DNA of 64,000 nucleotides, taken from the IMG/VR virus record IMGVR_UViG_3300045988_028354. One strand, written 5' to 3'. Below, piece after piece: positions 1 through 64,000 of this stretch. The notes below the pieces were generated by a model that was not told the origin of the DNA, did no database searches, and saw only the letters and a program-made list of their open reading frames with translations. Numbering within the stretch: the first letter of the stretch is position 1; the number at the start of each line of letters is the position of its first letter. This DNA is from a virus. Made by a program: the position numbers and the translations under genes.

Positions 1-694
1 TTACGTTAAGGTTAAGTAAATCAGATTCTTGCTTTTCGGTTAGTCCAATCAATACTGAGATATCTTGAATTGGTACAAGTTCACCCTCTTCAGCAAGCTT
101 CTCAGGTAATATACCATCCTTACAAGTGTACTGATATACTTTTTCAAGTAGACCATGACTCTCATCTGGGTGGTCATAGTAATTACCTATTTCGATAAAT
201 AGGTTTCCTGTTGGTGCTACCCGACCATCTTCCCATTCTTCTAAGTTATTATAATAAGGTCTTACGTATCCTCGAGAAGGTAATGCTTCATACATAATAT
301 TATGAAGTAACCTCATATCGGCTTGAGTATTAGATACCAAGTGAATGTCTAGAGTTATATCTTTCGTTTCATAGGGAAATTCAGATGCTTGGTAATTCCC
401 ACCCTCTAGCTTATCACCAATGATATATTTGTTAACACCTATATCACCATTATAGAACCCTTGCAGTTCAATGGTAATTCTAGGGCATGTCTTTGCACCC
501 TTAACCTGATTATTACCTATACCAAATATGGGAATGAATTTAGGCATAGCATCCTTATCTGCTTGAAACCTTTTTTCATTCTCTTGTGATAATGGTAAGT
601 AGTCTTCAGGGTTAAGAGTTAAACCTTTCTTAAGTGCTGTTTGTAATAGGCAAATATAAAAGGTTCTTTCTACGATTTCTTCTGTATTTACCAT
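1..694 (-). CDS. virion structural protein (tail region), N-terminal fragment; gene runs off the left edge
   Basis: ATG at 694..692 (MVNTEEIVERTFYICLLQTALKKGL...), 2 nt after the stop of 696..1589. Minus frame stays open to position 2. Missing from the ORF track only because it is truncated. Confidence 0.55.
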   Translation of the reverse strand, partial: MVNTEEIVERTFYICLLQTALKKGLTLNPEDYLPLSQENEKRFQADKDAMPKFIPIFGIGNNQVKGAKTCPRITIELQGFYNGDIGVNKYIIGDKLEGGNYQASEFPYETKDITLDIHLVSNTQADMRLLHNIMYEALPSRGYVRPYYNNLEEWEDGRVAPTGNLFIEIGNYYDHPDESHGLLEKVYQYTCKDGILPEKLAEEGELVPIQDISVLIGLTEKQESDLLNLNV

Positions 695-695
695 A

Positions 696-1589
696 TTATA
701 CTAATTGAGGTATTAATATTACATTAAACTGGTATGTACCACCATCAGTAAATATACATTCCCAACCTCCTGAAGTACTACCAAACATAGCTCCTGCATC
801 TTTTCTTCCTCGGGCAGTTGCTGAGAAAGTAGCCTGTGCTGAATTAGCTATATTACCGTAGTCGGTAATCCAATAGTATAGTTTAGTACCTGAGTTAATA
901 TCTGCAGCTTGTTGAGTTTGAGATATAGTAGGTATTTTAAAAGCCATTACCTCTTGTGATACTTGTTTTCCTTCTATGAGTTTACTTCTATACCCAGTAA
1001 TACTAAATCCTGCTGAAGTTTCGTAAGCATTTAAGATTTGGTCTTTTGGTATACCTAAATTAACTGCAGCAGGTTCTACCCAGTATCTATATGATACTTC
1101 TCCAGCAGCTTGAGTTACAGTTACAGTTTTAGTTAGACCACCAACTTGCTTGATAGTTATAGTTCCGCTAAGAAGTTGTTCTGTGTGATTCTTAGAAGTA
1201 ATGGATACCTCTAGAGTCTTTTCTTCATTGTCCATAAATCTTAGTCCAGCAGTAAAGGGTGGTTCCTCTAAGAATTCTGCCGTAACCTCTACATTTTCCC
1301 AATCTCCTTGGGGTGTACCATTAATCATTTCCCTACGTTGAGAAGTGATTGTCAAAGTATCAGAGCCACCCTTACCCAATAGGTTGATGGCTTCCTTATC
1401 TACCTCTAATTTGTATTCGTAGTTAAGGCTGCCTTTCTTTTGAATAAGATTTACAGTCTTAGGTACTCCATTAACTGTAATGGTAAGGATGGCTTTCTTA
1501 TCTGCTTCTGTATCATTCACTTTTAATGGATGTACCATTACAAGTGCAGGACCAGTACCAGATGTTTTATCTGCTTCAAAATCTGCCAT
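696..1589 (-). CDS. virion surface protein with Ig-like/BACON-like repeats
   Basis: 297-aa ORF, ATG checked. Beta-rich modules end ...TLTITSQ and ...TKTVTVTQAAG, the same signature as the repeats of 3832..7872. Lies in the late structural operon. Confidence 0.6.
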   Translation of the reverse strand: MADFEADKTSGTGPALVMVHPLKVNDTEADKKAILTITVNGVPKTVNLIQKKGSLNYEYKLEVDKEAINLLGKGGSDTLTITSQRREMINGTPQGDWENVEVTAEFLEEPPFTAGLRFMDNEEKTLEVSITSKNHTEQLLSGTITIKQVGGLTKTVTVTQAAGEVSYRYWVEPAAVNLGIPKDQILNAYETSAGFSITGYRSKLIEGKQVSQEVMAFKIPTISQTQQAADINSGTKLYYWITDYGNIANSAQATFSATARGRKDAGAMFGSTSGGWECIFTDGGTYQFNVILIPQLV

Positions 1590-2149
1590 TACTTTGTATA
1601 TTTTCTAAGTTCTTTTCTTAATTGATTTCGTATCTCTTTCTCTAAAACTACGTTTCCACCTGCTGCCTCGAAAGCAGGTTTCCATAAAGGACGAGGTGGA
1701 AGATTACCATCTCTACTACCATATTCCAACATGATAGCGATTTGATTAAGTGTTTTTCGAGAAGTTCTACCAGAGTATGTTATCTTCCTTAAACCTGGAG
1801 GAAGACCAACAAAGGTTCTATCTTTCTGAGTTACCATAGTAACTGACCTTGCATATTGACCAGTAAGATTTAATAGGGTATGTGCTCCATACTTCTTAAG
1901 TGTAGCAGTAGCATGAGGAGGCCAAGAAACTTTGGAACCCGGTGGAGGTAGACCATTATTTAAACTACGTCTTACTATACGAAGAAGTTGATTACCAAAC
2001 TTCCTAGTACCTAACTCATAACCGAGTTTCATAATACTGGGAGTTTTAGCAATCAACCTCTCAGCCTGACGTTGTTTAACGGGGTCTACATAAATCTGAA
2101 TATCACATAGATTATTCGAGAGGTTTATGTTAACCTTTTTGCTTGGCAT
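1589..2149 (-). CDS. putative head-tail adaptor (HK97 gp10-like)
   Basis: 186 aa. C-terminal GNLPPRPLWKPAFEAAG resembles the RPF..PA motif of HK97 gp10-family proteins as I remember it. 1-nt overlap with the next gene. Needs a profile search. Confidence 0.4.
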   Translation of the reverse strand: MPSKKVNINLSNNLCDIQIYVDPVKQRQAERLIAKTPSIMKLGYELGTRKFGNQLLRIVRRSLNNGLPPPGSKVSWPPHATATLKKYGAHTLLNLTGQYARSVTMVTQKDRTFVGLPPGLRKITYSGRTSRKTLNQIAIMLEYGSRDGNLPPRPLWKPAFEAAGGNVVLEKEIRNQLRKELRKYTK

Positions 2150-2684
2150 TGCTATTCTTATTTAATCCTAACTCACTGGCAATCTTCATAAGAATATCTT
2201 GTTGCATGGATAACTTCTCTGCTACCTCAGTTTTAAAAGCTTCGAATTCTTCTTGCTTATAAGCCGGAGCTGGTTGTTGTTGAGGAGTTAACATACCTTC
2301 AATGGTATGATAGATGTTATCACATTCAGTAACTATTGCCTCGTATTTATCTCGAGAATTTAGAATATTTACAGCAGTAGTCCTTTGGATATTTACTTCG
2401 TTTACGATATTGCGTAAGTCGGTAGTGTAATAAACATTATTATAAATACCCTCTGCTAAATCTGTGGGAAGGTATATAGTAACAGCAGATACAGAATCTT
2501 GAATAGAGATTTCTGTATTTGCGGCAAAGCTTCCATCTGGGCCAGTGGCTCTTGGTTTACTTTCACCAACTTTTAATACTTTAGCGGTATCAAAGATTGG
2601 ATACCCAGAACGTCTGTCTCTCTCTAAGGTGTATATGGTATCACCTTTCTGCAATTTAGAAAAAATCAAATCTTCCATGTTCAT
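2130..2684 (-). CDS. hypothetical virion protein
   Basis: 184-aa ORF with ATG start, overlapping its neighbours by 4 and 20 nt in the structural operon. Confidence 0.55.
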   Translation of the reverse strand: MNMEDLIFSKLQKGDTIYTLERDRRSGYPIFDTAKVLKVGESKPRATGPDGSFAANTEISIQDSVSAVTIYLPTDLAEGIYNNVYYTTDLRNIVNEVNIQRTTAVNILNSRDKYEAIVTECDNIYHTIEGMLTPQQQPAPAYKQEEFEAFKTEVAEKLSMQQDILMKIASELGLNKNSNAKQKG

Positions 2685-2911
2685 CTTTTATTAATTAAGT
2701 TTAAACCAAATGATACTGCACCTGGATTCCTTTGCATAAAGTCTACCAGGTTTAAGAATTGATAGTATCCAAATTGGTCAATGAGTGACTGTGCTTTGTT
2801 TGCTACTTCCTTTGCTATCTCTGCATTGGGAGCAGGCAATGTAAGTTGAATAGTGAAATCTTTTAGTTGATTTCTATTAGTTGGTTCTTTCTTAATCTCT
2901 TCACTTTCCAT
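2681..2911 (-). CDS. hypothetical small protein
   Basis: 76-aa ORF, ATG checked. First gene after the terminator at 2941..2976. Confidence 0.5.
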   Translation of the reverse strand: MESEEIKKEPTNRNQLKDFTIQLTLPAPNAEIAKEVANKAQSLIDQFGYYQFLNLVDFMQRNPGAVSFGLNLINKR

Positions 2912-2940
2912 ATCGTTTTATTTTTAGGTGGGTATAAACG

Positions 2941-2976
2941 AAAAAAAGGAGTACACCTATGTAAGATGCACTCCTT
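2941..2976 (-). terminator. intrinsic terminator after the Cys-rich protein gene
   Basis: Minus-strand RNA forms AAGGAGU(G)CA / UG(U)ACUCCUU followed by U7 (plus strand a7 at 2941..2947). Confidence 0.65.
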
Positions 2977-3008
2977 CCTTAATTTGGCTTACGTAATGAT
3001 GACGGTCA

Positions 3009-3722
3009 TTACTGAGCCGGGGTTGTGGATGTAGTCTTAAGAGCTGCAACTACTGACTGGATAATGTTCTGGTCTCTCTGAGCATCTACTACTCGGTTGA
3101 GACGGGCAATTTCCTGGTCTTTAGCAGTGTTCTCGATAAGACACTTGATTTCCTGTTGGCCATTCTTGAGGTCACAGCAGCAACGTTCAAGTTGAAGAGC
3201 CAATTCGGACTTCACTTCTTTAATCAAACCTTTAGTTTCGCAGCAACAATTCTGTTGTTCATGTTCCATCTGGCAAAGACGGTCCATAACACGATTAAAG
3301 CCTGCTCCCATTTGGTCACGAGAATCCCGGATATCGGAATTGGTTTTGTATCCCAAATCACAAAGTCCTCTTTCCGTTGTGAAACGATTGTTAAGGATTT
3401 CTCTACCAACACCAGCAACATCTTTTGCAACTCCGCTGATTTCCTGAGTTACTCCTCTAGCAGCATCAGAAATATCTTTATAGATACCTGCCTTTGCTTC
3501 CTGAACAGTAGACTCTACTTTCTGAATGTCAGCTTTAGTGTCATTGATTTTGTCCAATACAGAAACTGCAGCAGCACCAAAACCACCACCTACCAATGCA
3601 CCACCGACTGCACCCCAACCGGAGCCCCAGCCTGAATTGCGTCCATTACAACAGCAACCATCATTACAACCGCGGTCAGCGACGATTACGCCCTCACCAC
3701 CAGATTTAACTTCTACTCCCAT
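3009..3722 (-). CDS. Cys-triplet, glycine-zipper protein of unknown function
   Basis: 237 aa. N-terminal GWGSGWGAVGGALVGGGFGAAAVSVL glycine-zipper-like hydrophobic segment. Three CCC triplets (GCCCNG, NCCCETK, RCCCDLK). Visibly more GC-rich than its neighbours. Own upstream spacer and own terminator. Confidence 0.65.
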   Translation of the reverse strand: MGVEVKSGGEGVIVADRGCNDGCCCNGRNSGWGSGWGAVGGALVGGGFGAAAVSVLDKINDTKADIQKVESTVQEAKAGIYKDISDAARGVTQEISGVAKDVAGVGREILNNRFTTERGLCDLGYKTNSDIRDSRDQMGAGFNRVMDRLCQMEHEQQNCCCETKGLIKEVKSELALQLERCCCDLKNGQQEIKCLIENTAKDQEIARLNRVVDAQRDQNIIQSVVAALKTTSTTPAQ

Positions 3723-3831
3723 AATTTTTAAGTTTTAAGTTGTTAAACATAAATTTGATTTTTAAAGTTATTCGTATATGGCCATATACATTAATAATGC
3801 TATAGTATCGTATTATTACTAATACAGAGAC

Positions 3832-6800
3832 TTACCCGTAGATTACTTCAAAGTAGATAGTCGGATGGTCAGAATTTTTTGGAGTAAGTGTAACTGTTGC
3901 AATTGTAGTTCCATTATTAGAATAAGAACTTCTTAAACTTACTTCTAACCTTATACCTCCACCATAAGCTCCAGCTTCTGAAAGTATTGAAGGAGTTATC
4001 AAAAAATAATTGTTCATACCGGGAGAATATTCAATACCTATTTGATAATCCTGTTGAGAATAACCTACTGACAAACCCTTATTGATTTCTGTGGGACTAC
4101 TACTATCAAAATCCTCAATGGTTCTTGCTTGAAGATTACTTAGTCTAGCTTTCATAGGTTTACCAGTTTGAGGCTTTCCAGTAATCATGCAATTTATTAC
4201 TCCAGTAGCAGGTAAGTTACACCAAACTCCGGTATATCCTCCAGGAGTCATATCCCCTATGGCAGTAGTATCTGAAGAATCTGGGCTATACCATTGGTAA
4301 ATAAGGGGGATTTGATTACTATCACCGTAAGAGTAATAGTTACCCAACTCTGCATGAAACTCTTGTTTAATAGTTACGGGTTTAGTCTGAGTTACGTATA
4401 GGTATAACCTTTTATTTGATGGATTACCCGGTTGAGTAAAGGTCCTGGTAGCCTGCCTATCATAATCTTCCTTATTCTCATCTACCAAATAAGCGTAGTC
4501 ATAATCGTTTTGGGCAGTTTGACCGTTTTCTACTAACCTACCCCAACTTACTGGAGTTGCAGTATCTTCGTCTTCATTAGGTTTTATATACTCTGTATAG
4601 GCAACCTGGGATTGATTGCTAGCAAGTAAGTACTCACATTTAGAAATTATGGTTATAGGAGAAATGCTACCTGCACTAGAATCATGACTTACATTCTTTA
4701 TAGTTACACTTTCAACTTGGTCATACCATTGGAAGGTCCACCTCTTTACAGTTGCTACTGGTTTATGAGTAAGGTACAGATAAGCAGATTTACTTGGGTA
4801 ATCGGCTATCCTATATTGTACTGTACCCTTTAAATCGAATACCGAACCATTGATAGACTTAGGATATGCCCTTACGGTAGTTATAGTTGGGTCATATGAT
4901 AACGGTGTATTTGTAACTGTAAAGGAATCTATACCAACTCCACTAAAAATAACTTCGTATTCTGCAGCTTCCTCAGTATCAGATTCTATACCATTAATTA
5001 CTGGTTTTCTCCAACATTTTAAATCTATAGATTGACCATGACTAGAACCAAACTGAGTATATTCCCAATTCATGGAATATCCCCCTACATCGGGATTACC
5101 ATTAAAACCAATATAATAATTATAGGATACAGTTGCAGCTGATTGGTTGATATCTACTTGGTCAAGATTACTTGTACCTACTTGTCTAATTGTTACAGTA
5201 GCACTTCTAATTGAAGATACTTTATTCTCTAAGCAAGTTACGAATAACTCAGCTTGAGTCTGGTCATTACTGTTTTTGGTAACTTCTAACCAGGATTCTT
5301 CGATTGGGTCAATGGTTACTTCTACAAATTCTTTAGTTGAAGTTTGTGTACCATTGATTACCTTCGTTCTGTAAGAATTAACTACAATAGTATCGGGGTC
5401 TATCATCTTAGCTGGTACATTCAGTACCTTGGATGAAGGCTGAAATATATTAAAGGTATAATTCCAAGTAATACTTGCAGCTTGTTGTTCAACTGTCAAA
5501 GTTATCGAAGTATCACTACTACCAGTTTGAAATATAACGATATCTGCACTTCTTTGACTAATAGTTGTATTCTCATCTACGGTTACTATGAGTGTATTAG
5601 ATTGCTCTTCTACATGAATCCAACTTGGAGAACCCGGTATAGACGTAGTCCAAGTAGTATCTTCACTTTGACTTGTAACAGAACCGTTAACAATCTTATA
5701 CCTTTTACTACTTATGGTAAAAGAGTAAGTACCACTAGGCTTAGCAGGCACTTGTTGATTTAAATCTTGAGTACCGTTATTTACCTTTAGTTCATAAGAC
5801 CAAGCAACACTAGCACCTGCTTGTTTTACACCTAAACTTAGAGTTTTACTACCGTACTCTAAGTTTAAACTACCACTAAGTTGAGATTCAGAAGTATTCT
5901 CTGGCATAGTAGCACTTATACGATATCCCACACCAAGTTCATAAGTTACACTAGTACTACTTACAAAACTAGGTTTAGTTTTTACAGTAGGAGTATCATC
6001 ATGCCAAGTTGTATCTTTACCATTTACCACGTCCCAATAACCAGACCTTACTAAAGCTTTAACAGTTCCTCCAATATTTGGAGCTGTAGGGAAACTCTCC
6101 TTAATAACCAACTCTTCTCTAATGGCCACTGTACCTGCGGCCTGACTACAAGTAATGGTTACGGTTTTGCCTGAACCCACCTGCTCATATACTACAGTAC
6201 CAGTTCTTGCTTGAGTTGTAGTATTCTCTTTCAGGGTAATAGCCACAGCAGCAGTAGCACTTTGTATTTCAGCAGAAGTAGATTTAACTTTGATATTAAC
6301 ACCTTCATGTGAACCTTCTACTAAAGAACCATTAATATATTTTTCACGATAACTACTAATTGTCCCAGATTTGGTTGTACCTAAGGCATCAAAGTTTAAC
6401 GTTGGAGTAGAAGTAGTTAATGTATATCTCCATTCTACTAGATATGCACTTTGAGTTACCGTAACTTCTTTATAGACGGTATCCATAGTTGCCCTTACTA
6501 CTACACTTCTTTGATTTGCAGTTTTATTTTCTGCTACCGTCAAAGTAGTACCAGATAAACTAAATCCGGTTACTGCAGTAGGTATACTAAGTGTAGGAGT
6601 ACCGGTAGCATCGGAAGCTGCATTGGTTGCACCTGAAGACCAATGGTTAGTTCTACTTGCCCTTGCACTTGCAGAGATTTGTGATGTACCACCTTGTTCG
6701 GTAAAGGTACTTGGGTTTGCAGAAATGGAAACTACCCATGTACCTTGACTTGTATTGGTAATCTTATTCTCTGCCTGATATATATCGATTGAGGCACTAC

Positions 6801-7872
6801 CAGATTTACCATTAAGAGTAACGGTTAATGTACGGCTTCCCAACTTAGTTCTTGCCTTTGCAGTTGTACCAAGATTAGAACCTGAGATATTTTCGGACCA
6901 TACTACTGAAGCTCCAGAACTTATAGTACCACCATCATTGGTTTTACCATTCCATCCCCAAAGTTGAGAATAAGTATAAGTAGGTGTAACTGCAGTCCCT
7001 CCTGATGCAGGGATATCTGCAATGCTTCCTAAATATACAGTAGGTGTACCATAAGTTTTTACACCTGCTAATTGAGCAAATGTTACTGTAACTTTTTTAC
7101 CAGATTCATTTTGAGTACTAGTAAATACTTGAGAACGGGAGTTTTCTGATTTATTCTCTAAAGCAGTATAGTGATTCTCGTCATCCATAAATATCCAAGA
7201 GGGTAAGTCAGGAGATGAAAAACCTACATCTACACTAGTACCCACAGGTTTACCATTTATATACCTTTGCTTAAATGAATTATACCCTGCTATTGCGGGA
7301 GTTGCAGAACCTCCTAAAGCTGTATAATTTAGATTTGGATTCTGAACTGAAAAGGTATACTCCCAAGTTTCAACTCCTGCATCCTGAGTAAATTGAACTG
7401 TTATCTGTTTACCTGACTCATTCTGAGTAAAGGTTAAACTTGCAGAACGTTGATTTAGAGTTGTATTTTCTGAAGCTTTATAACCTTCATCATAAACAAT
7501 CCAGTCCGGATAAGCAGATTTGGTATAACCCACAGAAATAGTATCTCCGATAGCTACTCCATCTATCTGTTTTTGTTTAGTAGTACCTAAACCAAACCAC
7601 CGAGGAGTAGGATACCCTCCCAAAGCTGGGAAGTTTAAAACTGGGTTTAATACAGTAAAAGCATATCTATAGGTTACCTTATGAATATCAGAAAGTTGTA
7701 CGGTTTCATTGTTTCCATAGGAACTGGCATTGGATATTTCCAAGCCAACGTAATTTTCTCCCGTTCCTGTAGGAGAGAGTGCCAACAATTCAGCCTTGGT
7801 AGGGCATTCGTTTGAATCCTTACCAAGGCCTACTTTAGTTTTGACAGCACTCCATGTTGCTATCTCACCCAT
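3832..7872 (-). CDS. fibre/receptor-binding protein with about ten BACON-like Ig repeats
   Basis: 1346 aa. Reiterated ~90-aa modules of the form W.Y.F.V...LNF.ALGG....Y...NG...EN.....RSA.....Q..SGK..TVT..Q.AG. Different C-terminal domain. Confidence 0.8.
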   Translation of the reverse strand: MGEIATWSAVKTKVGLGKDSNECPTKAELLALSPTGTGENYVGLEISNASSYGNNETVQLSDIHKVTYRYAFTVLNPVLNFPALGGYPTPRWFGLGTTKQKQIDGVAIGDTISVGYTKSAYPDWIVYDEGYKASENTTLNQRSASLTFTQNESGKQITVQFTQDAGVETWEYTFSVQNPNLNYTALGGSATPAIAGYNSFKQRYINGKPVGTSVDVGFSSPDLPSWIFMDDENHYTALENKSENSRSQVFTSTQNESGKKVTVTFAQLAGVKTYGTPTVYLGSIADIPASGGTAVTPTYTYSQLWGWNGKTNDGGTISSGASVVWSENISGSNLGTTAKARTKLGSRTLTVTLNGKSGSASIDIYQAENKITNTSQGTWVVSISANPSTFTEQGGTSQISASARASRTNHWSSGATNAASDATGTPTLSIPTAVTGFSLSGTTLTVAENKTANQRSVVVRATMDTVYKEVTVTQSAYLVEWRYTLTTSTPTLNFDALGTTKSGTISSYREKYINGSLVEGSHEGVNIKVKSTSAEIQSATAAVAITLKENTTTQARTGTVVYEQVGSGKTVTITCSQAAGTVAIREELVIKESFPTAPNIGGTVKALVRSGYWDVVNGKDTTWHDDTPTVKTKPSFVSSTSVTYELGVGYRISATMPENTSESQLSGSLNLEYGSKTLSLGVKQAGASVAWSYELKVNNGTQDLNQQVPAKPSGTYSFTISSKRYKIVNGSVTSQSEDTTWTTSIPGSPSWIHVEEQSNTLIVTVDENTTISQRSADIVIFQTGSSDTSITLTVEQQAASITWNYTFNIFQPSSKVLNVPAKMIDPDTIVVNSYRTKVINGTQTSTKEFVEVTIDPIEESWLEVTKNSNDQTQAELFVTCLENKVSSIRSATVTIRQVGTSNLDQVDINQSAATVSYNYYIGFNGNPDVGGYSMNWEYTQFGSSHGQSIDLKCWRKPVINGIESDTEEAAEYEVIFSGVGIDSFTVTNTPLSYDPTITTVRAYPKSINGSVFDLKGTVQYRIADYPSKSAYLYLTHKPVATVKRWTFQWYDQVESVTIKNVSHDSSAGSISPITIISKCEYLLASNQSQVAYTEYIKPNEDEDTATPVSWGRLVENGQTAQNDYDYAYLVDENKEDYDRQATRTFTQPGNPSNKRLYLYVTQTKPVTIKQEFHAELGNYYSYGDSNQIPLIYQWYSPDSSDTTAIGDMTPGGYTGVWCNLPATGVINCMITGKPQTGKPMKARLSNLQARTIEDFDSSSPTEINKGLSVGYSQQDYQIGIEYSPGMNNYFLITPSILSEAGAYGGGIRLEVSLRSSYSNNGTTIATVTLTPKNSDHPTIYFEVIYG

Positions 7873-7873
7873 A

Positions 7874-10800
7874 TTAATCTAAGTTTGTGAACAAAAGTTT
7901 TTCTCTTAATTCATCAATCTCGGCTTTCAGAAGTTTAATACCTTCGATTGCCAATACTGACATCTTAGAATAATCTACCTCTTTAACCAGGATATAGGTT
8001 TCTCCATCCTTTTCTACCTTTTCGAAGGCTTCTGGATTAGGAACTGTTTCAGGTTTAACCGTATTCTCAGAAACTAATTCTGGGAAATATTTTTCGATTG
8101 TCTGAGCAATTGTACCTATATCGTGATTACCACGAATCATAAATGAATCCGTAGGTATAGAGCAGATTTCATCGAGAGTATGTTCCAATGGTTTAATGAA
8201 AGTCTTAAGTCTTTCGTCAGATTCTTTCCATAAACCAGAAGGAGCAGATACCTTCTTAAAGATAATCTCAGCAGTAGTACCCAATCCCAACTGGTCTCTT
8301 GTTACTCCATGAGGATTACTCATGTTCTGCATGTGAGTAGTAAGATTGGTTTGAGCATTGGTACCTGCAGCCTTGGCATCTGCAATAGCCGTAGCTTGAG
8401 CAGTAGATACTGGTTTATCTGCATCTGATGTATTGTTAACATTACCCAATCCCACTTGAGCTTTAGTTACTCCATGAGGATTAGATTTATTACCAATATG
8501 GGAATCTACTTTGGCATTCACAGTAGTATCTGCTTGAGCTCTTGTTGCAGCTTCATCTGAAATTAACTTCTCTACTCTTGTAATCTCACCTTTTCTGGCA
8601 TTGACTTCTTTAGTGATATTATTCTGGAGAGTAGTATCTGCACCTCTTAAGTCTTCAGCAACTAATTCAACTGCAGCTTCAAGGTCAGTTCTTACTTGAG
8701 TATCTGCAGCTTTTCTGTCGGATACCTCTTTATTGATAGCAGTAGTGAGTTCTGTTTTAGCAGCAGCTATTGCAGAATTTCTATCTACTACCTCTTGAGC
8801 AATATCATCAGCCAATTCTCCTTGCAAAGCATTAATAGCCTCAGTTCTTGCTGTAACCTCATCTGAGATTTGTTTTGGTAAAGTAGTATCAAGCTTAACC
8901 TTATCTGCAGCAGCCATAACACCAGCTTTAGCAGATGATGCAGTAGGAATTTGTAATCCTTGGATACCAGTACCATCTGCCCTTTCATAATTTATGGCAG
9001 CTTTAGAGGCATCTGTAACAATTGAGATTAATCGTATAGGATTAAAAGCCATAAGAGCATTAAGATTGTCTGTAGTAGTCTTACCCTTAGCTCCATCATA
9101 AGCAGTACCAGTAATCTCTCCAATTACTACTCCACCAGAAACAATCAGAGACCAAGTAGTACCAGTCCATCTGAATTGATAACCGGGTTCTCCCGTAGTT
9201 ACATTCTGATAAATCTTTCCTGCCTCTCCCGTTATTGGTGTATTATGGTCAGCATCTGCAAAGAGAGAGATATTAGAAAGATCTCCAGTGGGAGACTTAT
9301 CGTATGTTGCATATACATCGATTACATCATCTACATATGAGGGTAATTGTTCAGAAGGTACTTTACCATTTTCATCCAGAGAAGCTAATCCACTAGCTTG
9401 TGCCTTAGTTGCAATGAAGGCATCTAGGGCATCCTGAACTCCTTGTATGTCCTCGGTTAATTCAGTTTTCAAGGCAGCATCTGCTTCTGTTCTTGCAGTT
9501 ACCTCATTATCAATTCGAGTACCCAATGCAGTATCAGCAGCAATTCTATCCTGAACTTCTTTATTGATAGCCGTAGTTAACTTGGTGTCTAAGGCAGTAT
9601 CGGCATCTTTTCGATTCTGAACCTCGGTAGCTATTGAAGCTTCTAAAGTGGTCTTTGTAGTTTGGATTAATTCTTTGAGTTCTGTTTCCAGTTCTGAAGT
9701 ATCAGTTCCAAGACCATCAATCAAAGCCTTCAAAGCTTTACCTTGTTCTGCACTTAATGGTACCTTAGTTCCACCTGCAGTTAAGTTATTTACTACATCT
9801 CCTTCGATAAGAATTTTACCAGCTCTTACTGTAGAAATAGACCAAGCACCTTGAGCAGTTCTCTTGAACTCTCTGTAAAACTCCATACCTGCCAATTCAT
9901 ACATGAATCTCAAAGTAATGGCACCAGTAGTAGGACCACTAAGTTGTAAACTCAATCTAAATTGTTGATAGAAATTGTTGCCGGTATCTACCAATATATA
10001 AGGACGGTGTGTAGTGTTATTTGCAATCTCATTAAGCAATTCATCAGTAAATACTGCTGCAATCTCTTCTGAGGTTGCCGAAGCAGATATATTGAATGCT
10101 GCTGCCGGGATAATAATTGGTTCTAATTGAGCATCAAGTTTTTTCAAAGAATCAACTACATCAACTGAACCTCCCATATAATTCGTATCAGTAAGAGCTG
10201 GCATTCCCAAATCATTGGTAAGACCTACTGCAGCTTTTACCTTATTGAATTTAGAATCAGCATCTGCCTTATCTACTTCGATACGTTTTTGTACTTTACC
10301 AAAGGCTGCCGAAGTAGTATCTGTTACCTTTACATCCAAATCTGCAGGAGTAGTACCGGTTGCCTTTACATAGCCATCGAGTTTGATATCAGTACCATTA
10401 AGTATAGGATTAGAATCCAAACGATGAGTATTGATAGTATGAGCATTGGTGGCATCGATATTTTCTTGCAAAGTAGTATCAGCTTCAGTACGGGCAGTCT
10501 CTTCAGCAGTGATATTTTCTTGCAGAGTAGTATCAGCTGCTTCCCTTGCATCTTCTTCGTTATCGATACGAGTACCCAAAGCCGTGTCTGCAGATTCCCT
10601 GTCTGTAACTTCTTTATCAATACGAGCTCCTAAAGCAGTATCAGCTTCTGCTCGGGTAGTTGCCTCTGCAGTGATATTATCCTGCAATGTTTTATCGGCA
10701 GACTTACGTTCTGCAATTTCGGTATCAATACGAACTCCCAGGGCAGTATCAGCAGCAGTTCTTGCAGCTTCTTCTGCATCTAGAGCATCTTGAAGAGCCT

Positions 10801-13800
10801 TATCAGCAGCCTTTCTTTCTTCTCTTTCTGTTCCCAAGTCTGCAGTATTCTGGTCGATTTTACCTTCTAACCGAATATCTTCTGCCTTACGAGCAGCAAT
10901 CTCGGTTTCAAGTAAAGCCTTAACTTCCAAGTAAGAACCAGAAATGTTATTCTGAATACCTTGAATCAATTCCAAGTTTCTTTGGATATTGGCAGCATTC
11001 TGAGTAATAAGAGCATCTTGATTATTTGCTCTTGCCAACAATTCAGTACGAGTTTCAGTAACATAAGTTCTTAAATCCTCTACTGTCTTAGTCAGAGTTG
11101 TACTCAGAGTAGTAAGCTTAGCATCTAAAGCAGCATCACCTTCAACTCGTTTTTCAGTTTCTGTCTCAATCTTCGTAGTTAACTCATTTAACTTCTGAGT
11201 CATAGTTGTTGCAAAGTTGGGGTCATCACCAAGGGCTTTGGCAATTTCCTCAAGTGTATCCAGTACACCTGGAGCAGAACCAATGATTTTCTGAATTGCA
11301 GCTTCTACCTCAGCTTCTGTTTGGAATCCTGAATCATTCAGAAGTTCAGAAACTTTAGTGATATAGTTAGCATGTTCTTCAATGCCGTTCAATTTGTTCA
11401 AAAGAACATCAGTAAAGTCATTTGAAGAAAGTACTTTGCCATCTACCTTGTCTACCTTCTTAGATTCAAGACCCTGGATAGCAGTTGTACGGTCTGAGAT
11501 TTCCTGGGCAATCTTATTATCTAATAAGGTATCTGCATTGGTACGGTCTGTAACTTCTTTATCGATATTTACCTGAAGAGCAGTATCACCTGCTAAACGA
11601 ACATTAGCTTCATCCGAGATATCCTTAGATAAACCGTTTACTTCGTCTTTATGATTTGCTATTGCAGTATCCAAATTGGCCTGTATAGCATTCTCTCTAG
11701 CGGTTGCTCGGTCTTTCTCAGTATTGATTGCTACCGTATTAGCCTCTACCTTTGTTTTAAGTTCATCTACCTTTTCATTAGATTCCTTCTTTAGAGAATT
11801 AATCTTCTCTTCTAATAAAATATCGGCACCTCTCCTTTCATCTATCTCCCCATTAATCTTATTAGTAAGGATAGTTAATTGCCCACCAACTTCAACCGTT
11901 AAAGTTTGAATCTTGCCGTCTATAGCAGTTTCCAATGCAGTATCTGCAGACTTACGGTCTCCAATTTCCTTATCCAGGTTTACTTGAAGGATTTGGTCTG
12001 CTGCCTTACGTTCAGCTGTTTCTGTACCCAAAGCAATGTTGGTAGTATCAATACGAGAACTCAGATTACTGTCGCCATTAGTACGGTCTACAATTTCCTC
12101 ATTAACCATATCCTTAACTTCTTTGTAGTTATCGGCAATGGTTTTATTCATGGCAGTGATTGCCTCAGAGTTCTTTGTGATATTTGCTTGGTTAGTAGCA
12201 ATAGCCGTGGTATTAGCATTTACCTGAGCAGTCAATTCGTTCTTAACTGTATTGATAGCATCCTGCATTGATAAAGCCAAATCCGAAACTCTCTGAGTAA
12301 GAGCAGCAATGTTATCGGTATGGGTTTTATCTGCTTCCTTTCTATCAACAGTTTCTTTGTCGATATTTGCCTGCAAGATAGCATCAGCATCTTTACGGTC
12401 TTGGATTTCTTTTGCCAGGTTATCTTTAACTACTTGAAGAGCAGTATCTCCAGTAGCAGCCGAGTTATCTACATACTCTTTAAGTTCTTCCTTAAGAGCA
12501 GCATCTGCTTCTGTTCTTGCAGTTTCTTCATCAGTTATATTTGCCTGGAGGGCTACATCAGCAGCTTCCCGGTCTTCAATCTCTTGGTTTACCTTTTCTG
12601 TAATTGCTGCCAACTTCTTGGTGATAGTTGAAGCAAAATTAGGGTCATCACCTAATGCCCTAGCAATCTCTTCCAGAGTATCAAGTACTTCTGGTGCAGA
12701 ACCAATAATCTTTTCAATTGCTGCCTCTACTTCTGCTTCAGTCTGATAACCAGCATCGTTTGCCAATTGTGATACCAAGGTAATGTAATTAGCATGTTCC
12801 TCGATTCCATTCAACTTGGCAAGCAAGAGATCTGTAAAGTCATTCTTGGTTAAAGAATAACCTTCTCTTTTATCTACTTTCTTGGAATTAAGGTCTGCAT
12901 CTGCAGCAATACGAGCTTCCTTCTCAGCTTCGATAGCAGCAAGTACATCTGACTTATCACCATCGGTCTTTTCACTTAAGGCAGTTATCTTCTGGTCAAG
13001 GATTTGGTCCTGAGCAGTACGAGTTGCAGCTTCAGAATTAATATTAGTCTGAAGAACTTGGTCTGCAGATTCCCGAGCTTGAGCCTCTTTATCGATATTT
13101 ACCTGGAGGGTATTATCTGCATTAGTACGGTCAGCTACCTCTTTGGTAATTGAATTCTGAAGAGTTTCATCGGCAGCTTTGCGATTTACTACCTCATCAG
13201 AAAGTTTACTTTCTAAGGCAGCATCACCAGTTTGACGATTGGTGATTTCTTCAGTTAGTTTCAACTGAATATTTGCATCGGCATTTGCTCTCAATTGGGC
13301 TTCTGCCGCAATATCTTGTTTGAGCTCTGCCTTATCATTGATATGCAAGGTGTTCAGTTGGTGAATACTTTCTGATAAAGCATCATCGGCAGTTTTACGA
13401 AGCTCAGCTTCTTTATCTACCAAGTCTTTAGCATAAGCTTTAGCTTCTGCCAATGAACCAGTAGTTTCATTTCTGAGGTCTGCAATGTCAGCAGTATTCT
13501 TATCGACTTTTGCTTCTACTTTATCTATCTTATTGATAAGGTTAGTAACTGCAGTGTCGATTTTATCATTAAGTAAATCCACTGCCTTGATGAAATTAGA
13601 GTTAACCTCACTAATTTGGGTACTCAGTTTTCCTTCCTCCTCCTTAGCTCGGTTAACTTCATCTGTCAGTGCATTACGTAAATCCGTTAGTTTGTTAGTA
13701 ATTGTAGTAGCAAAGTTCGGGTCATTTCCCAATGCTTCTGCCAATTCCTTTAATGTATCAAGTGCATCATCAGCACCATCAATCAAATCACTGATAGCTT

Positions 13801-14092
13801 GTCTTACCTGTTCTTCAGTTTGGAACTTAGTATCATTCTCCAACTGAGAAAGCTTAGTGATGTAGTTTGCTCTTTCTTCAATGCCCTCCAGTTTCTCTTT
13901 GAGTTTATCTGTGAAGTCATTTTTAGATAAGTCGTATCCTTCTCTCTTATCTACCTTATTGGCAATAGAAAGAACGAATGCCCAGAACTCATTAATAGTT
14001 CCGGCAAACCCAGCCTTTACGAAGTCATCGAAATAACCCTGTAAAAGTCTTTGGTCAATTTCTTCATTTGTGTAATACTTACTTACGTACAT
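7874..14092 (-). CDS. giant coiled-coil fibre protein with C-terminal S74-type intramolecular chaperone domain
   Basis: 2072 aa. Dozens of AD..LQ.NI.KE...R..AD periodic repeats. Three ~89-aa LS.NDFT...KL.GIEE.ANYI...DTLEE(L)A.ALG.DPNFA modules. NPHGVTK.QVGLGNV fibre motifs. ESDERLK plus a C-terminal helix typical of auto-cleaving tail-spike chaperone domains. Confidence 0.85.
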   Translation of the reverse strand: MYVSKYYTNEEIDQRLLQGYFDDFVKAGFAGTINEFWAFVLSIANKVDKREGYDLSKNDFTDKLKEKLEGIEERANYITKLSQLENDTKFQTEEQVRQAISDLIDGADDALDTLKELAEALGNDPNFATTITNKLTDLRNALTDEVNRAKEEEGKLSTQISEVNSNFIKAVDLLNDKIDTAVTNLINKIDKVEAKVDKNTADIADLRNETTGSLAEAKAYAKDLVDKEAELRKTADDALSESIHQLNTLHINDKAELKQDIAAEAQLRANADANIQLKLTEEITNRQTGDAALESKLSDEVVNRKAADETLQNSITKEVADRTNADNTLQVNIDKEAQARESADQVLQTNINSEAATRTAQDQILDQKITALSEKTDGDKSDVLAAIEAEKEARIAADADLNSKKVDKREGYSLTKNDFTDLLLAKLNGIEEHANYITLVSQLANDAGYQTEAEVEAAIEKIIGSAPEVLDTLEEIARALGDDPNFASTITKKLAAITEKVNQEIEDREAADVALQANITDEETARTEADAALKEELKEYVDNSAATGDTALQVVKDNLAKEIQDRKDADAILQANIDKETVDRKEADKTHTDNIAALTQRVSDLALSMQDAINTVKNELTAQVNANTTAIATNQANITKNSEAITAMNKTIADNYKEVKDMVNEEIVDRTNGDSNLSSRIDTTNIALGTETAERKAADQILQVNLDKEIGDRKSADTALETAIDGKIQTLTVEVGGQLTILTNKINGEIDERRGADILLEEKINSLKKESNEKVDELKTKVEANTVAINTEKDRATARENAIQANLDTAIANHKDEVNGLSKDISDEANVRLAGDTALQVNIDKEVTDRTNADTLLDNKIAQEISDRTTAIQGLESKKVDKVDGKVLSSNDFTDVLLNKLNGIEEHANYITKVSELLNDSGFQTEAEVEAAIQKIIGSAPGVLDTLEEIAKALGDDPNFATTMTQKLNELTTKIETETEKRVEGDAALDAKLTTLSTTLTKTVEDLRTYVTETRTELLARANNQDALITQNAANIQRNLELIQGIQNNISGSYLEVKALLETEIAARKAEDIRLEGKIDQNTADLGTEREERKAADKALQDALDAEEAARTAADTALGVRIDTEIAERKSADKTLQDNITAEATTRAEADTALGARIDKEVTDRESADTALGTRIDNEEDAREAADTTLQENITAEETARTEADTTLQENIDATNAHTINTHRLDSNPILNGTDIKLDGYVKATGTTPADLDVKVTDTTSAAFGKVQKRIEVDKADADSKFNKVKAAVGLTNDLGMPALTDTNYMGGSVDVVDSLKKLDAQLEPIIIPAAAFNISASATSEEIAAVFTDELLNEIANNTTHRPYILVDTGNNFYQQFRLSLQLSGPTTGAITLRFMYELAGMEFYREFKRTAQGAWSISTVRAGKILIEGDVVNNLTAGGTKVPLSAEQGKALKALIDGLGTDTSELETELKELIQTTKTTLEASIATEVQNRKDADTALDTKLTTAINKEVQDRIAADTALGTRIDNEVTARTEADAALKTELTEDIQGVQDALDAFIATKAQASGLASLDENGKVPSEQLPSYVDDVIDVYATYDKSPTGDLSNISLFADADHNTPITGEAGKIYQNVTTGEPGYQFRWTGTTWSLIVSGGVVIGEITGTAYDGAKGKTTTDNLNALMAFNPIRLISIVTDASKAAINYERADGTGIQGLQIPTASSAKAGVMAAADKVKLDTTLPKQISDEVTARTEAINALQGELADDIAQEVVDRNSAIAAAKTELTTAINKEVSDRKAADTQVRTDLEAAVELVAEDLRGADTTLQNNITKEVNARKGEITRVEKLISDEAATRAQADTTVNAKVDSHIGNKSNPHGVTKAQVGLGNVNNTSDADKPVSTAQATAIADAKAAGTNAQTNLTTHMQNMSNPHGVTRDQLGLGTTAEIIFKKVSAPSGLWKESDERLKTFIKPLEHTLDEICSIPTDSFMIRGNHDIGTIAQTIEKYFPELVSENTVKPETVPNPEAFEKVEKDGETYILVKEVDYSKMSVLAIEGIKLLKAEIDELREKLLFTNLD
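11189..11455 (-). repeat. internal fibre module, copy 3
   Basis: Encodes VDKVDGKVLSSNDFTDVLLNKLNGIEEHANYITKVSELLNDSGFQTEAEVEAAIQKIIGSAPGVLDTLEEIAKALGDDPNFATTMT. Confidence 0.8.
12611..12877 (-). repeat. internal fibre module, copy 2
   Basis: Encodes VDKREGYSLTKNDFTDLLLAKLNGIEEHANYITLVSQLANDAGYQTEAEVEAAIEKIIGSAPEVLDTLEEIARALGDDPNFASTIT. Close at DNA level to copy 3. Confidence 0.8.
13688..13954 (-). repeat. internal fibre module, copy 1
   Basis: Encodes VDKREGYDLSKNDFTDKLKEKLEGIEERANYITKLSQLENDTKFQTEEQVRQAISDLIDGADDALDTLKELAEALGNDPNFATTIT. Confidence 0.75.
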
Positions 14093-14104
14093 ATTGTTAT
14101 TATT

Positions 14105-14524
14105 TTAAGGATTGATTACTTGCTTACCACAGAAGAAGTCAGAATTCTTATCTCTGAATGGTTCTCCTTCTTTTCCACAGAAGGCATTCATTGGAATATC
14201 TGGATGTTCTGGGTCTGGGTCTCCCCCGTCTTCAATATCACCTCTGATTATTGCATAATCTGGAAGTTGATTGATACGGAATTTTATCACCTGGCCAATA
14301 CCCGGATGAGGTATTATCTTATCCCAAACTTCTCCAAAGTAATCTTGAAAGCAAGTAACAAACTTACCTCCAGTCATAGACTGGAATGTGGTAACGTCTA
14401 AATTACTTTTCTTACTTTCAATATGTACTCCAGATGTACCGTTCAAGACAATCAGGTTACTATCAAACCAAATACCGTTTCCGGTATTAATTGGTTTCCA
14501 TCGTAACATTAACATCTTTGCCAT
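14105..14524 (-). CDS. hypothetical virion protein
   Basis: 139-aa ORF, ATG checked, between head genes and the giant fibre gene. Confidence 0.6.
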   Translation of the reverse strand: MAKMLMLRWKPINTGNGIWFDSNLIVLNGTSGVHIESKKSNLDVTTFQSMTGGKFVTCFQDYFGEVWDKIIPHPGIGQVIKFRINQLPDYAIIRGDIEDGGDPDPEHPDIPMNAFCGKEGEPFRDKNSDFFCGKQVINP

Positions 14525-14537
14525 ATACTTTTCAATT

Positions 14538-15014
14538 TTATTCTACGAATTGTATTTTGGTATCTCGGTCCCTTTTTAGGATAACCATGAAGACTAATGC
14601 TTCATCCTTGGCCTGAGCAACTTGTGTATCTCCAGAAGGTTTATAAGTAATACCATTAATTACGAACCTATCTTCAGACCAGTTAAAATCCCAATAGCCT
14701 TCTGGAGTTAAATGTCCCAGTTGTTCTATATATGATTTAGTAACCAGTATTGATAAATTCTCATCATCGAGTTCTCCAGTTACTGTTGCCTTATTAATAG
14801 GCCAGTTTCTGAAGGCATTGTAATAACATAATGCCTCGATTGGTATATTATAATATTTAGGGATTTCATCTTCTCCATGACTTAGGAGTTGATTTACATT
14901 CTTTGCCCAAGTTATAGTTTGCCTACCAGCATCTACATCCAAGAAATCATTTATAATCTTCTTGTATCTATCCCAAGACCGGTTCTTAACCAATCTATGA
15001 GGAGTCTTGGTCAT
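14538..15014 (-). CDS. hypothetical virion protein
   Basis: 158-aa ORF, ATG checked, 4-nt overlap with the upstream gene. Confidence 0.6.
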   Translation of the reverse strand: MTKTPHRLVKNRSWDRYKKIINDFLDVDAGRQTITWAKNVNQLLSHGEDEIPKYYNIPIEALCYYNAFRNWPINKATVTGELDDENLSILVTKSYIEQLGHLTPEGYWDFNWSEDRFVINGITYKPSGDTQVAQAKDEALVFMVILKRDRDTKIQFVE

Positions 15015-15901
15015 CGTTTTCTAATTAAGGTTCTACCATTACGTTTTACTGGAAAGCGGGGGTTTGGCCCATCTATTAATCCAGGTCTTCTTCTGTCTAC
15101 TACTCTTGGAACTACTACATGACTTGCTTGGTCACAGAATGGTAAGTAGATTTCCAATCGTCCAGCTAACATACAAAGGTTTTTTCTTAACTCGTCTATG
15201 ATACCACCAGGTTGCATTGCTTGAGAGAATGTTTTCCATAGGGAAGATGTTGCATCGGCAAGTGTATCATAGTACTGCACTTCAGTAGGCCCAGTTGTGA
15301 TTTGTTTGATTCTATCACCTCGAGCTTGTTCCGGTTTAGAAGAACCATCACCAACTTGTTCTTTGGTTGAAGTAAGTTGACTTAGGTATTCTCCTGTACT
15401 TGTTAATAAATTAAGGAGCTTAACATTGAGATAATCCCATGCTGCCAATTCCATAATTAATTGGTTTTCTAGAGCTTCATACATTAACTCATCATTATAT
15501 TTATCCAGTGGGATAATATGATTTACTAGCGGTTGGATATATAACTGCCATTTAGTTATGTACATTGCTTTCTCTTCTGATGACATACCATCTGAGATTT
15601 CTGAAGGAATGTAATAATTAATTAGGTTATATATACTATCGGTTAATGTAGTTTTGGACTCTGTATTTACAATTACGATTTTGGTTGCATTTAAGTTAAG
15701 TCCTTCGGAGTTCGTTATGTTCAACGCTACTGTATAGAATCCGGACTTTTCATAAGTATAAGTAGGTTGTTTAACATCATAAACGGACCCCTTATCATCA
15801 CCAAAGTCCCAGTCAAAAATGGACTTGGCTGGGACTTTGGTTAATACTCTAAATGAAACTTCCAGACCATTCGCAATAGCTACAAAGTCTAGATTGTCCA
15901 T
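15011..15901 (-). CDS. PKD-domain structural protein
   Basis: 296 aa. N-terminal WDFGDDKGSVYDVKQPTYTYEKSGFYTVALNITN matches the PKD signature WDFGDG...H.Y...G.Y.V.L.V.N. Confidence 0.7.
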   Translation of the reverse strand: MDNLDFVAIANGLEVSFRVLTKVPAKSIFDWDFGDDKGSVYDVKQPTYTYEKSGFYTVALNITNSEGLNLNATKIVIVNTESKTTLTDSIYNLINYYIPSEISDGMSSEEKAMYITKWQLYIQPLVNHIIPLDKYNDELMYEALENQLIMELAAWDYLNVKLLNLLTSTGEYLSQLTSTKEQVGDGSSKPEQARGDRIKQITTGPTEVQYYDTLADATSSLWKTFSQAMQPGGIIDELRKNLCMLAGRLEIYLPFCDQASHVVVPRVVDRRRPGLIDGPNPRFPVKRNGRTLIRKR

Positions 15902-15907
15902 GGTATC

Positions 15908-16300
15908 TTATTTTTTAGATTCTTCGAACTCTTCCAACAGAACCTGAATCAGAGTTTCAACTGTATCACCTTTGTCGGCAACAATTTCGTGACGAGCAGC
16001 GATAAGGGTTGCTTCTTCGAGAGTATAGGCTTTGGCAATCTTTTTGATTTCCATGCCTTTTTCGAACTGAGCATTCAGTTTCTTTTCCAACTTATCGATG
16101 TCATCATTGGAGTATTTGTCGGTAGCTTTCTTATCAAGAACCAAACGCAGGTGACCTGAATTCAAAGCCATCTGAATCTTTTTGGTTCTGTACTGACGAG
16201 CACTCAATTCTTTTTCTTCTCCTCTACAAATTGTAATACCTGTAGATTGGTCATGGAAGCTGTAAGCTTTAGCACCTACAGTTACTTTATATTTATCCAT
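15908..16300 (-). CDS. hypothetical head-associated protein
   Basis: 130-aa ORF, ATG checked, first gene after the post-capsid terminator. Confidence 0.6.
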   Translation of the reverse strand: MDKYKVTVGAKAYSFHDQSTGITICRGEEKELSARQYRTKKIQMALNSGHLRLVLDKKATDKYSNDDIDKLEKKLNAQFEKGMEIKKIAKAYTLEEATLIAARHEIVADKGDTVETLIQVLLEEFEESKK

Positions 16301-16332
16301 AATTTTACTAAGTTTTTAGATGTTTAAAATTA

Positions 16333-16359
16333 GGGGTAGGTCCTCGCAAAACCTACCCC
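16333..16359 (-). terminator. hairpin terminator after the capsid gene
   Basis: Perfect 9-bp stem ggggtaggt / acctacccc with a 9-nt loop, 43 nt after the capsid stop. A/U-rich tail on the minus strand. Confidence 0.55.
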
Positions 16360-16401
16360 ATTGAGAAATGGAATTATTTGTAAAATAAACCAGGTGTAGT
16401 A

Positions 16402-17520
16402 TTACTCAAGGTTAACCAAGAGATATGGGTCAATGTTCATGAATTCAGGGAATCCGAACTCGGTGAACTTCTTCTCTGCAGACAGAATCAATGCAGCATC
16501 CTGATACATCTTAGAGAAGCCTGTAGTCAGAGTAGCATAGATTGCCTGAGTTTGATTTGATACGATTCTTTCTGATTCAAGCATCAACTGTTTTGCAGTC
16601 AGCTTAATCAAGGCAGCAGTTGTATCAATCAACAGCAAGCCTTGGTCGGGTGTACCCGGGTGAATGTAAAAGTTAGCATTCTTAGGTACAGGAGACTTCA
16701 CATTCAGTGTAGCTTCAGTTGTACCAGAATGACGTTCTTTGAATTCCGGCAAGTTCAGCATTTCAATTGCTTGGTCTTCACCACCAATCATAGTAGTAAA
16801 GTTACGTCCCATACGAGCAGCTCTTACCCAGATATGCAGCAAATCTTTGTAAGTGATACCATTCGTAGTTTCGTATACACCGATAACCGGAGCAGATTCT
16901 GAACCATCAGGTTTGTTACCGTTGATAACAACATCCATTGCCAAAGTATCCATTGCATAACCCAGCTGAACACCGAAGTCACGAAGGTAGATTGCCAATA
17001 CATCCAGAGATACATAGTTACGAACTTCATCAGTAAGTTTGAATCCCTTACCAATTTTGAAGAGACTTACTGATTTCTGTCCAAAGCTTACATCTCCCAA
17101 TGGGATAGTTTCTGCTTCGTTAACCTTTGCAGGAGCAGCATCGGACATGTTAATCATCGGCATGATTGCGCTAAGACCACTGATTGACTGGTCAGATGCA
17201 ATAATCTCCGGATAGAATGGAGCCTGGCGCATACCAAGAGTGATGGCAGAACGAATGATTTCCGGAACAATCCAACGAACATCTTGCTGAGGCATTGTGA
17301 AGATGTTTTCCATTGTGTCGATTTTCGGATTGATATCCAACTTCTCGAACAATTCATCTTGGGTAATACCCCATTTACCAGTGGTAAGTTCACCTAATGT
17401 GATGTCCACAGGTTTTTTGTTCTGTGAACCTTGACGGTAAGCATCCAACTGCTGTACCATTTGAGGAAGTTCTTTTGCGAAGTCTTCTCTCTTCAATTTT
17501 GAAATATCAACTTTTTCCAT
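16402..17520 (-). CDS. major capsid protein (probable HK97 fold)
   Basis: 372 aa. Called from gene order (terminase, portal, protease/scaffold, small decoration-like protein, this gene) and the strong hairpin directly downstream. Family not verifiable without a search. Confidence 0.65.
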   Translation of the reverse strand: MEKVDISKLKREDFAKELPQMVQQLDAYRQGSQNKKPVDITLGELTTGKWGITQDELFEKLDINPKIDTMENIFTMPQQDVRWIVPEIIRSAITLGMRQAPFYPEIIASDQSISGLSAIMPMINMSDAAPAKVNEAETIPLGDVSFGQKSVSLFKIGKGFKLTDEVRNYVSLDVLAIYLRDFGVQLGYAMDTLAMDVVINGNKPDGSESAPVIGVYETTNGITYKDLLHIWVRAARMGRNFTTMIGGEDQAIEMLNLPEFKERHSGTTEATLNVKSPVPKNANFYIHPGTPDQGLLLIDTTAALIKLTAKQLMLESERIVSNQTQAIYATLTTGFSKMYQDAALILSAEKKFTEFGFPEFMNIDPYLLVNLE

Positions 17521-17533
17521 GTTTCTTCTTCTC

Positions 17534-18001
17534 TTATTTAATAAGTACTTGAATTACCTCGTTTGCCTCATCTGCAGGTATGATGGCAATGAAAGGTGTA
17601 GCATCTGTTGACTGATTTGCTTTTACAAATCTGTCGTTCAGCAAGTCACCAGAGGGAACTACATATCCTGCTTTTAAGTCAGCAGCATTAGATACCCAGT
17701 TACAAATCATGTAACCTTCTACAGCAACAGTTACCTCTACTGGGAATTTGTTCTGTGCCTGGTAAGCAGGATTTACATTGTCAGTTACTGCCACTCCGAT
17801 ATATACCTGAGTAGATTCAGTGTAAGGTTCAATTAAACCGTCTTCTCCAAGAGCTACCGGCATACCTTGCAAAATTGTTTCACCATCTTTTACACAAAAA
17901 GCTTGGTGCAATTTGTGTGATTCACTTTTGTAAATCACCGCTCTCGGGGTCTTTTCCCCAAACAGCGTCATTGGCTGGTCTTTGTTTACGATTTTAGTCA
18001 T
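17534..18001 (-). CDS. putative head decoration / auxiliary capsid protein
   Basis: 155-aa beta-rich ORF immediately upstream of the capsid gene, a position typical of DUF2190-like cement proteins. Confidence 0.45.
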   Translation of the reverse strand: MTKIVNKDQPMTLFGEKTPRAVIYKSESHKLHQAFCVKDGETILQGMPVALGEDGLIEPYTESTQVYIGVAVTDNVNPAYQAQNKFPVEVTVAVEGYMICNWVSNAADLKAGYVVPSGDLLNDRFVKANQSTDATPFIAIIPADEANEVIQVLIK

Positions 18002-18022
18002 AACAGTGATATTTATCGATTA

Positions 18023-19537
18023 TTACTTAAATTTCTTCTTGTACAAGTCTTCGAGAGTTTCTGAAGTGGACTTGGCTTCTGCATTTGAAGTAGTTGCAGG
18101 TTTCTGAGTTCCACTCTTTTCATCAATCTCTGCAACAGAAGAAGCACGGCTTACATCATGAGAACCGCAACTTGCACATACCATTGGGAATTTTTCTTCC
18201 AGACGACTCTGGTAGTCCTTAGTCAAGGAGATAAGAGTAACGATGCCAGTAGTTTCGGCATTCAACATTGTAACAATAGTTTCATCGGCTTTGTCACCCA
18301 TCAACTTCTTGTAAGTAGCAACGGCATCTTCACGGAGAGAAGCAATGTGATTCTTTCCTACAGTTGCCATTTCCTTCAAGTTTGCAACTTCTGCATTCAG
18401 GTTGGTAATCTGTTCTGTAAGAGAAGACTTCTCTGTAGTAAGATTATCTACCGTTGTCTGAAGACTGTTTTTGGATGATACCAAGCTTTGAATACAAGAA
18501 ATAACTTCTTCCTGGGTCATTTCTTTGCCTTCTGCCAGAGATAACATGTTATCTCCGAAAAGCTTTTCTAAAAATTCTTGCAATTCTTTGTTCATATTTT
18601 CTTTATTAGGATTATGATTTTCTTGGGTACCATTATCATTAAAAGAATCTGGAGTATTGTCCTTTTCTTGGAATGAGTTGAAGTCTGTTTTGTAGTCAGT
18701 AAAGAAGTACTGTTTGGACTTGTCATCCCGATATTCCTCATAAGAAGACCAGGTTCTTTTTGCAAAAGTTGGATTAATGATTTTACCATCTTCACCAATC
18801 TTTTGAGCAAAAGAATCAGCTCCATGAGATACCAGAGATGTTTCCATATAACGAACTACTTCAGTAACTACTCTACGAATCATTTCACCCTTAGAGTCAT
18901 AAGTACCAAGCTTCTGATAGAATTCACCATCTTCCATTCCCGGATGTGATTTATCCCACTTAAACTGTACTGTTACTGAATTACTATGAATTGAAGGAGG
19001 TTCCATGAGAATACCTCTAGCAATTCTTGGGTTAGCTTTACCATCAATCTTCAAAATACCGTTGATACCTGCAGGTATAGTAAAGCTTCCATCCTTATAA
19101 GACTCCTGCCACATTACTTGAGATACAGCTCCAATTGCATTACCAATATTTGTTTCATGGTCGCAATTTACTGTTTGCCCGAGTAACAGTTTCATGGAAG
19201 CCTTAAGTACTCCATTCTGACCAAAGTCAGTAGGATTCCAGTTCTTGGATACAATCGTTTCAGAAAGTAACCTAAACATTGGTTCGATGAACTCTTCGTC
19301 CTTCGGAGTAAGTTCCGATTTATCAAGGTTTGGATAATAGGTATTATAATCTATATCTCCTCCCCAAAATCCAAATTGAGCAATGGTATCCGGTGTCGGA
19401 GTCTTCCATTTGTAATAATTCTCTGAGAAAGCCTGGGCTCCAACTGCTTCTGGGATATACCCAGCCATAATGGTATGACCCTGGCCAATCACCATTGAAT
19501 CAAGATGCTCTTTGTTTCTCTTAGTAAATTTACTCAT
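18023..19537 (-). CDS. putative prohead protease fused to a scaffold-like coiled coil
   Basis: 504 aa. N-terminal part has GQTVNCDHETNIGNAIG and METSLVSHGADSFA, resembling the His-box and the E.SLV..PA box of HK97/U35-type proteases from memory. C-terminal ~170 aa is heptad-rich and acidic. Confidence 0.5.
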   Translation of the reverse strand: MSKFTKRNKEHLDSMVIGQGHTIMAGYIPEAVGAQAFSENYYKWKTPTPDTIAQFGFWGGDIDYNTYYPNLDKSELTPKDEEFIEPMFRLLSETIVSKNWNPTDFGQNGVLKASMKLLLGQTVNCDHETNIGNAIGAVSQVMWQESYKDGSFTIPAGINGILKIDGKANPRIARGILMEPPSIHSNSVTVQFKWDKSHPGMEDGEFYQKLGTYDSKGEMIRRVVTEVVRYMETSLVSHGADSFAQKIGEDGKIINPTFAKRTWSSYEEYRDDKSKQYFFTDYKTDFNSFQEKDNTPDSFNDNGTQENHNPNKENMNKELQEFLEKLFGDNMLSLAEGKEMTQEEVISCIQSLVSSKNSLQTTVDNLTTEKSSLTEQITNLNAEVANLKEMATVGKNHIASLREDAVATYKKLMGDKADETIVTMLNAETTGIVTLISLTKDYQSRLEEKFPMVCASCGSHDVSRASSVAEIDEKSGTQKPATTSNAEAKSTSETLEDLYKKKFK

Positions 19538-21012
19538 CTTGCTTTTGTATTTTGGTCTCCACGAGATGGAGCCGGATTAGTTTTATCTCTTGACCTACGA
19601 GCAGATTGATTTTTATCATCTTGCCTTTGCTTCTTCTTAGTTCCCTCTTGAGGGTCTGAATTACCCTTAGCAAATTGGTCCTCAAGTGAAACTCTTGGTT
19701 CGTCTTCATCAGGAGAATCATAACCCATTGCCCAAGCATATTGGTCTTGGCTAATGATACCAGCCTTATATAATAAATCCAGATTTTGGATTTTATACTG
19801 AAGACCCTGTTGAACCTTAACTTCATCAGAGATAGTTGAAGTTCCCCATGATATCTTTATCCCCTTATTATCAAAGCCTGCCAGACGCAGTTCTAGAGAA
19901 TAAAGAAAATCTAATACATAAGTTACAAGCATTTGGATATTTTTTAACTGGCTGATTAACTTAGACAGCATTATACCCGTTGCTCCTTCTCCTGTTGTTG
20001 AACTAACTCCAATGAGGTTTCCATTAACTCCCAAACCATTTGCAACTGATTGCTGATTCATATTCCAGGGTTTCTCAATATTACCAAGTTCCTTGGTAGT
20101 TGAATTGAGTTTAAACTCATGGTCATCAATGTAACCAGTTACTATACCATCTTTCATACCATTACGAAGATTTCTTTTCAAATCTTTTAAGGTACGTTCA
20201 AGACGGGATTGATAAGCTTGTAAGCTTTCATTTGGATTCTGGTCTGGTTTAGTCATCTTAGCTTCCAAGAATCCTACCATACCAACCATTTCCATTATGT
20301 GTTTGAAGTTAACCTTCATATCATGTTGGCCTTTTAATGAATCCAATGCTGCCATAAATGGTGGAATCCCATAAGGTTCATCGGTATCATTAAACATACC
20401 AGCATACACATAAGTTTCTGGGTTTAGTTTAATATAATCTTGGTGCTTTACGAAGTAATTCTTATTCCTCTGGTAAGGAGAATATACTCCATTGTTCTCT
20501 CTTTTGAAAACAATGTTCTCGGGTCTAAGGAATAAGACTGTATCCAAACCATCCAACATATCATTAGGAACTCCTTCAACGGATATAGCTCCACTAACAA
20601 GGCATTGTACAATCATCTTATTAACTAGACCATCTATACCAGCAGTATACCTAGACCATTTCTTAGTAGCTTCAGTAAGATGTTTTCTCATCTTATCTGC
20701 TTCAGCATCTGAGTTGTTTGGGAATGTTACCGTATGACCAGTATTTGCCAACTTAAACATATCCTGCAAAGCAATGCCCATATCCGGATTTACCTTATAT
20801 AAATCACGAATCAAAGGGATTACTTCAACACGAAAAGAAGGATCTACCATTACGGTCATCCCTTTCAGAGTACTGAGTAAAGAGTTATCTTCATCTACTG
20901 ATACTCTACCAGGAGATATAGCAGCAGCTTTTGGCTTGCTTGGCTCCTTGTTTGATTCAGGAGGTGGGTCTTTCTTTCTACCCCAACTCCAATTAAAATT
21001 GAGCTTTTTCAT
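19534..21012 (-). CDS. portal protein (by position)
   Basis: 492 aa, directly downstream of terL with a 4-nt overlap. Basic C-terminal tail. Confidence 0.6.
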   Translation of the reverse strand: MKKLNFNWSWGRKKDPPPESNKEPSKPKAAAISPGRVSVDEDNSLLSTLKGMTVMVDPSFRVEVIPLIRDLYKVNPDMGIALQDMFKLANTGHTVTFPNNSDAEADKMRKHLTEATKKWSRYTAGIDGLVNKMIVQCLVSGAISVEGVPNDMLDGLDTVLFLRPENIVFKRENNGVYSPYQRNKNYFVKHQDYIKLNPETYVYAGMFNDTDEPYGIPPFMAALDSLKGQHDMKVNFKHIMEMVGMVGFLEAKMTKPDQNPNESLQAYQSRLERTLKDLKRNLRNGMKDGIVTGYIDDHEFKLNSTTKELGNIEKPWNMNQQSVANGLGVNGNLIGVSSTTGEGATGIMLSKLISQLKNIQMLVTYVLDFLYSLELRLAGFDNKGIKISWGTSTISDEVKVQQGLQYKIQNLDLLYKAGIISQDQYAWAMGYDSPDEDEPRVSLEDQFAKGNSDPQEGTKKKQRQDDKNQSARRSRDKTNPAPSRGDQNTKAR

Positions 21013-22517
21013 TTCGGTTGTACTATTACGTTAGTTTTTCCTTTTCTTATGTGATTACAGATTGCTTTACCGAATATAGAGTCATCTGCATATACATCCC
21101 CCTCTAGGTCTACATCTACTGTAGAATTATTAGCTCTATGCTTACCCATTGCAACTGGCCTACCTAAACCATCATATATGAAGGTATATGCTTCTTGAAC
21201 AAAGAAAGGGTCTTTAACAGTAATACTATCTTCTCGAATATCCTGTTCAAGTCCCTCTACAATAACAGAACGGTTCTTTTGTGTAGTTAACCATCCTGGA
21301 GATTTATCTACCTCAGGTCTAGATTTACCTTTCTTCTTAAGCATTTTCTGATAATAATACAGTTTAGGATAACCTTCAGTTTGAAGAGCAGAAGTTACTG
21401 CTAATCCAACATCATTGGATTCTGGAGCAATGGTAGCAAAGTTAAACAAATGCCCTGTATCTCCAAGTAACCTTGCATATTTATCTACTGAAAGTCTACC
21501 TTTGAATACTGCTTGTTCTTCTCCTTGTTTATCCATGCAAGTAAATGCAGAGTAGTCAGAAGACCTACCAGTTGAAACGTCAGCACCAATGAAATATTCC
21601 TTATCTGGTGCTGGTTCTAAGAATTGCCGATATTGACCATTGAATCTTTTCTTAATAACTGGATAATCACTAAGACAGTCTTCGATAGCTTTGATATCAG
21701 CTAAGTCGAAGACCGTATTTCCAGATGATAAGAAGTCACCATCGATTTCTTGTGCAGTTCTTTTTGTTCCAAGAGCAGAAGACATTTCATTGTACCAATT
21801 AATGTCTCGTTCTGGGTGCATTTGCCAATACAATCGTAGTGGGTTAAATGGGTTTCCACCTGCAATGGCATCAACCCAAGTTGAGTGGTAGAAGTTACCA
21901 ACTCCATAAGGAGTGGAATTGATGATAGCAGCTCCACCAGTGGAAAGAGTAGGAAAAGCGGCTGCCCAAATCTGGGCTGCCCATCTAACTACTGCTGCTT
22001 CATCAATTACCAGTAAGGATAGAGATTCTGAACGACCGGCTTCTGAAGACGTTGGGATAGATTCTATGAATGAGCCATTATCGAACTCTATCATTGATGC
22101 AGAACCATATTCTCCCGAACGACCATTTATAATCGGTGTCTGTAAATACCATGGCAGGTTTTTGTACATGAACTTAATCTTCTTAAGTACCTTCTTTGCT
22201 GTTGTGTCCTTGATTGAGATAATGTTAATCTTCTTGTTAGGATGATACATTGCCAACCATAGGCAGTACATAGATATAAGCTCCGTAATACCTGCCTGCC
22301 TGAACTTAAGCAGAATATTGAAACGTTCTTTTACGAAGTTATACAGAACCGATTTTTGATACGGGTAAAGTTCAAATCTTACCTTTCCCCTCATAGGGTG
22401 TATCACATAAGTGAAAAGGCTAAAGTAAAAAACATCATTACTAACCTTAGCAAGTGTTGCTAGTTCTTCCCTTGTGAGAGCAGATGTGTTAGTTTCTATG
22501 TTAATCTTCTTTGCCAT
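21009..22517 (-). CDS. terL: terminase large subunit
   Basis: Walker-A-like LLKFRQAGITE, Walker B LSLLVIDEAA, C-terminal nuclease-size domain. The track start at 22523 is TTG; the first ATG (MAKKINIE) is at 22517, 2 nt after the upstream stop. Confidence 0.85.
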   Translation of the reverse strand: MAKKINIETNTSALTREELATLAKVSNDVFYFSLFTYVIHPMRGKVRFELYPYQKSVLYNFVKERFNILLKFRQAGITELISMYCLWLAMYHPNKKINIISIKDTTAKKVLKKIKFMYKNLPWYLQTPIINGRSGEYGSASMIEFDNGSFIESIPTSSEAGRSESLSLLVIDEAAVVRWAAQIWAAAFPTLSTGGAAIINSTPYGVGNFYHSTWVDAIAGGNPFNPLRLYWQMHPERDINWYNEMSSALGTKRTAQEIDGDFLSSGNTVFDLADIKAIEDCLSDYPVIKKRFNGQYRQFLEPAPDKEYFIGADVSTGRSSDYSAFTCMDKQGEEQAVFKGRLSVDKYARLLGDTGHLFNFATIAPESNDVGLAVTSALQTEGYPKLYYYQKMLKKKGKSRPEVDKSPGWLTTQKNRSVIVEGLEQDIREDSITVKDPFFVQEAYTFIYDGLGRPVAMGKHRANNSTVDVDLEGDVYADDSIFGKAICNHIRKGKTNVIVQPK

Positions 22518-22519
22518 AA

Positions 22520-23170
22520 TCAAAAGTTATATGTTACTGAAAACTCTAAGTCAGCTTTTATTCCCGAAAAGAACTTCGGATAATGAAAAGCATTTATACC
22601 AAGTTTATAATTGAAATTAGTAGTCTTGATTGAAAGGCCTGTCCCTATGTCTAACATTTGATTAAAGACCCTATATTTACCATAAACGTATGGACTTAGA
22701 GTTAGTTTTCTAATTCTTTTTTGAGTTAATTGACCTTCATACCAATTGTACTTATACTTATCTAAGTCCATGTTAAACATTCTCGTTGAATAGGAGTTTG
22801 TTTCCTTGTTGAATAAACTTAGGTTCAATTGGTTTTTATCCAAGGTAAATTGGACCAGAGAATCTTCTCTACTAATTCTATTCGAAGTAACCGCTGTTGA
22901 ATCAGAAGCTTGGGGTTTAGTCGAATTGCTACTGTTTCGATAGAAGTCGTAGAGAAGAATTCTCTGGGGCTGAACCAATTGTGTATATGGTGATTGGGGC
23001 TTGAAGTTCTCTTTCAATTTGATTGTATCAGGAATGCCAATGACCGATGAATCAGGAAGTTGTCTGATATATGAATTCAGTTTGTAATTCCTGAAGCAAA
23101 GGTAAATAGTAAATCCTAGTAGCAAAAGGAACACAAAGTTCTTCCACTTGTTTTTATCTGTTTTCATCAT
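22520..23170 (-). CDS. membrane-anchored hypothetical protein
   Basis: 216 aa with one N-terminal TM helix (FVFLLLLGFTIYLCF). First gene after the 241-bp spacer. Confidence 0.55.
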   Translation of the reverse strand: MMKTDKNKWKNFVFLLLLGFTIYLCFRNYKLNSYIRQLPDSSVIGIPDTIKLKENFKPQSPYTQLVQPQRILLYDFYRNSSNSTKPQASDSTAVTSNRISREDSLVQFTLDKNQLNLSLFNKETNSYSTRMFNMDLDKYKYNWYEGQLTQKRIRKLTLSPYVYGKYRVFNQMLDIGTGLSIKTTNFNYKLGINAFHYPKFFSGIKADLEFSVTYNF

Positions 23171-23203
23171 CGCGAAAAAAAAATTAAATTATTACTAACT
23201 ATC

Positions 23204-23224
23204 GGTAATCGCTTTGCGATTACC
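23204..23224. other. GC-rich hairpin in the spacer upstream of the packaging operon
   Basis: Perfect 9-bp stem ggtaatcgc / gcgattacc with a 3-nt loop. The T-run follows it on the plus strand. Confidence 0.5.
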
Positions 23225-23310
23225 TTTTATCGAACGTAGTGAGATAAATTTCCTATATCCTAAAAACATATATCCAATATCTACTACAAACAATAGCTAT
23301 ATACGCATAT

Positions 23311-23356
23311 AAAAATATAGATATATATACGTAGTATATTATATATCTATATTTTT
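23311..23356. repeat. AT-only inverted repeat
   Basis: aaaaatatagatatatat ... ttatatatctatattttt, 17 of 18 positions complementary, 10-nt centre. Confidence 0.7.
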
Positions 23357-23373
23357 CAAAGGGTGGTTTGGAC

Positions 23374-23397
23374 TAATATATACTTTAGTATATATTA
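23374..23397. repeat. perfect 10-bp AT inverted repeat
   Basis: taatatatac-ttta-gtatatatta, 15 nt downstream of the methyltransferase stop. Confidence 0.7.
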
Positions 23398-23411
23398 ACA
23401 TTGAAGTGTAC

Positions 23412-24416
23412 CTAGACCCTTTTGATACATCGCCTAAACCAAATCCCAACTTCATATACTGAACCCTTGGCAATTGTATACCTTGCCTTGTTTAACCAAT
23501 AAAGGTAATTCTCTTGGTCAATGTAAATCTTAAACTGTTTAGGAAATCCCATGATTGCCTTGAAATCATTAATCCCAAGAGGATACCCATCAGGTCTAAA
23601 TTGCCTATCTGCAGGTCTTAAAGTTAAAGGTGGTTTATCTAACTCCAATCGATATACTCCTGGGAGAGTACTCATCTTAGCAGTTTTAATGGGCCATTTC
23701 TTCTCTTGCTTGAAAGCACTATTCCATAATACTTGAATCTTCTCAACAGTTAGATTCTTCTTTTCCGGAAGCTTTCGATAGTCATACATTGCAAGGGTCT
23801 TTTCTATCGGGATGTTATAATTACTCCCGTAAGGAGATACAAAGAGTAAATCTCTAGTAAGTTTTGGAGCTTTTACTTGGAATACTTCATCAAAAGCATT
23901 CAAGTATTTCTTACCGGTTTTCTTATGCACTCCAATGACAATTAAACGTTTCCTTGATACTTGGGAGTTCCCATAGTCAGAAACTGACCTTTCATGAAAA
24001 ATAAGTTTATAGTCCTTAAAGGTTTCCTCAAAGAATTCACAAGGAAGTAAAGATAGCAAACGAGGAAGATTTTCAATAAGAAAAATCTTAGGCTTATATT
24101 CTAATATTGCAGCAGTTACTAGATTTAAACTCCTGTTATCCTTAGGATTACCCAATTCTTTTACCTTTGAAAGCCTCATAATTGAAGCTATCCCGCAATC
24201 TGGGGAAGCAACCACAATATCTACTTTCTCATCAAATTCTTGTAAACAAAATCCCCTATAAAAGGGTATATCCCCAAAGTTTAACTTCCATTGACTCTCG
24301 CAACTAGTATGAAATACTCCTCTTGGTTCAATATTGGCTAGTATTTTATATTTCTTACTATGTAAAAATGGAAATAATAACGCCCCTTGGGCGGCTGAAA
24401 CACCTAATATATTCAT
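23412..24416 (-). CDS. DNA cytosine-5 methyltransferase-like protein
   Basis: 334 aa. FLIENLPRL (motif VI ENV-like), SDYGNSQVSRKRLIVIG (motif VIII DYG.PQ.R.R), FKAIMGFPKQF (motif IX GFP..F). Motif IV reads ASPDCG instead of the canonical PCQ. Confidence 0.65.
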   Translation of the reverse strand: MNILGVSAAQGALLFPFLHSKKYKILANIEPRGVFHTSCESQWKLNFGDIPFYRGFCLQEFDEKVDIVVASPDCGIASIMRLSKVKELGNPKDNRSLNLVTAAILEYKPKIFLIENLPRLLSLLPCEFFEETFKDYKLIFHERSVSDYGNSQVSRKRLIVIGVHKKTGKKYLNAFDEVFQVKAPKLTRDLLFVSPYGSNYNIPIEKTLAMYDYRKLPEKKNLTVEKIQVLWNSAFKQEKKWPIKTAKMSTLPGVYRLELDKPPLTLRPADRQFRPDGYPLGINDFKAIMGFPKQFKIYIDQENYLYWLNKARYTIAKGSVYEVGIWFRRCIKRV

Positions 24417-24418
24417 AT

Positions 24419-24943
24419 ATGAAAAATTTAGTTCAATGTAATGTACCCGGTTTTTGTAACTTATATGTTACTAAAGGAGGTAAAGCTTTTAAAATCCAAT
24501 CTAATAATACTCTAAAAGAGCTTAAAGTAGGTTATAGAACTAACTCTAAAAGAAATGGAACCTATATTAAGCCCACCGTTAGTGTTAGAGTTAGAGGTAG
24601 AAAACGTAACTCCAGACAAACTCTGGCAAGATTAGTGGCTTTAGCTTGGGTTCCCAATCCAGATAATAAAAATTGTGTATGCCACATAGACAATAACCCC
24701 TGTAACAATCATTATAAAAATCTATACTGGGGTACAGTTTCTGAAAATAATGCACAAAAACAAACTGATGGCCGAGCTAGAGTTTACTCTGATAGATTAA
24801 GGCTTAGAGTATATAGATATAAGTTGAGACATCCCAATACTACCTCAAGATACTTAGCCCAAAAATTTAAAATAAGTAAGACTAAAGCTCGGTCAATTGT
24901 AACGGGAAAAGATTATGTAATTAAAAATACTTATTTCTTGTAG
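24419..24943 (+). CDS. free-standing HNH homing endonuclease
   Basis: CVCHIDNNPCNNHYKNLYWGTVSENNAQ is an HNH_3-type core, with a C-terminal HTH-like tail. The track start at 24323 is TTG and lies inside the opposite-strand gene; the ATG at 24419 is used. Paralog of 42196..42690. Confidence 0.8.
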   Translation: MKNLVQCNVPGFCNLYVTKGGKAFKIQSNNTLKELKVGYRTNSKRNGTYIKPTVSVRVRGRKRNSRQTLARLVALAWVPNPDNKNCVCHIDNNPCNNHYKNLYWGTVSENNAQKQTDGRARVYSDRLRLRVYRYKLRHPNTTSRYLAQKFKISKTKARSIVTGKDYVIKNTYFL

Positions 24944-25281
24944 CTTCTAAGTTTTACATACTTAACCCAGGAATAATGTTTACGAGTTCGGATATACTCC
25001 AAGTCGTGGTCATTATTATGGGCTTCCTCTTCGAAGCTTACATCATGGTATCTTTCGCTTTGTTTGTTCCACTTAGCAAAGAACATGATGATTAGGTACT
25101 CGATTGCATACCATAAGTAGTAGAATATCCACAACATCTCTTGCATTTGCTTGAGATGAATGTGCTCATGGTTGTAATCATAAGTATCAAACTTAGCACC
25201 TTTTCTCACAAAGACAATTCCGAATAGGTTCATTGCCTTGTATCCCTTGAAAGGGATGAATTTGTTGTAAATTACCTTCAT
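24931..25281 (-). CDS. HExxH-motif protein with a hydrophobic helix (possible lysis accessory)
   Basis: 116 aa. NHEHIHLKQ followed by the hydrophobic stretch LWIFYYLWYAIEYLIIMFFA. TAATG overlap with the endolysin gene. Confidence 0.5.
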   Translation of the reverse strand: MKVIYNKFIPFKGYKAMNLFGIVFVRKGAKFDTYDYNHEHIHLKQMQEMLWIFYYLWYAIEYLIIMFFAKWNKQSERYHDVSFEEEAHNNDHDLEYIRTRKHYSWVKYVKLRSYKK

Positions 25282-25877
25282 TATATCTTATCTTTAAAGT
25301 TTTCGTAAGCGTTTTTTAACTTCTGGTCATAGGCATTTTCAGCATAACCAGGACCATTATACTTCCGAGCAAAGCCTGCCCAGTCATGTTCCTTCAGATT
25401 TTTCAAACAACTAGTGTTATTCATGTAGTAATACATGAGTTTTAGCTGACTTGCATGAGATTCTTGCATCTTTTTCACAAATTCAAAGACGTCTTTACAG
25501 CCACAATAGCTGTGATTGAAGCCCATAATCTGAAACATTCCCCAAGAAGCTGACTTCAAAGCACATTCTTCGTCAATTTTCTTGGCAATTTCGAGTCTTT
25601 TGTACTCATTTGCTCCTCCCAAGTACTTCGATTTATCCCATTTTGGGAAACAAATGGTAGGATAACTCTTTTGAGCGGCTACCGACTTGTCTAAACCGAA
25701 CTTGTTTTTGATTTCTTTGTACATAATGTGACCTTCAAACAGGATTTGAGGTCTACCATCTACTAAAAATCCATCTCTACCTGCTGCTTCAACCAGTTGT
25801 ACTGCCTTGAGAAGAGCTGGCTCTAGTCCTAAATCATTGGCTAAAGCCACAATCATTTCATTAGTTAACTTATCCAT
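25281..25877 (-). CDS. endolysin, N-acetylmuramidase (DUF3380-like)
   Basis: LLKAVQLVEAAGRDGFLVDGRPQILFEGHIMYK and SWGMFQIMGFNH match the conserved boxes of this muramidase family as I remember them. Confidence 0.7.
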   Translation of the reverse strand: MDKLTNEMIVALANDLGLEPALLKAVQLVEAAGRDGFLVDGRPQILFEGHIMYKEIKNKFGLDKSVAAQKSYPTICFPKWDKSKYLGGANEYKRLEIAKKIDEECALKSASWGMFQIMGFNHSYCGCKDVFEFVKKMQESHASQLKLMYYYMNNTSCLKNLKEHDWAGFARKYNGPGYAENAYDQKLKNAYENFKDKI

Positions 25878-25934
25878 AACGTTATATTTTAAAGTTCATT
25901 AAAGAAAAGAAAGTATTGCGTATACCTTATCTGG

Positions 25935-26474
25935 ATGATAGTTAGGAGTTCTATTATCTTATATAAAATTTATAATAATATGGAAGAGAAACTCACATGT
26001 CACTTATGTAATGCACCATTAAATTTGGATGATTACAATTTAACCAGGGTAATACCTCAATTAATGAAAGAAAAATCACTTTGCTTTCAATGTGCTTTTT
26101 GGCATAACATTAAAAACGAAGATGATAAGGTAAAGAAAGATTTTTCGATGGAAATAATCCCATTAATTACTCCGGATTACCGTCATTACACTATCCATTT
26201 TAATTCGCTATGGATAGAAACGGGTACTTTCAGAAGAGAACGTATTAAAACTTCAGAAAAGTATATAGCTATACTCACAGGAGATAACTCCATGATTATT
26301 AACTCATATAATAATTGGGGATTCCAGGGAATAATTCCAGAACACTCTAGAGAACTATTTACTCCAAATGGAATAACACTTACTCCTGTAGAACTTATGG
26401 AACTCTTAAGTCGTGAATCCTTTACCGCAGCAGATTTAAAAATTCTTATTGATAATTGCATTAAATCAGAATAA
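25935..26474 (+). CDS. hypothetical CxxC...CxxC protein
   Basis: 179-aa ORF. An alternative ATG at 25980 gives MEEKLTCHLCNAPL...CFQCAFW. First gene of the only plus-strand cluster. Confidence 0.55.
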   Translation: MIVRSSIILYKIYNNMEEKLTCHLCNAPLNLDDYNLTRVIPQLMKEKSLCFQCAFWHNIKNEDDKVKKDFSMEIIPLITPDYRHYTIHFNSLWIETGTFRRERIKTSEKYIAILTGDNSMIINSYNNWGFQGIIPEHSRELFTPNGITLTPVELMELLSRESFTAADLKILIDNCIKSE

Positions 26475-26487
26475 TTTTGTATATTTG
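26425..26487 (+). promoter_or_regulatory. Bacteroidota-type promoter (plus strand)
   Basis: TATATTTG at 26480..26487, TTGCA 24 nt upstream, CCGCAG ending at 26430 (57 bp from the last G of the -7 box). ATG of the next gene at 26512. Confidence 0.6.
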
Positions 26488-26511
26488 CATAAACATTTTA
26501 ATAATAAAGAT

Positions 26512-26898
26512 ATGAAAAAGAACAAAGAAACCAAAAAGCTAAAGGAGGGTGAAGAAGTCATTTTCTCTGATGGCAAAACCTTAATGGAGAAAGTAATCGT
26601 AGAATCTATCGATAAGAAAGGTGGGTTTGCAGTACTGAGCAATAAGGTAAAAGTATCAAGAACTATCGGACCAGATGGGTTCTATACAAGGTTAGATGGT
26701 AAATCCTCAATGGTATTACCTTTAACCGACAAATCCGAATTGGATTACCAAGCATTCAAATCTTACTTCTCTATTAAGAGAAACCTGGAATTTATCGAAG
26801 CCAAGATAAAAGATATGAAGGACAAAGAGTTCAGTGAACTAATCGTAGAATTAGATAAGAAGATATCCAAAATCGTAACAAAATACTTTGAACAATGA
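26512..26898 (+). CDS. hypothetical protein
   Basis: ATG at 26512 (MKKNKETKK...), 25 nt after the -7 box. The track start at 26449 would overlap the promoter. Confidence 0.6.
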   Translation: MKKNKETKKLKEGEEVIFSDGKTLMEKVIVESIDKKGGFAVLSNKVKVSRTIGPDGFYTRLDGKSSMVLPLTDKSELDYQAFKSYFSIKRNLEFIEAKIKDMKDKEFSELIVELDKKISKIVTKYFEQ

Positions 26899-27107
26899 CA
26901 ACTTGGATAATCTTGGGTATCATATATGCCGTATGCTATATACCTGCATGTTTTATTACTAGAGTAATTACCTCATCACACCCAATGAAAAGGGTGGGGT
27001 TCTTTTTCCTAACAGTCTGGTTAATCATGCCTCTATTTCCGATATATTTACTAATCACATACTTTAAGAACTATGAACAGAGAAATAACAACGAAGAAGG
27101 TAGGTAG
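26895..27107 (+). CDS. small two-TM membrane protein (holin-like topology)
   Basis: 70 aa, two hydrophobic helices and a charged C-terminus. ATGA overlap with the upstream gene. Confidence 0.55.
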   Translation: MTTWIILGIIYAVCYIPACFITRVITSSHPMKRVGFFFLTVWLIMPLFPIYLLITYFKNYEQRNNNEEGR

Positions 27108-27252
27108 GCAAAAGAAGCTTACCAACCCATGCCCAGTAATTAAGGGAGAAGTACAGATAATGGTAGGAAGTCCAAAGTGTATTACCTGCCAATGGTTTGA
27201 AAGAAAATTCGAGAAAGATGGAAGAGCCTACGTTCACTGCAATCGATTATAA
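27073..27252 (+). CDS. possible 59-aa zinc-ribbon-like protein (not in ORF track)
   Basis: Hand-translated MNREITTKKVGRQKKLTNPCPVIKGEVQIMVGSPKCITCQWFERKFEKDGRAYVHCNRL. Fills the 27108..27217 gap but overlaps both neighbours by ~35 nt. Confidence 0.3.
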   Translation: MNREITTKKVGRQKKLTNPCPVIKGEVQIMVGSPKCITCQWFERKFEKDGRAYVHCNRL

Positions 27253-27751
27253 CTCCTTAGAGAATAAGGTAATCGGAGGATTGGTAAGAGACAACTACTC
27301 AAAGATAAAGAATACTTTCTACAAGGTATTCAATAAAAGAGTAAAAAATCCCAATTCACCTGTAGGATTATGTGCTGACCTAATTGAGGCTTCTAATTAT
27401 AAGGATGACCCAGATAGGACTCTTTGGAGAAAGGTAATTAAATCTTGGTTCACTCCACAAAGGTTTAACCTTACCCATGTATACTTTGGATATTCTACTC
27501 CTTTAATCCAACATCTGAAGGAAGAAGTTCTAGATATAAATGGGAGGGTATGGTTCAAGGTACCATTAGAAAAGCTTAAGGACCACGAATACCTTATGGG
27601 AACAGCATTTTGGTTCCCTGTATCTAAAGAATATAATGCTGAACGTATTAAAATACTAGAGTGTGCTCTTGAGGACTTAGAGAGAATTAAAAGGGAGGGA
27701 GAACCAAAGCTCCCTCCTATTACCTTTGAAGAACCTAAAATATACCCATGA
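27218..27751 (+). CDS. hypothetical protein
   Basis: First ATG (MEEPTFTAIDYNS...). The track start at 27197 is TTG. Confidence 0.6.
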   Translation: MEEPTFTAIDYNSLENKVIGGLVRDNYSKIKNTFYKVFNKRVKNPNSPVGLCADLIEASNYKDDPDRTLWRKVIKSWFTPQRFNLTHVYFGYSTPLIQHLKEEVLDINGRVWFKVPLEKLKDHEYLMGTAFWFPVSKEYNAERIKILECALEDLERIKREGEPKLPPITFEEPKIYP

Positions 27752-27960
27752 TGGAAGATTTAGCAAAGCTTACCAAAGAGGAAGAGGAAATCCTTATGCT
27801 TACCGAAGAGATTTGGAATAGGTTTTTGGCATTACCTATCAATCATCCGATGGAGGCAAATGAGATAGCGATGAAGATACATGATATCCAGAGGATGATT
27901 ATATCTAGGCCTGGATTTAGGATGAACCAAGAAATGTTTAGGCAATATGGTAACGGTTGA
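27748..27960 (+). CDS. hypothetical protein
   Basis: 70 aa, ATGA overlap with the upstream gene. Confidence 0.55.
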   Translation: MMEDLAKLTKEEEEILMLTEEIWNRFLALPINHPMEANEIAMKIHDIQRMIISRPGFRMNQEMFRQYGNG

Positions 27961-28213
27961 TACAGTATATGAGGATGAATTTAAGAGAATCCTAAGGTGT
28001 TCTGAGGGTAATAGGGTTTGGTATCAGTTATGGATTACTGATTTGGATATGAATTGTATTGAAAGATACTTTAAAGGTTATAATGAAGTTAAGAGATGGT
28101 GGTTACCTAATCTTCAAATGTGGTATGTTTTCTTTTATCGAAAGAATGGTGGTAAGGTTAAGGGAGTATTAGGTAGGGAAAGGACCAATAACTTATTAGG
28201 TAGTATTCTGTAA
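27947..28213 (+). CDS. hypothetical protein
   Basis: 88 aa, ATG checked, last gene of the plus-strand cluster. Confidence 0.55.
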   Translation: MVTVDTVYEDEFKRILRCSEGNRVWYQLWITDLDMNCIERYFKGYNEVKRWWLPNLQMWYVFFYRKNGGKVKGVLGRERTNNLLGSIL

Positions 28214-28355
28214 TAAGTTGCCAGGGATATTAGGTCTCTGGCTTCTTTGTGTGTGCATGTGTGGTCTAGGTACCCCTTAATACGAGGAGCGATTTTTGTG
28301 TGGTAGTAAATGGGGGGAACGGTTACGTTAAATTTAACATTCAAAAATAAAAAGT

Positions 28356-28383
28356 AAGGGACAAATAAAAATGTTTGTCCCTT
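28356..28383. terminator. bidirectional hairpin terminator at the convergence point
   Basis: Perfect 10-bp stem aagggacaaa / tttgtccctt, 8-nt loop, T-rich runs on both sides. Confidence 0.65.
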
Positions 28384-28389
28384 TCAATT

Positions 28390-28680
28390 TTAAATTAATT
28401 CAATCAAAGTAACACATGTATCTTTGTTTTGCAAAACAAATAATTCGCTACTATCGTCTTTTCTTGAATAGATATTATAATAATCTGATTCAATTATTTT
28501 TTTGTGTCCGTCTTGCAAAAGCATTTTATCTAATGTTTCAAACGTTTCATTTAAACGCTTTTCTGTTTCTTCTTCGTCTTGCAAAGACTCGCTTTGCATA
28601 TCTAAAATAGAAATATTTATCTTTCCGTCACTCTTAGAAATCGAATGATTTAAAAATTTCTTTAATAGTTCTTTGTTCAT
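28390..28680 (-). CDS. hypothetical acidic protein (AT-rich island)
   Basis: 96 aa, ATG checked, very AT-rich codons compared with the rest of the window. Confidence 0.55.
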   Translation of the reverse strand: MNKELLKKFLNHSISKSDGKINISILDMQSESLQDEEETEKRLNETFETLDKMLLQDGHKKIIESDYYNIYSRKDDSSELFVLQNKDTCVTLIELI

Positions 28681-28697
28681 ATCTTTAAAATTTTAAA

Positions 28698-28724
28698 AAA
28701 GGGAAAGATTAAATCTTTCCCTTT
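28698..28724 (-). terminator. hairpin terminator
   Basis: Near-perfect palindrome aaagggaaagatt-a-aatctttcccttt, followed by a U-run on the minus strand. Confidence 0.6.
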
Positions 28725-28732
28725 GCAGTTAG

Positions 28733-29221
28733 TTACTTGAAATTCTTAACAATATTCAAACCTTTTGTAAGAACTTCTTTTTTTGTGTCCTTTGTATTTT
28801 CGCTTGCAATAGACGCAAAAGAAAAATCATGAATTTTATAAACTTGCTTATAAAAATCGTTGAAAGCTGAAACAAGTGTTTTTAATTCATTTTGTTTCTT
28901 TTCTTCTTTTGCTTTGCAAATCGAATCAAGCAAAGAAAAAGTTGTATTTCTCAACTTTTTTCGATATGCTTTCTTTTGCTTTTCGTTCAATTCAGCAAAC
29001 AGAGATTCAACATAAATTTCTGTTTTCTTTCCTAAAGAAGTTTTTAAAAGTCCGTTTGTTTTTTCATTTAGACTTTTAAAAATACTATCAACTGATAATT
29101 TAATAGTGCTATTTGCTTTTGCTTGCGCTTTTGCTTTATTTGCACTAACTTTGTTAATTTTGTTGTTAGCAACTTCTTTTTCTACTACTACATTCTTTAA
29201 TTCTTCCATAATAAAATACAT
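28733..29221 (-). CDS. lysine-rich hypothetical protein (AT-rich island)
   Basis: 162 aa (alternative ATG at 29209). K-rich, with EKQKKAYRKKLR resembling a motif in 40351..40854 and 43624..44169. Confidence 0.6.
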   Translation of the reverse strand: MYFIMEELKNVVVEKEVANNKINKVSANKAKAQAKANSTIKLSVDSIFKSLNEKTNGLLKTSLGKKTEIYVESLFAELNEKQKKAYRKKLRNTTFSLLDSICKAKEEKKQNELKTLVSAFNDFYKQVYKIHDFSFASIASENTKDTKKEVLTKGLNIVKNFK

Positions 29222-29378
29222 TTAGTTTTTAAGTTTATTTTATTATATCCTTTTCTCTATAAAACTAAATGATTTATAAGAAAAAGAGAAAAGGAATATT
29301 TAAATTAAATTGTTTCAAAATGTCAAACGATAAAATACTATCAATACAAAAGTAGTTTTTATCTCTCTTTCTGTATTA

Positions 29379-29409
29379 CAAAGATACAACTTATATTTTA
29401 ATCTACAAA
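29379..29409 (-). promoter_or_regulatory. Bacteroidota-type promoter, proximal copy
   Basis: Minus strand TTTTGTAG-N-TATCTTTG (plus caaagata 29379..29386, caaa 29406..29409). Confidence 0.5.
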
Positions 29410-29480
29410 ATTTTTAGAGAATTTTTTCTTTAAAAATAGTTAATCAAAATTTTAAATATCTCTTTGCTTTTTCAACACTA

Positions 29481-29511
29481 CAAAGATAAGAAATATCTTT
29501 GAATCTACAAA
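29481..29511 (-). promoter_or_regulatory. Bacteroidota-type promoter, distal duplicated copy
   Basis: Same arrangement 102 bp upstream (caaagata 29481..29488, caaa 29508..29511), with similar flanks. Confidence 0.5.
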
Positions 29512-29728
29512 ACATTTATAGAAAAATTTTTGAGAAATTTTTAAAGAATTATTTTTAATAATTTTGCATGAAAAATTTGCAAGTAGGTTTTAGGGGTTTG
29601 AATTGGGGGCATGGTTGTGGGTAGGTAATATAGGTATATTGATGGATATAGGGAAGGGGTTGGTATAGGTACCACTTTAGAAAAAAGAAGGCCCCATACA
29701 GTCCGGTAGATATTATCTGTATATTATC

Positions 29729-29749
29729 ATACATAAAGGCCATTAGGTG
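29729..29749. repeat. GGCC-core 20-mer, copy A
   Basis: catacataaaggccattaggt. Compare 30903..30923 and 31068..31088. Confidence 0.6.
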
Positions 29750-29873
29750 ACTAGCAGGCTTTTATACCAATGCCATGGGCCATGTAGGGAGTCCTAAAGA
29801 ACTAAGGCCTATATTAGGACATGGGTAAGCCTTAGCAAGTCCAATGATGGCCTAGAGTTAGGTTACATAAGAA

Positions 29874-29902
29874 AAGCCCAGTACCTAAGATAGGCTGGGC
29901 TT
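29874..29902 (-). terminator. intrinsic terminator
   Basis: Perfect 8-bp stem aagcccag / ctgggctt. Minus-strand RNA is followed by UUUCUU. 27 nt after the stop of 29929..30261. Confidence 0.65.
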
Positions 29903-29928
29903 ATAGGGTGTAACATAGTTAGCGATAG

Positions 29929-30261
29929 TTAATCCTTGAAGATATAGAAGGTAACACCATCGAAGATATAGGTATCTTCTGCCATAGAGGTATCGGCCAT
30001 GGGTTCATCCTGTAACCTATTGAAGGTAAAGTATTCCTCATCTGTATTATAGTATACCAGGATTTCTGGTTTAGGTTCCCTTAGGTAAGCCTCTAGGGCA
30101 ATGAAGGGGTTCTCTTTATCGGGTATAGGTACATAGCCAGTGAAGTTATTATCATAGGTATTATGTATGAAATTGTACCATGAGTAATAATAGTTATAGG
30201 TACATAGATATCCCATTAGGGCATTAATAGCAATTTGTGGGTTAATTTGACTTGTTCTCAT
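29929..30261 (-). CDS. hypothetical protein
   Basis: 110 aa, ATG checked. Confidence 0.6.
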   Translation of the reverse strand: MRTSQINPQIAINALMGYLCTYNYYYSWYNFIHNTYDNNFTGYVPIPDKENPFIALEAYLREPKPEILVYYNTDEEYFTFNRLQDEPMADTSMAEDTYIFDGVTFYIFKD

Positions 30262-30273
30262 AATGGTAATGTT

Positions 30274-30735
30274 TTAGCAAGTGAAAGGTACAATAATAGT
30301 GAATAGACCGTTAAGGTATTTGATTTGAGGACTATGGTTAAAGCAAGCTTCGGAGTCGTATGGGAAGCATTCCTTGAAGGTATCAGTTAGTGTATCTATC
30401 ATGGATGGTTCGTAGTCCATAAGGTTTGGAGTTTTTAAAGCAAAGGTCCATATATGGATTCCCTCATAGTCCCGTTCCTTAGTTTCGATGGATATAAGTT
30501 GAACGTAGGGAGCAATAGTAGCAAGATATGCAATATGAGGAGTAATGTACTCTAGCATGCCTAATTGGTATTGGTCTAGAGGTTGATTGTCTTCTTGGTC
30601 AATTTCCAGTTTGGATAAATGAATAATAGGGCAAAGGTTATCCAGGTCTTTGGCATTAGGTTGATAGCCCCAATTAAGTTGATGATTAAGGATTTGAGCA
30701 TGGGTTAATTCAGTCTTAATTAAATTTGTTTTCAT
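30274..30735 (-). CDS. hypothetical acidic protein
   Basis: 153 aa, ATG 29 nt downstream of the -7 box. Confidence 0.6.
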   Translation of the reverse strand: MKTNLIKTELTHAQILNHQLNWGYQPNAKDLDNLCPIIHLSKLEIDQEDNQPLDQYQLGMLEYITPHIAYLATIAPYVQLISIETKERDYEGIHIWTFALKTPNLMDYEPSMIDTLTDTFKECFPYDSEACFNHSPQIKYLNGLFTIIVPFTC

Positions 30736-30763
30736 ATCTATATATTTTTAATTGTTTATACTG

Positions 30764-30806
30764 CAAATATAGACATTTTTATTTAAATATGCAAATCCTA
30801 CTGAGG
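30764..30806 (-). promoter_or_regulatory. Bacteroidota-type promoter with CCTCAG box
   Basis: Minus strand CCTCAGTAGGATTTGCATATTTAAATAAAAATGTCTATATTTGCAG; box offset 37. Confidence 0.65.
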
Positions 30807-30902
30807 CCCTTAATGGATAATGTCTTATAGCTCTATAACTTATTAATAATCAAAGAGTTACATAATCCATATCTCTTCTAGCCATTATTAGTTTCTTTCT
30901 AA

Positions 30903-30923
30903 CTAAATATAAGGGCCATTAAT
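30903..30923. repeat. GGCC-core 20-mer, copy B
   Basis: ctaaatataagggccattaat. Confidence 0.6.
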
Positions 30924-31067
30924 AACATACTTACTAGTTTTAGGTACCCCTAACAGCCTACATTTTTAATATAATCCCAATAAATTTGATGGCCATGAAT
31001 GGTATATTTTAATGCCTAATCCCCAAATCCTATTGCCTAATCCTAACTAATTTCTATATAATATATA

Positions 31068-31088
31068 CTAATATAAAGGGCCATTAGG
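31068..31088. repeat. GGCC-core 20-mer, copy C
   Basis: ctaatataaagggccattagg. Confidence 0.6.
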
Positions 31089-31344
31089 AGTCTAGGATTA
31101 AGGGGATTTAGGTACCCATATGGGCCTTAGTTGTGGGCCTTTTAGGCAATGGGTCATAATGACCAAAGGCTATGAGACTGATATGTTAGATAGCTATAGA
31201 GTAGTGGTGTTGTATAGTGATAGGGGGGCTAGGCCTAGAAGTTTGCCTTAATCCCAACACCCCCGGAAGGCCTTCAATATTGTATTAGTTATATGTATAT
31301 TGATTATTATTATATTAGGTATGTGTATTATGTAACATAGTTAG

Positions 31345-31373
31345 GCCCAGTATGATTTTGTTTTATACTGGGC
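31345..31373. terminator. hairpin, strand assignment ambiguous
   Basis: Perfect 9-bp stem gcccagtat / atactgggc. Lies 37 nt after the stop of 31410..31592 on the minus strand, but the U-rich tail (tttagtatttatttt) is on the plus strand. Confidence 0.5.
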
Positions 31374-31409
31374 TTTAGTATTTATTTTGATATTTGTTTT
31401 TGTTTGGGG

Positions 31410-31592
31410 TTAGGTGTATCTTAGGATTACAGTTTCTAATAGGATTAGTAGGATTATCTGTAGACCTTGTAGGATTAAGTATATGTATTTTTGTTTGTTG
31501 GTGGGGTTTGGTATTTGATGGTATATCTTATCCCTGTGGGTTAATGATAACCAGGTATATAAGATTACTGGGATTAGTAGTAGGGTTTTCAT
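31410..31592 (-). CDS. possible 60-aa two-TM membrane protein
   Basis: MKTLLLIPVILYTWLSL...IYLILQGLQIILLILLETVIL. Its ATG overlaps the stop of 31589..31753 as ATGA. The TAATCC repeats here read as L-I-L codons. Confidence 0.45.
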   Translation of the reverse strand: MKTLLLIPVILYTWLSLTHRDKIYHQIPNPTNKQKYIYLILQGLQIILLILLETVILRYT

Positions 31593-31753
31593 TTCCTTTT
31601 CTGTTTTAATTTGTTTTGGGTACGTAGGTGCTTGTTGAAGGTTGCACCTGAGTCCGTGTAGTAATTGGGGTTTGGTTTACCTGGAGTAGGAAAGTGTTCA
31701 TTCCATTTATCCTGGTGAGGTATGTATACTTGGTTCTTGGATTTCTTTTTCAT
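31589..31753 (-). CDS. possible 54-aa basic protein (not in ORF track)
   Basis: Hand-translated MKKKSKNQVYIPHQDKWNEHFPTPGKPNPNYYTDSGATFNKHLRTQNKLKQKRK. ATGA overlap with the stop of 31750..31998. Confidence 0.4.
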   Translation of the reverse strand: MKKKSKNQVYIPHQDKWNEHFPTPGKPNPNYYTDSGATFNKHLRTQNKLKQKRK

Positions 31754-31998
31754 AGGTCTAATATTGCGGTTTTGAATCCTATTGATGTTAGTTCTTGGGT
31801 TTGGATATGTACGATTTCGAAGTATTCCTTGATACCTTGTAGAGAATAGAATTGTAATACTCCTCCGTCTCCATATTCAGCATTTACCTGGTCTATGATT
31901 TCCTCATAAGCCTTGTCTTGGTTATCATTTAGTGAATGGTAGATATCTTGGACTTGGCCCTCTTCTACGATTACTAAGGTTGTGATTTTTAGTTTCAT
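31750..31998 (-). CDS. hypothetical acidic protein
   Basis: 82 aa, ATGA overlap with the upstream gene. Confidence 0.6.
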   Translation of the reverse strand: MKLKITTLVIVEEGQVQDIYHSLNDNQDKAYEEIIDQVNAEYGDGGVLQFYSLQGIKEYFEIVHIQTQELTSIGFKTAILDL

Positions 31999-32258
31999 TT
32001 TCCGTAATGTTTTAGTTCTTGGTTATACTCTGGGTATTTTTTCTCGTAGTAGTCATAGAGATATTGGTATTCGTCATCTCCTGACCAGCAATCAAGGAAG
32101 TAATCATATTGGTCCTCGGTTGCCTGTGATGGGTGTATGTGCAATGTATACTTGCAGTAGTGTTCCCATACTGTTTTAGGTTGGAATTTATTGGTAGGGA
32201 AAGCCATGACTACTAGAGCCATGGCAATTGATGTTAGGATTATAAGTTTAGTTCTCAT
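31995..32258 (-). CDS. hypothetical protein with N-terminal signal/TM segment
   Basis: 87 aa, LIILTSIAMALVVMAF near the N-terminus, ATGA overlap. Confidence 0.6.
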   Translation of the reverse strand: MRTKLIILTSIAMALVVMAFPTNKFQPKTVWEHYCKYTLHIHPSQATEDQYDYFLDCWSGDDEYQYLYDYYEKKYPEYNQELKHYGK

Positions 32259-32761
32259 TTGATAAGGGATTTGAAAAAGTTGATAGTATTTTCAGTGAAA
32301 GTGTAAAGAGTTTCTGGTTTTTCGAGAAAGTTAAGGTAATATTCGATTTCCTCGGCATGTTCTTCCTCGTTGAAATTATCCTTGTAGTATTGGAATTTTT
32401 CCATGATAAGTGGTTTGTATTTTTCCTGTTCAAGGATAAGAGTTGCACCGTAGAGTACCATGTCTACTTCGTCTACGTTATAATCGAAGTATTGGTCATC
32501 GCAGCCTCTGAGCAAATCCATTTGATTGAGGATTTCCATTAGGTCAAGTTCCAGGGATTCCTTATCGGCATAGGTATATACCCAGAGCATTTCGAGTGAA
32601 TAATCCGATATCTCCTCGTAATGTGGGTCATCCTCGGCAATTTCGAAGTCATATGTATTTTGAGCATGTGACATAGGCATTTGACCTTGGATAGAGATAA
32701 TATGATAGGGATTTTGTGCAATGATTGATGCAAGAACTGAGGTTGAATTTAATGTTGTCAT
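32255..32761 (-). CDS. strongly acidic hypothetical protein
   Basis: 168 aa, D/E/Y-rich. Confidence 0.6.
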   Translation of the reverse strand: MTTLNSTSVLASIIAQNPYHIISIQGQMPMSHAQNTYDFEIAEDDPHYEEISDYSLEMLWVYTYADKESLELDLMEILNQMDLLRGCDDQYFDYNVDEVDMVLYGATLILEQEKYKPLIMEKFQYYKDNFNEEEHAEEIEYYLNFLEKPETLYTFTENTINFFKSLIK

Positions 32762-32788
32762 GATGTTATAAGTTTTTATTGGTTAATA

Positions 32789-33034
32789 TTAATTGTTAGC
32801 GATTTGATTGTTGAATGTTGTTTGGTCATCGGCATCAGGCCAACCCATGGATTCCTCCATGTATTCGGTAGTATAATCGATAATGGTTGCAGCATCGTCT
32901 TTGTTAATTGTAGCAACCTCGGCTTCGATTTCCCGTTGGATTTGGTCGTAGTGATAAGCAAATGACCTCCGTATGCGTGCAGCAATTCCGGGGTATTTTT
33001 TAAATAATTCGATTAATTTACTTTCTTCATTCAT
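32789..33034 (-). CDS. hypothetical acidic protein
   Basis: First ATG at 33034 (MNEESKLIEL...). The track start at 33061 is TTG and lies inside the -7 box. Confidence 0.6.
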   Translation of the reverse strand: MNEESKLIELFKKYPGIAARIRRSFAYHYDQIQREIEAEVATINKDDAATIIDYTTEYMEESMGWPDADDQTTFNNQIANN

Positions 33035-33058
33035 AACGTCTATTTTTAAATGTTTATG

Positions 33059-33111
33059 CAAATATAAGAATAATATTTTAAATATGCAATAACCCCGATT
33101 ACTTACTGGAG
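33059..33111 (-). promoter_or_regulatory. Bacteroidota-type promoter with CTCCAG box
   Basis: Plus caaatata at 33059..33066, gcaat at 33086..33090, ctggag at 33106..33111; offset 47. Confidence 0.6.
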
Positions 33112-33333
33112 CCTTATAAGGTCAACTATTTCGATGGAAGAGTATGGCATACCTATAAGTTCTGAGATTATCCTTTTAGTATGATATACATGAAGGTGGT
33201 TAGGATTTAGTTTTACCCTTGGGAATATTAAGTATGGCCTTAGTTCCTCAGTTCTATAGGTTATGATTAATTCTTCGCAGAACTTTTCGTTTTGGCAATC
33301 AAAGGATACTAAAAATTTGGACTGTTCTAGCAT
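33103..33333 (-). CDS. hypothetical protein
   Basis: ATG at 33333 (MLEQSKF...). The track start at 33351 is TTG. Confidence 0.55.
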   Translation of the reverse strand: MLEQSKFLVSFDCQNEKFCEELIITYRTEELRPYLIFPRVKLNPNHLHVYHTKRIISELIGMPYSSIEIVDLIRLQ

Positions 33334-33458
33334 ACTATTAATATTAAGCAATGAGTATTCTCATAAGTTAAAGGTTCTTCGCTAGTAGGATGGGAGGATG
33401 CACCCATTATTAGGATAATTCCTCCCATGACTAAGATAAGTATAATATTAGGCTTCAT
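33327..33458 (-). CDS. possible 43-aa membrane peptide (not in ORF track)
   Basis: Hand-translated MKPNIILILVMGGIILIMGASSHPTSEEPLTYENTHCLILIVC. Overlaps both neighbours by 7-11 nt and fills the 33334..33447 gap. Confidence 0.4.
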   Translation of the reverse strand: MKPNIILILVMGGIILIMGASSHPTSEEPLTYENTHCLILIVC

Positions 33459-33765
33459 GTGATTCACGATGGGTACATAAGTCCTCAATTAAGTCTTCGA
33501 CAGTATCCTCCCAGGAATCATATCCATCAAGGTTGTATTCGGCAATGAAGGTAAAGAATGTATCTCCAAATAATAATCGTAAGACTTTGTCTGTTAGGGT
33601 TTCGTCTTCGTCATATAGTTTGTTCTCTTCCTCATTGGAAAGTTCTGTATCTCCATTTAGGATAACCGAGATTTGTTGCAGTCTGAGTAAATACCCATTA
33701 AGAGTATCAAGGTCCTCTTTAGACCTTGTCTCTTGGAATTTAAGATAAGTCTTTGATGGTGTCAT
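33448..33765 (-). CDS. acidic hypothetical protein
   Basis: 105 aa, D/E-rich. Confidence 0.6.
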   Translation of the reverse strand: MTPSKTYLKFQETRSKEDLDTLNGYLLRLQQISVILNGDTELSNEEENKLYDEDETLTDKVLRLLFGDTFFTFIAEYNLDGYDSWEDTVEDLIEDLCTHRESHEA

Positions 33766-33767
33766 AG

Positions 33768-34193
33768 TTAGTCCTCCTCTGATTTAATTTGTTGATTCAA
33801 GGGTATGTATGGTTCAGCAGGTAATTCTTCAGCAAGTACTGATATGAATCCTTCCGGGTATAAGGTATATAAGATTCGATATCCATAATCTGAATGTGGC
33901 AAGAATACATCCATAATGTTTTTGAGTAATGGGTATAGCTTCCATTGGTTATCCTCTAGGAATCGTTTCCATTCATCCATTTCGCTAGCATCATAGTTAG
34001 CAGTTAATTGAATGTGATAACGTTGTGTTTCCGTATCGATTGGGATAAATAGGTTGGTGACTACCTCAATTTCGTTTGAAGGCTTTTTGTATTGAGTAAT
34101 TGGATACCAGATACCTTCGTTTTTCCATTGATTGAGCTGGAATATTGTCATCCCAGATTCAAGTAAGTTGGTGAGTTTGTAAAGATTAACCAT
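33768..34193 (-). CDS. hypothetical protein
   Basis: 141 aa, first gene after the promoter at 34240. Confidence 0.6.
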   Translation of the reverse strand: MVNLYKLTNLLESGMTIFQLNQWKNEGIWYPITQYKKPSNEIEVVTNLFIPIDTETQRYHIQLTANYDASEMDEWKRFLEDNQWKLYPLLKNIMDVFLPHSDYGYRILYTLYPEGFISVLAEELPAEPYIPLNQQIKSEED

Positions 34194-34239
34194 GTTGTTG
34201 TCTATTTTAAAATGAATAAATATATTTTATTTCTCATTA

Positions 34240-34282
34240 CAAAGATAAGAATAATAAATAATATATGCAAATATAACTGAGG
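34240..34282 (-). promoter_or_regulatory. Bacteroidota-type promoter with CCTCAG box
   Basis: Minus strand CCTCAGTTATATTTGCATATATTATTTATTATTCTTATCTTTGTAATG; offset 37. Confidence 0.65.
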
Positions 34283-34283
34283 T

Positions 34284-34320
34284 AGAGGCAGGCTCTTAGT
34301 TAGGTTAGAGTCCTGCCTCT
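34284..34320 (-). terminator. strong hairpin at the cassette end (no U-tract)
   Basis: agaggcagg(ctc) / (gag)tcctgcctct, 9 + 3 bp with one bulge. Confidence 0.4.
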
Positions 34321-34343
34321 GGGATAGATATGAAAACAACTGG

Positions 34344-34766
34344 TTAATCGTCGTTAAGGGAACCCTCATTTAAAGTTTCATTAAGTACCTCATTAAGGAG
34401 TTCTGCACGTTGTTCTTTTGATAGGCCATCCAGTGTTCCTTTGATTCTCTCCTTTAATGCCTTTTTAAGAGTATTTTGGTACTGATTGATAAAGGTAATT
34501 GAAGAGATTGGTACTGGTATGAGTACTCTCATTTGTGTAGTATGATTACATCTGTCAAGTAATTCTGATAACTCTTTACGGTTATCCAAAGAATGTTGAA
34601 TAACCATGGCAATTACATCTGGTTGTTGAACATCGGTACATCCAGAAGCATAGCGTACGATTCTATCAAATGTTGACTCGGTAATGTCAAATGGCATTCC
34701 GTTTAAAAATGGTTCCTTGAAGTCAGGGTCCATGGTCTCTGTTTCTAAAATAGCTCTAATTGTCAT
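34344..34766 (-). CDS. hypothetical protein
   Basis: 140 aa, ATGA overlap. Confidence 0.6.
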   Translation of the reverse strand: MTIRAILETETMDPDFKEPFLNGMPFDITESTFDRIVRYASGCTDVQQPDVIAMVIQHSLDNRKELSELLDRCNHTTQMRVLIPVPISSITFINQYQNTLKKALKERIKGTLDGLSKEQRAELLNEVLNETLNEGSLNDD

Positions 34767-34945
34767 TCTTCTACTTCTCCTATGTTGTTAGCAAGTAAAT
34801 AATCGTAGTACAAGTGTACGTTAGTATCTCCATAAGTCCTAATATAGGATTCAGCATCCTCTGGGTCTGCTGAGACCCAGGGATATTCTTGTATCTGTGC
34901 CTGGTGTAATTGTAAGGCCAGAGATTTTAATTCTTCTTTGTTCAT
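34763..34945 (-). CDS. hypothetical small acidic protein
   Basis: 60 aa, ATGA overlaps on both sides. Confidence 0.55.
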   Translation of the reverse strand: MNKEELKSLALQLHQAQIQEYPWVSADPEDAESYIRTYGDTNVHLYYDYLLANNIGEVEE

Positions 34946-35322
34946 GATATTCTGAAATTAAGTTGGTAAATCCAATTGTTTTTATCCAGCTTGGTGAACG
35001 AGATAAATATAGCATCACCATCGGTAAAGCTTTGCATAAATTTAATGCAGCCATCGGCAATGAGGTTTTCTCTTTGTCTATCTACTGTAATTAGGCTTTC
35101 AAATGTGAAAGTATAATAGCAGGTTTCGTATGCCCAGATTTGATTGATATCAATGCAGGCCAATTGATAGTTATCGTATATCTTACTGAGCAGTTCAAAT
35201 AAGATATCCTTTAGGTTCTCGTTTTCCTCTTCTGTAAGAGAGAAAGTGTTTTTGTTAGCAAGGAATCTTTTAAGTACCTCGTCCAAGTTCTGGATAGAGG
35301 ATTTAGATGTTGTTGTTTTCAT
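34942..35322 (-). CDS. hypothetical protein
   Basis: 126 aa, ATG 27 nt after the -7 box. Confidence 0.6.
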   Translation of the reverse strand: MKTTTSKSSIQNLDEVLKRFLANKNTFSLTEEENENLKDILFELLSKIYDNYQLACIDINQIWAYETCYYTFTFESLITVDRQRENLIADGCIKFMQSFTDGDAIFISFTKLDKNNWIYQLNFRIS

Positions 35323-35348
35323 ATTTTTATTGTTTAATTATTACACTA

Positions 35349-35411
35349 CAAATATAAGCATTTTATTTTAAATATTACTTTATTCATGCAATTATTTTTA
35401 AATAGCTGAGG
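35349..35411 (-). promoter_or_regulatory. promoter with CCTCAG box
   Basis: Plus caaatata at 35349..35356 and ctgagg at 35406..35411; offset 57. Confidence 0.6.
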
Positions 35412-35425
35412 TTCTGCACACAAGA

Positions 35426-35450
35426 AAAGGCAGTTGGTTAGACTGCCTTT
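35426..35450 (-). terminator. intrinsic terminator
   Basis: Perfect 9-bp stem aaaggcagt / actgccttt. Minus-strand RNA is followed by UUUUCUUGUG. Confidence 0.65.
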
Positions 35451-35467
35451 GATTCATTGTTTGGTTA

Positions 35468-35899
35468 TTAATCCCGAGGATAAGGTTTCTTCTTTTTGAA
35501 AGGTTTTACTTCCCGGGTAACTTCTTGTTTATAGAAAGCATCAATGTTTGAATGAAGCATTTCTATTGTCTCCGGGGTTATTGTATCCTTTGAACTGTAT
35601 AGAGTTTCGTAGATACTTTCCCATAGTTCATTTACCAGATGCTTTCTAATGTCTTCTTTGACATCAGATTCTGGTTCAAACTTGATAGCAACTGTAACAT
35701 GGTCAATGTGATCTCCTTCTAATAGAAGACCTTTGAATCTGGATAGGTCATCAGGAGCATTTAGGTTATCGTTCAGGAACCTTTCTATGCACATATCGCC
35801 TCGCATTAATTGTGAGGCATGTTCTGCTGAGATAGGGAATTCCTCTATGCCGAACATAGAATTTTCATTGTCTTCTGAGGTAAATACGATTTTTAGCAT
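35468..35899 (-). CDS. hypothetical acidic protein
   Basis: 143 aa, TAATG junction with the upstream gene. Confidence 0.6.
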   Translation of the reverse strand: MLKIVFTSEDNENSMFGIEEFPISAEHASQLMRGDMCIERFLNDNLNAPDDLSRFKGLLLEGDHIDHVTVAIKFEPESDVKEDIRKHLVNELWESIYETLYSSKDTITPETIEMLHSNIDAFYKQEVTREVKPFKKKKPYPRD

Positions 35900-36366
35900 T
35901 ATATTTTTGTTTTTAAACGGTTAATGACTTCTTTGTAGAATTGATTTATGAACTCAGGTTCAGGAGTTGAAGAACCTGGGTTAAGTTGTCTCCAATGGAA
36001 TCTCACGCTGTTCTTTATTTCAAGGGCAAGATTATTAGCAGCTAAATCAAAGGCATCGTTGTATTGAACAATCTGTAAGAGATTGCTTACGCATTTGCTA
36101 GCATCTCCCAATGGTATGGCTTGTTCAATCATTTCGAATCCGTCTTCGTAAATCTCTACTGTATCAATGTAAATGTCATCTATATGGTTAAGAGCATTGA
36201 TTAGGTCTACCGTATTAACGGTATCATCATCGTCCAGTTCATTGGTAATTCTGAAGGCTTGGATAAAAGCATCTAGGATTCCCTGCATATCGGGGTCCTG
36301 TTCCTTAAGTGGAATACGTCTAATGATTCCAACTTGTTCGAAGGTTAAGTAATACTTGGTTTGCAT
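35899..36366 (-). CDS. hypothetical acidic protein
   Basis: 155 aa. Confidence 0.6.
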   Translation of the reverse strand: MQTKYYLTFEQVGIIRRIPLKEQDPDMQGILDAFIQAFRITNELDDDDTVNTVDLINALNHIDDIYIDTVEIYEDGFEMIEQAIPLGDASKCVSNLLQIVQYNDAFDLAANNLALEIKNSVRFHWRQLNPGSSTPEPEFINQFYKEVINRLKTKI

Positions 36367-36400
36367 GGTTATAAAATTTTAATAGTTTATTAATTCATTA

Positions 36401-36463
36401 CAAATATAAGAAATATATTTATATCTGCAAAAGAATTAATAAACTATTTAATAATTACTGGGG
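36401..36463 (-). promoter_or_regulatory. promoter with CCCCAG box
   Basis: Plus caaatata at 36401..36408, gcaaaa at 36427, ctgggg at 36458..36463; offset 57. Confidence 0.6.
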
Positions 36464-36775
36464 TAGAGCCCGGAATCTGTTTAAGTCCCAATCGTACTTT
36501 CTGTCTCCCTTATTAGTAAATACCCAAAGGTAATGGTCTTTGTATTCCTTTGATATGGTATTATACTTAGAGGTCTGAATGATGATACGATTTGGTTCGT
36601 ATTCAAGTAATTCTGCATGTACTGTAGATACATGATGACTTTCAAGATTAAGTTTGGCCTTGAAGTCTTTAAGGAACTCATCTCGGTTTACACCATAGTT
36701 ATCTCCCACGAATTTAATGTAATCGTCCTCTACCTGTTCTAACATGGTAGATACCTTGAATCTAAACTTGTTCAT
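36455..36775 (-). CDS. hypothetical protein
   Basis: The track start at 36832 is TTG. ATGs lie at 36823, 36775 and 36745; 36775 (MNKFRFKV...) is chosen because it gives a 14-nt overlap. Confidence 0.5.
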   Translation of the reverse strand: MNKFRFKVSTMLEQVEDDYIKFVGDNYGVNRDEFLKDFKAKLNLESHHVSTVHAELLEYEPNRIIIQTSKYNTISKEYKDHYLWVFTNKGDRKYDWDLNRFRALPQ

Positions 36776-37445
36776 CTTTGTTATTTTTAAGGGTTCGTAA
36801 TTTCTCTTTGAGTTCTTCAGCATATCTTTCAAGGATATTACTTACTACTACCAAGCAATCTTCATCTGCAAATGACATAATGATATCCATACATTCATCA
36901 AAGTAGTTTCCGATTGATTGAGGATTATTCCAAAGTACATCCCAGTTCTTGCAATAATTAAACCGGATAATATCTACGTATTCATTTACTGATACCTTAC
37001 TATCTGGTAAATATGGATATACCTTTGAATACATAGATTTAAAATTATCCTCAATCTCCTCATTCAATCTAAACTCTTTTGGTAGAGCCTCATAGTAAGA
37101 CATATCTGGAATGTAGAATTGGTAAGCAAATTCCTTATCTGTCTGTGCCTCAATTCCCGGGTATGAATTAGCAAATAATACTGGTATTTTATAGAGCAAT
37201 AAGTCTGGTACTCTATCATATACCTTGTAATGGTCTTGGTATTCTTTGTACGCATTAACATATACCCGGTCATCGTATATATGAAGTTCATTGAGTATCG
37301 TTTGAACTCTTGAATGAAAGTCTTCTAACTCGAAGTGCATAGCAATGTTAAAGGTATCTTCCATACCCTCTAATTTTTGTAGAGTAATAAGTCTACGGCT
37401 TTTGATTACTCTGATTTTCTTTTTCTTTCTGAATAAGTTGAACAT
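36762..37445 (-). CDS. hypothetical protein
   Basis: 227 aa, ATG checked. Confidence 0.6.
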   Translation of the reverse strand: MFNLFRKKKKIRVIKSRRLITLQKLEGMEDTFNIAMHFELEDFHSRVQTILNELHIYDDRVYVNAYKEYQDHYKVYDRVPDLLLYKIPVLFANSYPGIEAQTDKEFAYQFYIPDMSYYEALPKEFRLNEEIEDNFKSMYSKVYPYLPDSKVSVNEYVDIIRFNYCKNWDVLWNNPQSIGNYFDECMDIIMSFADEDCLVVVSNILERYAEELKEKLRTLKNNKDEQV

Positions 37446-37448
37446 GTG

Positions 37449-37664
37449 TTAAAATGTAAAGTTAATATATACGTCCTGAGAACCTTTCATGAATTTCTCA
37501 TGGTTGGTATCATCGAATTTAAAGCAAGAATATTTGCCTAATGAGCGTTCATATTCTCCTCTTACCCATACTGGTGCAGTAGTAGTGGGTTTAAGTTTAA
37601 AGTAAGTACCTTGATTGATGTTCTTAATCTTGGTCTTTTTACATTCGGGGTCTAATGTTTCCAT
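37449..37664 (-). CDS. hypothetical protein
   Basis: 71 aa, ATG 29 nt after the -7 box. Confidence 0.55.
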   Translation of the reverse strand: METLDPECKKTKIKNINQGTYFKLKPTTTAPVWVRGEYERSLGKYSCFKFDDTNHEKFMKGSQDVYINFTF

Positions 37665-37692
37665 ATATTTGTCTATTTTTAAAATTGATATG

Positions 37693-37745
37693 CAAATATA
37701 ATACTTTTAAATTTAATATGCAAATCCGTATATACACAACTGAGG
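37693..37745 (-). promoter_or_regulatory. Bacteroidota-type promoter with CCTCAG box
   Basis: Minus strand CCTCAGTTGTGTATATACGGATTTGCATATTAAATTTAAAAGTATTATATTTGCATATC; offset 47. Confidence 0.65.
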
Positions 37746-37766
37746 CCACCATTAATAGGTAGCCTC
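37742..37766 (-). terminator. hairpin at the cassette end (no U-tract)
   Basis: gaggccacc / ggtagcctc, 8 of 9 bp. Its 3-prime arm contains the CCTCAG box. Confidence 0.4.
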
Positions 37767-37770
37767 TAAG

Positions 37771-38685
37771 TTATTTTCTTTTGTTTAGGAATGATGCAGC
37801 AAGGGATGTATCTTCTTCTGCTTCTAGTATTTCATCATCCTCTAAGTACCTATCCATCTCTGGGTCATAAGAATCGGTATCAATCCTCATTTCAATCTCC
37901 CTACGCAATTCATGGTGTTCTTTAGAGGATATTTCCATAGCAGCCTTATAGTTATCTGTGATTTGATTGAGTTCTTTCTTATTAAGATTAAGGCCCTCCT
38001 TGGACGTATCTACTCCCTCTTGCTTAGTTGCAACTACTTCTGGCAATGAATTGATATCGTATTTGTCCTCTAAGAGTTTTGCTTCTTCAGTTTTAGTAAG
38101 TACCTTTTGAGATTCTAATACGATAGTTCTTGCTTCCTCTATCGAGATAGTATTCTCAGCATTGAGATTATTCTGTTGATTGAACTGATTGAAGATATTA
38201 GTTGTATTGCCTCCAGTAAGATTACGAATGATTGATTGTAATGATGTAGAAGATTCCAACTTGAGCTTCAATGTCTTATTAACCTCGGACGAAATGAAAG
38301 GAGTATATTTACCTCCTTGGGAATCTCTTAAGATTTGCAACTGGTGAGATATCTCCATTCTATCCTCTAATGCCCATGCTAGTTGTTCTCCCAATAACGC
38401 GTTAAGTAATTCTTCCTGTTTATCTTTATCCCATATTCTAGAAGACAATAATCTGTCTCTCATGAATACTCGTACATATTCTATATCAATCCCCAATCTA
38501 TTAGAGAATGAATTGATATCATAGGTTACTCCACACAAAACACCATTACCCATTAACCATTGATTAATAAGGTAATTCTGTACCTTAATCAATGCTTCCT
38601 CTTCGTGTGTCTTCTGGTATTCTAAAGCCATTGCAGTAGTACCCATAGGACGAGGGAATCTTGTTATCTTATCTTCTTTTGCCAT
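37771..38685 (-). CDS. hypothetical protein
   Basis: 304 aa, ATG checked, acidic C-terminus. Confidence 0.6.
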   Translation of the reverse strand: MAKEDKITRFPRPMGTTAMALEYQKTHEEEALIKVQNYLINQWLMGNGVLCGVTYDINSFSNRLGIDIEYVRVFMRDRLLSSRIWDKDKQEELLNALLGEQLAWALEDRMEISHQLQILRDSQGGKYTPFISSEVNKTLKLKLESSTSLQSIIRNLTGGNTTNIFNQFNQQNNLNAENTISIEEARTIVLESQKVLTKTEEAKLLEDKYDINSLPEVVATKQEGVDTSKEGLNLNKKELNQITDNYKAAMEISSKEHHELRREIEMRIDTDSYDPEMDRYLEDDEILEAEEDTSLAASFLNKRK

Positions 38686-38986
38686 ATAAATAAGCCTTTC
38701 TTATATCTTTAGATTCATCATATCCTACTAGCTCTAACTTATAACATACATAGCAATTAATACTAAGGTTATAGAAATATGCCTTATAGGTTTTCTTTTT
38801 CACTGCCAAATTAAAAGAATCACCAGAGACATAATCCCTGGTGAAAATTAATTTATCACATTTGCCTATCGGAATACTAAGGCAAAGTTTCCAATCCTTG
38901 GCAATAAATTTATTGCCGTGAAGGTCTAGGATTTCCTTTGCCATGACTTCCCTTTTTATAGGTAGATTGTTTTTTGTCTTGTTCAT
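38669..38986 (-). CDS. hypothetical protein (start uncertain)
   Basis: The track start at 39013 is TTG. ATGs at 38986 and 38944. Overlaps the 3-prime end of 38910..39329 by at least 35 nt in the +1 frame. Confidence 0.45.
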   Translation of the reverse strand: MNKTKNNLPIKREVMAKEILDLHGNKFIAKDWKLCLSIPIGKCDKLIFTRDYVSGDSFNLAVKKKTYKAYFYNLSINCYVCYKLELVGYDESKDIRKAYLYGKRR

Positions 38987-39329
38987 TGAGGTATTCCTTC
39001 TTCCCTTTTTCAATGAACTGTTGGATATCTGGGAACATCTTTGCTCTTAAAGGTACTACCTGAGTAGCAAAGAAAGCATTCCATAGGTTCTGTGTAAATC
39101 CTTCACCTACTTTAAGCTTGGATATTGCCCAGAATTTACTTTCGAAATTCTTAATGATTTCCTTGAACCGATAATAATATAACTTATGAGTCTTAGGGTT
39201 AATGCCAATGGTAGTAGTTTGGCAATAATCTAGAAACTCTTTACCCAATTCGGAAATAAACTCTTCCCTTTTAAAATCGTAATTCTCTTGGTCGAGTTTA
39301 AATAACTTTACGTAATCTATTGCTTCCAT
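38910..39329 (-). CDS. hypothetical protein
   Basis: 139 aa, ATG checked. Confidence 0.55.
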   Translation of the reverse strand: MEAIDYVKLFKLDQENYDFKREEFISELGKEFLDYCQTTTIGINPKTHKLYYYRFKEIIKNFESKFWAISKLKVGEGFTQNLWNAFFATQVVPLRAKMFPDIQQFIEKGKKEYLNEQDKKQSTYKKGSHGKGNPRPSRQ

Positions 39330-39333
39330 ATAT

Positions 39334-39723
39334 TTACTCTTTAATTGTTTCTAAAGGATAAGCCTTTAGTGTTACTTTCTTGGTTGCATCCTGGACCTGG
39401 AATAAATATCCTCGATAATTATCCTCATAATAGGAGGACCAGATTGCTTCCTTTACCCTGTACCAATCTAAAGTCTTGGCACCTTTGGGGATTCCTGTGA
39501 TTAATAACATATGAGGGTTTTCTCCCAGTTGAATGTTAAAAATATCCTTGCCATCAAAGTTACCTATTACTACATAGTCCGGAAAGGTAGGATATTCCTT
39601 TAATTTAGGATAAGGTACACCCAAACTATCTACTATGGTTTCAGGCTCTATGATTTGATTCTGAAATCGGATATTTAGTTTCGATTTACCTATGTATAGG
39701 TCTTTGACTATATTCGTGAACAT
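39334..39723 (-). CDS. hypothetical protein
   Basis: 129 aa. Confidence 0.6.
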   Translation of the reverse strand: MFTNIVKDLYIGKSKLNIRFQNQIIEPETIVDSLGVPYPKLKEYPTFPDYVVIGNFDGKDIFNIQLGENPHMLLITGIPKGAKTLDWYRVKEAIWSSYYEDNYRGYLFQVQDATKKVTLKAYPLETIKE

Positions 39724-40016
39724 ATGTAGATTATTATATGGGTTATACCTTGGTCCTTGAAGTTATTTAGGTTAGTTGCCTTTTCCTCAAGTTTCCTTAG
39801 TGTCTTTCTAGAATCTGTACAGATTCTTCTGGTTGGATTTCTAACCAGCATCAGAATATTCTCTAGTGCAGGTTGCAAAGCATTAACTGGTCCTGCATAA
39901 AGTATCTCATGCTTCTTCCCACTAATTACATTGTATTGGGTTTTATAGGCATACTTACCTTTAATATAAGCTACCTCAACCTTTTCTATTTCTTCTTTTC
40001 TTATGTTTCTTACCAT
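39708..40016 (-). CDS. hypothetical basic protein
   Basis: 102 aa. Confidence 0.55.
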   Translation of the reverse strand: MVRNIRKEEIEKVEVAYIKGKYAYKTQYNVISGKKHEILYAGPVNALQPALENILMLVRNPTRRICTDSRKTLRKLEEKATNLNNFKDQGITHIIIYICSRI

Positions 40017-40278
40017 AACCGTCTTTATTTACATAATCTGATATTTCGTCTAATTGTCCCAAGAGTAATGCCTGCACAAATATAGGTACAGGCCTGAAAA
40101 AGAAGTTTCTTATGTTACTGGTGTTAATATACCAATCGTATACAATAAAGAACTTCTTAATCTTCCTATGTTTAAGTGAACGTTGAACTAAGTAGGTTTT
40201 AACGCATCTCTTATGCAACTCCACCAACTCCTTGTCTTGCTTTAACATCTCCTTTGCGGAGAATATAGTGTAATCCAT
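39976..40278 (-). CDS. hypothetical basic protein
   Basis: 100 aa. Confidence 0.55.
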   Translation of the reverse strand: MDYTIFSAKEMLKQDKELVELHKRCVKTYLVQRSLKHRKIKKFFIVYDWYINTSNIRNFFFRPVPIFVQALLLGQLDEISDYVNKDGYGKKHKKRRNRKG

Positions 40279-40350
40279 TTTTATACCTTTAGAAGGTTAA
40301 TACAATGAGGAAGGTACTCTGATATTGGGTACCTTCCCTGAGAGGTAAAA

Positions 40351-40854
40351 TCAAGCAACTTGTTCTGGCTTGAGGACTTTGTTCTTGAAGTCCTCATATG
40401 CCTTGGCAGCTTTCTTGTATTCTTTGGAGTTTTGGTCCTTGATACGGAACATTTCCCGTTCAAGTCTGTGAAGTTCATTGCGAGTTTGTTGTCTCCATTT
40501 CTTCCGGGCCAGAGTATCGGTTATATCCTCTGGGTATACGTATTTTACTTCCCTGTTGGAGATTACCTTTTCGATGATGGAGGGTTTCTGTTGTTTTTCA
40601 ACATCTTTTACTACCTCTGCTTTTTTAGAGGTTTTCTTTGTTGGTTTGGGTTCTTCTGGAGTAATCTGAACCAATTTGGCACCTGCAAATTTCTTGGCAG
40701 CTTCCTGGGATTCTTCTACCAATTGAGCCTTAGTCTTTTTAGTTCCATTGGCCTTAGTAGTTTTAGACTTGGATGTAGCATCCTTAATTCCTTCTAATTG
40801 TTGAGCAACTTTGTTACCGATAAGGTTAGCAACCTTGTTTTCATTCTTTTTCAT
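40351..40854 (-). CDS. lysine-rich protein, possible nucleic-acid binder
   Basis: 167 aa. K/A/E-rich N-terminal half, then VKYVYPEDITDTLARKKWRQQTRNE, which is shared with 43624..44169. Confidence 0.6.
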   Translation of the reverse strand: MKKNENKVANLIGNKVAQQLEGIKDATSKSKTTKANGTKKTKAQLVEESQEAAKKFAGAKLVQITPEEPKPTKKTSKKAEVVKDVEKQQKPSIIEKVISNREVKYVYPEDITDTLARKKWRQQTRNELHRLEREMFRIKDQNSKEYKKAAKAYEDFKNKVLKPEQVA

Positions 40855-40904
40855 AACGTCTATATTAAAAATGTTTATAAATGAATTAATTTCTTATCAC
40901 ATTG

Positions 40905-40967
40905 CAAATATAAGAATAATATTTTATATAGCAATAAAATAAAAAGAATATTTTTAAATAGCTGAGG
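40905..40967 (-). promoter_or_regulatory. promoter with CCTCAG box
   Basis: Plus caaatata at 40905..40912, gcaat at 40931, ctgagg at 40962..40967; offset 57. Confidence 0.6.
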
Positions 40968-41519
40968 TTAATCGGCTAAGAAGTCGAAGATCTCTGGAGC
41001 ATAATCTATCTCGTTTTCTGGGTCTGATAGATATTCGTCCAGGTTTTCGTTATAATAATCGAGTTCTGATTTAGCCTTGGGAGCAGGTACAAAGGGTATA
41101 CATTTTTCTGGATATTTCTCTGCAAACTTAATGGCATCTTGATAAGTTAACTTCTTATCAGTATAAAATTTAACCCATGTATGGGAGTATCCCACTCCTT
41201 TTCTAGTAACTTCGTATTGTTGATATCCAGAATTACTTATCTGGTAGATTTGATTCTCTGGAATGATTTCTATTTCTACCTGATATTCGTATATTCTTTT
41301 TCCGAGTTTGTTTGCCATTTCCTGAATTGAATCCATTAATGACTTAGGCTTATCTGCAAATGAGAAACTGTATTTAGTTTCTGGTACATCGTTCTTTTTA
41401 AACGACGGAGCAGGACTTATCCTGCTTGCATCGGATGTAGGTTTTGAGCCTATAGCCAATCCAATTAGTATAAATCCTGCTAACCCTATGATAGGTAATT
41501 TCTTAAGACCTGAGTTCAT
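40968..41519 (-). CDS. secreted or membrane-anchored hypothetical protein
   Basis: 183 aa, N-terminal LPIIGLAGFILIGLAIG. Confidence 0.6.
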   Translation of the reverse strand: MNSGLKKLPIIGLAGFILIGLAIGSKPTSDASRISPAPSFKKNDVPETKYSFSFADKPKSLMDSIQEMANKLGKRIYEYQVEIEIIPENQIYQISNSGYQQYEVTRKGVGYSHTWVKFYTDKKLTYQDAIKFAEKYPEKCIPFVPAPKAKSELDYYNENLDEYLSDPENEIDYAPEIFDFLAD

Positions 41520-41769
41520 AGCCCGTGGTTTTAAACTTGTTTCTGATATTAGAAGAAACGTATTTACCTTTGGACTCTGCTAGGTGTAATTCATTGCAGA
41601 TTTCTTTAGGTACACCATCATAACGGTAAACTTTGTTGCCTTTGAAAGCAATCCAAAGTTGTTTGTTTTTGGAGTCGTATCCGTAGCCTTCAACGTTTGA
41701 GGATTCACAAGGAATCATTTCAACTCCAGTGTTCAATTCAACTGATTCTAAGTATTCGTTCTTGTCCAT
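41503..41769 (-). CDS. KTSC-domain protein
   Basis: VEGYGYDSKNKQLWIAFKGNKVYRYDGVPKEICNELHLAESKGKYVSSNIR fits the KTSC pattern (Y.Y....L.V.F..G..Y.Y..VP.......A.S.G.Y). Confidence 0.6.
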   Translation of the reverse strand: MDKNEYLESVELNTGVEMIPCESSNVEGYGYDSKNKQLWIAFKGNKVYRYDGVPKEICNELHLAESKGKYVSSNIRNKFKTTGYELRS

Positions 41770-41775
41770 TTTAAA

Positions 41776-42135
41776 TTAAATTATTAATGTGAGTTCAGGA
41801 TGAAATTTATTGGTTTCTCTGTGTAATAGTTCCCATGCTCCGTAAACTCCTTGGGATAAATCATGTATCCATTCGTCTTCCATTTTGAATAGGATATGAG
41901 AACAGATGTATAATTGATATTCGTTCAGAGTCTTTATCAATTGAGGCATTTCGTATATCTCTTCGTAAATCTGAATATGATGATTGACTGAATCAAGCAT
42001 CTCTTCATTGTTTATCTGTAACAACTTCCTGAGTAAATCGGGTTCTGTTGTAGTGATATTGTTTTTGATATTAGTCAATGCCTCAATTTGAATCTGAGCA
42101 ATGTTCTTTACTACCTCTTTGGTTTCTGCATCCAT
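41776..42135 (-). CDS. hypothetical protein
   Basis: 119 aa. Confidence 0.6.
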   Translation of the reverse strand: MDAETKEVVKNIAQIQIEALTNIKNNITTTEPDLLRKLLQINNEEMLDSVNHHIQIYEEIYEMPQLIKTLNEYQLYICSHILFKMEDEWIHDLSQGVYGAWELLHRETNKFHPELTLII

Positions 42136-42158
42136 TTTTAATATTTATTTTCGTTATA

Positions 42159-42211
42159 CAAATATAAGAATTTTATTTTATATAATAATACACTTTTAAT
42201 ATAAACTGAGG
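42159..42211 (-). promoter_or_regulatory. promoter with CCTCAG box
   Basis: Plus caaatata at 42159..42166 and ctgagg at 42206..42211; offset 47. The box lies inside the HNH coding sequence. Confidence 0.6.
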
Positions 42212-42690
42212 TAGAGGATCTTTCGTAGGGCAGACCTTGAGAGGTTATACTCTTTTGTTAATTCATTAATAGTTGACCCAAGAGTAAATTTTCTACGTAT
42301 TATTTCTCGGTCTATATTCTTTACTTTAGCTCTAGGATTTTTATCTCCAATGTATCCTCTACCATCTCGTATACATTGCTGAGTATTTTCAGAAGGTGTA
42401 CCCCAATATAGATTACTTACCGAATTATGATGGGGTACATTATCCTTATGACATACATAGGCCTTGTTTTCTGGATTAGGTATATAAACCCTAGCAACTA
42501 ACCTATGTATATAATGTATCTTTCCACGCCTTTGAATAAACTTATATCCTTGTTTAGAAGTATTATATTTAACCCTATGCCAAGAATCTTTAGTAATATG
42601 ACCTGACTTATCATATCTACTCCAAAGTCTTCCTTTCTTACTTATAAAGTATCCTTCTAGAAAGGGTATGTTATCATTTTTGATTATCAT
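42196..42690 (-). CDS. free-standing HNH homing endonuclease
   Basis: YVCHKDNVPHHNSVSNLYWGTPSENTQQCIRDGR plus a C-terminal HTH-like tail. ATG at 42690 (the track start at 42696 is TTG). Paralog of 24419..24943. Confidence 0.8.
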   Translation of the reverse strand: MIIKNDNIPFLEGYFISKKGRLWSRYDKSGHITKDSWHRVKYNTSKQGYKFIQRRGKIHYIHRLVARVYIPNPENKAYVCHKDNVPHHNSVSNLYWGTPSENTQQCIRDGRGYIGDKNPRAKVKNIDREIIRRKFTLGSTINELTKEYNLSRSALRKILYLSLY

Positions 42691-43537
42691 TAGCAAATTT
42701 GATATTCAGTCTCTTAAGAGATTCATAGGCATTAGGAGATAGTAATACATCTGGTGCCCAACGAAGAAAGAATTTTGAGGGTTTCTTTTCTGGATTTGTC
42801 ATCAATTGCCTCATCTCGGCAGAGAATTTTAATCGTTCTTCTTCAAGTTGATATTTGGGGAACTTTGTGAACTCTGCTTGAGAGAAGGATATGGTTTTCT
42901 TACCAACAGAGGCCCTTAACGGTTTCTTCCTTTCTTTATAAAGATACGGAACAATTTTCTTCGATGGTCCACCAAGGATACTAAAGCCGAAGATGACCAT
43001 TGGGTCGAATTTATCTGCCTTGGGGTCTTTGGCTCGTTTGATACATCTTGCCATCCAGGAGTATGAGTTAGGATATTGCTTGTTGTCAGTGGCTTCTCCC
43101 ACATCCTTACTGTTGAATTCGAATCCTGGGAAATGAAAAAGAAAGTCCTCTGTAAGAATAAAGACAAATCCCAATTCCCTTAAATACTTAATAATCTCTT
43201 GTTGGCTCTTACCTTCTTCAACCATTTTCTCTACATCTGCCAGAATATCTTCCCGAGGTGATTCAGTAAGTTGTTTACTACCAGTAGAAGGTCTTCCTCT
43301 TCCCACTGAAGGTTCTTTGATTGGTAAGTTACCTACAAGCTTATCTAAGTAATTCTTAAAGTTCTCTACATCTTGTTTATTTGTAAGAGTTACTTCTATT
43401 CTTATAGGTCCTTTATGTTGTACCTTTGGTCCTGAATTCATTTCGGTATACGCATCCACCAATCTATCTTGAATATAGGAACCATTATCTTCAAGTGTAG
43501 TGATACGTAGTTTGGGTTTATATGTTTTCTCTTCCAT
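42674..43537 (-). CDS. hypothetical protein with AT-hook-like GRGRP
   Basis: ATG at 43537 (MEEKTYKPK...). The track start at 43570 is TTG, inside the terminator hairpin. Contains PSVGRGRPSTG. Confidence 0.6.
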   Translation of the reverse strand: MEEKTYKPKLRITTLEDNGSYIQDRLVDAYTEMNSGPKVQHKGPIRIEVTLTNKQDVENFKNYLDKLVGNLPIKEPSVGRGRPSTGSKQLTESPREDILADVEKMVEEGKSQQEIIKYLRELGFVFILTEDFLFHFPGFEFNSKDVGEATDNKQYPNSYSWMARCIKRAKDPKADKFDPMVIFGFSILGGPSKKIVPYLYKERKKPLRASVGKKTISFSQAEFTKFPKYQLEEERLKFSAEMRQLMTNPEKKPSKFFLRWAPDVLLSPNAYESLKRLNIKFANDNQK

Positions 43538-43556
43538 AAATCTAGGTATTAAAAAG

Positions 43557-43590
43557 AAAGGCCTGAACAAAAGTGATTTGCCAGGCCTTT
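43557..43590 (-). terminator. intrinsic terminator
   Basis: Perfect 9-bp stem aaaggcctg / caggccttt. Minus-strand RNA is followed by UUUCUUUUU. Confidence 0.7.
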
Positions 43591-43623
43591 ACATCATTAA
43601 CGAATACTTAATAAGATATGAGA

Positions 43624-44169
43624 TTAATCTTCTTCTTTTTTGGCCTTCTTTTTCTTTTTATCTTTGGCCTTCTTTTCCTTCTTTGCAGGAGCAGCCTTTT
43701 CAGTAGCTTCTGCCTTTTCTTTCTTTTCCTTCTTGGGTTTTTCTTCCTTCGGAGTTTTACCGGCAGCCAGTCTTCTCTGTTCCATACGATATTTTTTCTT
43801 TTCATCAGAAGTCATTTCCCGACCATCAATGAGAGGATAATCGTATTTGGTAACTCTGCCAGCAGATTCCTTCTTTTCCTTTTTCTCTTTTTTCTTTGAA
43901 GCCTTTTCATCTTCTTTGGCTTTTTTCATTTTTACCAATTTGGCTTCGTTTTTCAAATCCTTTTCAGGATACTGGGCAGCGACTTTGTCTCTTTCCTTGT
44001 TAAGCTTATTCAAGAGTTCGGTAACCTTTTTACCATGTTTCTTGTCCTTTGACCAATCCTTTTGAGGGTCCAAGTTGTTCTCTTTGAGATAAGCATCCAA
44101 TGCCTTTTTAGCCTTTGAAAGTTCCGGAGTCTTATTAGCCGGTTTGTCTTTCTTCTTGTCTTTCTTCAT
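43624..44169 (-). CDS. extremely lysine-rich protein (histone-H1-like composition)
   Basis: 181 aa with KKEKKEKK and KKKKKAKK tracts. Central VTKYDYPLIDGREMTSDEKKKYRMEQRR motif. Flanked by a terminator. Confidence 0.7.
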   Translation of the reverse strand: MKKDKKKDKPANKTPELSKAKKALDAYLKENNLDPQKDWSKDKKHGKKVTELLNKLNKERDKVAAQYPEKDLKNEAKLVKMKKAKEDEKASKKKEKKEKKESAGRVTKYDYPLIDGREMTSDEKKKYRMEQRRLAAGKTPKEEKPKKEKKEKAEATEKAAPAKKEKKAKDKKKKKAKKEED

Positions 44170-44219
44170 GTTTCTAAAATTTTTAAGTGGATTGAAATTT
44201 CCTTAGTAATTATCCATAG

Positions 44220-44603
44220 TTATAATATCCTAATCGAAGTAGGGATTTCCTTAATTTCTAGGATTTCTATACTTGCATTTTCAAGAATGGCTCCAAGTTC
44301 TAAGGCATCCTTTATCTCTTGCTCAGTAAGATTGACAAAAGTTTGTTCTGCAACCATTTCTCGTCCATCTGAATAATTAACATATTTAAACTTTACAGTA
44401 CTGATAGTACCTTTTAGTTTTTTATCTAGCCTACCCTTAAAATCCTTAAGCCTACGTTTAAGATATTGAAGGTGAATAACATGGGTTTGATATTTACCTC
44501 TCTTATGAGGAGGAGTAACCTTAATCATATACCGAGTATATTCCATATCTTTTAATACGGCTTGAATACCCTGTATAATGGTTCTTAAATTCATTTCTTC
44601 CAT
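44220..44603 (-). CDS. hypothetical protein
   Basis: 127 aa. The alternative ATG at 44594 forms an ATGA overlap with the upstream stop. Confidence 0.6.
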   Translation of the reverse strand: MEEMNLRTIIQGIQAVLKDMEYTRYMIKVTPPHKRGKYQTHVIHLQYLKRRLKDFKGRLDKKLKGTISTVKFKYVNYSDGREMVAEQTFVNLTEQEIKDALELGAILENASIEILEIKEIPTSIRIL

Positions 44604-44809
44604 GATGGTCTTGGTATTGGTTTATTTTCGATTGCCATTTCGGTTAGCATTTCTTTGGCTTCTTTAATAATTAATTCAGAGAGTTCCCTTTCTTCATTCG
44701 ATAAGGGAGGGTCCATATCTTTATCTTCTAGTGCATTAGTATAATTCTGAATAAGATTATCTAATGCAAGGATAGTTATATTCTTTCTGATTTCTCTTTT
44801 GTCTTCCAT
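44591..44809 (-). CDS. hypothetical protein
   Basis: 72 aa. Confidence 0.55.
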   Translation of the reverse strand: MEDKREIRKNITILALDNLIQNYTNALEDKDMDPPLSNEERELSELIIKEAKEMLTEMAIENKPIPRPSWKK

Positions 44810-44826
44810 AACGTATAAAATAAATA

Positions 44827-44856
44827 AAGCCTACTACCTTCTCAGGCAATAGGCTT
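44827..44856 (-). terminator. intrinsic terminator
   Basis: 7-bp stem aagccta / taggctt. Minus-strand RNA is followed by UUUAUUUAUUUU. Confidence 0.55.
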
Positions 44857-44922
44857 CCAATAATTTTTGAAATACTAATAAACTATGCAAACCATTAGCG
44901 ATGTTCTCGCTAGGGTAGAAGT

Positions 44923-45306
44923 TTAATCTTCGTCTCCGGCTTCCTCTTCTTCGCCCTTAGCCTTTTTAGCTTTCGGGTTACAGATAATACCGTGTCCTTT
45001 TTTGGATTTTACGGTTAGATTGCCCGGTACGAATGTTACGGATGTAGAAGTTGGTTTACCGTCGATAACCAGAACTGATGTTACCACCACTCCCTGATAT
45101 CCTTCTTTGTTCTTTACTGCGTAACCGTAGTTCTGAACTTCGGATTTATCATTGATTTTGATAACATCAATCTGCTTGCTGTTTGGACGTTGCTCTGCAG
45201 GACGGTTTTTCAAAGCTTCCATACGGGCTTTACGTTTTGCTTCTTTCTCAGCATCTTTTTCTTTGCCACCTTTCTTCTTGGTGTCTTCTTTTTTCTTAGT
45301 TGCCAT
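44923..45306 (-). CDS. protein with lysine-rich N-terminus, beta core and acidic tail
   Basis: 127 aa: MATKKKEDTKKKGGKEK... ...KGEEEEAGDED. Confidence 0.65.
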   Translation of the reverse strand: MATKKKEDTKKKGGKEKDAEKEAKRKARMEALKNRPAEQRPNSKQIDVIKINDKSEVQNYGYAVKNKEGYQGVVVTSVLVIDGKPTSTSVTFVPGNLTVKSKKGHGIICNPKAKKAKGEEEEAGDED

Positions 45307-45359
45307 AATCTTTTAAGTTTTAGTTTTATTTAATAGAACAATAGTTATTTCTTATGATA

Positions 45360-45388
45360 AAGGTGGGCTATTGCTTTAGCCCAACCTT
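45360..45388 (-). terminator. hairpin terminator
   Basis: aggtgggct / agccca(a)cct, 10 bp with one bulge, 18 nt after the stop of 45406..45939. Confidence 0.5.
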
Positions 45389-45405
45389 CATAGCCGGAGA
45401 ATGAA

Positions 45406-45939
45406 TTACTTCTTTCCTTTTTTGCCTTTACCTTTGGTTTCTTTCTTTGCCGGGAGTTTGAGACCCAATTCTTTGGCAATTGCTTTGCGAAGTTTTTCGA
45501 TATCGTCTTCTTCGTAATCGTCCGGGTCTGTTTCGAGGTCTTTGTCATCGCAAACATCTTCCAGTTCTTCGAAGTCCATTTCGGCAAGAGCTTCACCGGT
45601 TAATTCTTCTTCCTCTTCGTCCTCATCTTCCTCTTCGTCCTCATCTTCATCGTCGTCCGAGTCTTCATCATCCTCGTCATCTTCATCTTCTTCATCATCA
45701 TCGTCGTCATCCTCATCGGAATCTTCGTCATCGTCCTCTTCGTCCTCATCTTCCTCTTCGTCGTCATCATCTTCCTCTTCTGAAGCAAAGAAGTCTTTTG
45801 CTTCTTCGGCAGACAACATGATAGGAGCCGGGATAATTTTTACTGAGCCATCCTCGTAAGTAATAATGATTGCACCATTAATCTCTTTGCGAGATACTTC
45901 CTTTAACTCTACCTTTTTGGTTTCTTTTTTCTTAGCCAT
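45406..45939 (-). CDS. polyacidic protein
   Basis: 177 aa. Basic ends (MAKKKETKK..., ...KKETKGKGKKGKK) flank an uninterrupted ~60-residue D/E tract, part of a longer acidic central region. Confidence 0.7.
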   Translation of the reverse strand: MAKKKETKKVELKEVSRKEINGAIIITYEDGSVKIIPAPIMLSAEEAKDFFASEEEDDDDEEEDEDEEDDDEDSDEDDDDDDEEDEDDEDDEDSDDDEDEDEEEDEDEEEEELTGEALAEMDFEELEDVCDDKDLETDPDDYEEDDIEKLRKAIAKELGLKLPAKKETKGKGKKGKK

Positions 45940-45977
45940 TTTCGTAAATGTTTAAATGTTAATAATCAATAGTTATA

Positions 45978-46217
45978 TCACTCTGTTATAAGTTTCTTGT
46001 ATTTTCTTTCGCTTCCCGTAAGATAAGCAAATGCAATATTATATTGTTTTACCTCATCAATTACGGTCTTTAGTTCTTCTTGAGATTCTATCTTTACATC
46101 TTCTGTATCGATAATTTCATCTTGGTCATTATAGGTATTAACCTTAAAGGATTTACCCATGAACGGATTTAATTGTTTATGTACCTTTACTTCCGGTACT
46201 GGGTTTTTAGTTTCCAT
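45978..46217 (-). CDS. hypothetical protein
   Basis: 79 aa. Confidence 0.55.
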   Translation of the reverse strand: METKNPVPEVKVHKQLNPFMGKSFKVNTYNDQDEIIDTEDVKIESQEELKTVIDEVKQYNIAFAYLTGSERKYKKLITE

Positions 46218-46842
46218 TGCTGTATTTAATTTTAATTATTCCAGGAATACCAACCTTACCAAATACTTCGGTATAGAATTTGTATTTTGGATTTTGCATT
46301 GATTTATAGTTATCAGCTAATCTCATGGGAAATACCCAATATTCATTTTCTAGCATCCTGTTTGTCATAATGTAGGCATATTTACTTCTCATCCTATATT
46401 TGCTTACAGGAGTGAATCCCTGAAATCTTAAAGCTTTTACTAAGAACCTTTCTTTTGGTTGCCATCCCAAATGATTTAAAGATTCATCATAAAAGATATC
46501 AAGCATATCCCTTTGTGCTTTGATAAATAGTACTTTCTGTATCGGGATATCTAATTTCTTTCTTAGATACAAGGCCAAGGAACATACCAATGGAGGATAT
46601 TGCAAAGAAAAAATATTATATTTATTCTTTTCCTCTTGACTCAGCCTGTTGTAAATCCTGTAAGATAGCAGAATGGATTTGTATTCTCTTCTTCCGGATA
46701 TACTTGGAAGATATACCTTCCCGTTGTCCATACAATTTTTGTGAGTATCTTTCATTGAATACCTTCTTTCCTTTTGATTTAAAAACCCGGTGCATTTGAA
46801 CCATGAACCTTCGTCTTCTGTGTTTATCAATTTTATATTCAT
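46207..46842 (-). CDS. hypothetical protein (5-prime part overlaps the upstream ORF out of frame)
   Basis: 211-aa ORF with ATG. Its first 73 codons overlap 46622..47185 in the +1 frame. Confidence 0.45.
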   Translation of the reverse strand: MNIKLINTEDEGSWFKCTGFLNQKERRYSMKDTHKNCMDNGKVYLPSISGRREYKSILLSYRIYNRLSQEEKNKYNIFSLQYPPLVCSLALYLRKKLDIPIQKVLFIKAQRDMLDIFYDESLNHLGWQPKERFLVKALRFQGFTPVSKYRMRSKYAYIMTNRMLENEYWVFPMRLADNYKSMQNPKYKFYTEVFGKVGIPGIIKIKYSNGN

Positions 46843-47185
46843 CCGGGATAATAAACTTCCTGGCTTTTACTAATCTCCCTTTATACCAGAATTTAGTAGA
46901 ACCAGATTTATGTCTTAGACCATTCATATCTTGAAGTGTTCTTATCCCTTGCCTAAGTAATTTCCTGCCTGATATGATATGAATATATTGAAGAACATCT
47001 ACTCCGTATATATAAACCAAAGTCTTTTTTATTTGATACCTTGTGAAATAAGGTATACCGGTTAAGTGTTTCCGATATAAACTTTTTTCGGTAATATATT
47101 TATTGGTTGTATCTGGTCTCCATGTCCATATATAATATCTATCTTCTCGGATTGGTTCCCTACTACTTTCCTTTAGCTTTACCAT
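46622..47185 (-). CDS. hypothetical basic protein (3-prime part overlaps the downstream ORF)
   Basis: 187-aa ORF with ATG. Confidence 0.45.
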   Translation of the reverse strand: MVKLKESSREPIREDRYYIWTWRPDTTNKYITEKSLYRKHLTGIPYFTRYQIKKTLVYIYGVDVLQYIHIISGRKLLRQGIRTLQDMNGLRHKSGSTKFWYKGRLVKARKFIIPDEYKIDKHRRRRFMVQMHRVFKSKGKKVFNERYSQKLYGQREGISSKYIRKKRIQIHSAILQDLQQAESRGKE

Positions 47186-47741
47186 TGTTCATAGTCCTCC
47201 TTGCAGTTCTAAACCAAAGTGTTATTGATTTATCGTTTGCATCTGGGAACTTCTTTTTCATCCTTCTAGTTACTCTTTCTAAATCGTAACCCTTTGCAAC
47301 CAATGACCATACATAGGATTTCTTAGTTCCCTTGATGAGATTAAATTCATCCCTTTCTCTTGGTGGTTTCTTTTCTCTGGGCTTTTTTATTCCTGGAACC
47401 CTTTTTGATTTCCTTTGCCCATTTTCTCCTTCTTCTCCGAGAAACCCAAGCCTTAATTTCGAATTCCTTAGAGGGTCATCTTTTGAATAACCTATGTTCT
47501 CCAATTGTTTATCCATCCAATCATCATATTGGTCAATCAATGATTTGTCTGGTTTATTAGTTGACCTTTCGATATAACCAATTAAATCGAAAACTCCAGC
47601 AGCACATGCATCAGGGAAAGGCATACCCAATACTATGGCTTTTCTTTTTAAATCCCTGTAAGTCATATTTCTCCCGGCTGAACCAAGGAAACTGGCTTTT
47701 TCTTTTGAGGGTACTGGTTTATTCTTTTTGTTCTTTCTCAT
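47163..47741 (-). CDS. hypothetical basic protein
   Basis: ATG at 47741 (MRKNKKNK...), 22 nt after the -7 box. The track start at 47765 is TTG inside the box. Confidence 0.6.
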   Translation of the reverse strand: MRKNKKNKPVPSKEKASFLGSAGRNMTYRDLKRKAIVLGMPFPDACAAGVFDLIGYIERSTNKPDKSLIDQYDDWMDKQLENIGYSKDDPLRNSKLRLGFLGEEGENGQRKSKRVPGIKKPREKKPPRERDEFNLIKGTKKSYVWSLVAKGYDLERVTRRMKKKFPDANDKSITLWFRTARRTMNNGKAKGK

Positions 47742-47762
47742 ATCTTTTATTTTAATTTGTTG

Positions 47763-47825
47763 CAAATATAATACTTTTTATTTATATAGAAAAATATTTT
47801 TATCTATTTTTATAAAAAGCTGAGG
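47763..47825 (-). promoter_or_regulatory. promoter with CCTCAG box
   Basis: Plus caaatata at 47763..47770 and ctgagg at 47820..47825; offset 57. The box lies inside the 3-prime end of 47800..48789. Confidence 0.6.
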
Positions 47826-48789
47826 TATCTGATATGCGTTCAGCAGCCGTTGATTTAGGCTTTTTCTTTCTTTTCTTTTTAACCTTATCGGCATTGAAGG
47901 CCATATCAAGTTTCTTAATACTGAATTCTATATTATTCACTTGATTATAGTTAACTGCTTTTTCCACGCAGCATCTGTACTCAGGCCAGAAGCGTTGTCC
48001 TAATTTTACATCAACTGTTTTAATCATAAACTTGGATACCATGAAGCCAAATGTATCTGCATCGTCTTTCTTTTCGAATACATACATATAGAATCTACTA
48101 AATTCACTAACTACCTCGTCTAAAGGTCTTACTGGCATTAGCAAATATCCATCTGTATATAATTCTTCAGATATTAAGCATACCCAGTATTTCTTCTTAC
48201 CAGGCTTTACTTTATATCTAAACCTTTCTTTCAGTTTTGTGTGCATCCATTCTGGTACTCGGTTTAAAAGGTATTTGATGTATATCTTGTCCTTCTTATT
48301 CAACCGTCTCTTAAATGCAGAAGGTTGTTGTAGCATTCTTGGTAGAATCCTAAAGTTATTCCACCTATCGAACTCTAGAATTAACCTCATTGAATCTAAG
48401 TCCCATGGGTCTTCTGATTCTTTGAGTCTTTTCATATTCCTTTCGATATTACTATTGCTTACCTTTGAAAGTAAGTTAGAAGAGTCTCCAGTATATAGAC
48501 TTGCTTCTTTCCTTGTTAATCTCTTTTCAATACATCCTTCAATAAAATCACAAAAGCTTCGTTCGCAAGGGCAGTCAGGTCGAAAAATAGAAGTGTGTAA
48601 CTCGAAAAAATCAGAGAATAATCTGAAGAACTTTTCTGACCTTTCTCTGATTTCTAAATACTTGTAATGTGACAACTTTAAAATTTCACCAGCTTCCCAT
48701 GAGGATTTGCTTTCTGATAACTGAAGGAATAAAGACTGCCTCTCTATTTCATTTAAGCAGTCCCAAGCTTTCTTCTGAGCATCGTTCAT
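47800..48789 (-). CDS. putative transcription factor with sigma-70 region-4-like N-terminus
   Basis: LNEIERQSLFLQLSESKSSWEAGEILKLSHYKYLEIRERSEKFFR resembles the region 4.2 HTH pattern (L...ER.V..L....G.S..EIA..LG.S..TV......A..KL). The remaining ~260 aa are unassigned. Confidence 0.45.
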   Translation of the reverse strand: MNDAQKKAWDCLNEIERQSLFLQLSESKSSWEAGEILKLSHYKYLEIRERSEKFFRLFSDFFELHTSIFRPDCPCERSFCDFIEGCIEKRLTRKEASLYTGDSSNLLSKVSNSNIERNMKRLKESEDPWDLDSMRLILEFDRWNNFRILPRMLQQPSAFKRRLNKKDKIYIKYLLNRVPEWMHTKLKERFRYKVKPGKKKYWVCLISEELYTDGYLLMPVRPLDEVVSEFSRFYMYVFEKKDDADTFGFMVSKFMIKTVDVKLGQRFWPEYRCCVEKAVNYNQVNNIEFSIKKLDMAFNADKVKKKRKKKPKSTAAERISDTSAFYKNR

Positions 48790-48790
48790 A

Positions 48791-49504
48791 TTAATTCCTC
48801 CTAAAATCCATTATTTTATCTATTGATTCACTTGTTATCTCATTTGGGTCATAATCTTGGGAGTTAGCATATAACTTATCTGGGTCATAATTCTGGTACA
48901 CGCTATAGATTACGTTATCAAAAGGTAACCATATTTCCATTTTACCCATTTCCGGATATAAAAGAAGTTGTACCATTTTATTTATGTGGTCTATACCTAA
49001 TACCGTAGCATCTACTCCTTCATAAGGATAGCCTTTAAGTACTAAGTAATCTCCTATCTTAACATTCATCAAATCGTCTACAGAGTATTTCTTTCCTTCT
49101 TTTGCCATTCTCTTAAACCTTTTAACATCATTTCTGGTGCATGTAGCTACCAATGAGAAATCATCAAAGTCTTCAGAGTTATCTATTCTAGCTTTCTTCT
49201 TTCTTTCATGAAGAGTCTCTGTAGACTTTAACCAAGTTCTTATACCTGATATACTTCTCTTCAATTTGTTTAGAAAAGGTCTAGAGTACGCTAACTCTGT
49301 AGGCATCTTGATAAAACCATAGTTGAATAAGATAGGTACTTCTTCGAATATCATCTTACCCTTTGCGGTTTTCTTTAAAACGTTTATCGTAGGGATAATG
49401 GCACGTACTTTTTTATATCCCTTTTCTTTAAGTTCTTTATTAATGTTCTGATAATACTTTCGTTCTATGTAGAAGATACAATAAGAATAAGGGATACGTT
49501 TCAT
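48791..49504 (-). CDS. NusG/Spt5-like protein (NGN + KOW)
   Basis: YCIFYIERKYYQNINKELKEKGYKKVRAIIPTINVLKKTAKGKMIFEEVPILFNYGFIKM is NGN-like. KIGDYLVLKGYPYEGVDATVLGIDHINKMVQLLL is KOW-like. Confidence 0.55.
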   Translation of the reverse strand: MKRIPYSYCIFYIERKYYQNINKELKEKGYKKVRAIIPTINVLKKTAKGKMIFEEVPILFNYGFIKMPTELAYSRPFLNKLKRSISGIRTWLKSTETLHERKKKARIDNSEDFDDFSLVATCTRNDVKRFKRMAKEGKKYSVDDLMNVKIGDYLVLKGYPYEGVDATVLGIDHINKMVQLLLYPEMGKMEIWLPFDNVIYSVYQNYDPDKLYANSQDYDPNEITSESIDKIMDFRRN

Positions 49505-49505
49505 A

Positions 49506-50033
49506 TTATTTCTTTTTAATGATTAACTTAGCTTGCTTATGTACTTGCTTATAATTAACATTCTCCAGAATATCACTTGCAAGAAATACATAAAGATTAA
49601 CTGAAGTACTGATTGACATACTGGGTTTTTTAGATTGTGCCCATATAAAATCTCCCAGAGTACCAGGTCCCCCTTCTACTACAAAGAAAAATTCATTTGC
49701 AGGCATAGAGTTATACCTCATACATAATATAGGGAGTTTATTTGCCCTTTTAGCATCCTTACTTGCTTGTTCCCAAAATCTTAGGATATCACAAGTTTTA
49801 TTTCCAAGCAGTACATGTTCGAATTTGATATCTTTGTAATTTTTACATTCGATAGATATCTTACAGCGATGAGCATGTTTTTCATCTGTACAGGTTAAAT
49901 CAGAAGTGGCATCCTTATTAGAATGCCAAGCTCCTGAACCTGCCCGATTCCTTTCAAATTTGAACCCAGTCCACTGAGTAAACCAGGCTCCTATTTTTCT
50001 TTCAAATCTGTTTCCTTTATTTTTTGAGTTCAT
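49506..50033 (-). CDS. PD-(D/E)xK nuclease, Hjc-like Holliday-junction resolvase candidate
   Basis: KGNRFERKIGAWF opening (compare Hjc KGS.FER.L...L), then SD...ISIECK as the D...E.K catalytic pattern. Confidence 0.55.
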   Translation of the reverse strand: MNSKNKGNRFERKIGAWFTQWTGFKFERNRAGSGAWHSNKDATSDLTCTDEKHAHRCKISIECKNYKDIKFEHVLLGNKTCDILRFWEQASKDAKRANKLPILCMRYNSMPANEFFFVVEGGPGTLGDFIWAQSKKPSMSISTSVNLYVFLASDILENVNYKQVHKQAKLIIKKK

Positions 50034-50058
50034 AGGTTAATGTCTTGTAGTTATAACA

Positions 50059-51771
50059 TTATAGTAAATTATAACTACTTAGGCCATTGACTTTTTCGAC
50101 TTGCAGGATTTTCGTATTTGATAGAGGAAGAGAATCCAAATGGGTAATTAAGAATAAGGTTTTATCTGCAAAGGTATGTCTGATTAAAGAAGTTACTACC
50201 TCTATGTTATCTGAGCTTAATGATTCGAATACCTCATCCAAAAAGGCAAGGTTTATACCCTTAGACATTGTAAGAGATTCATTCATTGCAAATGCCATTG
50301 CCACATTTACCAATTGTTTTTCTCCACCGCTAAGTTCATCATAATCAATAATTTGCCCATCTCTTTCAATTAAAGTAAAAAATTCTTTTCTAGCAGTACC
50401 CAGGTCTATGTTAAATTCAATCCTAAATCCCAATACTTGAGAGTATTTATCAAGGGTTCTATTTAACATATCCAGTGATGAATCGAATAAGTAAGCCTTT
50501 ATTCCGTTGTTACCGAGAGGGTCATTGATTAACCAATTGTAGTTTTCTAACTCCAACTCTTTATTGTGGTAATCCTCATCTACCTTACGAAGAGTTTTTC
50601 TAATCTCTTTAAGTTTCTCTTTATATTTAGGAGACATAACCTTAAGTTTCTCTTGTTTGAGCTTTTCCAACTCCTCGTCAATATCAGCAATATCAGAAGC
50701 AATATCATCGCATTCTTTTTGAAGTCTCTTATACTTCTCATTCGTAGTTCTCAACTCATCCAATCTACCCAGAGCATCCTCATATTCTTCTTGTAGTTTG
50801 TCTGAGTTTATAATTGCTTTATAGATAATATCTACGCTCTCTTTAGCACGTTTGTAGTGGCCTTTATCTAACTGTATCTTGAGTTTCTTTACAAAATCCG
50901 GTAATGATACTCCTGAAATATTACGGTTGTGTTTTATTTTAGATTTAAGACCATCTACATAATCAGTATGTTTCTTAATCTTAATCCTAAGACTCTGCTC
51001 TACCTCGTCCTTAAGTTGTTGCTGTTTTTTAATAAGTTGCTTAGTTAGGTCTTCCCTATCTTTCTTTAATTCTCTACGTTCTGACTTTATTTTTTCTTTG
51101 AAACCTTTCTCTCTATCACGTAAATCAAAGTAAGCTTCTTTATTTGCTTCAAGTTCTTTCTTTAATAAAGCAGATTGGTGTTCTACTTCGTTTGCCTGAG
51201 CTAATAGGTTATTTTTATCCTGCATAGCTATACCTTTGGCAATATTAAGAAATTCTAAATCAAATACTTCTTCGAATATCTTCTTCTTATCTGAATTAGA
51301 TTCTTGTATCAGTCGTTTAATACCCTGACCAAACATAATGGAGTTCATGAATAAAGTGTAAGATAAGCCAAGCTCTGCATTAATGGCATCTTGGAGTTTA
51401 TTCTTACCCTTTACATTCACTACCTCGTTGTCTTTCATAATGATAAGCCTATCTTTACCTTTAGCTCCATCCTCAAGAACTATATTGCATTTCTGGCATC
51501 TGATAATTTTATAGATATGTTCTCCTTTTTGAAAGAATACCTCTACCATTACTCCCTGGTAATCTTTAGGTCTTACCTTTTCCCAGGTAGTTACTTCTGA
51601 TACTCCTTTTAGGTTTTTACCATATATTGCCCATACCAATGCCGATAAGATAGTTGATTTACCTTTACCATTCGGTGCCTTGATAAGTATGGTACAACTT
51701 GGGTTTAAAGGTATATGTAGGTTTTCTATTGAACAGAATCCTACTACGTTCATTGTTGTAAATGTTAACAT
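50059..51771 (-). CDS. sbcC: SbcC/Rad50-like ATPase (T4 gp46 analogue)
   Basis: Walker A APNGKGKST, long central coiled coil, signature LSGGEKQ, Walker B LAFLDEVF, H-loop LFLITHL. Confidence 0.85.
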   Translation of the reverse strand: MLTFTTMNVVGFCSIENLHIPLNPSCTILIKAPNGKGKSTILSALVWAIYGKNLKGVSEVTTWEKVRPKDYQGVMVEVFFQKGEHIYKIIRCQKCNIVLEDGAKGKDRLIIMKDNEVVNVKGKNKLQDAINAELGLSYTLFMNSIMFGQGIKRLIQESNSDKKKIFEEVFDLEFLNIAKGIAMQDKNNLLAQANEVEHQSALLKKELEANKEAYFDLRDREKGFKEKIKSERRELKKDREDLTKQLIKKQQQLKDEVEQSLRIKIKKHTDYVDGLKSKIKHNRNISGVSLPDFVKKLKIQLDKGHYKRAKESVDIIYKAIINSDKLQEEYEDALGRLDELRTTNEKYKRLQKECDDIASDIADIDEELEKLKQEKLKVMSPKYKEKLKEIRKTLRKVDEDYHNKELELENYNWLINDPLGNNGIKAYLFDSSLDMLNRTLDKYSQVLGFRIEFNIDLGTARKEFFTLIERDGQIIDYDELSGGEKQLVNVAMAFAMNESLTMSKGINLAFLDEVFESLSSDNIEVVTSLIRHTFADKTLFLITHLDSLPLSNTKILQVEKVNGLSSYNLL

Positions 51772-52739
51772 GATTCAGCTTTTTTAAGTATGTCAATCAG
51801 TAGTTCTTTCTTATCTTGTTCAGTTATACCTTTTTCCTTAAGATACTTCCTTGCTAGAGCTTTCTTAGAAAGTTGCTTAGTAATTTTATGGTTAGTATTT
51901 ACTAAGTTACTAGTTTTCTTAGGTAAAACGGTATAATAATTGCCATCATCCCTAATATCTTCATCAGATTCTACATCTACGAATTTAGGAAATTGCTTAA
52001 GGTGTACAAATTGCATTGATAAGTCTGAATAAATCTTCCAATAACCCAATTTACAATCTCTATCTGTTCTCCTTTGATGATTAGGTGCTCCTATCATATA
52101 AACCTTCTTTGATAGTCTTTGAGGTTTATGTATATGACCACATAATACCAAGTCAAATCGATTCAAGATATTTACATTGAGATTTTCTACAGAATCAACT
52201 TCCCTACCATCGGTATCCTTTGCTCCGGGATAGTCAGTATGAAGAAGAAGTATGTTCCTTACATTCTTATCTAATTTTAGTTTCTTAAGATATTCACTTA
52301 AACCTACATTATTATCAATGTATGGAACCCCATAAATGTGGTAATCTCCATAAGAACACCATTTGATTCTAGTTAGATTAACACAGCTCATAAAATTCTT
52401 ATGAAATACAAAAGGCCATCCCTTAGTTATCCTATCAATACGATTTACAGATTTCAAATCGTGATTCCCGTCTATATAAATCATTTTGAATTTTGGATAG
52501 TTACTCTCTAACCTATCAAACTGTTCAGCAACGAATATTGCTAAATCTTGGTCAATTGATTCTGGCTTATGAAATAAATCTCCACAAAACAAAGCAGGAC
52601 ATTTGTACTTTTCACATTGACCTGCAATAACGTCAAGGACCTTGATACTATTCAAGGTCCTATTGTTGTTCTCATTGAATTTTGCCCATAAATTGATGTG
52701 CAAATCCGAGAATGCTATAAATACTACTTCTTTACTCAT
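51765..52739 (-). CDS. sbcD: SbcD/Mre11-like nuclease (T4 gp47 analogue)
   Basis: Phosphoesterase motifs FSDLH, CGDLFH, DGNHD, LLLHTD, CGHIHKPQ. ATG at 52739 (the track start at 52751 is TTG). Confidence 0.85.
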   Translation of the reverse strand: MSKEVVFIAFSDLHINLWAKFNENNNRTLNSIKVLDVIAGQCEKYKCPALFCGDLFHKPESIDQDLAIFVAEQFDRLESNYPKFKMIYIDGNHDLKSVNRIDRITKGWPFVFHKNFMSCVNLTRIKWCSYGDYHIYGVPYIDNNVGLSEYLKKLKLDKNVRNILLLHTDYPGAKDTDGREVDSVENLNVNILNRFDLVLCGHIHKPQRLSKKVYMIGAPNHQRRTDRDCKLGYWKIYSDLSMQFVHLKQFPKFVDVESDEDIRDDGNYYTVLPKKTSNLVNTNHKITKQLSKKALARKYLKEKGITEQDKKELLIDILKKAESC

Positions 52740-53430
52740 GAAGAAAATCAATAATAAGTTTCTTACGAATATCCAAATTAGCTTCTCTTATACAGAGAAC
52801 TTTAGTTTCACCATATATGGATTTGATTACTCCCTCTGTTGCACCGTATTCCAAGAGTTGATTCTTAAAAATGTTCTTATAAATAGAAGATATTTCCTTA
52901 GTAGGTAAGAATCCCCACAAGTTCAATACGTTATCCATTATAGAAGATATTAAGAACTGGAAGTAATTGTTATCTATTCGTTTACCATTATCTTCCATAA
53001 CCCATTCCTTTACCATGGCAGTAGTAAAGTCTAATAGGATAAGATGAGTACATTGTTGATTGAGTAACATCTTGCAAGTTTCGAAAAAGTGTTCCATTTC
53101 ACATTTAGGAACATTCTTGGCTTGCTTGTAATAGAAATAGGCAGCTAAATCAAGATAGCTTCTATCTGTAACAAATCTATCCCTATCTCTGAACATTTTG
53201 TTTCTTAGGTTCATTACCTGAAAATCTTCGAGTAACAAATCCTTTGAATCCCTTTCTAACATCTCTTTATGAGACATATCCTTTGTTTTAGGTATTAAGT
53301 CTGATACACTACCAGATATAAAATCCAATACTGGAGGGTATTCTGTTACATCAAACTTAATCATCCCGGGAACTTCTTTTGCTAAAGTGGTTTTCCCAAC
53401 TCCACTTGCACCTGCAAACATTATTTTCAT
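52732..53430 (-). CDS. P-loop nucleoside/nucleotide kinase-like protein
   Basis: GASGVGKTT Walker A at the extreme N-terminus, plus VTDRSYLDLAAYF resembling the DRS/ERS box of the dNK/AAA_28 kinase family. Confidence 0.45.
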   Translation of the reverse strand: MKIMFAGASGVGKTTLAKEVPGMIKFDVTEYPPVLDFISGSVSDLIPKTKDMSHKEMLERDSKDLLLEDFQVMNLRNKMFRDRDRFVTDRSYLDLAAYFYYKQAKNVPKCEMEHFFETCKMLLNQQCTHLILLDFTTAMVKEWVMEDNGKRIDNNYFQFLISSIMDNVLNLWGFLPTKEISSIYKNIFKNQLLEYGATEGVIKSIYGETKVLCIREANLDIRKKLIIDFLHE

Positions 53431-54299
53431 TCGGATAACTCTTTAAATGGTTTAATAAATTCTTTAGTTAGGAACGAAGCCAGAGAATACTCTATGCACA
53501 GTTTCCTAAATTTATCATAGTTGAAAGTCTTCTTTCTCTTGAGAGGTATCTTATCTAAAGGGACATTACCTACAAACCAGAATAAATCAATCAACTTACG
53601 ATTCCTTTCCCAAGCTTCTTGGTACTCTTTATTAGGTTTAGCTTCCAAGTATTTGTAGATTGATTTATACTCATCTAATATCTTTCTTGCAGTTACTGGA
53701 CCTATACCTTTAAAACCAGGGATATCATCGGAAGTATCACCTACCATTGCAAGGTATTCAACTGTCTCATGGGAATGATAACCAAATAACTCTTTACAAT
53801 TACCCATTCGAATAACTTCATCCTTTCTTGGATTTAATATCCTAACGTTCTTGTTTAGAAGTTGATTAAAATCCTTATCTGATGATACCAAGATTACATT
53901 ATCTGAACGATAAGTATTAATAATTAGGTATGCTAAGAAATCATCTCCCTCATATTGAGTTTTATTCCTTTTATCAAATATATAAGAAATTCTTAGCATA
54001 CCCAATATCTTCATTATGATTGCCTTTTGTATTTGCAAGGATTCATAATCAACCGATATATTTTTTCTGTGTCCCTTATAGTTGGGCAATAACTTATTTC
54101 TTACCGGTGAATGACCGTTATCAAAGGTTATAACTACTTCGTTGGGTTCAAACCTGGTAAGATACATGTGAAGTGATTTGAAAAATCCAAATATTGCTCC
54201 ACTTGGTTTACCGTCTGTGGATTTAAGTTTCTCGAACTTGTGAAAAGATTGATGGAGAATGTTCTCTCCATCAATCAATAATACTGTTTTCTTACTCAT
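53427..54299 (-). CDS. 5-prime-3-prime exonuclease / flap endonuclease (T4 RNase H-like)
   Basis: LLIDGENILHQ, ITFDNGHS..R..L.P.YKGHR, YEGDDFLAYL, LVSSDKDFNQL, GDTSDDIPGFKGIGPVTARKIL. ATG at 54299 (MSKKTVLLIDG). Confidence 0.85.
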   Translation of the reverse strand: MSKKTVLLIDGENILHQSFHKFEKLKSTDGKPSGAIFGFFKSLHMYLTRFEPNEVVITFDNGHSPVRNKLLPNYKGHRKNISVDYESLQIQKAIIMKILGMLRISYIFDKRNKTQYEGDDFLAYLIINTYRSDNVILVSSDKDFNQLLNKNVRILNPRKDEVIRMGNCKELFGYHSHETVEYLAMVGDTSDDIPGFKGIGPVTARKILDEYKSIYKYLEAKPNKEYQEAWERNRKLIDLFWFVGNVPLDKIPLKRKKTFNYDKFRKLCIEYSLASFLTKEFIKPFKELSE

Positions 54300-55440
54300 C
54301 GTCTTCCTCCTCGTCATCTGACTCGTTAAATGATTCATATTCTACTCCATCTACTGGATATAAATTAGTAGTCAATGCTACTATCTTCTTTCTAGTTGTA
54401 CCGATAGTATTTATCTCAGCCTTCTTTAATAGTTTACGACGAAGTTCATCATCCTCTTCCAAAAGCTTTTGGAATTTCTCTTCACCTCTTGCAAGAGTTT
54501 TTCCTTTGAACTTATATACTCCACCTGAAGATTTTTCTATGATATCATTTTCTACCAATACATCCTCAAGAGCATAGCATCTATCAAAACCTACTTCATG
54601 GAACTTAGGATTGAAGTAAACCGGGCACTTACTGATTGTAGGTCTTGGAGGAGCAACTTTATTTTTAATAAGTCGGATTGTGACCAATTTACCAGCTTTC
54701 CGTTCTTTACCTTTCTGTTTAACAGTGATAGACTTGCCTGAGTAAAAGGCAGCTCTGATTGAAGCGTAGAACTTAAGTGCTGCACCTCCTGTAGTAGTTG
54801 TGTTATCTTTTCCAAATCCGACATTTAAAGCAGTTCTTAATTGGTTAATGTAAATCTGTGTAACTCCTAATCTATAGAATAATTCACTTCTGATACGGAA
54901 GTATTTGTAAAGAGCTTTTGCTCTACCTCCCATTTCAGCCTTACCCTCTACCATTTTAGAATCTATGTTATCTGCACAATCCATAGCAGCAATAGAATCT
55001 ATCACTAAGAGAATCGGTTCATTATTAGTTAATTGAGAACGTAAGTAAATTGCTAAATCTGCTACTGCGTCAGAAATATACTCGATTCGAGTATCTGTTA
55101 ATACCGTAACTTTTTCTGGGTCTACTCCATTAGCTTCTGCCCAAGAGTTCATCCAAGACTGTTCGGCATCTACCCATATAACATGCCCACCAAGTTGTTG
55201 ACAAGTATATGCAAAGTTATATGCAATAAGGGATTTACCAGAGGATTCTTCTCCAGCTACTTCAAGTACTTTACCAAATGGTATACCACCACCAAATGTA
55301 TAGTTGAGAGCAAAAAAAGTAGAAGGTAACCATAAGTTTGATTCCACTGTATCTGAAGCCAATCTCATGATACTACCATATTTCTTTAGTATCTCATTTT
55401 TTGTTGGTACCTTTAAACCAACTTTTGTTTTCTTTGCCAT
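54292..55440 (-). CDS. recA: RecA/UvsX-like recombinase
   Basis: Walker A GEESSGKS, Walker B-like LLVIDSIAAM, size 382 aa, acidic C-terminal tail. Confidence 0.85.
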   Translation of the reverse strand: MAKKTKVGLKVPTKNEILKKYGSIMRLASDTVESNLWLPSTFFALNYTFGGGIPFGKVLEVAGEESSGKSLIAYNFAYTCQQLGGHVIWVDAEQSWMNSWAEANGVDPEKVTVLTDTRIEYISDAVADLAIYLRSQLTNNEPILLVIDSIAAMDCADNIDSKMVEGKAEMGGRAKALYKYFRIRSELFYRLGVTQIYINQLRTALNVGFGKDNTTTTGGAALKFYASIRAAFYSGKSITVKQKGKERKAGKLVTIRLIKNKVAPPRPTISKCPVYFNPKFHEVGFDRCYALEDVLVENDIIEKSSGGVYKFKGKTLARGEEKFQKLLEEDDELRRKLLKKAEINTIGTTRKKIVALTTNLYPVDGVEYESFNESDDEEEDDE

Positions 55441-55463
55441 AATGTAATGTATTTAGACTAAAA

Positions 55464-55497
55464 AAGGTGATAACTGAACGAATCTAATTACCACCTT
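55464..55497 (-). terminator. intrinsic terminator
   Basis: aaggtgataa / ttaccacctt (9 of 10 bp). Minus-strand RNA is followed by U6. 29 nt after the stop of 55526..56347. Confidence 0.65.
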
Positions 55498-55525
55498 CGA
55501 ATGAAACCATATGTTTAACTAACCT

Positions 55526-56347
55526 TTAAATATCTGATTTATAACGTTTCTTCTTTTTCTTTTTGGGTTCATCATCCTCCATATAGTGGTCTCTGTGAAT
55601 CCCTTTCTTTTTTGACTTTTTCTTTGGTTTGTCATCCTCGTCATCGTCTCCTCCATGGTCTTCATTCAAAAACTTAGCAAGAAGTTCTTCCAGTTCATCA
55701 TATGATTTGATTTGAGAACGAACTATACCTTCAAGGTCTACAGTACCTTGATATTTCTTATCCAATTTAGTTGGTTTACAAGCACGAGCAGAATAAGTTG
55801 TATCAAGCTTACCAGAACCAGAACGAATAATTTTGATATCATACCCATTTCTTGGGTCTGTCATATCACCAGCTTCATCCTCATCAAGGTATAAGTCGAT
55901 AATATCTTGATAAACAGAGCGTGGAACTAGAACTCCCTTATCTTTACCTTCGTAATCGAATTTAGTTCCCTTTTCATCTGCATATACCGGACCACCGATA
56001 ACATATCTTCTTCTTGGTACAAGGGTTTTTGCAAGTTCTTTGTCATCCTCATCCTTTGAGTTTTTCAATTCCTGGTATTTTTCCATGAAAGGACATGGTT
56101 CATCAAAAGTAGCCGGAGATATTACTCCCCCCAAATTACCTCCAAGATAGAACTGAACAATTTCGATTCCCAATTCTTGGTCATCACCCGGAGATTTAAT
56201 TCTCATTCGTAAAGTACCTTCTTTAGGGAATACCAAACCATTGCCGTTTCCCTTAGATTCTAGCTGTTTCTTTCTAGCCAGCATCTTTTCTTTTGTAGAA
56301 AGTCCATCTGATGAAACTTTCTTTTTTTTCTTTTTGTCAAGTGCCAT
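55526..56347 (-). CDS. putative ssDNA-binding protein
   Basis: 273 aa. Called from its position next to the recombinase, its basic N-terminus and its acidic/basic C-terminal tail. Family not verifiable by eye. Confidence 0.45.
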   Translation of the reverse strand: MALDKKKKKKVSSDGLSTKEKMLARKKQLESKGNGNGLVFPKEGTLRMRIKSPGDDQELGIEIVQFYLGGNLGGVISPATFDEPCPFMEKYQELKNSKDEDDKELAKTLVPRRRYVIGGPVYADEKGTKFDYEGKDKGVLVPRSVYQDIIDLYLDEDEAGDMTDPRNGYDIKIIRSGSGKLDTTYSARACKPTKLDKKYQGTVDLEGIVRSQIKSYDELEELLAKFLNEDHGGDDDEDDKPKKKSKKKGIHRDHYMEDDEPKKKKKKRYKSDI

Positions 56348-56348
56348 A

Positions 56349-56741
56349 TCAATCGTTATTATTTGGTTCTGAGTAGATTACCTCATTCATACTTAACACC
56401 GTTAAAGTGTTCTTTTCCAAAAGTTGTTGTAAGCCAGGAGTAAGCTTATCTGTTTCAAATTCCATTTCCTTGCCTGCATACAAACCATAGGTAACTATTC
56501 TACCTATTTGCACCAGGTCCCGGTAAGTTCTGTATTCTTCGGTAATCTCCCCGAGTTTAACTATAACTCCCTTACGAGGAACTCCCTCTTTTACTTGTTC
56601 CGGGATAATAAGCCCAGAACGAGTTTGGTTTACTTCTTTTGGTGATAAGATAAGAACCCTGTTTTCAGTTGGACATCCTGGTAATTGTTTGTCAAACTGA
56701 TCTGCTACCATAGCAGAGATGAAAGTTAATGAATAATTCAT
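56349..56741 (-). CDS. groES: GroES-like co-chaperonin (T4 gp31 analogue)
   Basis: SGLIIPEQVKEGVPRKGVIVKLGE...GRIVTYGLYAGKEMEF parallels GroES GGIVLP..AKEKP..G.VVAVG...GD.V.F.KY.GTE. Confidence 0.65.
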   Translation of the reverse strand: MNYSLTFISAMVADQFDKQLPGCPTENRVLILSPKEVNQTRSGLIIPEQVKEGVPRKGVIVKLGEITEEYRTYRDLVQIGRIVTYGLYAGKEMEFETDKLTPGLQQLLEKNTLTVLSMNEVIYSEPNNND

Positions 56742-56782
56742 ATTCTAATTCGTTTTTAAAAGTTAGTAATTACTTATAGTTA

Positions 56783-57202
56783 TTATTGTTGCTTCCTCAT
56801 GTTGGCATTAATAGTTCTCAAGATATTCTCCCGACTCTCGTATGCTCTACATATTGAAATATACTTGTTAGCCTTTTCTACTGCTTTCAAATATCGTTGA
56901 TATATCGACTTATACTTTGGAGATATATTAGCCTTATGAGCAACGTAGTCATTATTGAACCTTTCATTAGATTCTTTAATAAATATCCAAGCAGCAGAAT
57001 AAGCTTCATCCTTTTCTCTTGCTAGAGCATCTCTTTCTTTAATATACTTATCTCTTAATGAGCAAAGTATATAATAACTAGTAGGAGATTCCCTTAACTG
57101 AGAGTTAATGATATTTTCATTAATGGATAATTCCTTAGCAATATCTATGGTTATGATATTGCCCTCGAATTTAACCTTTAGTTTCTTCAGTTCCGTTTTC
57201 AT
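56783..57202 (-). CDS. hypothetical protein
   Basis: 139 aa. Confidence 0.6.
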   Translation of the reverse strand: MKTELKKLKVKFEGNIITIDIAKELSINENIINSQLRESPTSYYILCSLRDKYIKERDALAREKDEAYSAAWIFIKESNERFNNDYVAHKANISPKYKSIYQRYLKAVEKANKYISICRAYESRENILRTINANMRKQQ

Positions 57203-57689
57203 GTACTTTCAATAAATTCTTAAAATCTTCTTTTGAATATTTACCTTCTTGAATTGCTTTAGATACCTGAGCAAATGCACAATGATACGCAGTATCTAAA
57301 CCAGGCAAGTGAAGAATAGATTCATACTTACCAATTATATCAATTAAAGCCTTGAATCTTAAGTCACATAGGTTATCTGTTCCTCCTCTATCTACTAGAG
57401 TCATAAACAGAGCCCAATAAATATGAGTAGCATCTTCATAAGCTAACCTTGCATCTTCATCCTTCATTACACCAAATGCCAAATCCTCTAATAGTTTGAG
57501 ATTTGATTGAAGTTGCTCTATCTGAGACCTAACTCGGTTGAATACCATTTTATCTCTACCGACTAATCTCAAATTACATAGGTCTAATTGACGATTGAGA
57601 TTTTGAATAGAGAACTCTAAGCAGGCAGATATCATATAGGTTAAAGATGATAGCCTATTTGTATTCATTATTTGTTCTTCAGTTGCCAT
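57171..57689 (-). CDS. hypothetical protein
   Basis: 172 aa. Confidence 0.6.
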   Translation of the reverse strand: MATEEQIMNTNRLSSLTYMISACLEFSIQNLNRQLDLCNLRLVGRDKMVFNRVRSQIEQLQSNLKLLEDLAFGVMKDEDARLAYEDATHIYWALFMTLVDRGGTDNLCDLRFKALIDIIGKYESILHLPGLDTAYHCAFAQVSKAIQEGKYSKEDFKNLLKVHENGTEETKG

Positions 57690-57709
57690 AGTTTATAATA
57701 TTTTATTAT

Positions 57710-57919
57710 TTATGTTGTCATAGTATCCTCTTTCTTCACTTCTGTAGGTGATTTTGGATTTTCTTTATGATGAAGATACCTATTACAACCTGGGCACTTA
57801 ACTAATTTGCAATCAGCAAAAGTGGATGAATCTACTTCTGAGTAGTCATATTCAAATTCACAATCACAGTATGGACATTTAGCTCGCCATACCGTGGGTC
57901 CATTCAAAATCTTTTTCAT
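57710..57919 (-). CDS. zinc-ribbon protein
   Basis: 69 aa with CPYCDC...CPGCNRY. Confidence 0.6.
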   Translation of the reverse strand: MKKILNGPTVWRAKCPYCDCEFEYDYSEVDSSTFADCKLVKCPGCNRYLHHKENPKSPTEVKKEDTMTT

Positions 57920-60170
57920 AATCCTTCATTTGTTTATTAAATCTCTCTTTAAATTGCTTAATGTGGATATGTTTATATTTCTTATGTTCAGCCATATATT
58001 CCTCTACTGAGAAATCTGGTTGTAACATCTTATTATAATCATACCCAGGAATAAATGGTAATTCCTCTGCCATAGTTCTACCAATGGTAAAATCCATATC
58101 CATATCAACATCATCAACTTGAAATCCGAAATATCTCTTTGTACTTGGATTACGTAGAATATTCCAGATTGTATATACAGTCCATGTATTAATATCTTGA
58201 GGTTTAGAATACATATATACAGCATCATGTACTGTACAAGCTTCTTTCATCATGGGTAATTTACCTTGTCTCATTAACCAATAAACAAGGATAGCTCCAA
58301 AATTGGTCATATTTGCTGCAGCACCTTGACATGGGAAATTAAGACCTAAACGAATTGCATAAGCAACTTCTTGCTTATCATTTGAATATATCTGTGGGAG
58401 TCTTCGTTTAGTACCAAATAACTGTGTATAATACCCATGCTTACGAAGGAATTTCTCTTGTTTCTCTTTAAACTTCCTAATTTTAGGATGTTGACCAAAG
58501 AATACTTCCATTTCCTTTGCTGCTTCTTCTGGTGTAACTATAATACCTGCTTTTGGGTCAGATAGTTTAACTGCTAGCAATTTATTACCAATTCCATAAA
58601 TAAGTCCAAATGCAATCTGTTTAGCTTGCTTTCTCCTTACCTTCCATAGTTTATAATCTGGATGTGTTTCATCTTCATAGGCTTTACTTGCTTCTTCGAT
58701 TGATACACCATATTTTGCTGCTGCTATACCAAGGTGAGGGTCTACTCCCTTAGCAAATGCTTCCAGATATGTTTCGTCTCCTGATAGATGAGCCATCATT
58801 CTTAGCTCTGCCTGAGAATAGTCGAATGCCATATATAAATAACCGGGGGGAGCAACCAACTGTTTCTTGATATTTGGGTCTACAGAGGTTTTTGGTATTT
58901 GCTGCATATTTGGGTCAGCAGAACTGAATCGATTAGAATCAGTACCATGTATATTATATCTACCGTGTAATCGAGAATCATCTTGGACTTTTTCATGCCA
59001 ACCCTCAATATAAGTAGTATACATTTTCTGTAAACCTCTTAATTCAAGTAGCTTATCAAGGAATATTGCTTTTGGGGATTCTGGGTCTTTTACGGTTAAC
59101 CTTAATTCAACTAGTGTATCTTCATCCGTACTTGGCTTACCTGATTCATTATTTTTAATTACTGGAAATTTAAAACCAGAATCTGAATACATAAGTTGGG
59201 GTAAATCAACTGGACTACCAAGATTAAGAGGTCTTATAAGTTCTTGCTCTTTCTTTGTAGTGAATATACCTGCACGAATGTTTGATATCTTTTGTTCCCT
59301 TGAATCAATCTTACGTTTATCTTTTGGGTCATTATAATCTAACTCTTCAAGTTCAGCCTCAATAGATTCGATATACCTTTCTATTTTATCTTGATTATAT
59401 TTCTTGGTAAACTTCTTTACCCTTGGTAAATCATAGATTGCTTGTCTAGCAGCATCTATCTTTGGTTTATATTCCTCAAGCAATTTCTGATTAAATTCCG
59501 TATCAAGGTATAACCCCTCTTTCTCTACCGAAGTTAATACCCGGGAATTACACATAAATAAATTACGAAATACCGAATACATCTTCAAGTCAATTAACTT
59601 CTTCTCAAAGAATATCATTAATCGTAACGTAAAGTCTGTATCTTGACAACCATATTTGCATAATGGGTCTAATTCTTTTTTATCCCAAGGTATCTTATCA
59701 AATTTATCTTGCTTTTCATAATCACCGTATTCTGGTAAATATCTTCTAACCATATCCTTTAACCCATGAGGTTTTTCCTCATTGAGAACATATTTTGCAA
59801 GCATACCATCTAAGCATGTACCTCTATAATAGATATGATACTTTTGATTAATCTGGTCATCAAATTTCCAGTTCCATGCAACCTTTACAATATCATAATT
59901 CTCAATAATCTCTTCCCCAAATTTCCTTAACATTTTCTTCCAGTTCCATCCCGGTGAAGTATATTCTTTTGTTTGGAAATGGTCTAATGGAATAGAAGCA
60001 CCAAACCCTGGCATCCAAGATACTGATAGAATAGTTGGCTTGAAACTTTTATTATAGATTGGTTCAGCATTAGTTTCGTAGTCACAGCAAGCATAACCAG
60101 TTGCTTTACAACAAGCAATTAGTTTCTTGAGTTCTCTTTTGTTCTTAATTATCTTATATCTTGTTTCCAT
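57879..60170 (-). CDS. polA: family A DNA polymerase with 3-prime-5-prime exonuclease domain
   Basis: Exo motifs CDYETN, NWKFDDQ, YGCQDTD. Pol motif A FDYSQAELRMMAHLSGD, motif B RRKQAKQIAFGLIYG, motif C TVHDAV. ATG at 60170 (METRYKII); the track start at 60251 is TTG. Confidence 0.9.
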   Translation of the reverse strand: METRYKIIKNKRELKKLIACCKATGYACCDYETNAEPIYNKSFKPTILSVSWMPGFGASIPLDHFQTKEYTSPGWNWKKMLRKFGEEIIENYDIVKVAWNWKFDDQINQKYHIYYRGTCLDGMLAKYVLNEEKPHGLKDMVRRYLPEYGDYEKQDKFDKIPWDKKELDPLCKYGCQDTDFTLRLMIFFEKKLIDLKMYSVFRNLFMCNSRVLTSVEKEGLYLDTEFNQKLLEEYKPKIDAARQAIYDLPRVKKFTKKYNQDKIERYIESIEAELEELDYNDPKDKRKIDSREQKISNIRAGIFTTKKEQELIRPLNLGSPVDLPQLMYSDSGFKFPVIKNNESGKPSTDEDTLVELRLTVKDPESPKAIFLDKLLELRGLQKMYTTYIEGWHEKVQDDSRLHGRYNIHGTDSNRFSSADPNMQQIPKTSVDPNIKKQLVAPPGYLYMAFDYSQAELRMMAHLSGDETYLEAFAKGVDPHLGIAAAKYGVSIEEASKAYEDETHPDYKLWKVRRKQAKQIAFGLIYGIGNKLLAVKLSDPKAGIIVTPEEAAKEMEVFFGQHPKIRKFKEKQEKFLRKHGYYTQLFGTKRRLPQIYSNDKQEVAYAIRLGLNFPCQGAAANMTNFGAILVYWLMRQGKLPMMKEACTVHDAVYMYSKPQDINTWTVYTIWNILRNPSTKRYFGFQVDDVDMDMDFTIGRTMAEELPFIPGYDYNKMLQPDFSVEEYMAEHKKYKHIHIKQFKERFNKQMKDYEKDFEWTHGMAS

Positions 60171-60225
60171 ATTAATAAATAGAAAGAGGGACATACCTAC
60201 ATGTAGTAGATACATCCCTCTAATG

Positions 60226-60996
60226 TTAGAATGAGTCCTGTAAATCTTCAAGATTGGTATTCAGGTATTTCCAATCTTTTTTATAAGAATGAAGAGAATC
60301 AATTGTATGGTATAAGTAACCGGGTTTAACTCCAACCTCTTTAGCTACATATTCCATAAGTCTCCATGCAAGGTATACATCATTACCAAAATGAGTAACA
60401 AAATCTGAACTCCTTTGGTGATAACAAATATGTAATACCTTCTCTCCTTTACCATTCTGACGAATAAGGAAATCATAATACATAGAGCAGGGAATACGTT
60501 TACTTCCATCAAGGAATCTTAAGTCTGTACCATGAAATATAGGGAGTACTGCCTTACGAGTATCATTATCCCTTTTAAGGAGTTCGATAACAGATTGCAT
60601 GGCAGAATCACAATTGAATGATGTACTACCATACAGATATAATTGATTCCAAATACGTTCTGGATAAGTATAATCAAATCTACCATTCACCAAGAACTGT
60701 TCCCATAAATCTTTTCTCAGTTCCCAAGCTTTACCCGGATTTAATTCGTACCAACCAATTCTTTCCTCAAACTCAGCATCTGCCCATTCTTTTGAATGCG
60801 AGAATACAAATAACCATACCGGGTCTCCGAGTGAAGTTAAGCAATATTGTTGGCAAATGAGTTCCTTTGTCTCAAATTCCTCATTACCTTCAATTACTTT
60901 ATTCTGATAGGTCTTTGGTTTTACAGTTTGACCGTAACTGTTGAGTTCTCTGCCAAGTTCTGACATTAACTCAAAAGAATTACTGTAGATTCTCAT
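60226..60996 (-). CDS. T4 gp42-like deoxycytidylate C5-modifying enzyme (ThyA fold)
   Basis: IPCSMYYDFLIR...HQRSSDFVTHFGNDVYLAW...IDSLHSY aligns by eye with T4 gp42 FMCTNTVQYLIR...MRSNDVVFGFRNDYAW...GSLHVY. The residue 8 positions after the RS.D aspartate is Asp, as in gp42 Asp179; ThyA has Asn177 there. Confidence 0.65.
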   Translation of the reverse strand: MRIYSNSFELMSELGRELNSYGQTVKPKTYQNKVIEGNEEFETKELICQQYCLTSLGDPVWLFVFSHSKEWADAEFEERIGWYELNPGKAWELRKDLWEQFLVNGRFDYTYPERIWNQLYLYGSTSFNCDSAMQSVIELLKRDNDTRKAVLPIFHGTDLRFLDGSKRIPCSMYYDFLIRQNGKGEKVLHICYHQRSSDFVTHFGNDVYLAWRLMEYVAKEVGVKPGYLYHTIDSLHSYKKDWKYLNTNLEDLQDSF

Positions 60997-61897
60997 TCTT
61001 CTGTTTCTTTAAAAGTTTCTTCTTATATGCTTTACGTTGAGAATAGGATATCACATTTTCTGGATATTCTATATCTTCATATTCTAATAGCAAGTCCTTT
61101 GCTAACAAAGCTTGGTATTCATATAAGTCCGGACGAAGTACTTTAAAACTCCTAAAGAATACCCTAAATGAAGACCATTCCTTTTCTGTACCATTTTGGA
61201 TTTTCTTATAAACTTCTTTAACTCTTTTAGTCCAAGGATTATCTATACCCTTAATTACTTTCTTAAGAGGTTTATAAGCCGAGTACATTAAGAGTGTCTC
61301 TACATTCCCATACATTTGAGTCGCAAATAGGTTGATTTGTACTGACTGGTCCGGCCCATACACATATTCGGCCATCCGTTGAATTAATAGGAAGTCGAAT
61401 ATTAACCTCTTTGTAATCTCTGATGCTCTGATTACCATTGTAATAACTGGGATGTCCTCTTGAAATCTCTTCGAAAAAGTTGCAGCAATTAAACATTGTT
61501 TACCGTTATCATGGTGATTATTGAACATATACGTAACATTGTAATTCTGATTATATTTGTTCTTCAGGATTCTTAGTTTGCTACGTAAGAGGTCTAACTT
61601 ATTAAAATCAATATAATTATTCAATAAGCTCGTCCACTTAGTCTCTTTGTAATTAAAACACCTGCCATAATCAAAATCTGGGTCTACCCATGCTTTACGT
61701 ATTTTTATAAACACATTGTATGCTACTGCAACTCCACTGTTTGCAGTAGCACCCTTATCAAAAAGAACGGGGTCTAATCTTAAGAAAGCCTCGTTCAATT
61801 TCTCCCATGCCTCTTGTGAAGTAGCAAACTCCAAAGAGTGGAGGGTCTCCTCCGTATTCGATTGAAGACCCTCTAATTTTCTATTCCATCCACTCAT
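60980..61897 (-). CDS. divergent paralog of the gp42-like enzyme
   Basis: Ungapped match of IRASEITKRLIFDFLLIQRMAEYV to QRSSDFVTHFGNDVYLAWRLMEYV. An upstream Cys (GKQCLIAATF) is retained. The phosphate-binding Arg pair and Ser look lost. Confidence 0.5.
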   Translation of the reverse strand: MSGWNRKLEGLQSNTEETLHSLEFATSQEAWEKLNEAFLRLDPVLFDKGATANSGVAVAYNVFIKIRKAWVDPDFDYGRCFNYKETKWTSLLNNYIDFNKLDLLRSKLRILKNKYNQNYNVTYMFNNHHDNGKQCLIAATFSKRFQEDIPVITMVIRASEITKRLIFDFLLIQRMAEYVYGPDQSVQINLFATQMYGNVETLLMYSAYKPLKKVIKGIDNPWTKRVKEVYKKIQNGTEKEWSSFRVFFRSFKVLRPDLYEYQALLAKDLLLEYEDIEYPENVISYSQRKAYKKKLLKKQKNENLQ

Positions 61898-62733
61898 TAG
61901 TAATTTGTTTTTTGTCTCCAGAGGTTAAGTCTTTGTTTCTTAAAGAATAACCTGTAGATTGATTCATCTGAAAACCCTTGTAATCCCAAGAATCCCATAT
62001 ATAGGTAGAAAGCTTTTACCAAAGAATACTGAAAGTCTAATTCCTTAGTCATTACTTGGGTTTGTTTCCATGGTCTACACTTAAGAAGATTCCTTGCAAT
62101 ATTCAATTCATATACTACATTGAATAATAATACCTTCTCTTCTTCATGAGATGCTTCACTTAAAGTATTAAACCCAGGAGTATAATCTTTTACAGATTCA
62201 TGGTCTTCATCAATCATATTAAACCGATTAACTAAACCAATACTACCTTCGGTAACCATTGCTATACCCATAGTAATCACATCTTTCAATTCTTTTACTT
62301 TGAAGTCAGAGTAATCGATTACATAAGACGTTCCCCATGAGAATATGTCTTCTGGTAGTATATTTGCAAAATGGAACAAAGTGAATAGGAATCCCAGAGC
62401 ATCTCCCTGTTCTTCATTGGCATTCTGCAAATGATTGAGTACCTGAGTATATTCATCTTCGGTTAGTTGGTCAATATTCCATCCCCACTTGTGGCATATC
62501 TTTACTACCTCAGAGGTAGATTCATAACCCTCCATTAGTTCTTCGATAACCCTGGCAATAAAATCCTTAAGAACTACTTGATTTTGGTGATTATTAATAT
62601 CAACCGGATAATCGGGTAGCTTTTCTATTTGCCTGTAGCCGTCTAATTGTTCTAACGAAAGAGAATACATTGATTGTAAATACGTACCTACTTCTAAAGG
62701 AGGTACTATTTCCTTGATATTACGTATATCCAT
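61897..62733 (-). CDS. all-alpha NTP pyrophosphohydrolase (MazG / T4 gp56-like)
   Basis: ARVIEELMEGYE (E..E) and NANEEQGDALGFLFTLFHFANILPEDIF (EE..D) parallel T4 gp56 DDEFRELL and EIKFELVDIFHFVLNMFVGLGMNAEEIF as I remember them. Confidence 0.55.
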   Translation of the reverse strand: MDIRNIKEIVPPLEVGTYLQSMYSLSLEQLDGYRQIEKLPDYPVDINNHQNQVVLKDFIARVIEELMEGYESTSEVVKICHKWGWNIDQLTEDEYTQVLNHLQNANEEQGDALGFLFTLFHFANILPEDIFSWGTSYVIDYSDFKVKELKDVITMGIAMVTEGSIGLVNRFNMIDEDHESVKDYTPGFNTLSEASHEEEKVLLFNVVYELNIARNLLKCRPWKQTQVMTKELDFQYSLVKAFYLYMGFLGLQGFSDESIYRLFFKKQRLNLWRQKTNY

Positions 62734-63287
62734 TACTTACTTCCTGTTGAATTAAATCCACCTTCACCTCTTGTTCCCCACATTTGAGATTCAGAATAGA
62801 ATTCTTCTGATTGAATCTCCTCGGGTTCTGTGAGATAGATTGGTACATGAATAAATTGGGTTGCTTTCTCATCCGCCTTTAAAGTCTGTATTACTCGACT
62901 AAGATTGATTATACCAATATGAATCTCTCCTACATAGGGAGAATCTACAATCTCTGCAGTATACAGAAGACCTTTTTTAGAAGCAAGCCCAGACTTATTA
63001 GCTGCCATGAGCATAGACTCTTGAGGTTCAATAAGAGGTTTAATACCTGATGGGATAAGAATCCTTCCTCCCGGGTAAATTTGAATATCAGTTACGAAGT
63101 TGGTAGTTGTATTTACTCCCAATACAAAATCTGGAGTAAAATGATTTGGAGATTGGTTTGCCTCGATTTGAATTAATTGTTGAGGGTCTAAATTTCTTGG
63201 AATATAGAAATCCAAACCTGCATCACCTGCATTACTTCTCGATGGAGTCTTTACGTCTCTTACTTTAATAAATCTGAATCTGTTCAT
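62733..63287 (-). CDS. dut: trimeric dUTPase
   Basis: Motifs AGDAGLDF, ILIPSG, IVDSPYVGEI, TRGEGGFNSTG. Confidence 0.85.
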   Translation of the reverse strand: MNRFRFIKVRDVKTPSRSNAGDAGLDFYIPRNLDPQQLIQIEANQSPNHFTPDFVLGVNTTTNFVTDIQIYPGGRILIPSGIKPLIEPQESMLMAANKSGLASKKGLLYTAEIVDSPYVGEIHIGIINLSRVIQTLKADEKATQFIHVPIYLTEPEEIQSEEFYSESQMWGTRGEGGFNSTGSK

Positions 63288-63493
63288 AATATATTACATT
63301 GTTTTAAAAGTTGTCCAAAGGTTAATCCTCGTTGAGGAGTTACTCCGAGTGAATGACAGAATCTTTCTACGTCGTATTCACCCTGCATAAACAAATCAGC
63401 AAGAACATCATCTTGCCGTACATAATAATTTGGGTTGTTAAGATATAACTTAAACATTGCCCATATCATTCTTAACTTACCTACTTTTCCCAT
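63284..63493 (-). CDS. hypothetical protein (start uncertain)
   Basis: The track start at 63547 is TTG. ATGs at 63493 and 63469. ATGA overlap with dut at the 3-prime end. Confidence 0.5.
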   Translation of the reverse strand: MGKVGKLRMIWAMFKLYLNNPNYYVRQDDVLADLFMQGEYDVERFCHSLGVTPQRGLTFGQLLKQCNIL

Positions 63494-63869
63494 TGCATTC
63501 TTTATAAAGTTCTCTAATACGTTTCTTAGGTACTTCGAATTTCTCAACTGTCTTTGAGATAATTTCTTTTCTGTCTTTCCCTTTCCGAATCAAGCTTCGG
63601 ATGAATTTCTTGATACCAACCGTGTCTTCTAATACATCCAAATCTTTGTATTGATTCTTCTGTTCTAATTCTTTCCTTGTAATGTTCAAGTTCTGGGACA
63701 TCTTGAATGCACACAGTTCTGAATCTCCGCATAATTTACATTCTTTAGTGGATAAATCATACCCAATACCAAAGCATGGGTCTCCATTACTTCCCAACTG
63801 AGAGATATCCAAGGGTGTTAGGATATCCTGCTTGGTTAAGTCGGGAAGCATTTGTTTTTTCTTTGCCAT
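63477..63869 (-). CDS. hypothetical Cys-containing basic protein
   Basis: 130 aa, MAKKKQ..., with C..G...........C.LC.....C spacing. Confidence 0.6.
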   Translation of the reverse strand: MAKKKQMLPDLTKQDILTPLDISQLGSNGDPCFGIGYDLSTKECKLCGDSELCAFKMSQNLNITRKELEQKNQYKDLDVLEDTVGIKKFIRSLIRKGKDRKEIISKTVEKFEVPKKRIRELYKECNGKSR

Positions 63870-63871
63870 AA

Positions 63872-64000
63872 TTAATCATCTATTTTTTTTTCTGTTAGTC
63901 TTATGACTGAATCTCCAATCTTCAATTCCGACTCATATAGTGGTAAGTAGGAATATCCAATTGCATTAATAAATAGTTTTCTGATATCACCCAAGTGTTG
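63872..64000 (-). CDS. C-terminal fragment of a gene entering from the right edge
   Basis: Only one minus frame is open across 63875..64000 (...QHLGDIRKLFINAIGYSYLPLYESELKIGDSVIRLTEKKIDD, stop at 63872..63874). Confidence 0.45.
   Translation of the reverse strand, partial: QHLGDIRKLFINAIGYSYLPLYESELKIGDSVIRLTEKKIDD

What the first reader, a model, noticed from the sequence alone, without database searches (positions are those of the whole stretch)
26425..47825. Promoter family with an upstream CCTCAG box placed exactly 37, 47 or 57 bp from the -7 box
Seen in sequence: nine minus-strand promoters carry the Bacteroidota -7 element TAnnTTTG. Their plus-strand CAAAKATA starts are at 30764, 33059, 34240, 35349, 36401, 37693, 40905, 42159 and 47763.

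Each has a plus-strand CTGAGG upstream, with variants CTGGGG and CTGGAG. These start at 30801, 33106, 34277, 35406, 36458, 37740, 40962, 42206 and 47820. The offsets are 37, 47, 37, 57, 57, 47, 57, 47 and 57 bp.

The single plus-strand promoter (TATATTTG at 26480..26487) has CCGCAG ending at 26430, again 57 bp away.

Steps of 10 bp keep the box on one face of the helix. The box is conserved whether it falls in a spacer, in a hairpin arm (37742..37766) or inside coding sequence (42206, 36458, 47820). Three copies extend to CTCTACCYCAG. Promoters with the far box often lack a -33 TTG.

Inference: the box is the binding site of a transcription activator or appropriator (compare the T4 MotA box) that controls a temporal class of about ten cassettes.
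Basis: partly seen in the sequence, partly recalled or inferred. Interest (0 to 1): 0.7.

Follow-up and report, generated by a model that had tools for sequence, protein, structure and literature searches.

The report
Phased upstream box on phage promoters
Almost every strong promoter in the roughly 20 kb "unknown genes" region of this abundant gut Bacteroidales phage carries a short CCTCAG box one, two or three helical turns upstream of the -33 position, always on the same DNA face; this marks an undescribed control element whose reader is not yet known.

Summary
All coordinates check. One trivial overlap is the only exception. That gives 7 pairs, against 0.007 expected from shuffles.

The box follows promoter orientation, including two opposite-strand promoters. 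It has no fixed relation to upstream stop codons or hairpins. It is less polymorphic than its flanks.

It persists at 55-57 (less often 44-46 or 35) in relatives whose marker protein is only 52-68% identical and whose spacers cannot be aligned. One clade has CCAAG at 55 and 44 instead. One genus has no box.

The box is also the 5' edge of a promoter module at which gene cassettes, including an HNH endonuclease gene, are swapped.

Best reading: a docking site for a sequence-specific protein acting on host RNA polymerase from one helix face, in the manner of a class I activator site. It is not MotA-like. Whether it activates or represses, when it acts, and what reads it are all unknown.

The parts
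47763..47825 (-). Promoter module: box CCTCAG 47820-47825, -7 TATATTTG 47763-47770, d=55, no -33 TTG. The box lies inside the 3' end of ORF 47800-48789.
   Evidence: The slot is conserved in relatives with CCTCAG, CCTCGG (a synonymous change), CCACAG, CCTGAG or CCAAG.
42159..42211 (-). Promoter module: box CCTCAG 42206-42211 (context CTCTACCTCAG), -7 42159-42166, d=45, no -33 TTG. The box lies inside the 3' end of the HNH ORF.
40905..40967 (-). Promoter module: box CCTCAG 40962-40967, directly after the TAA stop of ORF 40968-41519; -7 40905-40912; d=55; -33 TTGCT.
37693..37745 (-). Promoter module: box CCTCAG 37740-37745, -7 37693-37700, d=45, -33 TTTGCA.
37742..37766 (-). Hairpin GAGGCTACC/GGTGGCCTC, whose 3' arm contains CCTC of the box.
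   Evidence: -17.4 kcal/mol
36401..36463 (-). Promoter module: box variant CCCCAG 36458-36463 (the last two codons of ORF 36455-36823), -7 36401-36408, d=55, -33 TTTTGCA.
   Evidence: Relatives have CCTCAG here (12 contexts, against 5 with CCCCAG).
35349..35411 (-). Promoter module: box CCTCAG 35406-35411, -7 35349-35356, d=55. TTGCA is displaced about 10 bp upstream of the usual -33 position.
35426..35450 (-). Terminator-like hairpin followed by TTTTCTT, ending 14 nt upstream of the box.
34240..34282 (-). Promoter module: box CCTCAG 34277-34282, -7 TATCTTTG 34240-34247, d=35, -33 TTTGCA 5 nt after the box.
34285..34319 (-). Hairpin GAGGCAGG...CCTGCCTC, ending 2 nt upstream of the box. Its arms covary in relatives (AAGGGTAGG/CCTACCCTT).
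   Evidence: -21.3 kcal/mol
33059..33111 (-). Promoter module with the weakest box: CTCCAG 33106-33111 (the last two codons of ORF 33103-33333), -7 33059-33066, d=45, -33 TTGCA.
   Evidence: Relatives have CTTCAG at 45, or a different module with CCTCAG at 56.
30764..30806 (-). Promoter module: box CCTCAG 30801-30806, -7 30764-30771, d=35, -33 TTTGCA. It follows a 670-bp non-coding repeat region.
   Evidence: The same slot has d=55 or 56 in relatives, through an insertion of 20-21 bp.
26425..26487 (+). Plus-strand promoter module: box variant CCGCAG 26425-26430 inside ORF 25935-26474, -7 TATATTTG 26480-26487, d=55.
   Evidence: CCTCAG sits at the same position in a second allele group and in L263.
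42196..42690 (-). HNH_3 endonuclease gene, a presence/absence cassette whose downstream junction lies 1-6 nt upstream of the box.
   Evidence: absent from 32 of 44 related loci
47800..48789 (-). Conserved 329-aa protein with a predicted N-terminal sigma-region-4-like HTH.

Best explanation
The box has the consensus R-CCYCAG-Y, read on the transcribed-gene strand. It is the upstream-most conserved element of a promoter module about 45-65 bp long, counted from the box to the -7 element. These modules drive the transcription units of the roughly 20 kb locus of unknown genes in a Flandersviridae-like phage of Bacteroidales.

Taking the T of TAnnTTTG as -12, the box occupies about -47 to -42, -57 to -52 or -67 to -62 (sometimes -68 to -63). 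These positions are successive turns on one face of the helix.

The most likely mechanism is inferred, not shown. A sequence-specific protein, probably binding as a monomer because the site is a single asymmetric hexamer, docks on the box. From that face it touches host sigma-A RNA polymerase bound at -33/-7, as class I activators do. Where the -33 TTG is missing, this contact may help the polymerase bind. The same geometry would equally suit a repressor or a shut-off factor.

A second property is shown by comparison: the modules act as homologous linkers at which neighbouring gene cassettes are exchanged between phage strains.
For: 1. Strict association in the window: 7 exact pairs at 35/45/55 and none elsewhere, against 0.007 expected.

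2. Ten of the 12 intergenic strong promoters in the window carry the box or a close variant. The only further strong promoter found in about 17 kb of the genome outside the window is on the opposite strand and has CCTCAG at 56. The plus-strand promoter at 26480 has CCGCAG or CCTCAG at 55. Orientation therefore follows the promoter, not the genome strand.

3. In 88 non-redundant promoter contexts from 80 relatives, exact boxes lie at 35 (8), 45 (11), 55 (14), 56 (7), 44, 61 and 67 (1 each), and nowhere else between 20 and 100. One slot changes from 35 to 55/56 through an insertion of 20-21 bp.

4. The box columns carry fewer polymorphisms (1.3 per column) than the flanks (4.1 upstream, 2.75 downstream). 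Only T3 to C recurs.

5. Deep conservation despite unalignable spacers. L302 (marker 68% identical) has CCTCAG at 55 in 3 of 3 promoters. L305, L306, L281 and L280 have CCNYAG at 55-57, 44-46 or 35. The pooled histogram for non-window clades peaks at 55 with 11 cases.

6. A clade-specific substitute sits at the same place. L299 (49% identical) has CCAAG at 55 in 5 of 8 promoters and at 44/43 in 4 of 8.

7. There is no fixed relation to anything else. The upstream stop codon lies anywhere from 18 nt after the box to 62 nt before it. Only 3 of 9 boxes have an adjacent hairpin.

8. Far-box modules often lack a -33 TTG (13 of 25), while near-box modules never do (0 of 8).

9. Bacteroidota promoter geometry: the -7 element runs from T-12 to G-5, and AT-rich motifs recur at successive helical turns (PMC6847099).
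Against: No reader protein has been identified. About 60 window ORFs scanned against Pfam, ten of them also against PHROGs, gave no transcription-factor domain.

The one predicted HTH protein, the product of 47800-48789, has an invariant recognition helix in clades whose box differs or is absent.

The nearest sister clade (L072-L080, 75% identical) shows decay: CCTCGG through a synonymous change, CCTCCG at 44, CCTTAG, CCCGAG, and exact boxes at 61 and 67. Constraint is therefore not absolute.

The 10-bp ladder rests on few independent spacer families: 2 at 35 and 2 at 45, against 13 at 55/56. In-register recombination between modules could preserve the spacing without selection.

No transcription start sites or expression data were available.
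Confidence: 0.55

Rival explanations
1. Host RNA polymerase reads the box directly, through the alpha C-terminal domain or another holoenzyme surface, with no extra factor. On this view it is a GC-containing counterpart of an UP-element subsite that works at whole helical turns.
For: The positions (-44.5, -54.5, -64.5) and one-turn steps fit what is known of alpha-CTD reach (established knowledge from E. coli). All box promoters have a near-consensus host-type -7 element. No phage factor was found.
Against: Known UP subsites are A/T-rich and are read through the minor groove, whereas this is a specific C/G-containing hexamer. The box sequence differs between phage clades (CCTCAG, CCAAG, ACCAGCTCT, none) while the -7 element stays the same. 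Box-less promoters with the same -7/-33 exist in the same genome (29379 and 29481).
Confidence: 0.15
2. The box has no role in transcription. It is simply the conserved edge of a promoter/terminator linker that is kept uniform by in-register recombination and gene conversion between modules, as with PeSL cassettes.
For: Identical modules that begin at the box follow unrelated upstream genes. Two slots in L070 carry nearly identical modules starting at CCTCAG. The HNH indel ends 1-6 nt before the box. Replaced segments end at the modules.
Against: The hexamer and its distance survive in clades whose spacers are no longer alignable, so homogenisation cannot explain them. Box columns are less polymorphic than the adjacent module columns. 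One clade has a different pentamer at the same distance.
Confidence: 0.12
3. The signal acts in RNA. CCUCAG in read-through or 3'-terminal transcripts of the upstream unit marks a termination, processing or stability site.
For: The box always lies near the end of the upstream unit. In 3 of 9 cases it adjoins or overlaps a stable hairpin, one of which shows covariation.
Against: The distance to the upstream stop codon and to the hairpins varies, and 6 of 9 boxes have no hairpin. The distance to the downstream -7 box is exact, which an RNA 3'-end signal would not need. One box follows 670 bp of non-coding DNA.
Confidence: 0.08
4. The box is a target for DNA modification or nicking, for example by the phage C5 cytosine methylase or by a strand-specific nickase. 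Any effect on promoters would be secondary.
For: A C5 methylase gene lies at 23412-24416. Three boxes extend to CCTCAGC, which I recall from memory as the BbvCI recognition site.
Against: The overall count of CCTCAG is at the level expected from composition on both strands, with neither avoidance nor general enrichment. Nothing links the methylase to this sequence. This reading offers no reason for phasing with the -7 box.
Confidence: 0.05

Closest known systems
Class I activator sites (the CRP paradigm at -61.5, -71.5, -82.5 and so on)
   Same: The site lies upstream of the core promoter. It is functional only at whole helical turns, so it is found at steps of 10-11 bp. The far class being 55 or 56 fits 10.5 bp per turn. 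It can compensate for a weak upstream core element.
   Different: The site is a single asymmetric hexamer rather than a palindrome about 22 bp long for a dimer. The nearest position (-44.5) abuts the -33 element. The polymerase is the Bacteroidota sigma-A type. No protein has been identified, and the sign of regulation is unknown.
T4 MotA box / sigma appropriation (middle promoters)
   Same: It is a short, asymmetric, phage-specific box upstream of a host-type downstream element. It is probably read by a monomer. It defines a family of promoters in a lytic phage that has no RNA polymerase of its own.
   Different: The MotA box is centred at -30, replaces the -35 element and sits at a fixed 11-13 bp from the -10 element. 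Here the box is 10-30 bp further upstream, at three phased positions, and -33 is often kept. No MotA or AsiA homologue was detected.
PeSL (promoter-early stem-loop) cassettes of T4-type phages (PMC2839356, PMC4122927)
   Same: They are conserved promoter-containing linkers between small ORFan cassettes in a plastic genome region. Insertions, deletions and replacements between close relatives end at the linkers. Some linkers carry terminator hairpins.
   Different: Only 3 of 9 modules have a stem-loop. The distinctive conserved feature is a phased upstream hexamer, which PeSLs are not reported to have. Mini-circles were not testable. Half of the locus (37.8-48.8 kb) consists of conserved genes and is not hyperplastic.
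UP element (alpha-CTD subsites at about -42 and -52)
   Same: It covers the same promoter coordinates and tolerates displacement by a whole turn.
   Different: UP subsites are A/T tracts, whereas this is CCYCAG embedded in A/T-rich DNA. It also varies between phage clades.

Membership tests
Bacteroidota sigma-A (sigma-ABfr) promoter | -7 element TAnnTTTG (TAHHTTTG), running from T-12 to G-5 | tested here: met
   All ten modules have TATATTTG or TATCTTTG followed by C/T-A, behind at least 80% A+T. The definition comes from PMC6847099.
Bacteroidota sigma-A (sigma-ABfr) promoter | -33 element TTTG | tested here: inconclusive
   TTTGCA, TTGCA or TTGCT is present at the right distance in 6 of the 10 modules. 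It is displaced in one (35349), absent in two (42159 and 47763) and unclear in 26480.
Bacteroidota sigma-A (sigma-ABfr) promoter | Transcription starts about 5-7 nt downstream of the -7 element | not testable with these tools
   No RNA data are available. The only support is that start codons lie 15-47 nt downstream.
T4 MotA-dependent middle promoter | Box centred at about -30 that replaces the -35 element, at a fixed 11-13 bp from the -10 element | tested here: not met
   The box lies 35, 45 or 55 bp upstream of the start of the -7 element, and -33 is retained in most modules.
T4 MotA-dependent middle promoter | MotA and AsiA proteins encoded by the phage | tested here: not met
   About 60 window ORFs gave no such Pfam hit. 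About 5 kb of the genome was never inspected.
Class I activator site | Sites occur only at whole helical turns from the core promoter | tested here: met
   Distances are 35, 45 and 55/56 in the window clade. They are 55-57, 44-46 and 35 in other clades. CCAAG lies at 55 and 44 in L299. The number of independent near-class families is small.
Class I activator site | Bound by an activator that contacts alpha-CTD | not testable with these tools
   No protein has been identified.
UP element | A/T-rich sequence between -40 and -60, read by alpha-CTD | tested here: not met
   The conserved core is CCYCAG, which has 4-5 G/C out of 6.
PeSL cassette | Strong early host-type promoter within a conserved intergenic cassette | tested here: met
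   Consensus-level match only.
PeSL cassette | Stem-loop terminator forming part of each cassette | tested here: not met
   Hairpins are present at only 3 of 9 minus-strand modules.
PeSL cassette | Indels and replacements between close relatives are bounded by the cassettes | tested here: met
   The HNH indel ends 1-6 nt before the box. Segments 36380-35370/35410, 30790/30730-29930 and 33050-32800 end at modules.
Candidate family 'Flandersviridae' (genomic context) | Genome of about 85 kb; structural block with BACON-domain proteins; PolA replication module followed by a locus of about 20 kb of unknown ORFs | tested here: met
   Related contigs are 85-88 kb. BACON and S74 tail fibres, PolA, RecA and SbcC are present. 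The description comes from PMC8008677. TerL/PolA phylogeny was not done.

The most novel reading that the evidence does not exclude
The box is the operator of a phage-encoded DNA-binding protein that has not yet been recognised. This protein would recruit or block Bacteroidota sigma-A RNA polymerase from one helical face, and it could stand in for the -33 element. Its specificity would have co-evolved with the box across clades (CCTCAG, CCNYAG, CCAAG, other). That would make it a new class of transcription control governing the 'dark' 20 kb locus of one of the commonest human gut phage families.
Probability: 0.3. Interest if true: 0.7.

Novelty: new variant of a known kind. Interest (0 to 1): 0.55.

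Why it matters
Flandersviridae-like phages are reported to be about as widespread in human guts as crAss-like phages (PMC8008677). Their 20 kb post-replication locus has had no annotation at all. This element divides that locus into about ten transcription units and gives each a recognisable promoter. It also predicts a specific regulator that could be isolated with a 6-bp bait.

It offers a rare, directly testable case of helical-phase-dependent promoter control for the unusual Bacteroidota sigma-A polymerase, for which almost no activator geometry is known. The compact modules, with and without the box and at three spacings, could serve as parts for Bacteroides engineering. The module-bounded cassette exchange also explains how these phages shuffle accessory genes.

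Tried and rejected
- tRNA and Rfam scans of the window found nothing.
- A megablast of 12 kb against INPHARED phages gave no match.
It served only as a rough background, which was flat apart from 55.
- PHROGs and Pfam scans found no transcription-factor domain.
- PDB sequence searches with three candidate proteins, and with the N-terminal profile of the 329-aa protein, found nothing.
- A Pfam scan of 36 homologues of the 329-aa protein gave no sigma or HTH family.
- The 287-aa product of 42674-43537 was chosen because homologues were detected only in box-bearing clades. Its AlphaFold model had mean pLDDT 71.5 and gave no meaningful fold match.
- The genome-contig search returned only phage contigs mis-binned into unrelated MAGs, so it gave no host information.
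- A-tract phasing in the spacers was only weakly periodic and is not used as evidence.
- A Rayleigh test was not period-specific, because most families sit at 55/56.
- I considered a Chi-like site, a nick site, an anti-SD mimic, and a second promoter with the box as its -35 element. I rejected them because of the copy number, the orientation following the promoter, and the exact distance to the -7 box.
- Literature searches for the motif, and for upstream elements of Bacteroides phage promoters, found nothing relevant.

Full report
**Context**

The window is most of the roughly 87 kb genome of an uncultivated phage. Nearly all genes are on the minus strand.
- The structural block includes tail fibres with BACON and S74-chaperone domains, at 3832-14092.
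- The replication block includes PolA, RecA, gp32-like, SbcCD-like and 5'-3' exonuclease genes, at 48.8-64 kb.
- Between them lies a locus of about 20 kb made of small ORFs with no recognisable domains.

INPHARED holds no close relative, but IMG/VR holds hundreds: 359 relatives of one marker protein, on contigs of 85-88 kb. Size, gene order and the 'approximately 20 kb long locus' of unknown ORFs after the replication module all match the published description of the candidate family Flandersviridae. Those phages infect Bacteroides and Parabacteroides (PMC8008677). I did not run the TerL/PolA phylogeny that would prove membership.

**Checking the observation**

I measure distance d on the promoter strand, from the first C of CCTCAG to the T of TAnnTTTG.

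The minus strand holds 13 CCTCAG and 39 TAnnTTTG. All pairs within 150 bp are at 35, 35, 45, 45, 55, 55 and 55. One more is at 7, where the -33 region of promoter 34240 itself reads TATATTTG. The plus strand gives no pairs. Two thousand shuffles within 500-bp blocks gave on average 0.007 pairs at 35/45/55 and never more than one. The six remaining minus-strand copies are scattered in coding sequence without promoters, about the number base composition predicts. The box is therefore not generally enriched. It is specifically tied to promoters.

Three further promoters carry variants at the right distance:
- CCCCAG at 36458.
- CTCCAG at 33106.
- CCGCAG at 26425, on the plus strand.

A scan for TAHHTTTG behind A+T-rich DNA finds 12 convincing intergenic promoters in the window. 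Ten have the box. The two without it (29379 and 29481) form a visibly different tandem pair with their own upstream motif.

**The box belongs to the promoter, not to its surroundings**

The upstream stop codon lies anywhere from 18 nt after the box to 62 nt before it. Where the box falls in coding sequence, it does so in different reading frames. One box follows 670 bp of non-coding DNA. Only three boxes adjoin a hairpin: 34285-34319, 35426-35450, and 37742-37766, whose 3' arm contains part of the box.

Orientation follows the promoter:
- The plus-strand promoter at 26480 has the hexamer at d=55 on the plus strand. Among relatives the hexamer is CCGCAG in one allele group and CCTCAG in another, inside a coding region whose protein sequence differs there.
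- I fetched the parts of the genome missing from the window from an 87,237-bp contig that encodes identical proteins. About 17 of the missing 22 kb held only one additional strong promoter. It is on the opposite strand and has CCTCAG at d=56.

**Close relatives**

From the window plus 80 related loci I extracted 436 distinct promoter contexts and reduced them to 88 non-redundant ones. Exact boxes lie at 35 (8), 45 (11), 55 (14), 56 (7), 44 (1), 61 (1) and 67 (1), and nowhere else between 20 and 100.

The same genomic slot can change class. The promoter at 30764 has d=35 in the window, but 55 or 56 in other strains through an insertion of 20-21 bp.

Within clusters of orthologous modules, the six box columns carry 1.3 minor alleles per column. 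The upstream flank carries 4.1 and the rest of the module 2.75. The only recurrent change is T3 to C, so the consensus is CCYCAG, flanked by R on the 5' side and Y on the 3' side.

**Distant relatives**

I reached other clades through homologues of the 329-aa and 304-aa proteins. Identity of the 304-aa marker to the window is 75% (L072), 68% (L302), 60% (L280), 58% (L282), 52% (L281), 49% (L299), 48% (L284) and 41% (L287).

| Clade | Box status |
|---|---|
| L302 | CCTCAG at exactly 55 in all three promoters; spacers unrelated to the window's |
| L280, L281, L306 | Box at 55-57 |
| L305 | Degenerate CCNYAG (CCACAG, CCTCAG, CCTTAG, CCATAG, CCGTAG) at 55 or 44 in 7 of 10 promoters |
| L299 | No CCTCAG; CCAAG at 55 in 5 of 8 promoters and at 44 or 43 in 4 of 8, sometimes both on one promoter, 11 bp apart |
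| L284 | ACCAGCTCT at 50 and 40 |
| L307 | Its own boxes, abutting the -33 element |
| L287 genus | No box; plain -33/-7 promoters |
| L072-L080 (nearest sister clade) | Partial decay: a synonymous CCTCGG inside coding sequence, CCTCCG at 44, and exact boxes at 61 and 67 |

Pooling all non-window clades, CCNYAG peaks at 55 (11 cases), then 56-57 (4), 44-46 (4) and 35 (2), over a thin background.

In L299, CCAAG is common on that strand (50 copies in 20.9 kb). Even so, I estimate about 0.02 hits expected at d=55, so the excess survives correction for choosing the pentamer after the fact.

The overall picture is a position-specific element conserved well beyond alignable sequence, with lineage-specific changes in sequence and some lineage-specific loss.

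**How solid is the 10-bp ladder?**

I clustered spacers so that no two families exceed 62% identity. That leaves 20 families: 13 at 55/56, two at 45, two at 35, and single outliers at 47, 61 and 79.

The dominant fact is therefore a fixed site at 55-56. The other two rungs are supported by four independent families in the CCTCAG clades, by the 44-bp sites in L305 and L299, and by the conversion from 35 to 55/56 at one slot.

Of the seven families not at 55/56, four fall exactly on 35 or 45. I estimate the probability of this as below 1e-3 if positions were free. The mix of 55 and 56 in the far class is what a helical repeat of 10.5 bp predicts. I regard phasing as well supported but resting on modest numbers. 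In-register recombination among modules may also help to preserve it.

**Geometry**

In Bacteroidota promoters the -7 element spans T-12 to G-5, and AT-rich motifs recur at successive helical turns upstream (PMC6847099). The box therefore occupies about -47 to -42, -57 to -52 or -67 to -62.
- In the near class it ends 5 nt before TTTGCA.
- In the far classes the -33 TTG is frequently missing: 13 of 25 non-redundant modules, against 0 of 8 in the near class.

This is the geometry of class I activator sites or of alpha-CTD contacts. It is not the geometry of the T4 MotA box, which sits at -30 at a fixed distance and replaces the -35 element.

**Module behaviour**

Identical promoter modules beginning at (CTCTA)CCTCAG follow unrelated upstream genes in different strains. 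In L070, two different slots carry nearly identical modules that begin exactly at the box.

The HNH_3 endonuclease gene 42196-42690 is absent from 32 of 44 related loci, and homology resumes 1-6 nt upstream of the box. Several replaced segments end at modules: 36380-35370/35410, 30790/30730-29930 and 33050-32800.

This resembles the PeSL cassettes of T4-type phages (PMC2839356 and PMC4122927). There are two differences. Only a minority of modules have a stem-loop. The upstream half of the locus (37.8-48.8 kb) consists of genes conserved across all clades, many of them basic, whereas 28-37.7 kb is truly hyperplastic.

No window ORF hits a transcription-factor family. It is a family-wide conserved protein with 848 homologues and no annotation.

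An AlphaFold model built on 36 homologues has mean pLDDT 81.6. In a PDB fold search, a stretch of about 51-69 aligned columns matches sigma-factor region 4, the -35-binding HTH, in many entries. Foldseek probability reaches 0.99, target TM is 0.6-0.79 and rmsd is 1.5-2.5 A, but E-values exceed 0.9 because the domain is short. I place the match at the N-terminus from the model's four leading helices, the sequence pattern and the hhalign register.

Sequence methods do not confirm the match. The protein is therefore a plausible DNA binder. However, its predicted recognition helix (SHYKYLE...) is invariant in every clade, including those with CCAAG, ACCAGCTCT, other boxes or no box.

A second candidate, the 287-aa product of 42674-43537, was chosen because homologues were detected only in box-bearing clades. 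It gave no fold match.

**Conclusion**

The interpretation as a protein-binding site that acts on RNA polymerase from one face of the helix is the best available reading, at about 55%. It remains an inference. The sign of regulation, its timing and the factor are unknown, and the MotA analogy does not fit the geometry.

The rivals, with my estimated probabilities:
- Direct recognition by the polymerase (about 15%).
- A functionless linker edge maintained by recombination (about 12%).
- An RNA-level signal (about 8%).
- A modification or nicking target (about 5%).

I found no description of this element in the searchable literature. I classify it as a new variant of a known kind of element, namely a phased upstream promoter site within a recombining promoter cassette.

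Noticed in passing
window 30736-31409: About 670 bp with no ORF of 35 aa or more on the gene strand. It holds short repeats: TAATGGCCCTTATATTTAGT-like three times, GGATTAGGCA twice, and GGTACC-containing 21-mers. It also has a terminator-like hairpin at 31343-31375. There is no tRNA and no Rfam hit. Similar GGCC-rich repeats precede the equivalent promoter in distant clades. It may be an origin or iteron region, or a non-coding RNA.
   Followed up: partly
window 29340-29560: A tandem pair of box-less promoters at 29379 and 29481. Each has TATCTTTG, a -33 'TTTTGTAGATT' and an upstream AAATTTCTCWAAAAATTTT. The pair is about 100 bp apart and is conserved in several other clades (L072, L074, L071). 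It represents a second promoter class, probably regulated differently.
   Followed up: partly
window 47800-48789: A family-wide conserved 329-aa protein whose N-terminal residues (about 60) are predicted to fold like sigma-factor region 4, the -35-binding HTH. Its 'SHYKYLE' recognition helix is invariant in all clades. It may be a polymerase-associated or DNA-binding regulator in its own right.
   Followed up: partly
window 42196-42690 and 24323-24943: Two HNH_3 endonuclease ORFs, both just below Pfam's curated cut-off (21.6 and 21.4 bits against 24.8). The first is a presence/absence cassette inserted immediately upstream of a box promoter, and other HNH genes occupy the same slot in other clades (L301 and L303). 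The second is on the plus strand inside the minus-strand structural block.
   Followed up: partly
window 23412-24416: A phage-encoded C5 cytosine DNA methyltransferase. Its target sequence is unknown.
   Followed up: no
window 23171-23411: A 241-bp intergenic region rich in TATATA-type palindromic repeats, just downstream of the methylase gene 23412-24416 and upstream of the remaining structural genes. It could be a late promoter or a packaging-related site.
   Followed up: no
window 28000-48800: The 'unknown' locus has two parts. Genes at 37.8-48.8 kb are conserved across all clades and many are basic (pI 9-10.5). The region 28-37.7 kb consists of strain-variable ORFans, many of them small and acidic. 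The products of 42674-43537, 46622-47185, 38669-38986 and 41776-42135 have detectable homologues only in box-bearing clades.
   Followed up: partly
L299 13977 and 16583 (related genome): In the CCAAG clade, some promoters carry two direct CCAAG copies 11-12 bp apart (d=55 with 44 or 43). This is reminiscent of direct-repeat sites for tandemly bound winged-helix regulators.
   Followed up: no
L308-L313 (genome contigs): Contigs of this phage family are binned into MAGs labelled Collinsella, Romboutsia, Dysosmobacter, Clostridium, Mycoplasma and Spirochaetaceae. These are almost certainly binning artefacts and should not be read as hosts.
   Followed up: no

Follow-up and report, generated by a model that had tools for sequence, protein, structure and literature searches.

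Two conserved, GGCC-rich non-coding patches as candidate early-region control DNA of a Flandersviridae-like phage

The locus described here raises the question of what reads the word GGCC, which is crowded into two ORF-free patches of a phage genome. The patches (29560-29928 and 30790-31409, together 989 nt) lie in a window of 64,000 nt, the whole stretch of viral DNA that was analysed. From its gene content, its relatives of 85-87 kb and its Bacteroidetes promoters, we infer that the window belongs to a Flandersviridae-like Bacteroidales phage. Members of this proposed family have a genome of ~85 kb with a structural block, a replication module with PolA and ~20 kb of unknown ORFs, and a Bacteroidales host. 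In human gut samples they match the crAss-like phages in prevalence; no member has yet been cultured, and roughly a quarter of the genome is without assigned function (PMC8008677).

GGCC words and repeats in the two patches

All 14 GGCC positions listed in a preliminary description of the window were correct: five lie in patch 1 (29560..29875; GGCC at 29690, 29738, 29778, 29806 and 29849), eight in patch 2 (30796..31342; GGCC at 30805, 30914, 30991, 31079, 31123, 31136, 31232 and 31269) and one at 31344. Both patches are ORF-free and conserved, and neither is assigned a strand. When the count was set against the rate outside the patches, the proposed enrichment was borne out (14 GGCC in 989 nt versus 0.75 predicted; Poisson P=9e-14), and local base composition gave an expectation of ~0.5 GGCC per patch. 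The word CCGG, which is identical in composition, was not enriched, with 2 copies in the patches and 85 outside (GGCC versus CCGG, Fisher P=7e-5, odds ratio 12.9). GGCC had been called sporadic elsewhere; over the whole window it is neither rare nor common (61 copies versus ~64 expected by base composition). A fifteenth copy is found at 29995, within the 110-aa gene described below. A general enrichment of palindromes was rejected as the source of the signal, given that it amounted to only ~4 versus 1 per kb and was driven by GGCC itself. The stems of intrinsic terminators were likewise rejected, as a G+C-rich stem with a T-run was found at only one of the 14 sites (31344). No relevant report was found in the literature on GGCC in the intergenic DNA of Bacteroides phages.

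The flanks of the sites are A/T-rich and follow, loosely, the pattern W-A-R-GGCC-Y-T-W. Shared flanks had been noted earlier, and a half-site of roughly W-A-R-GG was indeed recovered, but the preference is weak: A occupies position -2 at 61-68% of the patch GGCC, compared with 35-37% at GGCC elsewhere. The half-site preferences are symmetric and palindromic contexts occur, which indicates a vocabulary that is independent of strand; patch 2 holds the palindromes ATGGCCAT, CCCATATGGG, CTAGGCCTAG and GAAGGCCTTC. A perfect palindrome reported outside the patches, GTATATGGCCATATAC, exists as well, although at 3774-3789 rather than 3773-3788. According to a weight matrix, very little information is held beyond the 4-bp GGCC core. 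An extended operator-like motif was therefore rejected, the matrix being weak and failing to separate patch sites from coding sites. As the extended motif adds so little to the core, the pattern is not what one would usually expect of a sequence-specific regulator; a better fit is an enzyme that recognises 4 bp.

The preliminary description had also reported a 20-mer present three times. A repeat family does exist, but it consists of a degenerate motif of ~20 nt in four copies (29726-29745, 30902-30921, 30979-30998 and 31067-31086), which are 75-80% identical when aligned without gaps. A longer block on the minus strand, CTAGnnnCCTAATGGCC(C)TTTAT...TATA..AGA.AAT, occurs once in each patch (29712..29754 and 31050..31095; local alignment score 36), and the two copies are real paralogues across ~45 nt. 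An exact 14-mer, CTAACTATGTTACA, adjoins each of the terminator hairpins described below (29909..29922, minus strand; second copy 31331-31344). Moreover, ATATAGGCCTTAGTT at 29800..29814 on the minus strand is matched in inverted orientation (14/15) by 31118-31132 on the plus strand, and the pair brackets the gene cassette between the patches; an invertible segment between these two sites was rejected, as no inverted form was seen in ~40 relatives. Dispersed repeats of the REP/BIME or MITE type were also rejected, with no defined unit of 20-40 nt and with the block motifs absent elsewhere in the window. A search of 185,579 bacterial and archaeal genomes for a host or other genome carrying the patch gave one 18-mer match, in a Lewinella contig with unrelated flanks, and this was attributed to chance.

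Each patch fills the space from a terminator hairpin to the next host-type promoter. Between the patches lies a variable early gene cassette on the minus strand (29929..30735) with a 153-aa gene (30274-30735) and a 110-aa gene (29929-30261), both without a family match. Its promoter is a Bacteroidetes-type early promoter (30764..30795, minus strand; TTTG-N20-TATATTTG), preceded by a GGCCTCAGT box at 30800-30808. The two-gene cassette is closed by a terminator-type hairpin (29876..29903, minus strand), read from the sequence as an inverted repeat, AGCCCAG...CTGGGCT, followed by TTTTCTT; this hairpin is almost invariant among 77 sequences, with one compensatory pair. GGCC 31344 is held in a 13-bp hairpin (31343..31375), which follows the stop codon that ends the small-gene operon upstream and has a T-rich tail on the plus strand. 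The distal part of patch 1 (29560-29680) is C-rich and G-poor on the minus strand. Immediately downstream of patch 1 is an AT-rich region (29222..29554, minus strand; ~21% GC, and GC 0.21 over 29001-29500), which carries two tandem host-type promoters (29481-29511 and 29379-29409, minus strand) within a repeat of ~115 nt. Strong matches to the Bacteroidetes-type promoter consensus, TTTG-N19-20-TAnnTTTG, on the gene-carrying strand were all located at 29.4-37.7 kb, and the consensus scan found no host-type promoter inside the patches. None of the small proteins neighbouring the patches matches a DNA-binding family.

Conservation, cassette exchange and recurrence of GGCC

The preliminary description had proposed a check of patch conservation in related phages, and there the patches were found to be better conserved than the genes between them. 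Across 57 relatives, patch conservation was 0.70-0.97 (0.80-0.97 for patch 1 and 0.70-0.90 for patch 2), compared with 0.21-0.53 for the enclosed genes. Against 14 relatives, the identity of the patches was 0.84-0.99 in the alignable parts, values that are somewhat inflated by local alignment, and the third codon positions of flanking genes gave 0.67-0.94 in most of the same comparisons. Within the patches, GGCC positions were conserved at 0.94 versus 0.82 for the remaining sequence (permutation p 0.0013), which was not a general G/C effect; the GGCC positions of patch 1 reached 0.96-1.0. Frequent homogenising recombination at these joints could account for part of the patch conservation.

The genes around the patches are exchanged. 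In relatives, the cassette site is occupied by 128-138-aa proteins (27-28% identical) or by an unrelated 118-aa protein, and the cassettes are swapped at the patch borders. In three genomes (L011, L013 and L038), a 141-aa ORF stands in place of the distal half of patch 2 (~30812-31064), and in L011-type genomes the cassette breakpoint falls at the TAATGGCCCTTT core of the block at 31050..31095. Short invariant anchors separate haplotype blocks that are shuffled from genome to genome. In one contig, if it is circular, the two ends would meet so as to fuse patch 2 with patch 1, with loss of the cassette. Given that the patches are kept while the surrounding genes are replaced, they would also act as homologous joints for the exchange of early cassettes. 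The locus accounts for the tendency of assemblies of these genomes to break there.

The enrichment recurs where the sequence itself is not shared. In MT121964.1, whose capsid protein is 67% identical, the syntenic non-coding DNA can be aligned at promoters only, and GGCC is again its top-enriched 4-mer (14 versus 1.2, P=5e-11); several of these GGCC sites do lie in terminator stems. At 27 loci, from the MT121964.1-like clade and a smaller subclade, 4-9 GGCC per kb were counted 3-7 kb upstream of a methyltransferase gene, while CCGG remained flat. At 23 of these loci, 21 of the 26 GGCC lay in 2.8 kb of non-coding DNA, and GGCC was conserved at 0.76 versus 0.50 (p<0.0002). GGCC recurs at one map position in three clades; in two of them the DNA cannot be aligned, yet no word there is more enriched or better conserved.

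Candidate readings of the GGCC array

Our preferred reading, with a probability of roughly 45%, is that the patches are conserved cis-acting control DNA, in which a selected GGCC array would be read on double-stranded DNA by a protein and which would also provide the joint for cassette exchange. The selection on GGCC, its recurrence and the failure of RNA and coding explanations fit iterated sites read on DNA. The earlier proposal of iterated protein-binding sites is upheld to the extent that the GGCC words are individually selected in two independent clades and recur in relatives with non-alignable DNA; the binding of a protein at these sites, the identity of the reader and the process under control are what we infer from the sequences. 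Candidates for that process are early transcription, an origin, packaging, or methylation by the C5-methyltransferase of the family.

It is possible, though doubtful, that the array is a methylation-gated element, with GGCC as the target of the C5-methyltransferase of the phage and the clusters as an epigenetic mark that gates early promoters, replication or packaging, in the manner of the GATC clusters at the P1 pac site. Virion DNA would then be methylated and would become hemimethylated or unmethylated after replication. The window encodes a C5-cytosine DNA methyltransferase (PF00145; 23412..24416, minus strand), located upstream of the large terminase; no other candidate was found for an enzyme with a short recognition word like GGCC. 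It adjoins the terminase genes and is conserved in all three clades (contigs of 77-87 kb). All clades examined, however, carry the methyltransferase or were found through it. Its catalytic motif (PDC) is atypical, no relative was found in the PDB by sequence or profile, and the AlphaFold model was unusable (pLDDT 39.9). The recognised unit is apparently just 4 bp, as is typical of such enzymes, and GGCC has not been purged from the genome. GATC occurs 7 times in the window versus 190 times in MT121964.1, that is, restriction-site avoidance differs by clade, and the retention of the methyltransferase despite this difference hints at a role beyond anti-restriction. Variants that lose GGCC are mostly C-to-T changes at the outer C (10 site-variants versus 3 at the inner C), a weak bias; as it is only marginal (one-sided binomial p ~0.05), a deamination footprint at GGCC was rejected.

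A close parallel is the 161-bp pac site of P1, in which seven TGATCA/G hexamers (Dam sites) are present and the methylation state controls cleavage (PMC10028697). Both systems have a short palindromic word of the methylation type, iterated within a few hundred bp of cis-acting DNA, and a phage methyltransferase gene. Here, by contrast, the word is GGCC and the enzyme is of the C5 type, and the clusters are non-coding and spread over two patches and ~1 kb, at 6-8 kb from the terminase. GATC clusters akin to those of P1 pac are also present in E. coli oriC and P1 oriR. In a more specific and distinctly speculative version, the divergent, family-conserved C5-methyltransferase would write GGCC marks that the promoter-side arrays read out, and early transcription, replication or packaging would be timed by how incoming DNA differs from replicated DNA in methylation.

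It is unlikely that the patches are recombination linkers of the PeSL kind and nothing else, that is, terminator/promoter joints kept similar by cassette exchange, with GGCC as a by-product that has no reader of its own. PeSLs of T4-type phages are composite terminator/promoter elements of the hyperplastic early region, where they flank small variable ORFs without known function and serve as exchange points (PMC2839356; PMC4122927). The likeness is evident in the terminator hairpins and host-type promoters that flank the swapped cassettes, and the swapping at patch borders, the shuffled haplotype blocks, the paralogous blocks common to both patches and the cassette deletion implied by one contig's ends all speak for such linkers. 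PeSLs are expected in many dispersed copies that mediate indels between close relatives; in this window the block motifs occur only in the two patches, and a patch-to-patch deletion is suggested by one contig's ends. However, the patches, at 320-550 nt, exceed a promoter plus stem-loop in length by a factor of 5-10. They occupy one locus rather than many, and they carry a specifically conserved GGCC array with which PeSLs are not described. A linker alone would leave unexplained why GGCC is the best-conserved word within the patches, and why GGCC-rich, non-homologous DNA lies at the same place in other clades.

A replication origin, one of the functions suggested in the preliminary description, now appears rather improbable. 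The GGCC-core sites would bind an initiator, the AT-rich tandem-promoter region would unwind, and transcription would activate initiation. This is consistent with a conserved, essential-looking non-coding region beside 330 nt of ~21% GC with two strong promoters, with the presence of two site clusters, and with a T4-like set of recombination and replication genes (UvsX, SbcCD, RusA, SSB and PolA). Iterons, as in the iteron-type origins of phages and plasmids such as lambda ori and P4 ori/crr, are well defined and 8-22 bp long. The locus resembles these origins in its clusters of repeated sites beside an AT-rich segment and, like P4 with its ori and crr, has two clusters set apart from each other. 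It differs from them in that only 4 bp are fixed: iterons of normal length are absent, and the best repeat family is the four-copy motif described above, with weak flanks. Moreover, no initiator gene was found nearby, and the cumulative GC skew turns off the patches, at ~25.9 kb (minimum, 25,880) and 36.7 kb (local maximum, 36,674). The AT-rich segment is occupied by the tandem promoters, which explain its composition. The partition centromere suggested alongside the origin was not supported, as no partition genes were found among the ORFs scanned or in the description of the family (PMC8008677).

Readings at the level of RNA or protein fared worse. One or more functional ncRNAs on either strand, for example regulatory or anti-defence RNAs with GGCC segments pairing mutually, are improbable. 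The length and conservation of the patches do resemble those of large ncRNAs, folding energies were modestly below those of shuffled sequence (z = -1.7 to -2.8; both strands, single-sequence folds), the hairpin at 31343-31375 has its T-rich tail on the plus strand, and some variable segments could, by eye, each form a small hairpin. Against this, Rfam gave no matches at gathering thresholds in the whole window and none at E<=5 in 29200-31800, and ARAGORN found no tRNA or tmRNA. RNAalifold on 77 sequences returned a covariation term of -0.6 with compensatory changes at 3 of 47 pairs, and for patch 2 (40 sequences) none of the 25 predicted pairs on the minus strand and none of the 39 on the plus strand was compensatory. 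By eye, helices do not extend from GGCC:GGCC pairs; the patches lack an internal host-type promoter, and a strand-symmetric vocabulary that recurs in relatives without alignable sequence is not what an ncRNA would predict. A hidden gene by stop-codon recoding was rejected, since every frame contains 3-13 TAA plus TAG, and most also TGA, and with so many TAA recoding rescues no ORF. Also rejected were mini-ORFs starting at ATGGCC and a 62-aa ORF (29555-29743), which is broken by 1-nt indels in relatives. With no Rfam match, tRNA, recoded ORF or covariation, a structured RNA is not supported.

Very improbable, too, is a role in the initiation of headful packaging, with the patches as a pac region that the small terminase would recognise. 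Pac sites such as that of P1 typically contain short repeats in clusters, the contig ends of public assemblies gather here (5-6 of ~22 genome-length contigs), and Flandersviridae genomes assemble as closed circles, which is the behaviour of permuted genomes (PMC8008677). The patches, however, lie 6-8 kb from the terminase genes (terL 21009-22517) and are not in or beside the putative terS, and the contig ends are uninformative on genome ends or pac, since they map to the tandem promoter repeat and to mosaic segments, where assemblies break in any case. The first-step-transfer DNA of T5 contains a non-coding region with the injection stop signal. Like the T5 region, the locus is a large conserved stretch of non-coding DNA with repeats and palindromes beside host-transcribed early genes (pre-early in T5); neither fixed genome ends nor a two-step entry of the DNA is indicated here, however, and the resemblance goes no further.

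A possible role in the early region

Under the preferred reading, control DNA with a selected GGCC array, the patches would sit in the part of this Flandersviridae-like Bacteroidales phage genome that the host transcribes early, and the GGCC words would be individually selected recognition points for a reader protein from phage or host. The array would most likely set how active the neighbouring early promoters and terminators are, or mark the locus for another DNA transaction. The same patches may double as the homologous joints at which early cassettes exchange.

If the methyltransferase does write marks that the arrays read out, a 5-methylcytosine epigenetic gate would operate in a very prevalent family of human-gut phages, as a C5 counterpart of the Dam/GATC control at P1 pac; for the conserved methyltransferase, the GGCC array yields a concrete prediction. 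A kilobase of non-coding DNA is conserved above the genes inside it and bears a simple GGCC signature. This combination of high conservation and a simple, testable signature makes the locus the clearest handle so far on the early programme or the DNA transactions of this family.

Genome setting and anatomy of the patches

The G+C content of the window is 35.7%, and its minus strand carries nearly all genes. In minus-strand order, a replication and recombination module (PolA, 57879-60215; UvsX-like, 54292-55440; also SbcCD, RusA and SSB) is followed by about 6 kb of small unknown ORFs (36366 to 31410), the patch region, a short plus-strand cluster, a muramidase gene, the C5-methyltransferase gene (23412-24416), and then terL, portal, protease, capsid and very large tail genes. 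The module also holds dNMP-kinase-like, thymidylate-synthase-like and MazG-like pyrophosphohydrolase genes (52732-53430, 60226-60996 and 61897-62733), the products of which could jointly yield a modified nucleotide, and an HNH endonuclease gene (42196-42690) that is probably a mobile gene of the homing type. The size of relatives in IMG/VR and in other collections is 85-87 kb. Size, the order of the genes and the unknown-ORF block together lead us to infer that the phage is a member of the proposed family 'Flandersviridae', the hosts of which are Bacteroides and Parabacteroides (PMC8008677).

Bacteroidetes-type promoters (TTTG, 19-20 nt, TAnnTTTG) were found at six minus-strand places, all within 29.4-37.7 kb, and the patch locus was thus assigned to a host-transcribed early region. 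A (GG)CCTCAGT box, perhaps an upstream promoter element or else the target of a regulator, precedes the -33 TTTGCAT element of several early promoters by 3-15 nt (30800-30808 and 37739-37747), with weaker copies at about 33070-33090 and 34272-34285. The GC skew was positive at 29500-36500 (G>C on the plus strand, up to +0.29) despite the minus-strand genes there, so that early-gene coding strands are C-rich and G-poor; it was negative at 36.5-64 kb, where the genes lie on the same strand. A strong bidirectional terminator hairpin (28356-28383; AAGGGACAAA...TTTGTCCCTT) marks the junction of the minus-strand early genes and the plus-strand cluster.

At the locus itself, the end of the upstream small-gene operon (31410) is followed by a 13-bp hairpin (31375-31343), patch 2, a GGCCTCAGT box with a host-type promoter (30808-30764), the cassette of two early genes (153 aa, 30274-30735; 110 aa, 29929-30261), a hairpin with a T-run (29903-29876), patch 1, and, before the next gene, an AT-rich stretch that carries a tandem pair of host-type promoters (29511-29379), all in minus-strand order. 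The promoter unit at 29379-29511 is a tandem duplication of about 115 nt, the sequence of which differs among relatives and at which public assemblies are often broken. Both patches share a paralogous block of about 45 nt around CCTAATGGCC(C)TTTAT, an exact 14-mer beside each hairpin (CTAACTATGTTACA), a further block (ATCAATATAC) and an inverted 15-mer (ATATRGGCCTTAGTT); no such blocks were found in the rest of the window. The patches are non-coding, with many TAA stops in every frame, and because of these stops recoding gives no ORF and was ruled out. The sole sizeable ORF (62 aa) is broken in relatives by single-base indels.

GGCC enrichment and conservation of the sites

Of the 61 GGCC of the window, 14 lie in the ORF-free patches (29560-29928 and 30790-31409; 989 nt in all), compared with 0.75 predicted by the outside rate (P=9e-14) and about 0.5 per patch predicted by local base composition. 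The preliminary description had located these 14 copies, and every position was correct. For CCGG, which has the same composition, the counts were 2 inside the patches and 85 in the rest of the window (Fisher P=7e-5). Of the GGCC sites, just the one at 31344 forms part of a terminator stem. CCTA/TAGG, AGGC/GCCT, CCCC and GCCC were also enriched; TAGG richness continues into the adjoining genes, whereas GGCC richness stops at the patches. Related copies of a 20-mer described as present three times do exist, but as a degenerate motif (75-80% identity) rather than a fixed sequence. Likewise, a palindrome noted near 3.8 kb is perfect, but its true position is 3774-3789. This 16-bp sequence (GTATATGGCCATATAC) lies in a 109-nt gap between a 1346-aa gene and the next gene, and its flank score is unlike that of the patch sites.

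About 90 IMG/VR contigs were retrieved with two conserved patch words, and 57 distinct sequences were anchored on one 18-mer. The patches, whose conservation in related phages had been proposed as a check, were indeed conserved: identity to the window was 0.70-0.97 over both patches versus 0.21-0.53 over the genes between, which are poorly conserved because of cassette exchange. In relatives the place of the 153-aa protein is taken either by proteins of 128-138 aa with only 27-28% identity to it or by a 118-aa protein unrelated to it, and the 110-aa gene can be missing. In three genomes (L011, L013 and L038) the distal half of patch 2 gives way to a 141-aa ORF encoding a basic protein, and the breakpoint lies at the TAATGGCCCTTT core. 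Between the two anchors, all genomes compared had 9-15 GGCC. Among 14 relatives, patch identity (0.84-0.99, somewhat inflated by local alignment) was in most comparisons higher than third-codon-position identity of flanking conserved genes (0.67-0.94). GGCC positions were conserved at 0.94 versus 0.82 elsewhere in the patches (permutation p=0.0013), and no general extra conservation of G and C was seen there. The alignment consisted of variable segments, with haplotypes shuffled among genomes, separated by short invariant anchors that mostly contain GGCC.

Among relatives, one contig (L025/L094; IMGVR_UViG_3300013900_000001, 85,379 bp) has its start in patch 2 and its end in patch 1. If it is circular, the join GGCCCATATGC|GTATTGCC may reflect deletion of the whole cassette via exchange between similar GGCCCAT words; an assembly break is the alternative. 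Another relative (L002, 7110-7190) carries a tandem expansion, (TCCTTCCATATA)n, in the C-rich distal part of patch 1.

Among GenBank records the nearest is MT121964.1, from human faeces; it is syntenic, has a capsid protein 67% identical, and is alignable to the patch region at promoters only. Its non-coding DNA at the corresponding map position (1,280 nt) had GGCC as the top-enriched 4-mer (14 versus 1.2, P=5e-11); AGGC and CCTA were again enriched, and several GGCC sites lie in terminator stems. A further 59 loci were retrieved via its methyltransferase. Among them, 27 full-length loci had GGCC at a density of 4-9 per kb between 3 and 7 kb upstream of the methyltransferase gene and at a far lower one elsewhere, with CCGG flat. 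In 23 aligned loci, 21 of 26 GGCC fell within 2.8 kb of non-coding DNA and were conserved at 0.76 versus 0.50 at other non-coding positions (p<0.0002). Enrichment and site-level constraint are therefore reproduced in a second clade with different sequence; a third subclade, with a narrower GGCC peak, reproduces the enrichment alone.

Readings of the patches

The general idea of iterated DNA sites, advanced in the preliminary description, is the best-supported reading, given the GGCC enrichment and the site conservation in two clades. These facts point to selection acting on the word GGCC itself, at the patch map position and regardless of surrounding sequence, as would be expected if each copy were a site that a protein with very short, palindromic specificity recognises in double-stranded DNA. 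Since the patches closely follow terminators and precede the strongest host-type promoters, they may control early transcription units, a suggestion not ranked firmly over another DNA transaction.

A functional structured RNA is an unsupported, low-probability reading, because no Rfam match (even at E<=5) or tRNA was found, folding z-scores on both strands were only -1.7 to -2.8, covariation of predicted pairs was essentially nil, the patches contain no host-type promoter, no helices extend from the GGCC flanks, and word usage is symmetric between strands. The suggested replication origin was not borne out: iterons of normal size and a nearby initiator gene were lacking, and the GC skew, a check proposed earlier, turns at 25.9 and 36.7 kb, away from the patches. 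A partition centromere fared no better, with no partition genes among the scanned ORFs and none reported for the family (PMC8008677). Contig ends pile up at the locus as at a packaging site, but the tandem promoter repeat and mosaic DNA explain this. A dispersed repeat element was rejected since the motifs are limited to the patch locus; in 185,579 bacterial and archaeal genomes they were absent except for one chance match.

Candidate methyltransferase link and significance

The C5-methyltransferase gene, conserved in all three clades, was the sole gene found whose product class typically recognises a word like GGCC. The protein is highly divergent (catalytic motif PDC, not PC; Pfam E=8e-11); sequence comparison with solved structures gave no relative, and its AlphaFold model, built on a shallow alignment, was poor. 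Lost GGCC sites showed 10 outer-C versus 3 inner-C transitions, an only suggestive hint toward GGCC methylation. GATC is nearly absent from the window (7 versus about 207-239 expected), as are GCGC and CGCG (3 each versus 64 expected, zero order); in the 75.5 kb of MT121964.1 there are 190 GATC, and the host restriction systems acting on the two clades are therefore probably different. The methyltransferase is kept in all clades despite their sharply different avoidance of restriction sites. As the P1 pac site demonstrates (PMC10028697), an arrangement of methylation-type words is workable; a link between the methyltransferase and the GGCC array is a candidate reading.

Quite apart from any reader protein, the patches act like conserved joints within a hyperplastic region. 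In this they resemble the PeSLs of T4-type phages (PMC2839356; PMC4122927), but they are much longer and carry a GGCC array. The GGCC patches are a real, specific and evolutionarily maintained feature, and one that belongs to an abundant, uncultured family of gut phages.

What the first reader, a model, noticed from the sequence alone, without database searches (positions are those of the whole stretch)
60226..63287. T4-style cytosine-modification gene set in a Bacteroidota phage
Seen in sequence: four adjacent minus-strand genes.
- 62733..63287 is a dUTPase.
- 61897..62733 is a MazG/gp56-like all-alpha NTP pyrophosphatase.
- 60226..60996 and 60980..61897 are two ThyA-fold genes.

The 60226..60996 product keeps the nucleophile Cys (RIPCS). 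Its box QRSSDFVTHFGND has Asp eight residues after the RS.D aspartate.

Established knowledge: that position is Asn177 in thymidylate synthase, which is uracil-specific. It is Asp179 in T4 dCMP hydroxymethylase gp42, which is cytosine-specific. T4 pairs gp42 with the gp56 dCTPase and a dNMP kinase to replace dC by hm5dC.

Inference: this phage makes a 5-substituted dCMP (hydroxymethyl, methyl or a further elaborated group). It probably replaces or heavily modifies cytosine in its DNA as an anti-restriction measure. I know of no description of this for this kind of Bacteroidota phage.
Basis: partly seen in the sequence, partly recalled or inferred. Interest (0 to 1): 0.8.

Follow-up and report, generated by a model that had tools for sequence, protein, structure and literature searches.

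The report
Cytosine-modifying nucleotide gene set, gut phage
A very common human-gut phage, probably of Bacteroides, carries a tightly packed gene set that looks built to chemically alter the cytosine building block before it enters phage DNA, but its key enzyme belongs to an unstudied branch always paired with a second, related enzyme, so the product is unknown.

Summary
Four overlapping minus-strand genes sit directly upstream of a family-A DNA polymerase. They encode a trimeric-type dUTPase, an all-alpha NTP pyrophosphohydrolase, a 305-aa protein predicted to have the thymidylate-synthase (TS) fold, and a 256-aa TS homologue.

The TS homologue keeps the nucleophile Cys170. It has Asp206 at the position of E. 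coli ThyA Asn177 and T4 gp42 Asp179. Three alignment methods agree on this, and Asp is invariant in 124 of 124 distant relatives. A cytosine substrate is therefore well supported.

"T4-style" is only partly right:
- The enzyme lacks the published gp42 hydroxymethylase signature. It has an invariant Arg, not Asp/Glu, three residues before the Cys, and Tyr instead of Ser94.
- Its closest solved relative is the flavin-dependent dCMP 5-hydroxylase AfhB, but it lacks that class's D169N mark.

It forms its own clade, always next to the second TS-fold protein. The cassette recurs in Clostridium, Mycobacterium, Gordonia, Brevundimonas and Serratia phages. The product could be hydroxymethyl, methyl or something new.

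Near-total GATC avoidance and a C5-methylase-like gene argue against fully protective cytosine replacement.

The parts
62733..63287 (-). Protein of the trimeric dUTPase family (184 aa), diverged. The dUTPase motifs can be read in the sequence, including DAGLDF, KSGLA, VDSPYVGE and RGEGGFNSTG.
   Evidence: PF00692 2e-10; phrog_135 2.9e-21; NCBIfam dut 1.5e-17, below cut-off. Specificity for dUTP was not tested.
61897..62733 (-). All-alpha NTP pyrophosphohydrolase (278 aa) of the MazG / dimeric-dUTPase superfamily. Metal-binding motifs are E64-E65-x-x-E68 (62530-62544) and E107-E108-x-x-D111 (62401-62415). Candidate dCTPase.
   Evidence: phrog_12184 3e-15; PF08761 1.5e-4. Motifs invariant in 25 sequences, including Clostridium phage CPD4 gp73 and the Serbin 'dUTPase'. 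AF2 pLDDT 88, all helical. BFVD phage dUTPase 8e-14, TM 0.8. Only weak C-terminal similarity to T4 gp56. dCTP as substrate is inference.
60980..61897 (-). Second, very divergent TS-fold protein ('P2', 305 aa). Cys135 (61493-61495), Arg157 (61427-61429), Ser159, Glu160 (61418-61420) and Asp168 (61394-61396) lie in the register of the TS catalytic Cys, Arg166, Ser167, Asp169 and Asn177.
   Evidence: AF2 model pLDDT 65. Foldseek top hits are nearly all TS family: MilA 1.5e-4, T4 dCH, AfhB. Cys135 and Arg157 are invariant in homologues from six phage lineages. Homologues always lie immediately upstream of the TS-like gene. Sequence-level homology is not significant.
60226..60996 (-). TS homologue (256 aa) with a cytosine-type active site and no TS C-terminal tail. 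Key residues: Cys170 (60487-60489), Asp206 (60379-60381, = Ec Asn177), Asp198 (= Ec Asp169), Arg167 (60496-60498, = Ec Leu143 / T4 Asp145), His202 (= Ec Gly173), Ser171 (= Ec His147), Tyr109-x-Tyr111, Trp98, Glu75, Arg147, Arg195, Ser196.
   Evidence: PF00303 1.3e-13. PDB best hits AfhB 9iqu/9iqc (1.3e-9 with the single sequence, 6.4e-21 with the profile), then MilA and TSs. Residue table over 124 representatives plus reference enzymes. Far below NCBIfam TS equivalog cut-offs.
57879..60251 (-). Family-A DNA polymerase with a 3'-5' exonuclease domain, immediately downstream. It would have to accept the modified dNTP.
   Evidence: PF00476 1.3e-65; PF01612 2.6e-14. PolA follows the TS-like gene in all six lineages examined.
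52732..53430 (-). P-loop kinase-like protein (232 aa). Candidate dNMP kinase for the modified monophosphate.
   Evidence: phrog_2107 'thymidylate kinase' 6e-8; PF13521 AAA_28 2e-6. Only the P-loop aligns with the kinases adjacent to the cassette in other phages. Weak assignment.

Best explanation
This is a pre-replicative pathway that modifies C5 of a deoxycytidine nucleotide. Proposed steps:
1. The all-alpha pyrophosphohydrolase, with the trimeric dUTPase alongside it, hydrolyses dCTP (and dUTP) to the monophosphate. This removes the canonical triphosphate and supplies dCMP.
2. The TS-like enzyme attacks C6 of dCMP with Cys170. Asp206 reads and protonates the cytosine N3/N4 face, and the activated C5 receives a substituent.
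3. The adjacent second TS-fold protein works with it, either as a partner subunit or in a second step.
4. A P-loop kinase and then host NDP kinase raise the product to the triphosphate.
5. The phage's PolA incorporates it.

What is shown: the genes, their order, the fold and family assignments, and the conservation of the active-site residues. What is inferred: every substrate, the product and its incorporation into DNA.

The substituent is most likely a one-carbon unit from methylene-tetrahydrofolate. The folate-contacting residues Asp198 (Ec Asp169), Trp98 (Ec Trp80) and Glu75 (Ec Glu58) are kept. Hydroxymethyl is somewhat more likely than methyl, because the enzyme has no C-terminal sealing tail and no DHFR was found. 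The signature matches none of the three characterised product classes, so the product is open.
For: - Asp at the Asn177 position with no gap to the RSxD motif, in three alignment methods, and 124/124 in distant relatives. N177D and D179N swaps are known to exchange dUMP and dCMP specificity (cited in PMC13326640, PMC8670742, PMC6400193).
- Asp177-type TS homologues are statistically associated with cytosine-modified viral DNA in metaviromes (PMC8670742).
- Phosphate- and deoxyribose-binding residues are kept: Arg147, Arg195, Ser196, His236, Tyr238.
- The gene order kinase, NTP-PPase, P2, TS-like, PolA is conserved in phages of Firmicutes, Actinobacteria, Alpha- and Gammaproteobacteria and this gut phage.
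- The pyrophosphohydrolase keeps its catalytic EExxE/EExxD motifs. It coexists with a separate trimeric dUTPase, so it is unlikely to be only a dUTPase.
- The TS-like protein scores far below the curated thymidylate-synthase equivalog thresholds.
Against: - No chemistry was measured.
- The gp42 hydroxymethylase signature is not met: Arg167 in place of Asp/Glu, Tyr109 in place of Ser (PMC6400193).
- His202 replaces Ec Gly173, which the NAR paper (PMC13326640) lists among the twelve residues within 6 A of C5 of dUMP, so the pocket near C5 may be altered.
- GATC is almost absent (7 sites against 223 +/- 16 expected). This suggests the DNA is still exposed to at least one C-containing restriction specificity.
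- A C5 cytosine DNA-methylase-like gene at 23412-24416 would have no substrate if every C carried a C5 substituent.
- No glycosyltransferase or other post-replicative modification gene was recognised among ORFs of at least 150 aa.
- The kinase assignment is weak.
Confidence: 0.62

Rival explanations
1. The enzyme is an Xp12-type dCMP methyltransferase. The phage makes 5-methyl-dCMP, which replaces dC in its DNA and/or is deaminated to feed dTTP synthesis.
For: - Asp177-type TS homologues from metaviromes frequently make 5mdCMP: 5 of 7 tested, plus Xp12 (bioRxiv 10.1101/2024.12.05.627091).
- Members of the same clade in Serratia phage Serbin and Gordonia phage GTE2 are followed by a cytidine deaminase, as in Xp12 and PaMx74.
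- Asp169, Trp80, Glu58 and Tyr94 equivalents are kept.
- 5mC leaves many restriction sites cleavable, which would fit the GATC avoidance.
Against: - The enzyme ends about 20 residues after the SLHxY motif. It lacks the roughly 50-residue C-terminal region that Xp12, PaMx74 and ThyA share and that seals the site for hydride transfer (PMC6400193).
- No DHFR or deaminase was found in the window or in the 10 kb beyond it.
- The family HMM scores Xp12 and PaMx74 no better than ThyA (65 and 60 against 63 bits).
- The position three residues before the Cys is Arg, not the Asn of Xp12 and PaMx74.
Confidence: 0.15
2. The enzyme is an AfhB/RB69 gp48-type flavin-dependent dCMP 5-hydroxylase. It makes 5-hydroxy-dCMP as a handle for later glycosylation.
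For: - AfhB (9iqu/9iqc) is the best solved-structure match both for the single sequence (1.3e-9) and for the family profile (6.4e-21, against about 2e-16 for the next-best hits, a TS and MilA).
- It is the highest-scoring characterised enzyme against the family HMM (78 bits).
- Both have similar length and lack the C-terminal tail.
Against: - The diagnostic D169N substitution, found in all experimentally confirmed 5hodCMP synthases (PMC13326640), is absent. Asp198 is kept in 122/124 relatives.
- No DNA glycosyltransferase or NDP-sugar genes were detected.
- Trp80, which aligns to a gap in AfhB, is kept.
- The host habitat is the anaerobic gut, while the reaction needs O2.
Confidence: 0.07
3. 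The module alters nucleotide pools without wholesale change of the virion DNA. It might sabotage host dCTP, act in salvage, or cause partial or transient modification. Packaged DNA would be essentially canonical and protected by site avoidance and methylation.
For: - Extreme GATC avoidance.
- CpG and GCG/CGC depletion.
- A C5-methylase-like gene.
- No recognisable hypermodification genes.
- These genomes assemble routinely from ordinary shotgun metagenomes.
Against: - A conserved cassette placed directly before the replicative polymerase, together with a kinase, in six phage lineages is the arrangement seen in phages that incorporate modified bases.
- Ease of assembly does not exclude 5mC or 5hmC.
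- The C5-methylase-like protein has an atypical motif IV (SPDCG) and may not be a conventional DNA methylase.
Confidence: 0.13
4. It is an ordinary thymidylate synthase (dUMP to dTMP) fed by the dUTPase, as database annotations state.
For: The PF00303 hit, and 'thymidylate synthase' labels on homologues in GenBank and JGI. A dUTPase that would supply dUMP lies upstream.
Against: - Invariant Asp instead of Asn177.
- Ser instead of His147, Arg instead of Leu143, His instead of Gly173.
- No C-terminal tail.
- 19-50 bits against curated TS equivalog cut-offs of 108-427 bits.
Confidence: 0.03

Closest known systems
T4 gp42 dCMP hydroxymethylase with gp56 dCTPase/dUTPase and gp1 dNMP kinase
   Same: TS-fold enzyme of similar size (246 against 256 aa) with catalytic Cys, the RSxD motif and Asp at the specificity position. 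No C-terminal tail. Accompanied by an all-alpha NTP pyrophosphohydrolase, a kinase and the phage's own polymerase.
   Different: - Only 24% identity over 113 residues.
- The water-activating Asp145 is an invariant Arg, and Ser94 is Tyr.
- No glucosyltransferase.
- The polymerase is family A, not B.
- There is an additional TS-fold paralogue and an additional trimeric dUTPase.
- The gp56 relationship of the pyrophosphohydrolase is only marginal.
AfhB / RB69 gp48 / DLP3 gp80 5-hydroxy-dCMP synthases (flavin-dependent TS homologues; PDB 9iqu, 9iqc)
   Same: Closest solved relative by sequence and by profile. Asp at position 177, a polar residue at position 143, short C-terminus, and Ser/Thr after the catalytic Cys.
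   Different: Asp169 is retained rather than changed to Asn. Position 143 is Arg rather than Glu, and position 173 is His rather than Val. Trp80 is retained. No arabinose or glycosyl-transfer genes.
Xp12 / PaMx74 5-methyl-dCMP synthases
   Same: Asp at position 177, Asp169 and Ser at position 168. They belong to a nucleotide-metabolism block, and in some clade members (Serbin, GTE2) the cassette also has an adjacent deaminase.
   Different: Xp12-type enzymes are 289-298 aa with a TS-like C-terminal tail, Asn at position 143, Pro at 147 and Gly at 173. They sit next to DHFR and a deaminase, and have no P2 partner.
MilA CMP 5-hydroxymethylase (mildiomycin pathway)
   Same: Second-best solved relative of the TS-like protein and best Foldseek match of P2. 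Cytosine-specific, with Asp at position 177.
   Different: MilA acts on the ribonucleotide in a bacterial antibiotic pathway, has Asp at position 143, and is 320-340 aa long.
Uncharacterised 'thymidylate synthase' plus upstream hypothetical protein in Clostridium phage CPD4, Mycobacterium phage JacoRen57, Gordonia phage GTE2, Brevundimonas phage Polewnik and Serratia phage Serbin
   Same: Same clade: 123-291 bits to the family HMM, with R-x-P-C-[ST] and RSxD-x3-H-x3-D motifs. Same neighbours in the same order: kinase, all-alpha NTP-PPase, P2 homologue, TS-like, PolA.
   Different: Hosts from other phyla. Some add a cytidine deaminase. They lack the extra trimeric dUTPase, and their kinase is adjacent rather than 7 kb away. 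I found no functional data for any of them.

Membership tests
Thymidylate synthase superfamily (PF00303 fold) | Significant profile match covering the catalytic core, with Cys146, Arg166, Ser167, Tyr94 and Glu58 equivalents | tested here: met
   PF00303 51 bits against a cut-off of 24.3. Cys170, Arg195, Ser196, Tyr111 and Glu75 are conserved.
Bona fide thymidylate synthase (dUMP to dTMP) | Asn at Ec position 177, His147, hydrophobic Leu143, a C-terminal tail, and a score above the curated equivalog thresholds | tested here: not met
   Asp206, Ser171, Arg167, and no tail. NCBIfam scores are 19-50 bits against cut-offs of 108-427 bits.
Cytosine-specific TS homologues (gp42, MilA, Xp12, AfhB classes together) | Asp at the position of Ec Asn177 / T4 Asp179 | tested here: met
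   Gap-free alignment. Asp in 124/124 relatives.
gp42-type dCMP hydroxymethylase | Asp or Glu three residues before the catalytic Cys (T4 Asp145), which activates the substrate water | tested here: not met
   Arg167, invariant in 124/124. D145N abolishes T4 dCH activity (PMC6400193).
gp42-type dCMP hydroxymethylase | Ser/Thr-x-Tyr motif (T4 Ser94-x-Tyr96) | tested here: not met
   Tyr109-Thr-Tyr111. Tyr109 and Tyr111 are invariant in alignment A2.
gp42-type dCMP hydroxymethylase | 5-hydroxymethyl-dCMP formed from dCMP and CH2-THF | not testable with these tools
   Needs an enzyme assay or nucleoside LC-MS.
5-hydroxy-dCMP synthase (AfhB / RB69 gp48) | Asn at Ec position 169 (D169N), diagnostic in all confirmed members | tested here: not met
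   Asp198 in the window protein, and Asp in 122/124 relatives. Criterion from PMC13326640.
5-hydroxy-dCMP synthase (AfhB / RB69 gp48) | Bound flavin and O2-dependent hydroxylation | not testable with these tools
   Biochemical property.
Xp12-type 5-methyl-dCMP synthase | TS-like C-terminal extension ending in a tail that closes the active site; DHFR and deaminase in the neighbourhood | tested here: not met
   The protein ends at residue 256, 18 residues after Tyr238. Xp12 and PaMx74 are 289 and 298 aa. No DHFR or deaminase was detected.
All-alpha NTP pyrophosphohydrolase superfamily (MazG / dimeric dUTPase / T4 gp56) | Helical bundle with EExxE and ExxD metal-binding motifs | tested here: met
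   E64-E65-x-x-E68 and E107-E108-x-x-D111 are invariant. All-helical model with pLDDT 88. phrog_12184 3e-15. BFVD phage dUTPase 8e-14.
T4 gp56 dCTPase specifically | Significant full-length similarity to gp56, and dCTP/dCDP hydrolysis | tested here: inconclusive
   Only the C-terminal 43 residues align: hhalign probability 32%, E 4.9e-4; BLASTP E 0.068. Activity is not testable here.
TS fold, for the 305-aa protein P2 | Structural match to TS-family structures, with the catalytic Cys and the Arg-Ser phosphate motif in register | tested here: inconclusive
   Foldseek top hits are TS family (probability about 1.0, E 1.5e-4), but TM is 0.36-0.53 on a pLDDT-65 model. Cys135 and Arg157 are invariant in six lineages. 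Profile-profile probability is below 5%.

The most novel reading that the evidence does not exclude
The Arg143/His173/Asp177 TS-like enzyme and its obligatory TS-fold neighbour P2 form a two-component system that makes a C5-modified deoxycytidylate not yet described.

One possibility is a heterodimer with one composite active site. Another is two steps: the second Cys-dependent enzyme re-activates a 5-hydroxymethyl intermediate and exchanges the hydroxyl for another group.

This chemistry would then be shared by phages of at least five bacterial phyla, including one of the most prevalent phage families of the human gut.
Probability: 0.25. Interest if true: 0.85.

Novelty: new variant of a known kind. 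Interest (0 to 1): 0.66.

Why it matters
Phage base modifications decide which restriction, CRISPR and glycosylase defences work against a phage. They also bias sequencing-based virome surveys and have repeatedly supplied enzymes for epigenetic sequencing.

This gene set sits in an 85-88 kb phage type that assembles as near-complete contigs in very many human-gut metagenomes. It fits the description of the candidate family 'Flandersviridae', although I did not compare it with a reference genome of that family. The original description of that family lists no nucleotide-modification genes.

The key enzyme is clearly cytosine-directed but fits none of the three experimentally defined product classes (5-methyl, 5-hydroxymethyl, 5-hydroxy). 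It always travels with a second TS-fold protein that current profile libraries do not recognise. Cultured relatives carry the same cassette: Clostridium perfringens, Mycobacterium smegmatis, Gordonia, Serratia and Brevundimonas phages. The question can therefore be tested at once by LC-MS of virion DNA.

Tried and rejected
- Megablast of the region against GenBank phages found nothing. Only protein-level relatives exist.
- The PDB entry codes 9IQU, 9IQC and 9IR2 were not found in the paper library. The identity of that structure came from the Foldseek descriptions and from tblastn to Mosigvirus genomes.
- A sequence-profile search of P2 against the PDB returned nothing. hhalign of P2 against the TS-like family stayed below 5% probability even with a six-lineage profile.
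- Two IMG/VR scans seeded with P2 returned almost only near-identical gut-phage loci, so they added no diversity. Diversity came from GenBank phages instead.
- Foldseek of the pyrophosphohydrolase model against the PDB gave only non-specific helical bundles. BFVD was informative.
- The window's P-loop protein shares only its P-loop with the kinases adjacent to the cassette elsewhere.
- Pfam and PHROG scans of the other ORFs of at least 150 aa found no glycosyltransferase, TET-like dioxygenase, DHFR, deaminase or carbamoyltransferase. Smaller ORFs were not scanned.
- I rejected an ordinary thymidylate synthase, a dUMP hydroxymethylase (Asp, not Asn, at position 177) and chance ORFs (hundreds to thousands of homologues for each of the three proteins searched).
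- Ten literature searches found no functional study of this clade and no report of DNA modification in 'Flandersviridae'.

Full report
**What is there**

The window is most of an 85-88 kb tailed phage.
- It carries a large terminase, portal, protease, major capsid protein and giant tail-fibre proteins.
- Two tail proteins contain BACON domains.
- The block of interest lies in a replication module.

Near-identical contigs of 85-88 kb are very numerous in human-gut assemblies and in IMG/VR. In those contigs the module reads:
- DnaB helicase
- SNF2 helicase
- small genes
- dUTPase
- a 278-aa protein
- a 305-aa protein
- the TS-like protein
- PolA
- Cpn10
- a gp32-like SSB
- a RecA/UvsX-like recombinase
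- a 5'-3' exonuclease
- a P-loop protein
- SbcD and SbcC

I did not compare the window directly with a reference genome of that family. That paper does not mention dUTPase or thymidylate-synthase genes.

**Check of the observation**

The dUTPase assignment is sound at the family level.

The 278-aa protein is an all-alpha NTP pyrophosphohydrolase:
- It has PHROG and marginal Pfam matches.
- It has invariant EExxE and EExxD motifs, even against homologues from Clostridium and Serratia phages.
- Its AF2 model is confident and all helical.
- Its strong BFVD match is annotated as a phage dUTPase.
- Its tie to T4 gp56 is limited to the C-terminal helix and the terminal K-x3-N-x2-RQ-x2-Y motif.

The 256-aa protein is a TS homologue. 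The quoted strings are present. Cys170 and Asp206 align gap-free with Cys146 and Asn177 of E. coli ThyA, and with Cys148 and Asp179 of T4 gp42. BLASTP, MAFFT and HMMER all give this alignment.

The exhaustive representative search found 1,916 relatives. Among the 124 full-length relatives in the top 150, the following are conserved:

| Residue | Conservation |
|---|---|
| Cys170 | 124/124 |
| Arg195 | 124/124 |
| Ser196 | 124/124 |
| Asp206 | 124/124 |
| Asp198 | 122/124 |

The 305-aa protein (P2) has no sequence-level match to anything annotated.
- Its AF2 model is moderate, with pLDDT 65.
- The model retrieves almost exclusively TS-family structures: MilA, T4 dCH, AfhB and many TSs.
- Its strand and helix order reproduces the TS core.
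- Cys135, Arg157-x-Ser159-Glu160 and Asp168 fall in the register of Cys146, Arg166-Ser167-x-Asp169 and Asn177.
- Cys135 and Arg157 are invariant in homologues from six phage lineages.

I regard 'second TS-fold gene' as probable.

**Which kind of TS homologue**

The literature gives four diagnostics, in E. coli numbering:

| Feature | Meaning | Source |
|---|---|---|
| Asp at 177 | Cytosine substrate | PMC8670742, PMC13326640 |
| Asp/Glu at 143 (T4 Asp145) plus Ser94-x-Tyr96 | Hydroxymethylation; D145N is inactive | PMC6400193, |
| Asn at 169 | Flavin-dependent 5-hydroxy-dCMP synthases, in all confirmed cases | PMC13326640, |
| Long C-terminal tail, with DHFR and deaminase neighbours | Methyl-forming enzymes, as seen in Xp12 and PaMx74 | |

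I fetched T4 gp42, Xp12, PaMx74 and an AfhB-identical Mosigvirus protein and aligned them with the family. The window enzyme and its relatives show this signature:

| E. coli position | Window residue | Conservation or note |
|---|---|---|
| 177 | Asp206 | 124/124 |
| 169 | Asp198 | 122/124 |
| 143 | Arg167 | 124/124 |
| 173 | His202 | 108/124 |
| 147 | Ser171 | Ser or Thr in the family |
| T4 Ser94 position | Tyr109 | Tyr, not Ser |
| 80, 58, 94 | Trp98, Glu75, Tyr111 | retained |
| C-terminal tail | absent | protein ends at residue 256 |

This signature matches none of the three characterised product classes.

By overall similarity the family is its own clade. Against the family HMM, members from other phages score 123-291 bits. 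The characterised enzymes score as follows:

| Enzyme | Bits |
|---|---|
| AfhB | 78 |
| Xp12 | 65 |
| E. coli ThyA | 63 |
| T4 gp42 | 61 |
| PaMx74 | 60 |

The best solved relative is AfhB, 'phage HY126 dCMP hydroxylase'. This was a surprise, because the PDB sequence file labels it only as thymidylate synthase.

**A conserved cassette**

GenBank phages with family members show the same local order: P-loop kinase, all-alpha NTP-PPase, a hypothetical protein of about 250-300 aa, the TS-like protein, sometimes a cytidine deaminase, then PolA. This holds in five phages:
- Clostridium phage CPD4
- Mycobacterium phage JacoRen57
- Gordonia phage GTE2
- Brevundimonas phage Polewnik
- Serratia phage Serbin

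Pairwise BLAST links the components:
- The window's pyrophosphohydrolase matches CPD4 gp73 (about 1e-16), Serbin 'dUTPase' and GTE2 'dCTP pyrophosphatase'.
- The window's P2 matches CPD4 gp74 (about 1e-11).
- CPD4 gp74 in turn matches the Serbin and Polewnik hypothetical proteins.

All of these TS-like proteins carry R-x-P-C-[ST] and RSxD-x3-H-x3-D. Neighbourhoods of TS homologues without Arg at position 143 (T4, Xp12, PaMx74, Mosigvirus) have no annotated P2-like gene beside them. I did not run a P2 search on those loci.

The pairing of the two TS-fold proteins is therefore a clade-wide feature, not an accident of this genome.

**Mechanism**

The best-supported reading is a pre-replicative cytosine C5 modification pathway analogous in logic to T4:
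1. The triphosphate is hydrolysed to dCMP.
2. C5 is modified by Cys-dependent TS-fold chemistry.
3. The product is re-phosphorylated.
4. The phage's own polymerase incorporates it.

The retained Asp169, Trp80 and Glu58 equivalents favour a folate-derived one-carbon unit. The missing tail and the absence of a detected DHFR favour a hydroxymethyl over a methyl product. The Arg143, His173 and Tyr-x-Tyr signature leaves room for different chemistry, and the role of P2 is unknown.

Most P2 lineages lack the Arg-Arg pair that a TS subunit donates to its partner's phosphate site. This is read from the sequences. It is compatible with a heterodimer, but that is speculation.

**Evidence that tempers the anti-restriction story**

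- GATC occurs 7 times, against 223 +/- 16 expected from dinucleotide-preserving shuffles. The observed/expected ratio is 0.03 under a Markov model.
- CpG has an odds ratio of 0.52, and CGC/GCG is at 0.16 of the base-composition expectation.
- Such strong avoidance of a C-containing site suggests the DNA remains cleavable there.
- The phage also encodes a C5 cytosine DNA-methylase-like protein at 23412-24416 (PF00145 8.2e-11; TIGR00675). Its motif IV is atypical, SPDCG. A conventional enzyme of this type needs an unsubstituted C5.
- No glycosyltransferase or similar gene was recognised among the larger ORFs.

Together these lower my confidence that all cytosines carry a bulky protective group. 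They are compatible with a small substituent, with partial replacement, or with a pool-directed role.

**Novelty**

Asp177-type TS homologues in phages and metaviromes are well known.
- They are associated with modified DNA (PMC8670742).
- Tested members give 5mdCMP, 5hmdCMP or 5hodCMP (PMC13326640; bioRxiv 10.1101/2024.12.05.627091).

The general idea is therefore not new. Three things do appear to be undescribed in the library I could search:
- this clade's active-site signature;
- its obligatory second TS-fold partner;
- its presence in a highly prevalent gut phage group.

I rate it a new variant of a known kind. There is about a one-in-four chance that the chemistry itself is new.

Noticed in passing
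whole window; GATC at 9280, 12829, 20841, 35710, 40989, 42217, 56699: GATC is almost eliminated: 7 sites against 223 +/- 16 expected from dinucleotide-preserving shuffles, observed/expected 0.03. CpG has an odds ratio of 0.52. CGC/GCG is at 0.16 of the base-composition expectation. GCGC and CGCG occur 3 times each in 64 kb. This looks like strong restriction-site avoidance.
   Followed up: partly
window 23412-24416 (-): A 334-aa C5 cytosine DNA-methylase-like protein (PF00145 8.2e-11; TIGR00675 3.4e-7) lies close to the terminase genes, one ORF away from the large terminase. It has an ENL motif VI but an atypical motif IV (SPDCG) and no clear FxGxG motif. Its presence sits awkwardly with complete C5 substitution of cytosine.
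   Followed up: partly
L005 (Clostridium phage CPD4), L167 (Mycobacterium phage JacoRen57), L168 (Brevundimonas phage Polewnik), L169 (Gordonia phage GTE2), L170 (Serratia phage Serbin): The cassette kinase, all-alpha NTP-PPase, P2-like hypothetical, Arg143/Asp177 TS-like, optional cytidine deaminase, PolA is conserved in cultured phages of four other bacterial phyla. The P2-like genes are annotated only as hypothetical proteins.
   Followed up: yes
window 60226-60996 compared with L002 10902-11666: The TS-like protein is only 87% identical to that of contigs whose neighbouring P2 is 99% identical. The differences cluster in a replaced patch at residues about 104-135, including indels. This suggests local mosaicism in a surface region of the enzyme.
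   Followed up: no
window 56349-56741 (-): A GroES-like co-chaperonin (PF00166 Cpn10, 3.4e-10) is encoded inside the replication module, between PolA and the gp32-like SSB.
   Followed up: no
window 3832-7872 (-), 696-1589 (-), 15011-15901 (-), 7874-14092 (-): Giant tail or fibre proteins carry BACON domains (3.5e-19 in the 1346-aa protein), PKD domains, and an endosialidase-chaperone (Peptidase_S74) C-terminus in the 2072-aa protein. This is consistent with a Bacteroidota host and glycan binding.
   Followed up: partly
window 26000-36000: GC skew switches sign (positive between about 26 and 36 kb) and GC content falls to 0.30 at 28-30 kb. The region holds small ORFs with no family matches. 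It may be a divergent early or moron region, or a transcription switch.
   Followed up: no
PDB entries 9iqu, 9iqc, 9ir2: The sequence-level PDB table names these chains only 'Thymidylate synthase'. The entry titles show they are the flavin-dependent dCMP 5-hydroxylase AfhB of phage HY126. The chains share an identical 111-residue stretch with the 'putative dCMP hydroxymethylase' annotated in many Mosigvirus genomes, so those GenBank labels are probably wrong.
   Followed up: yes
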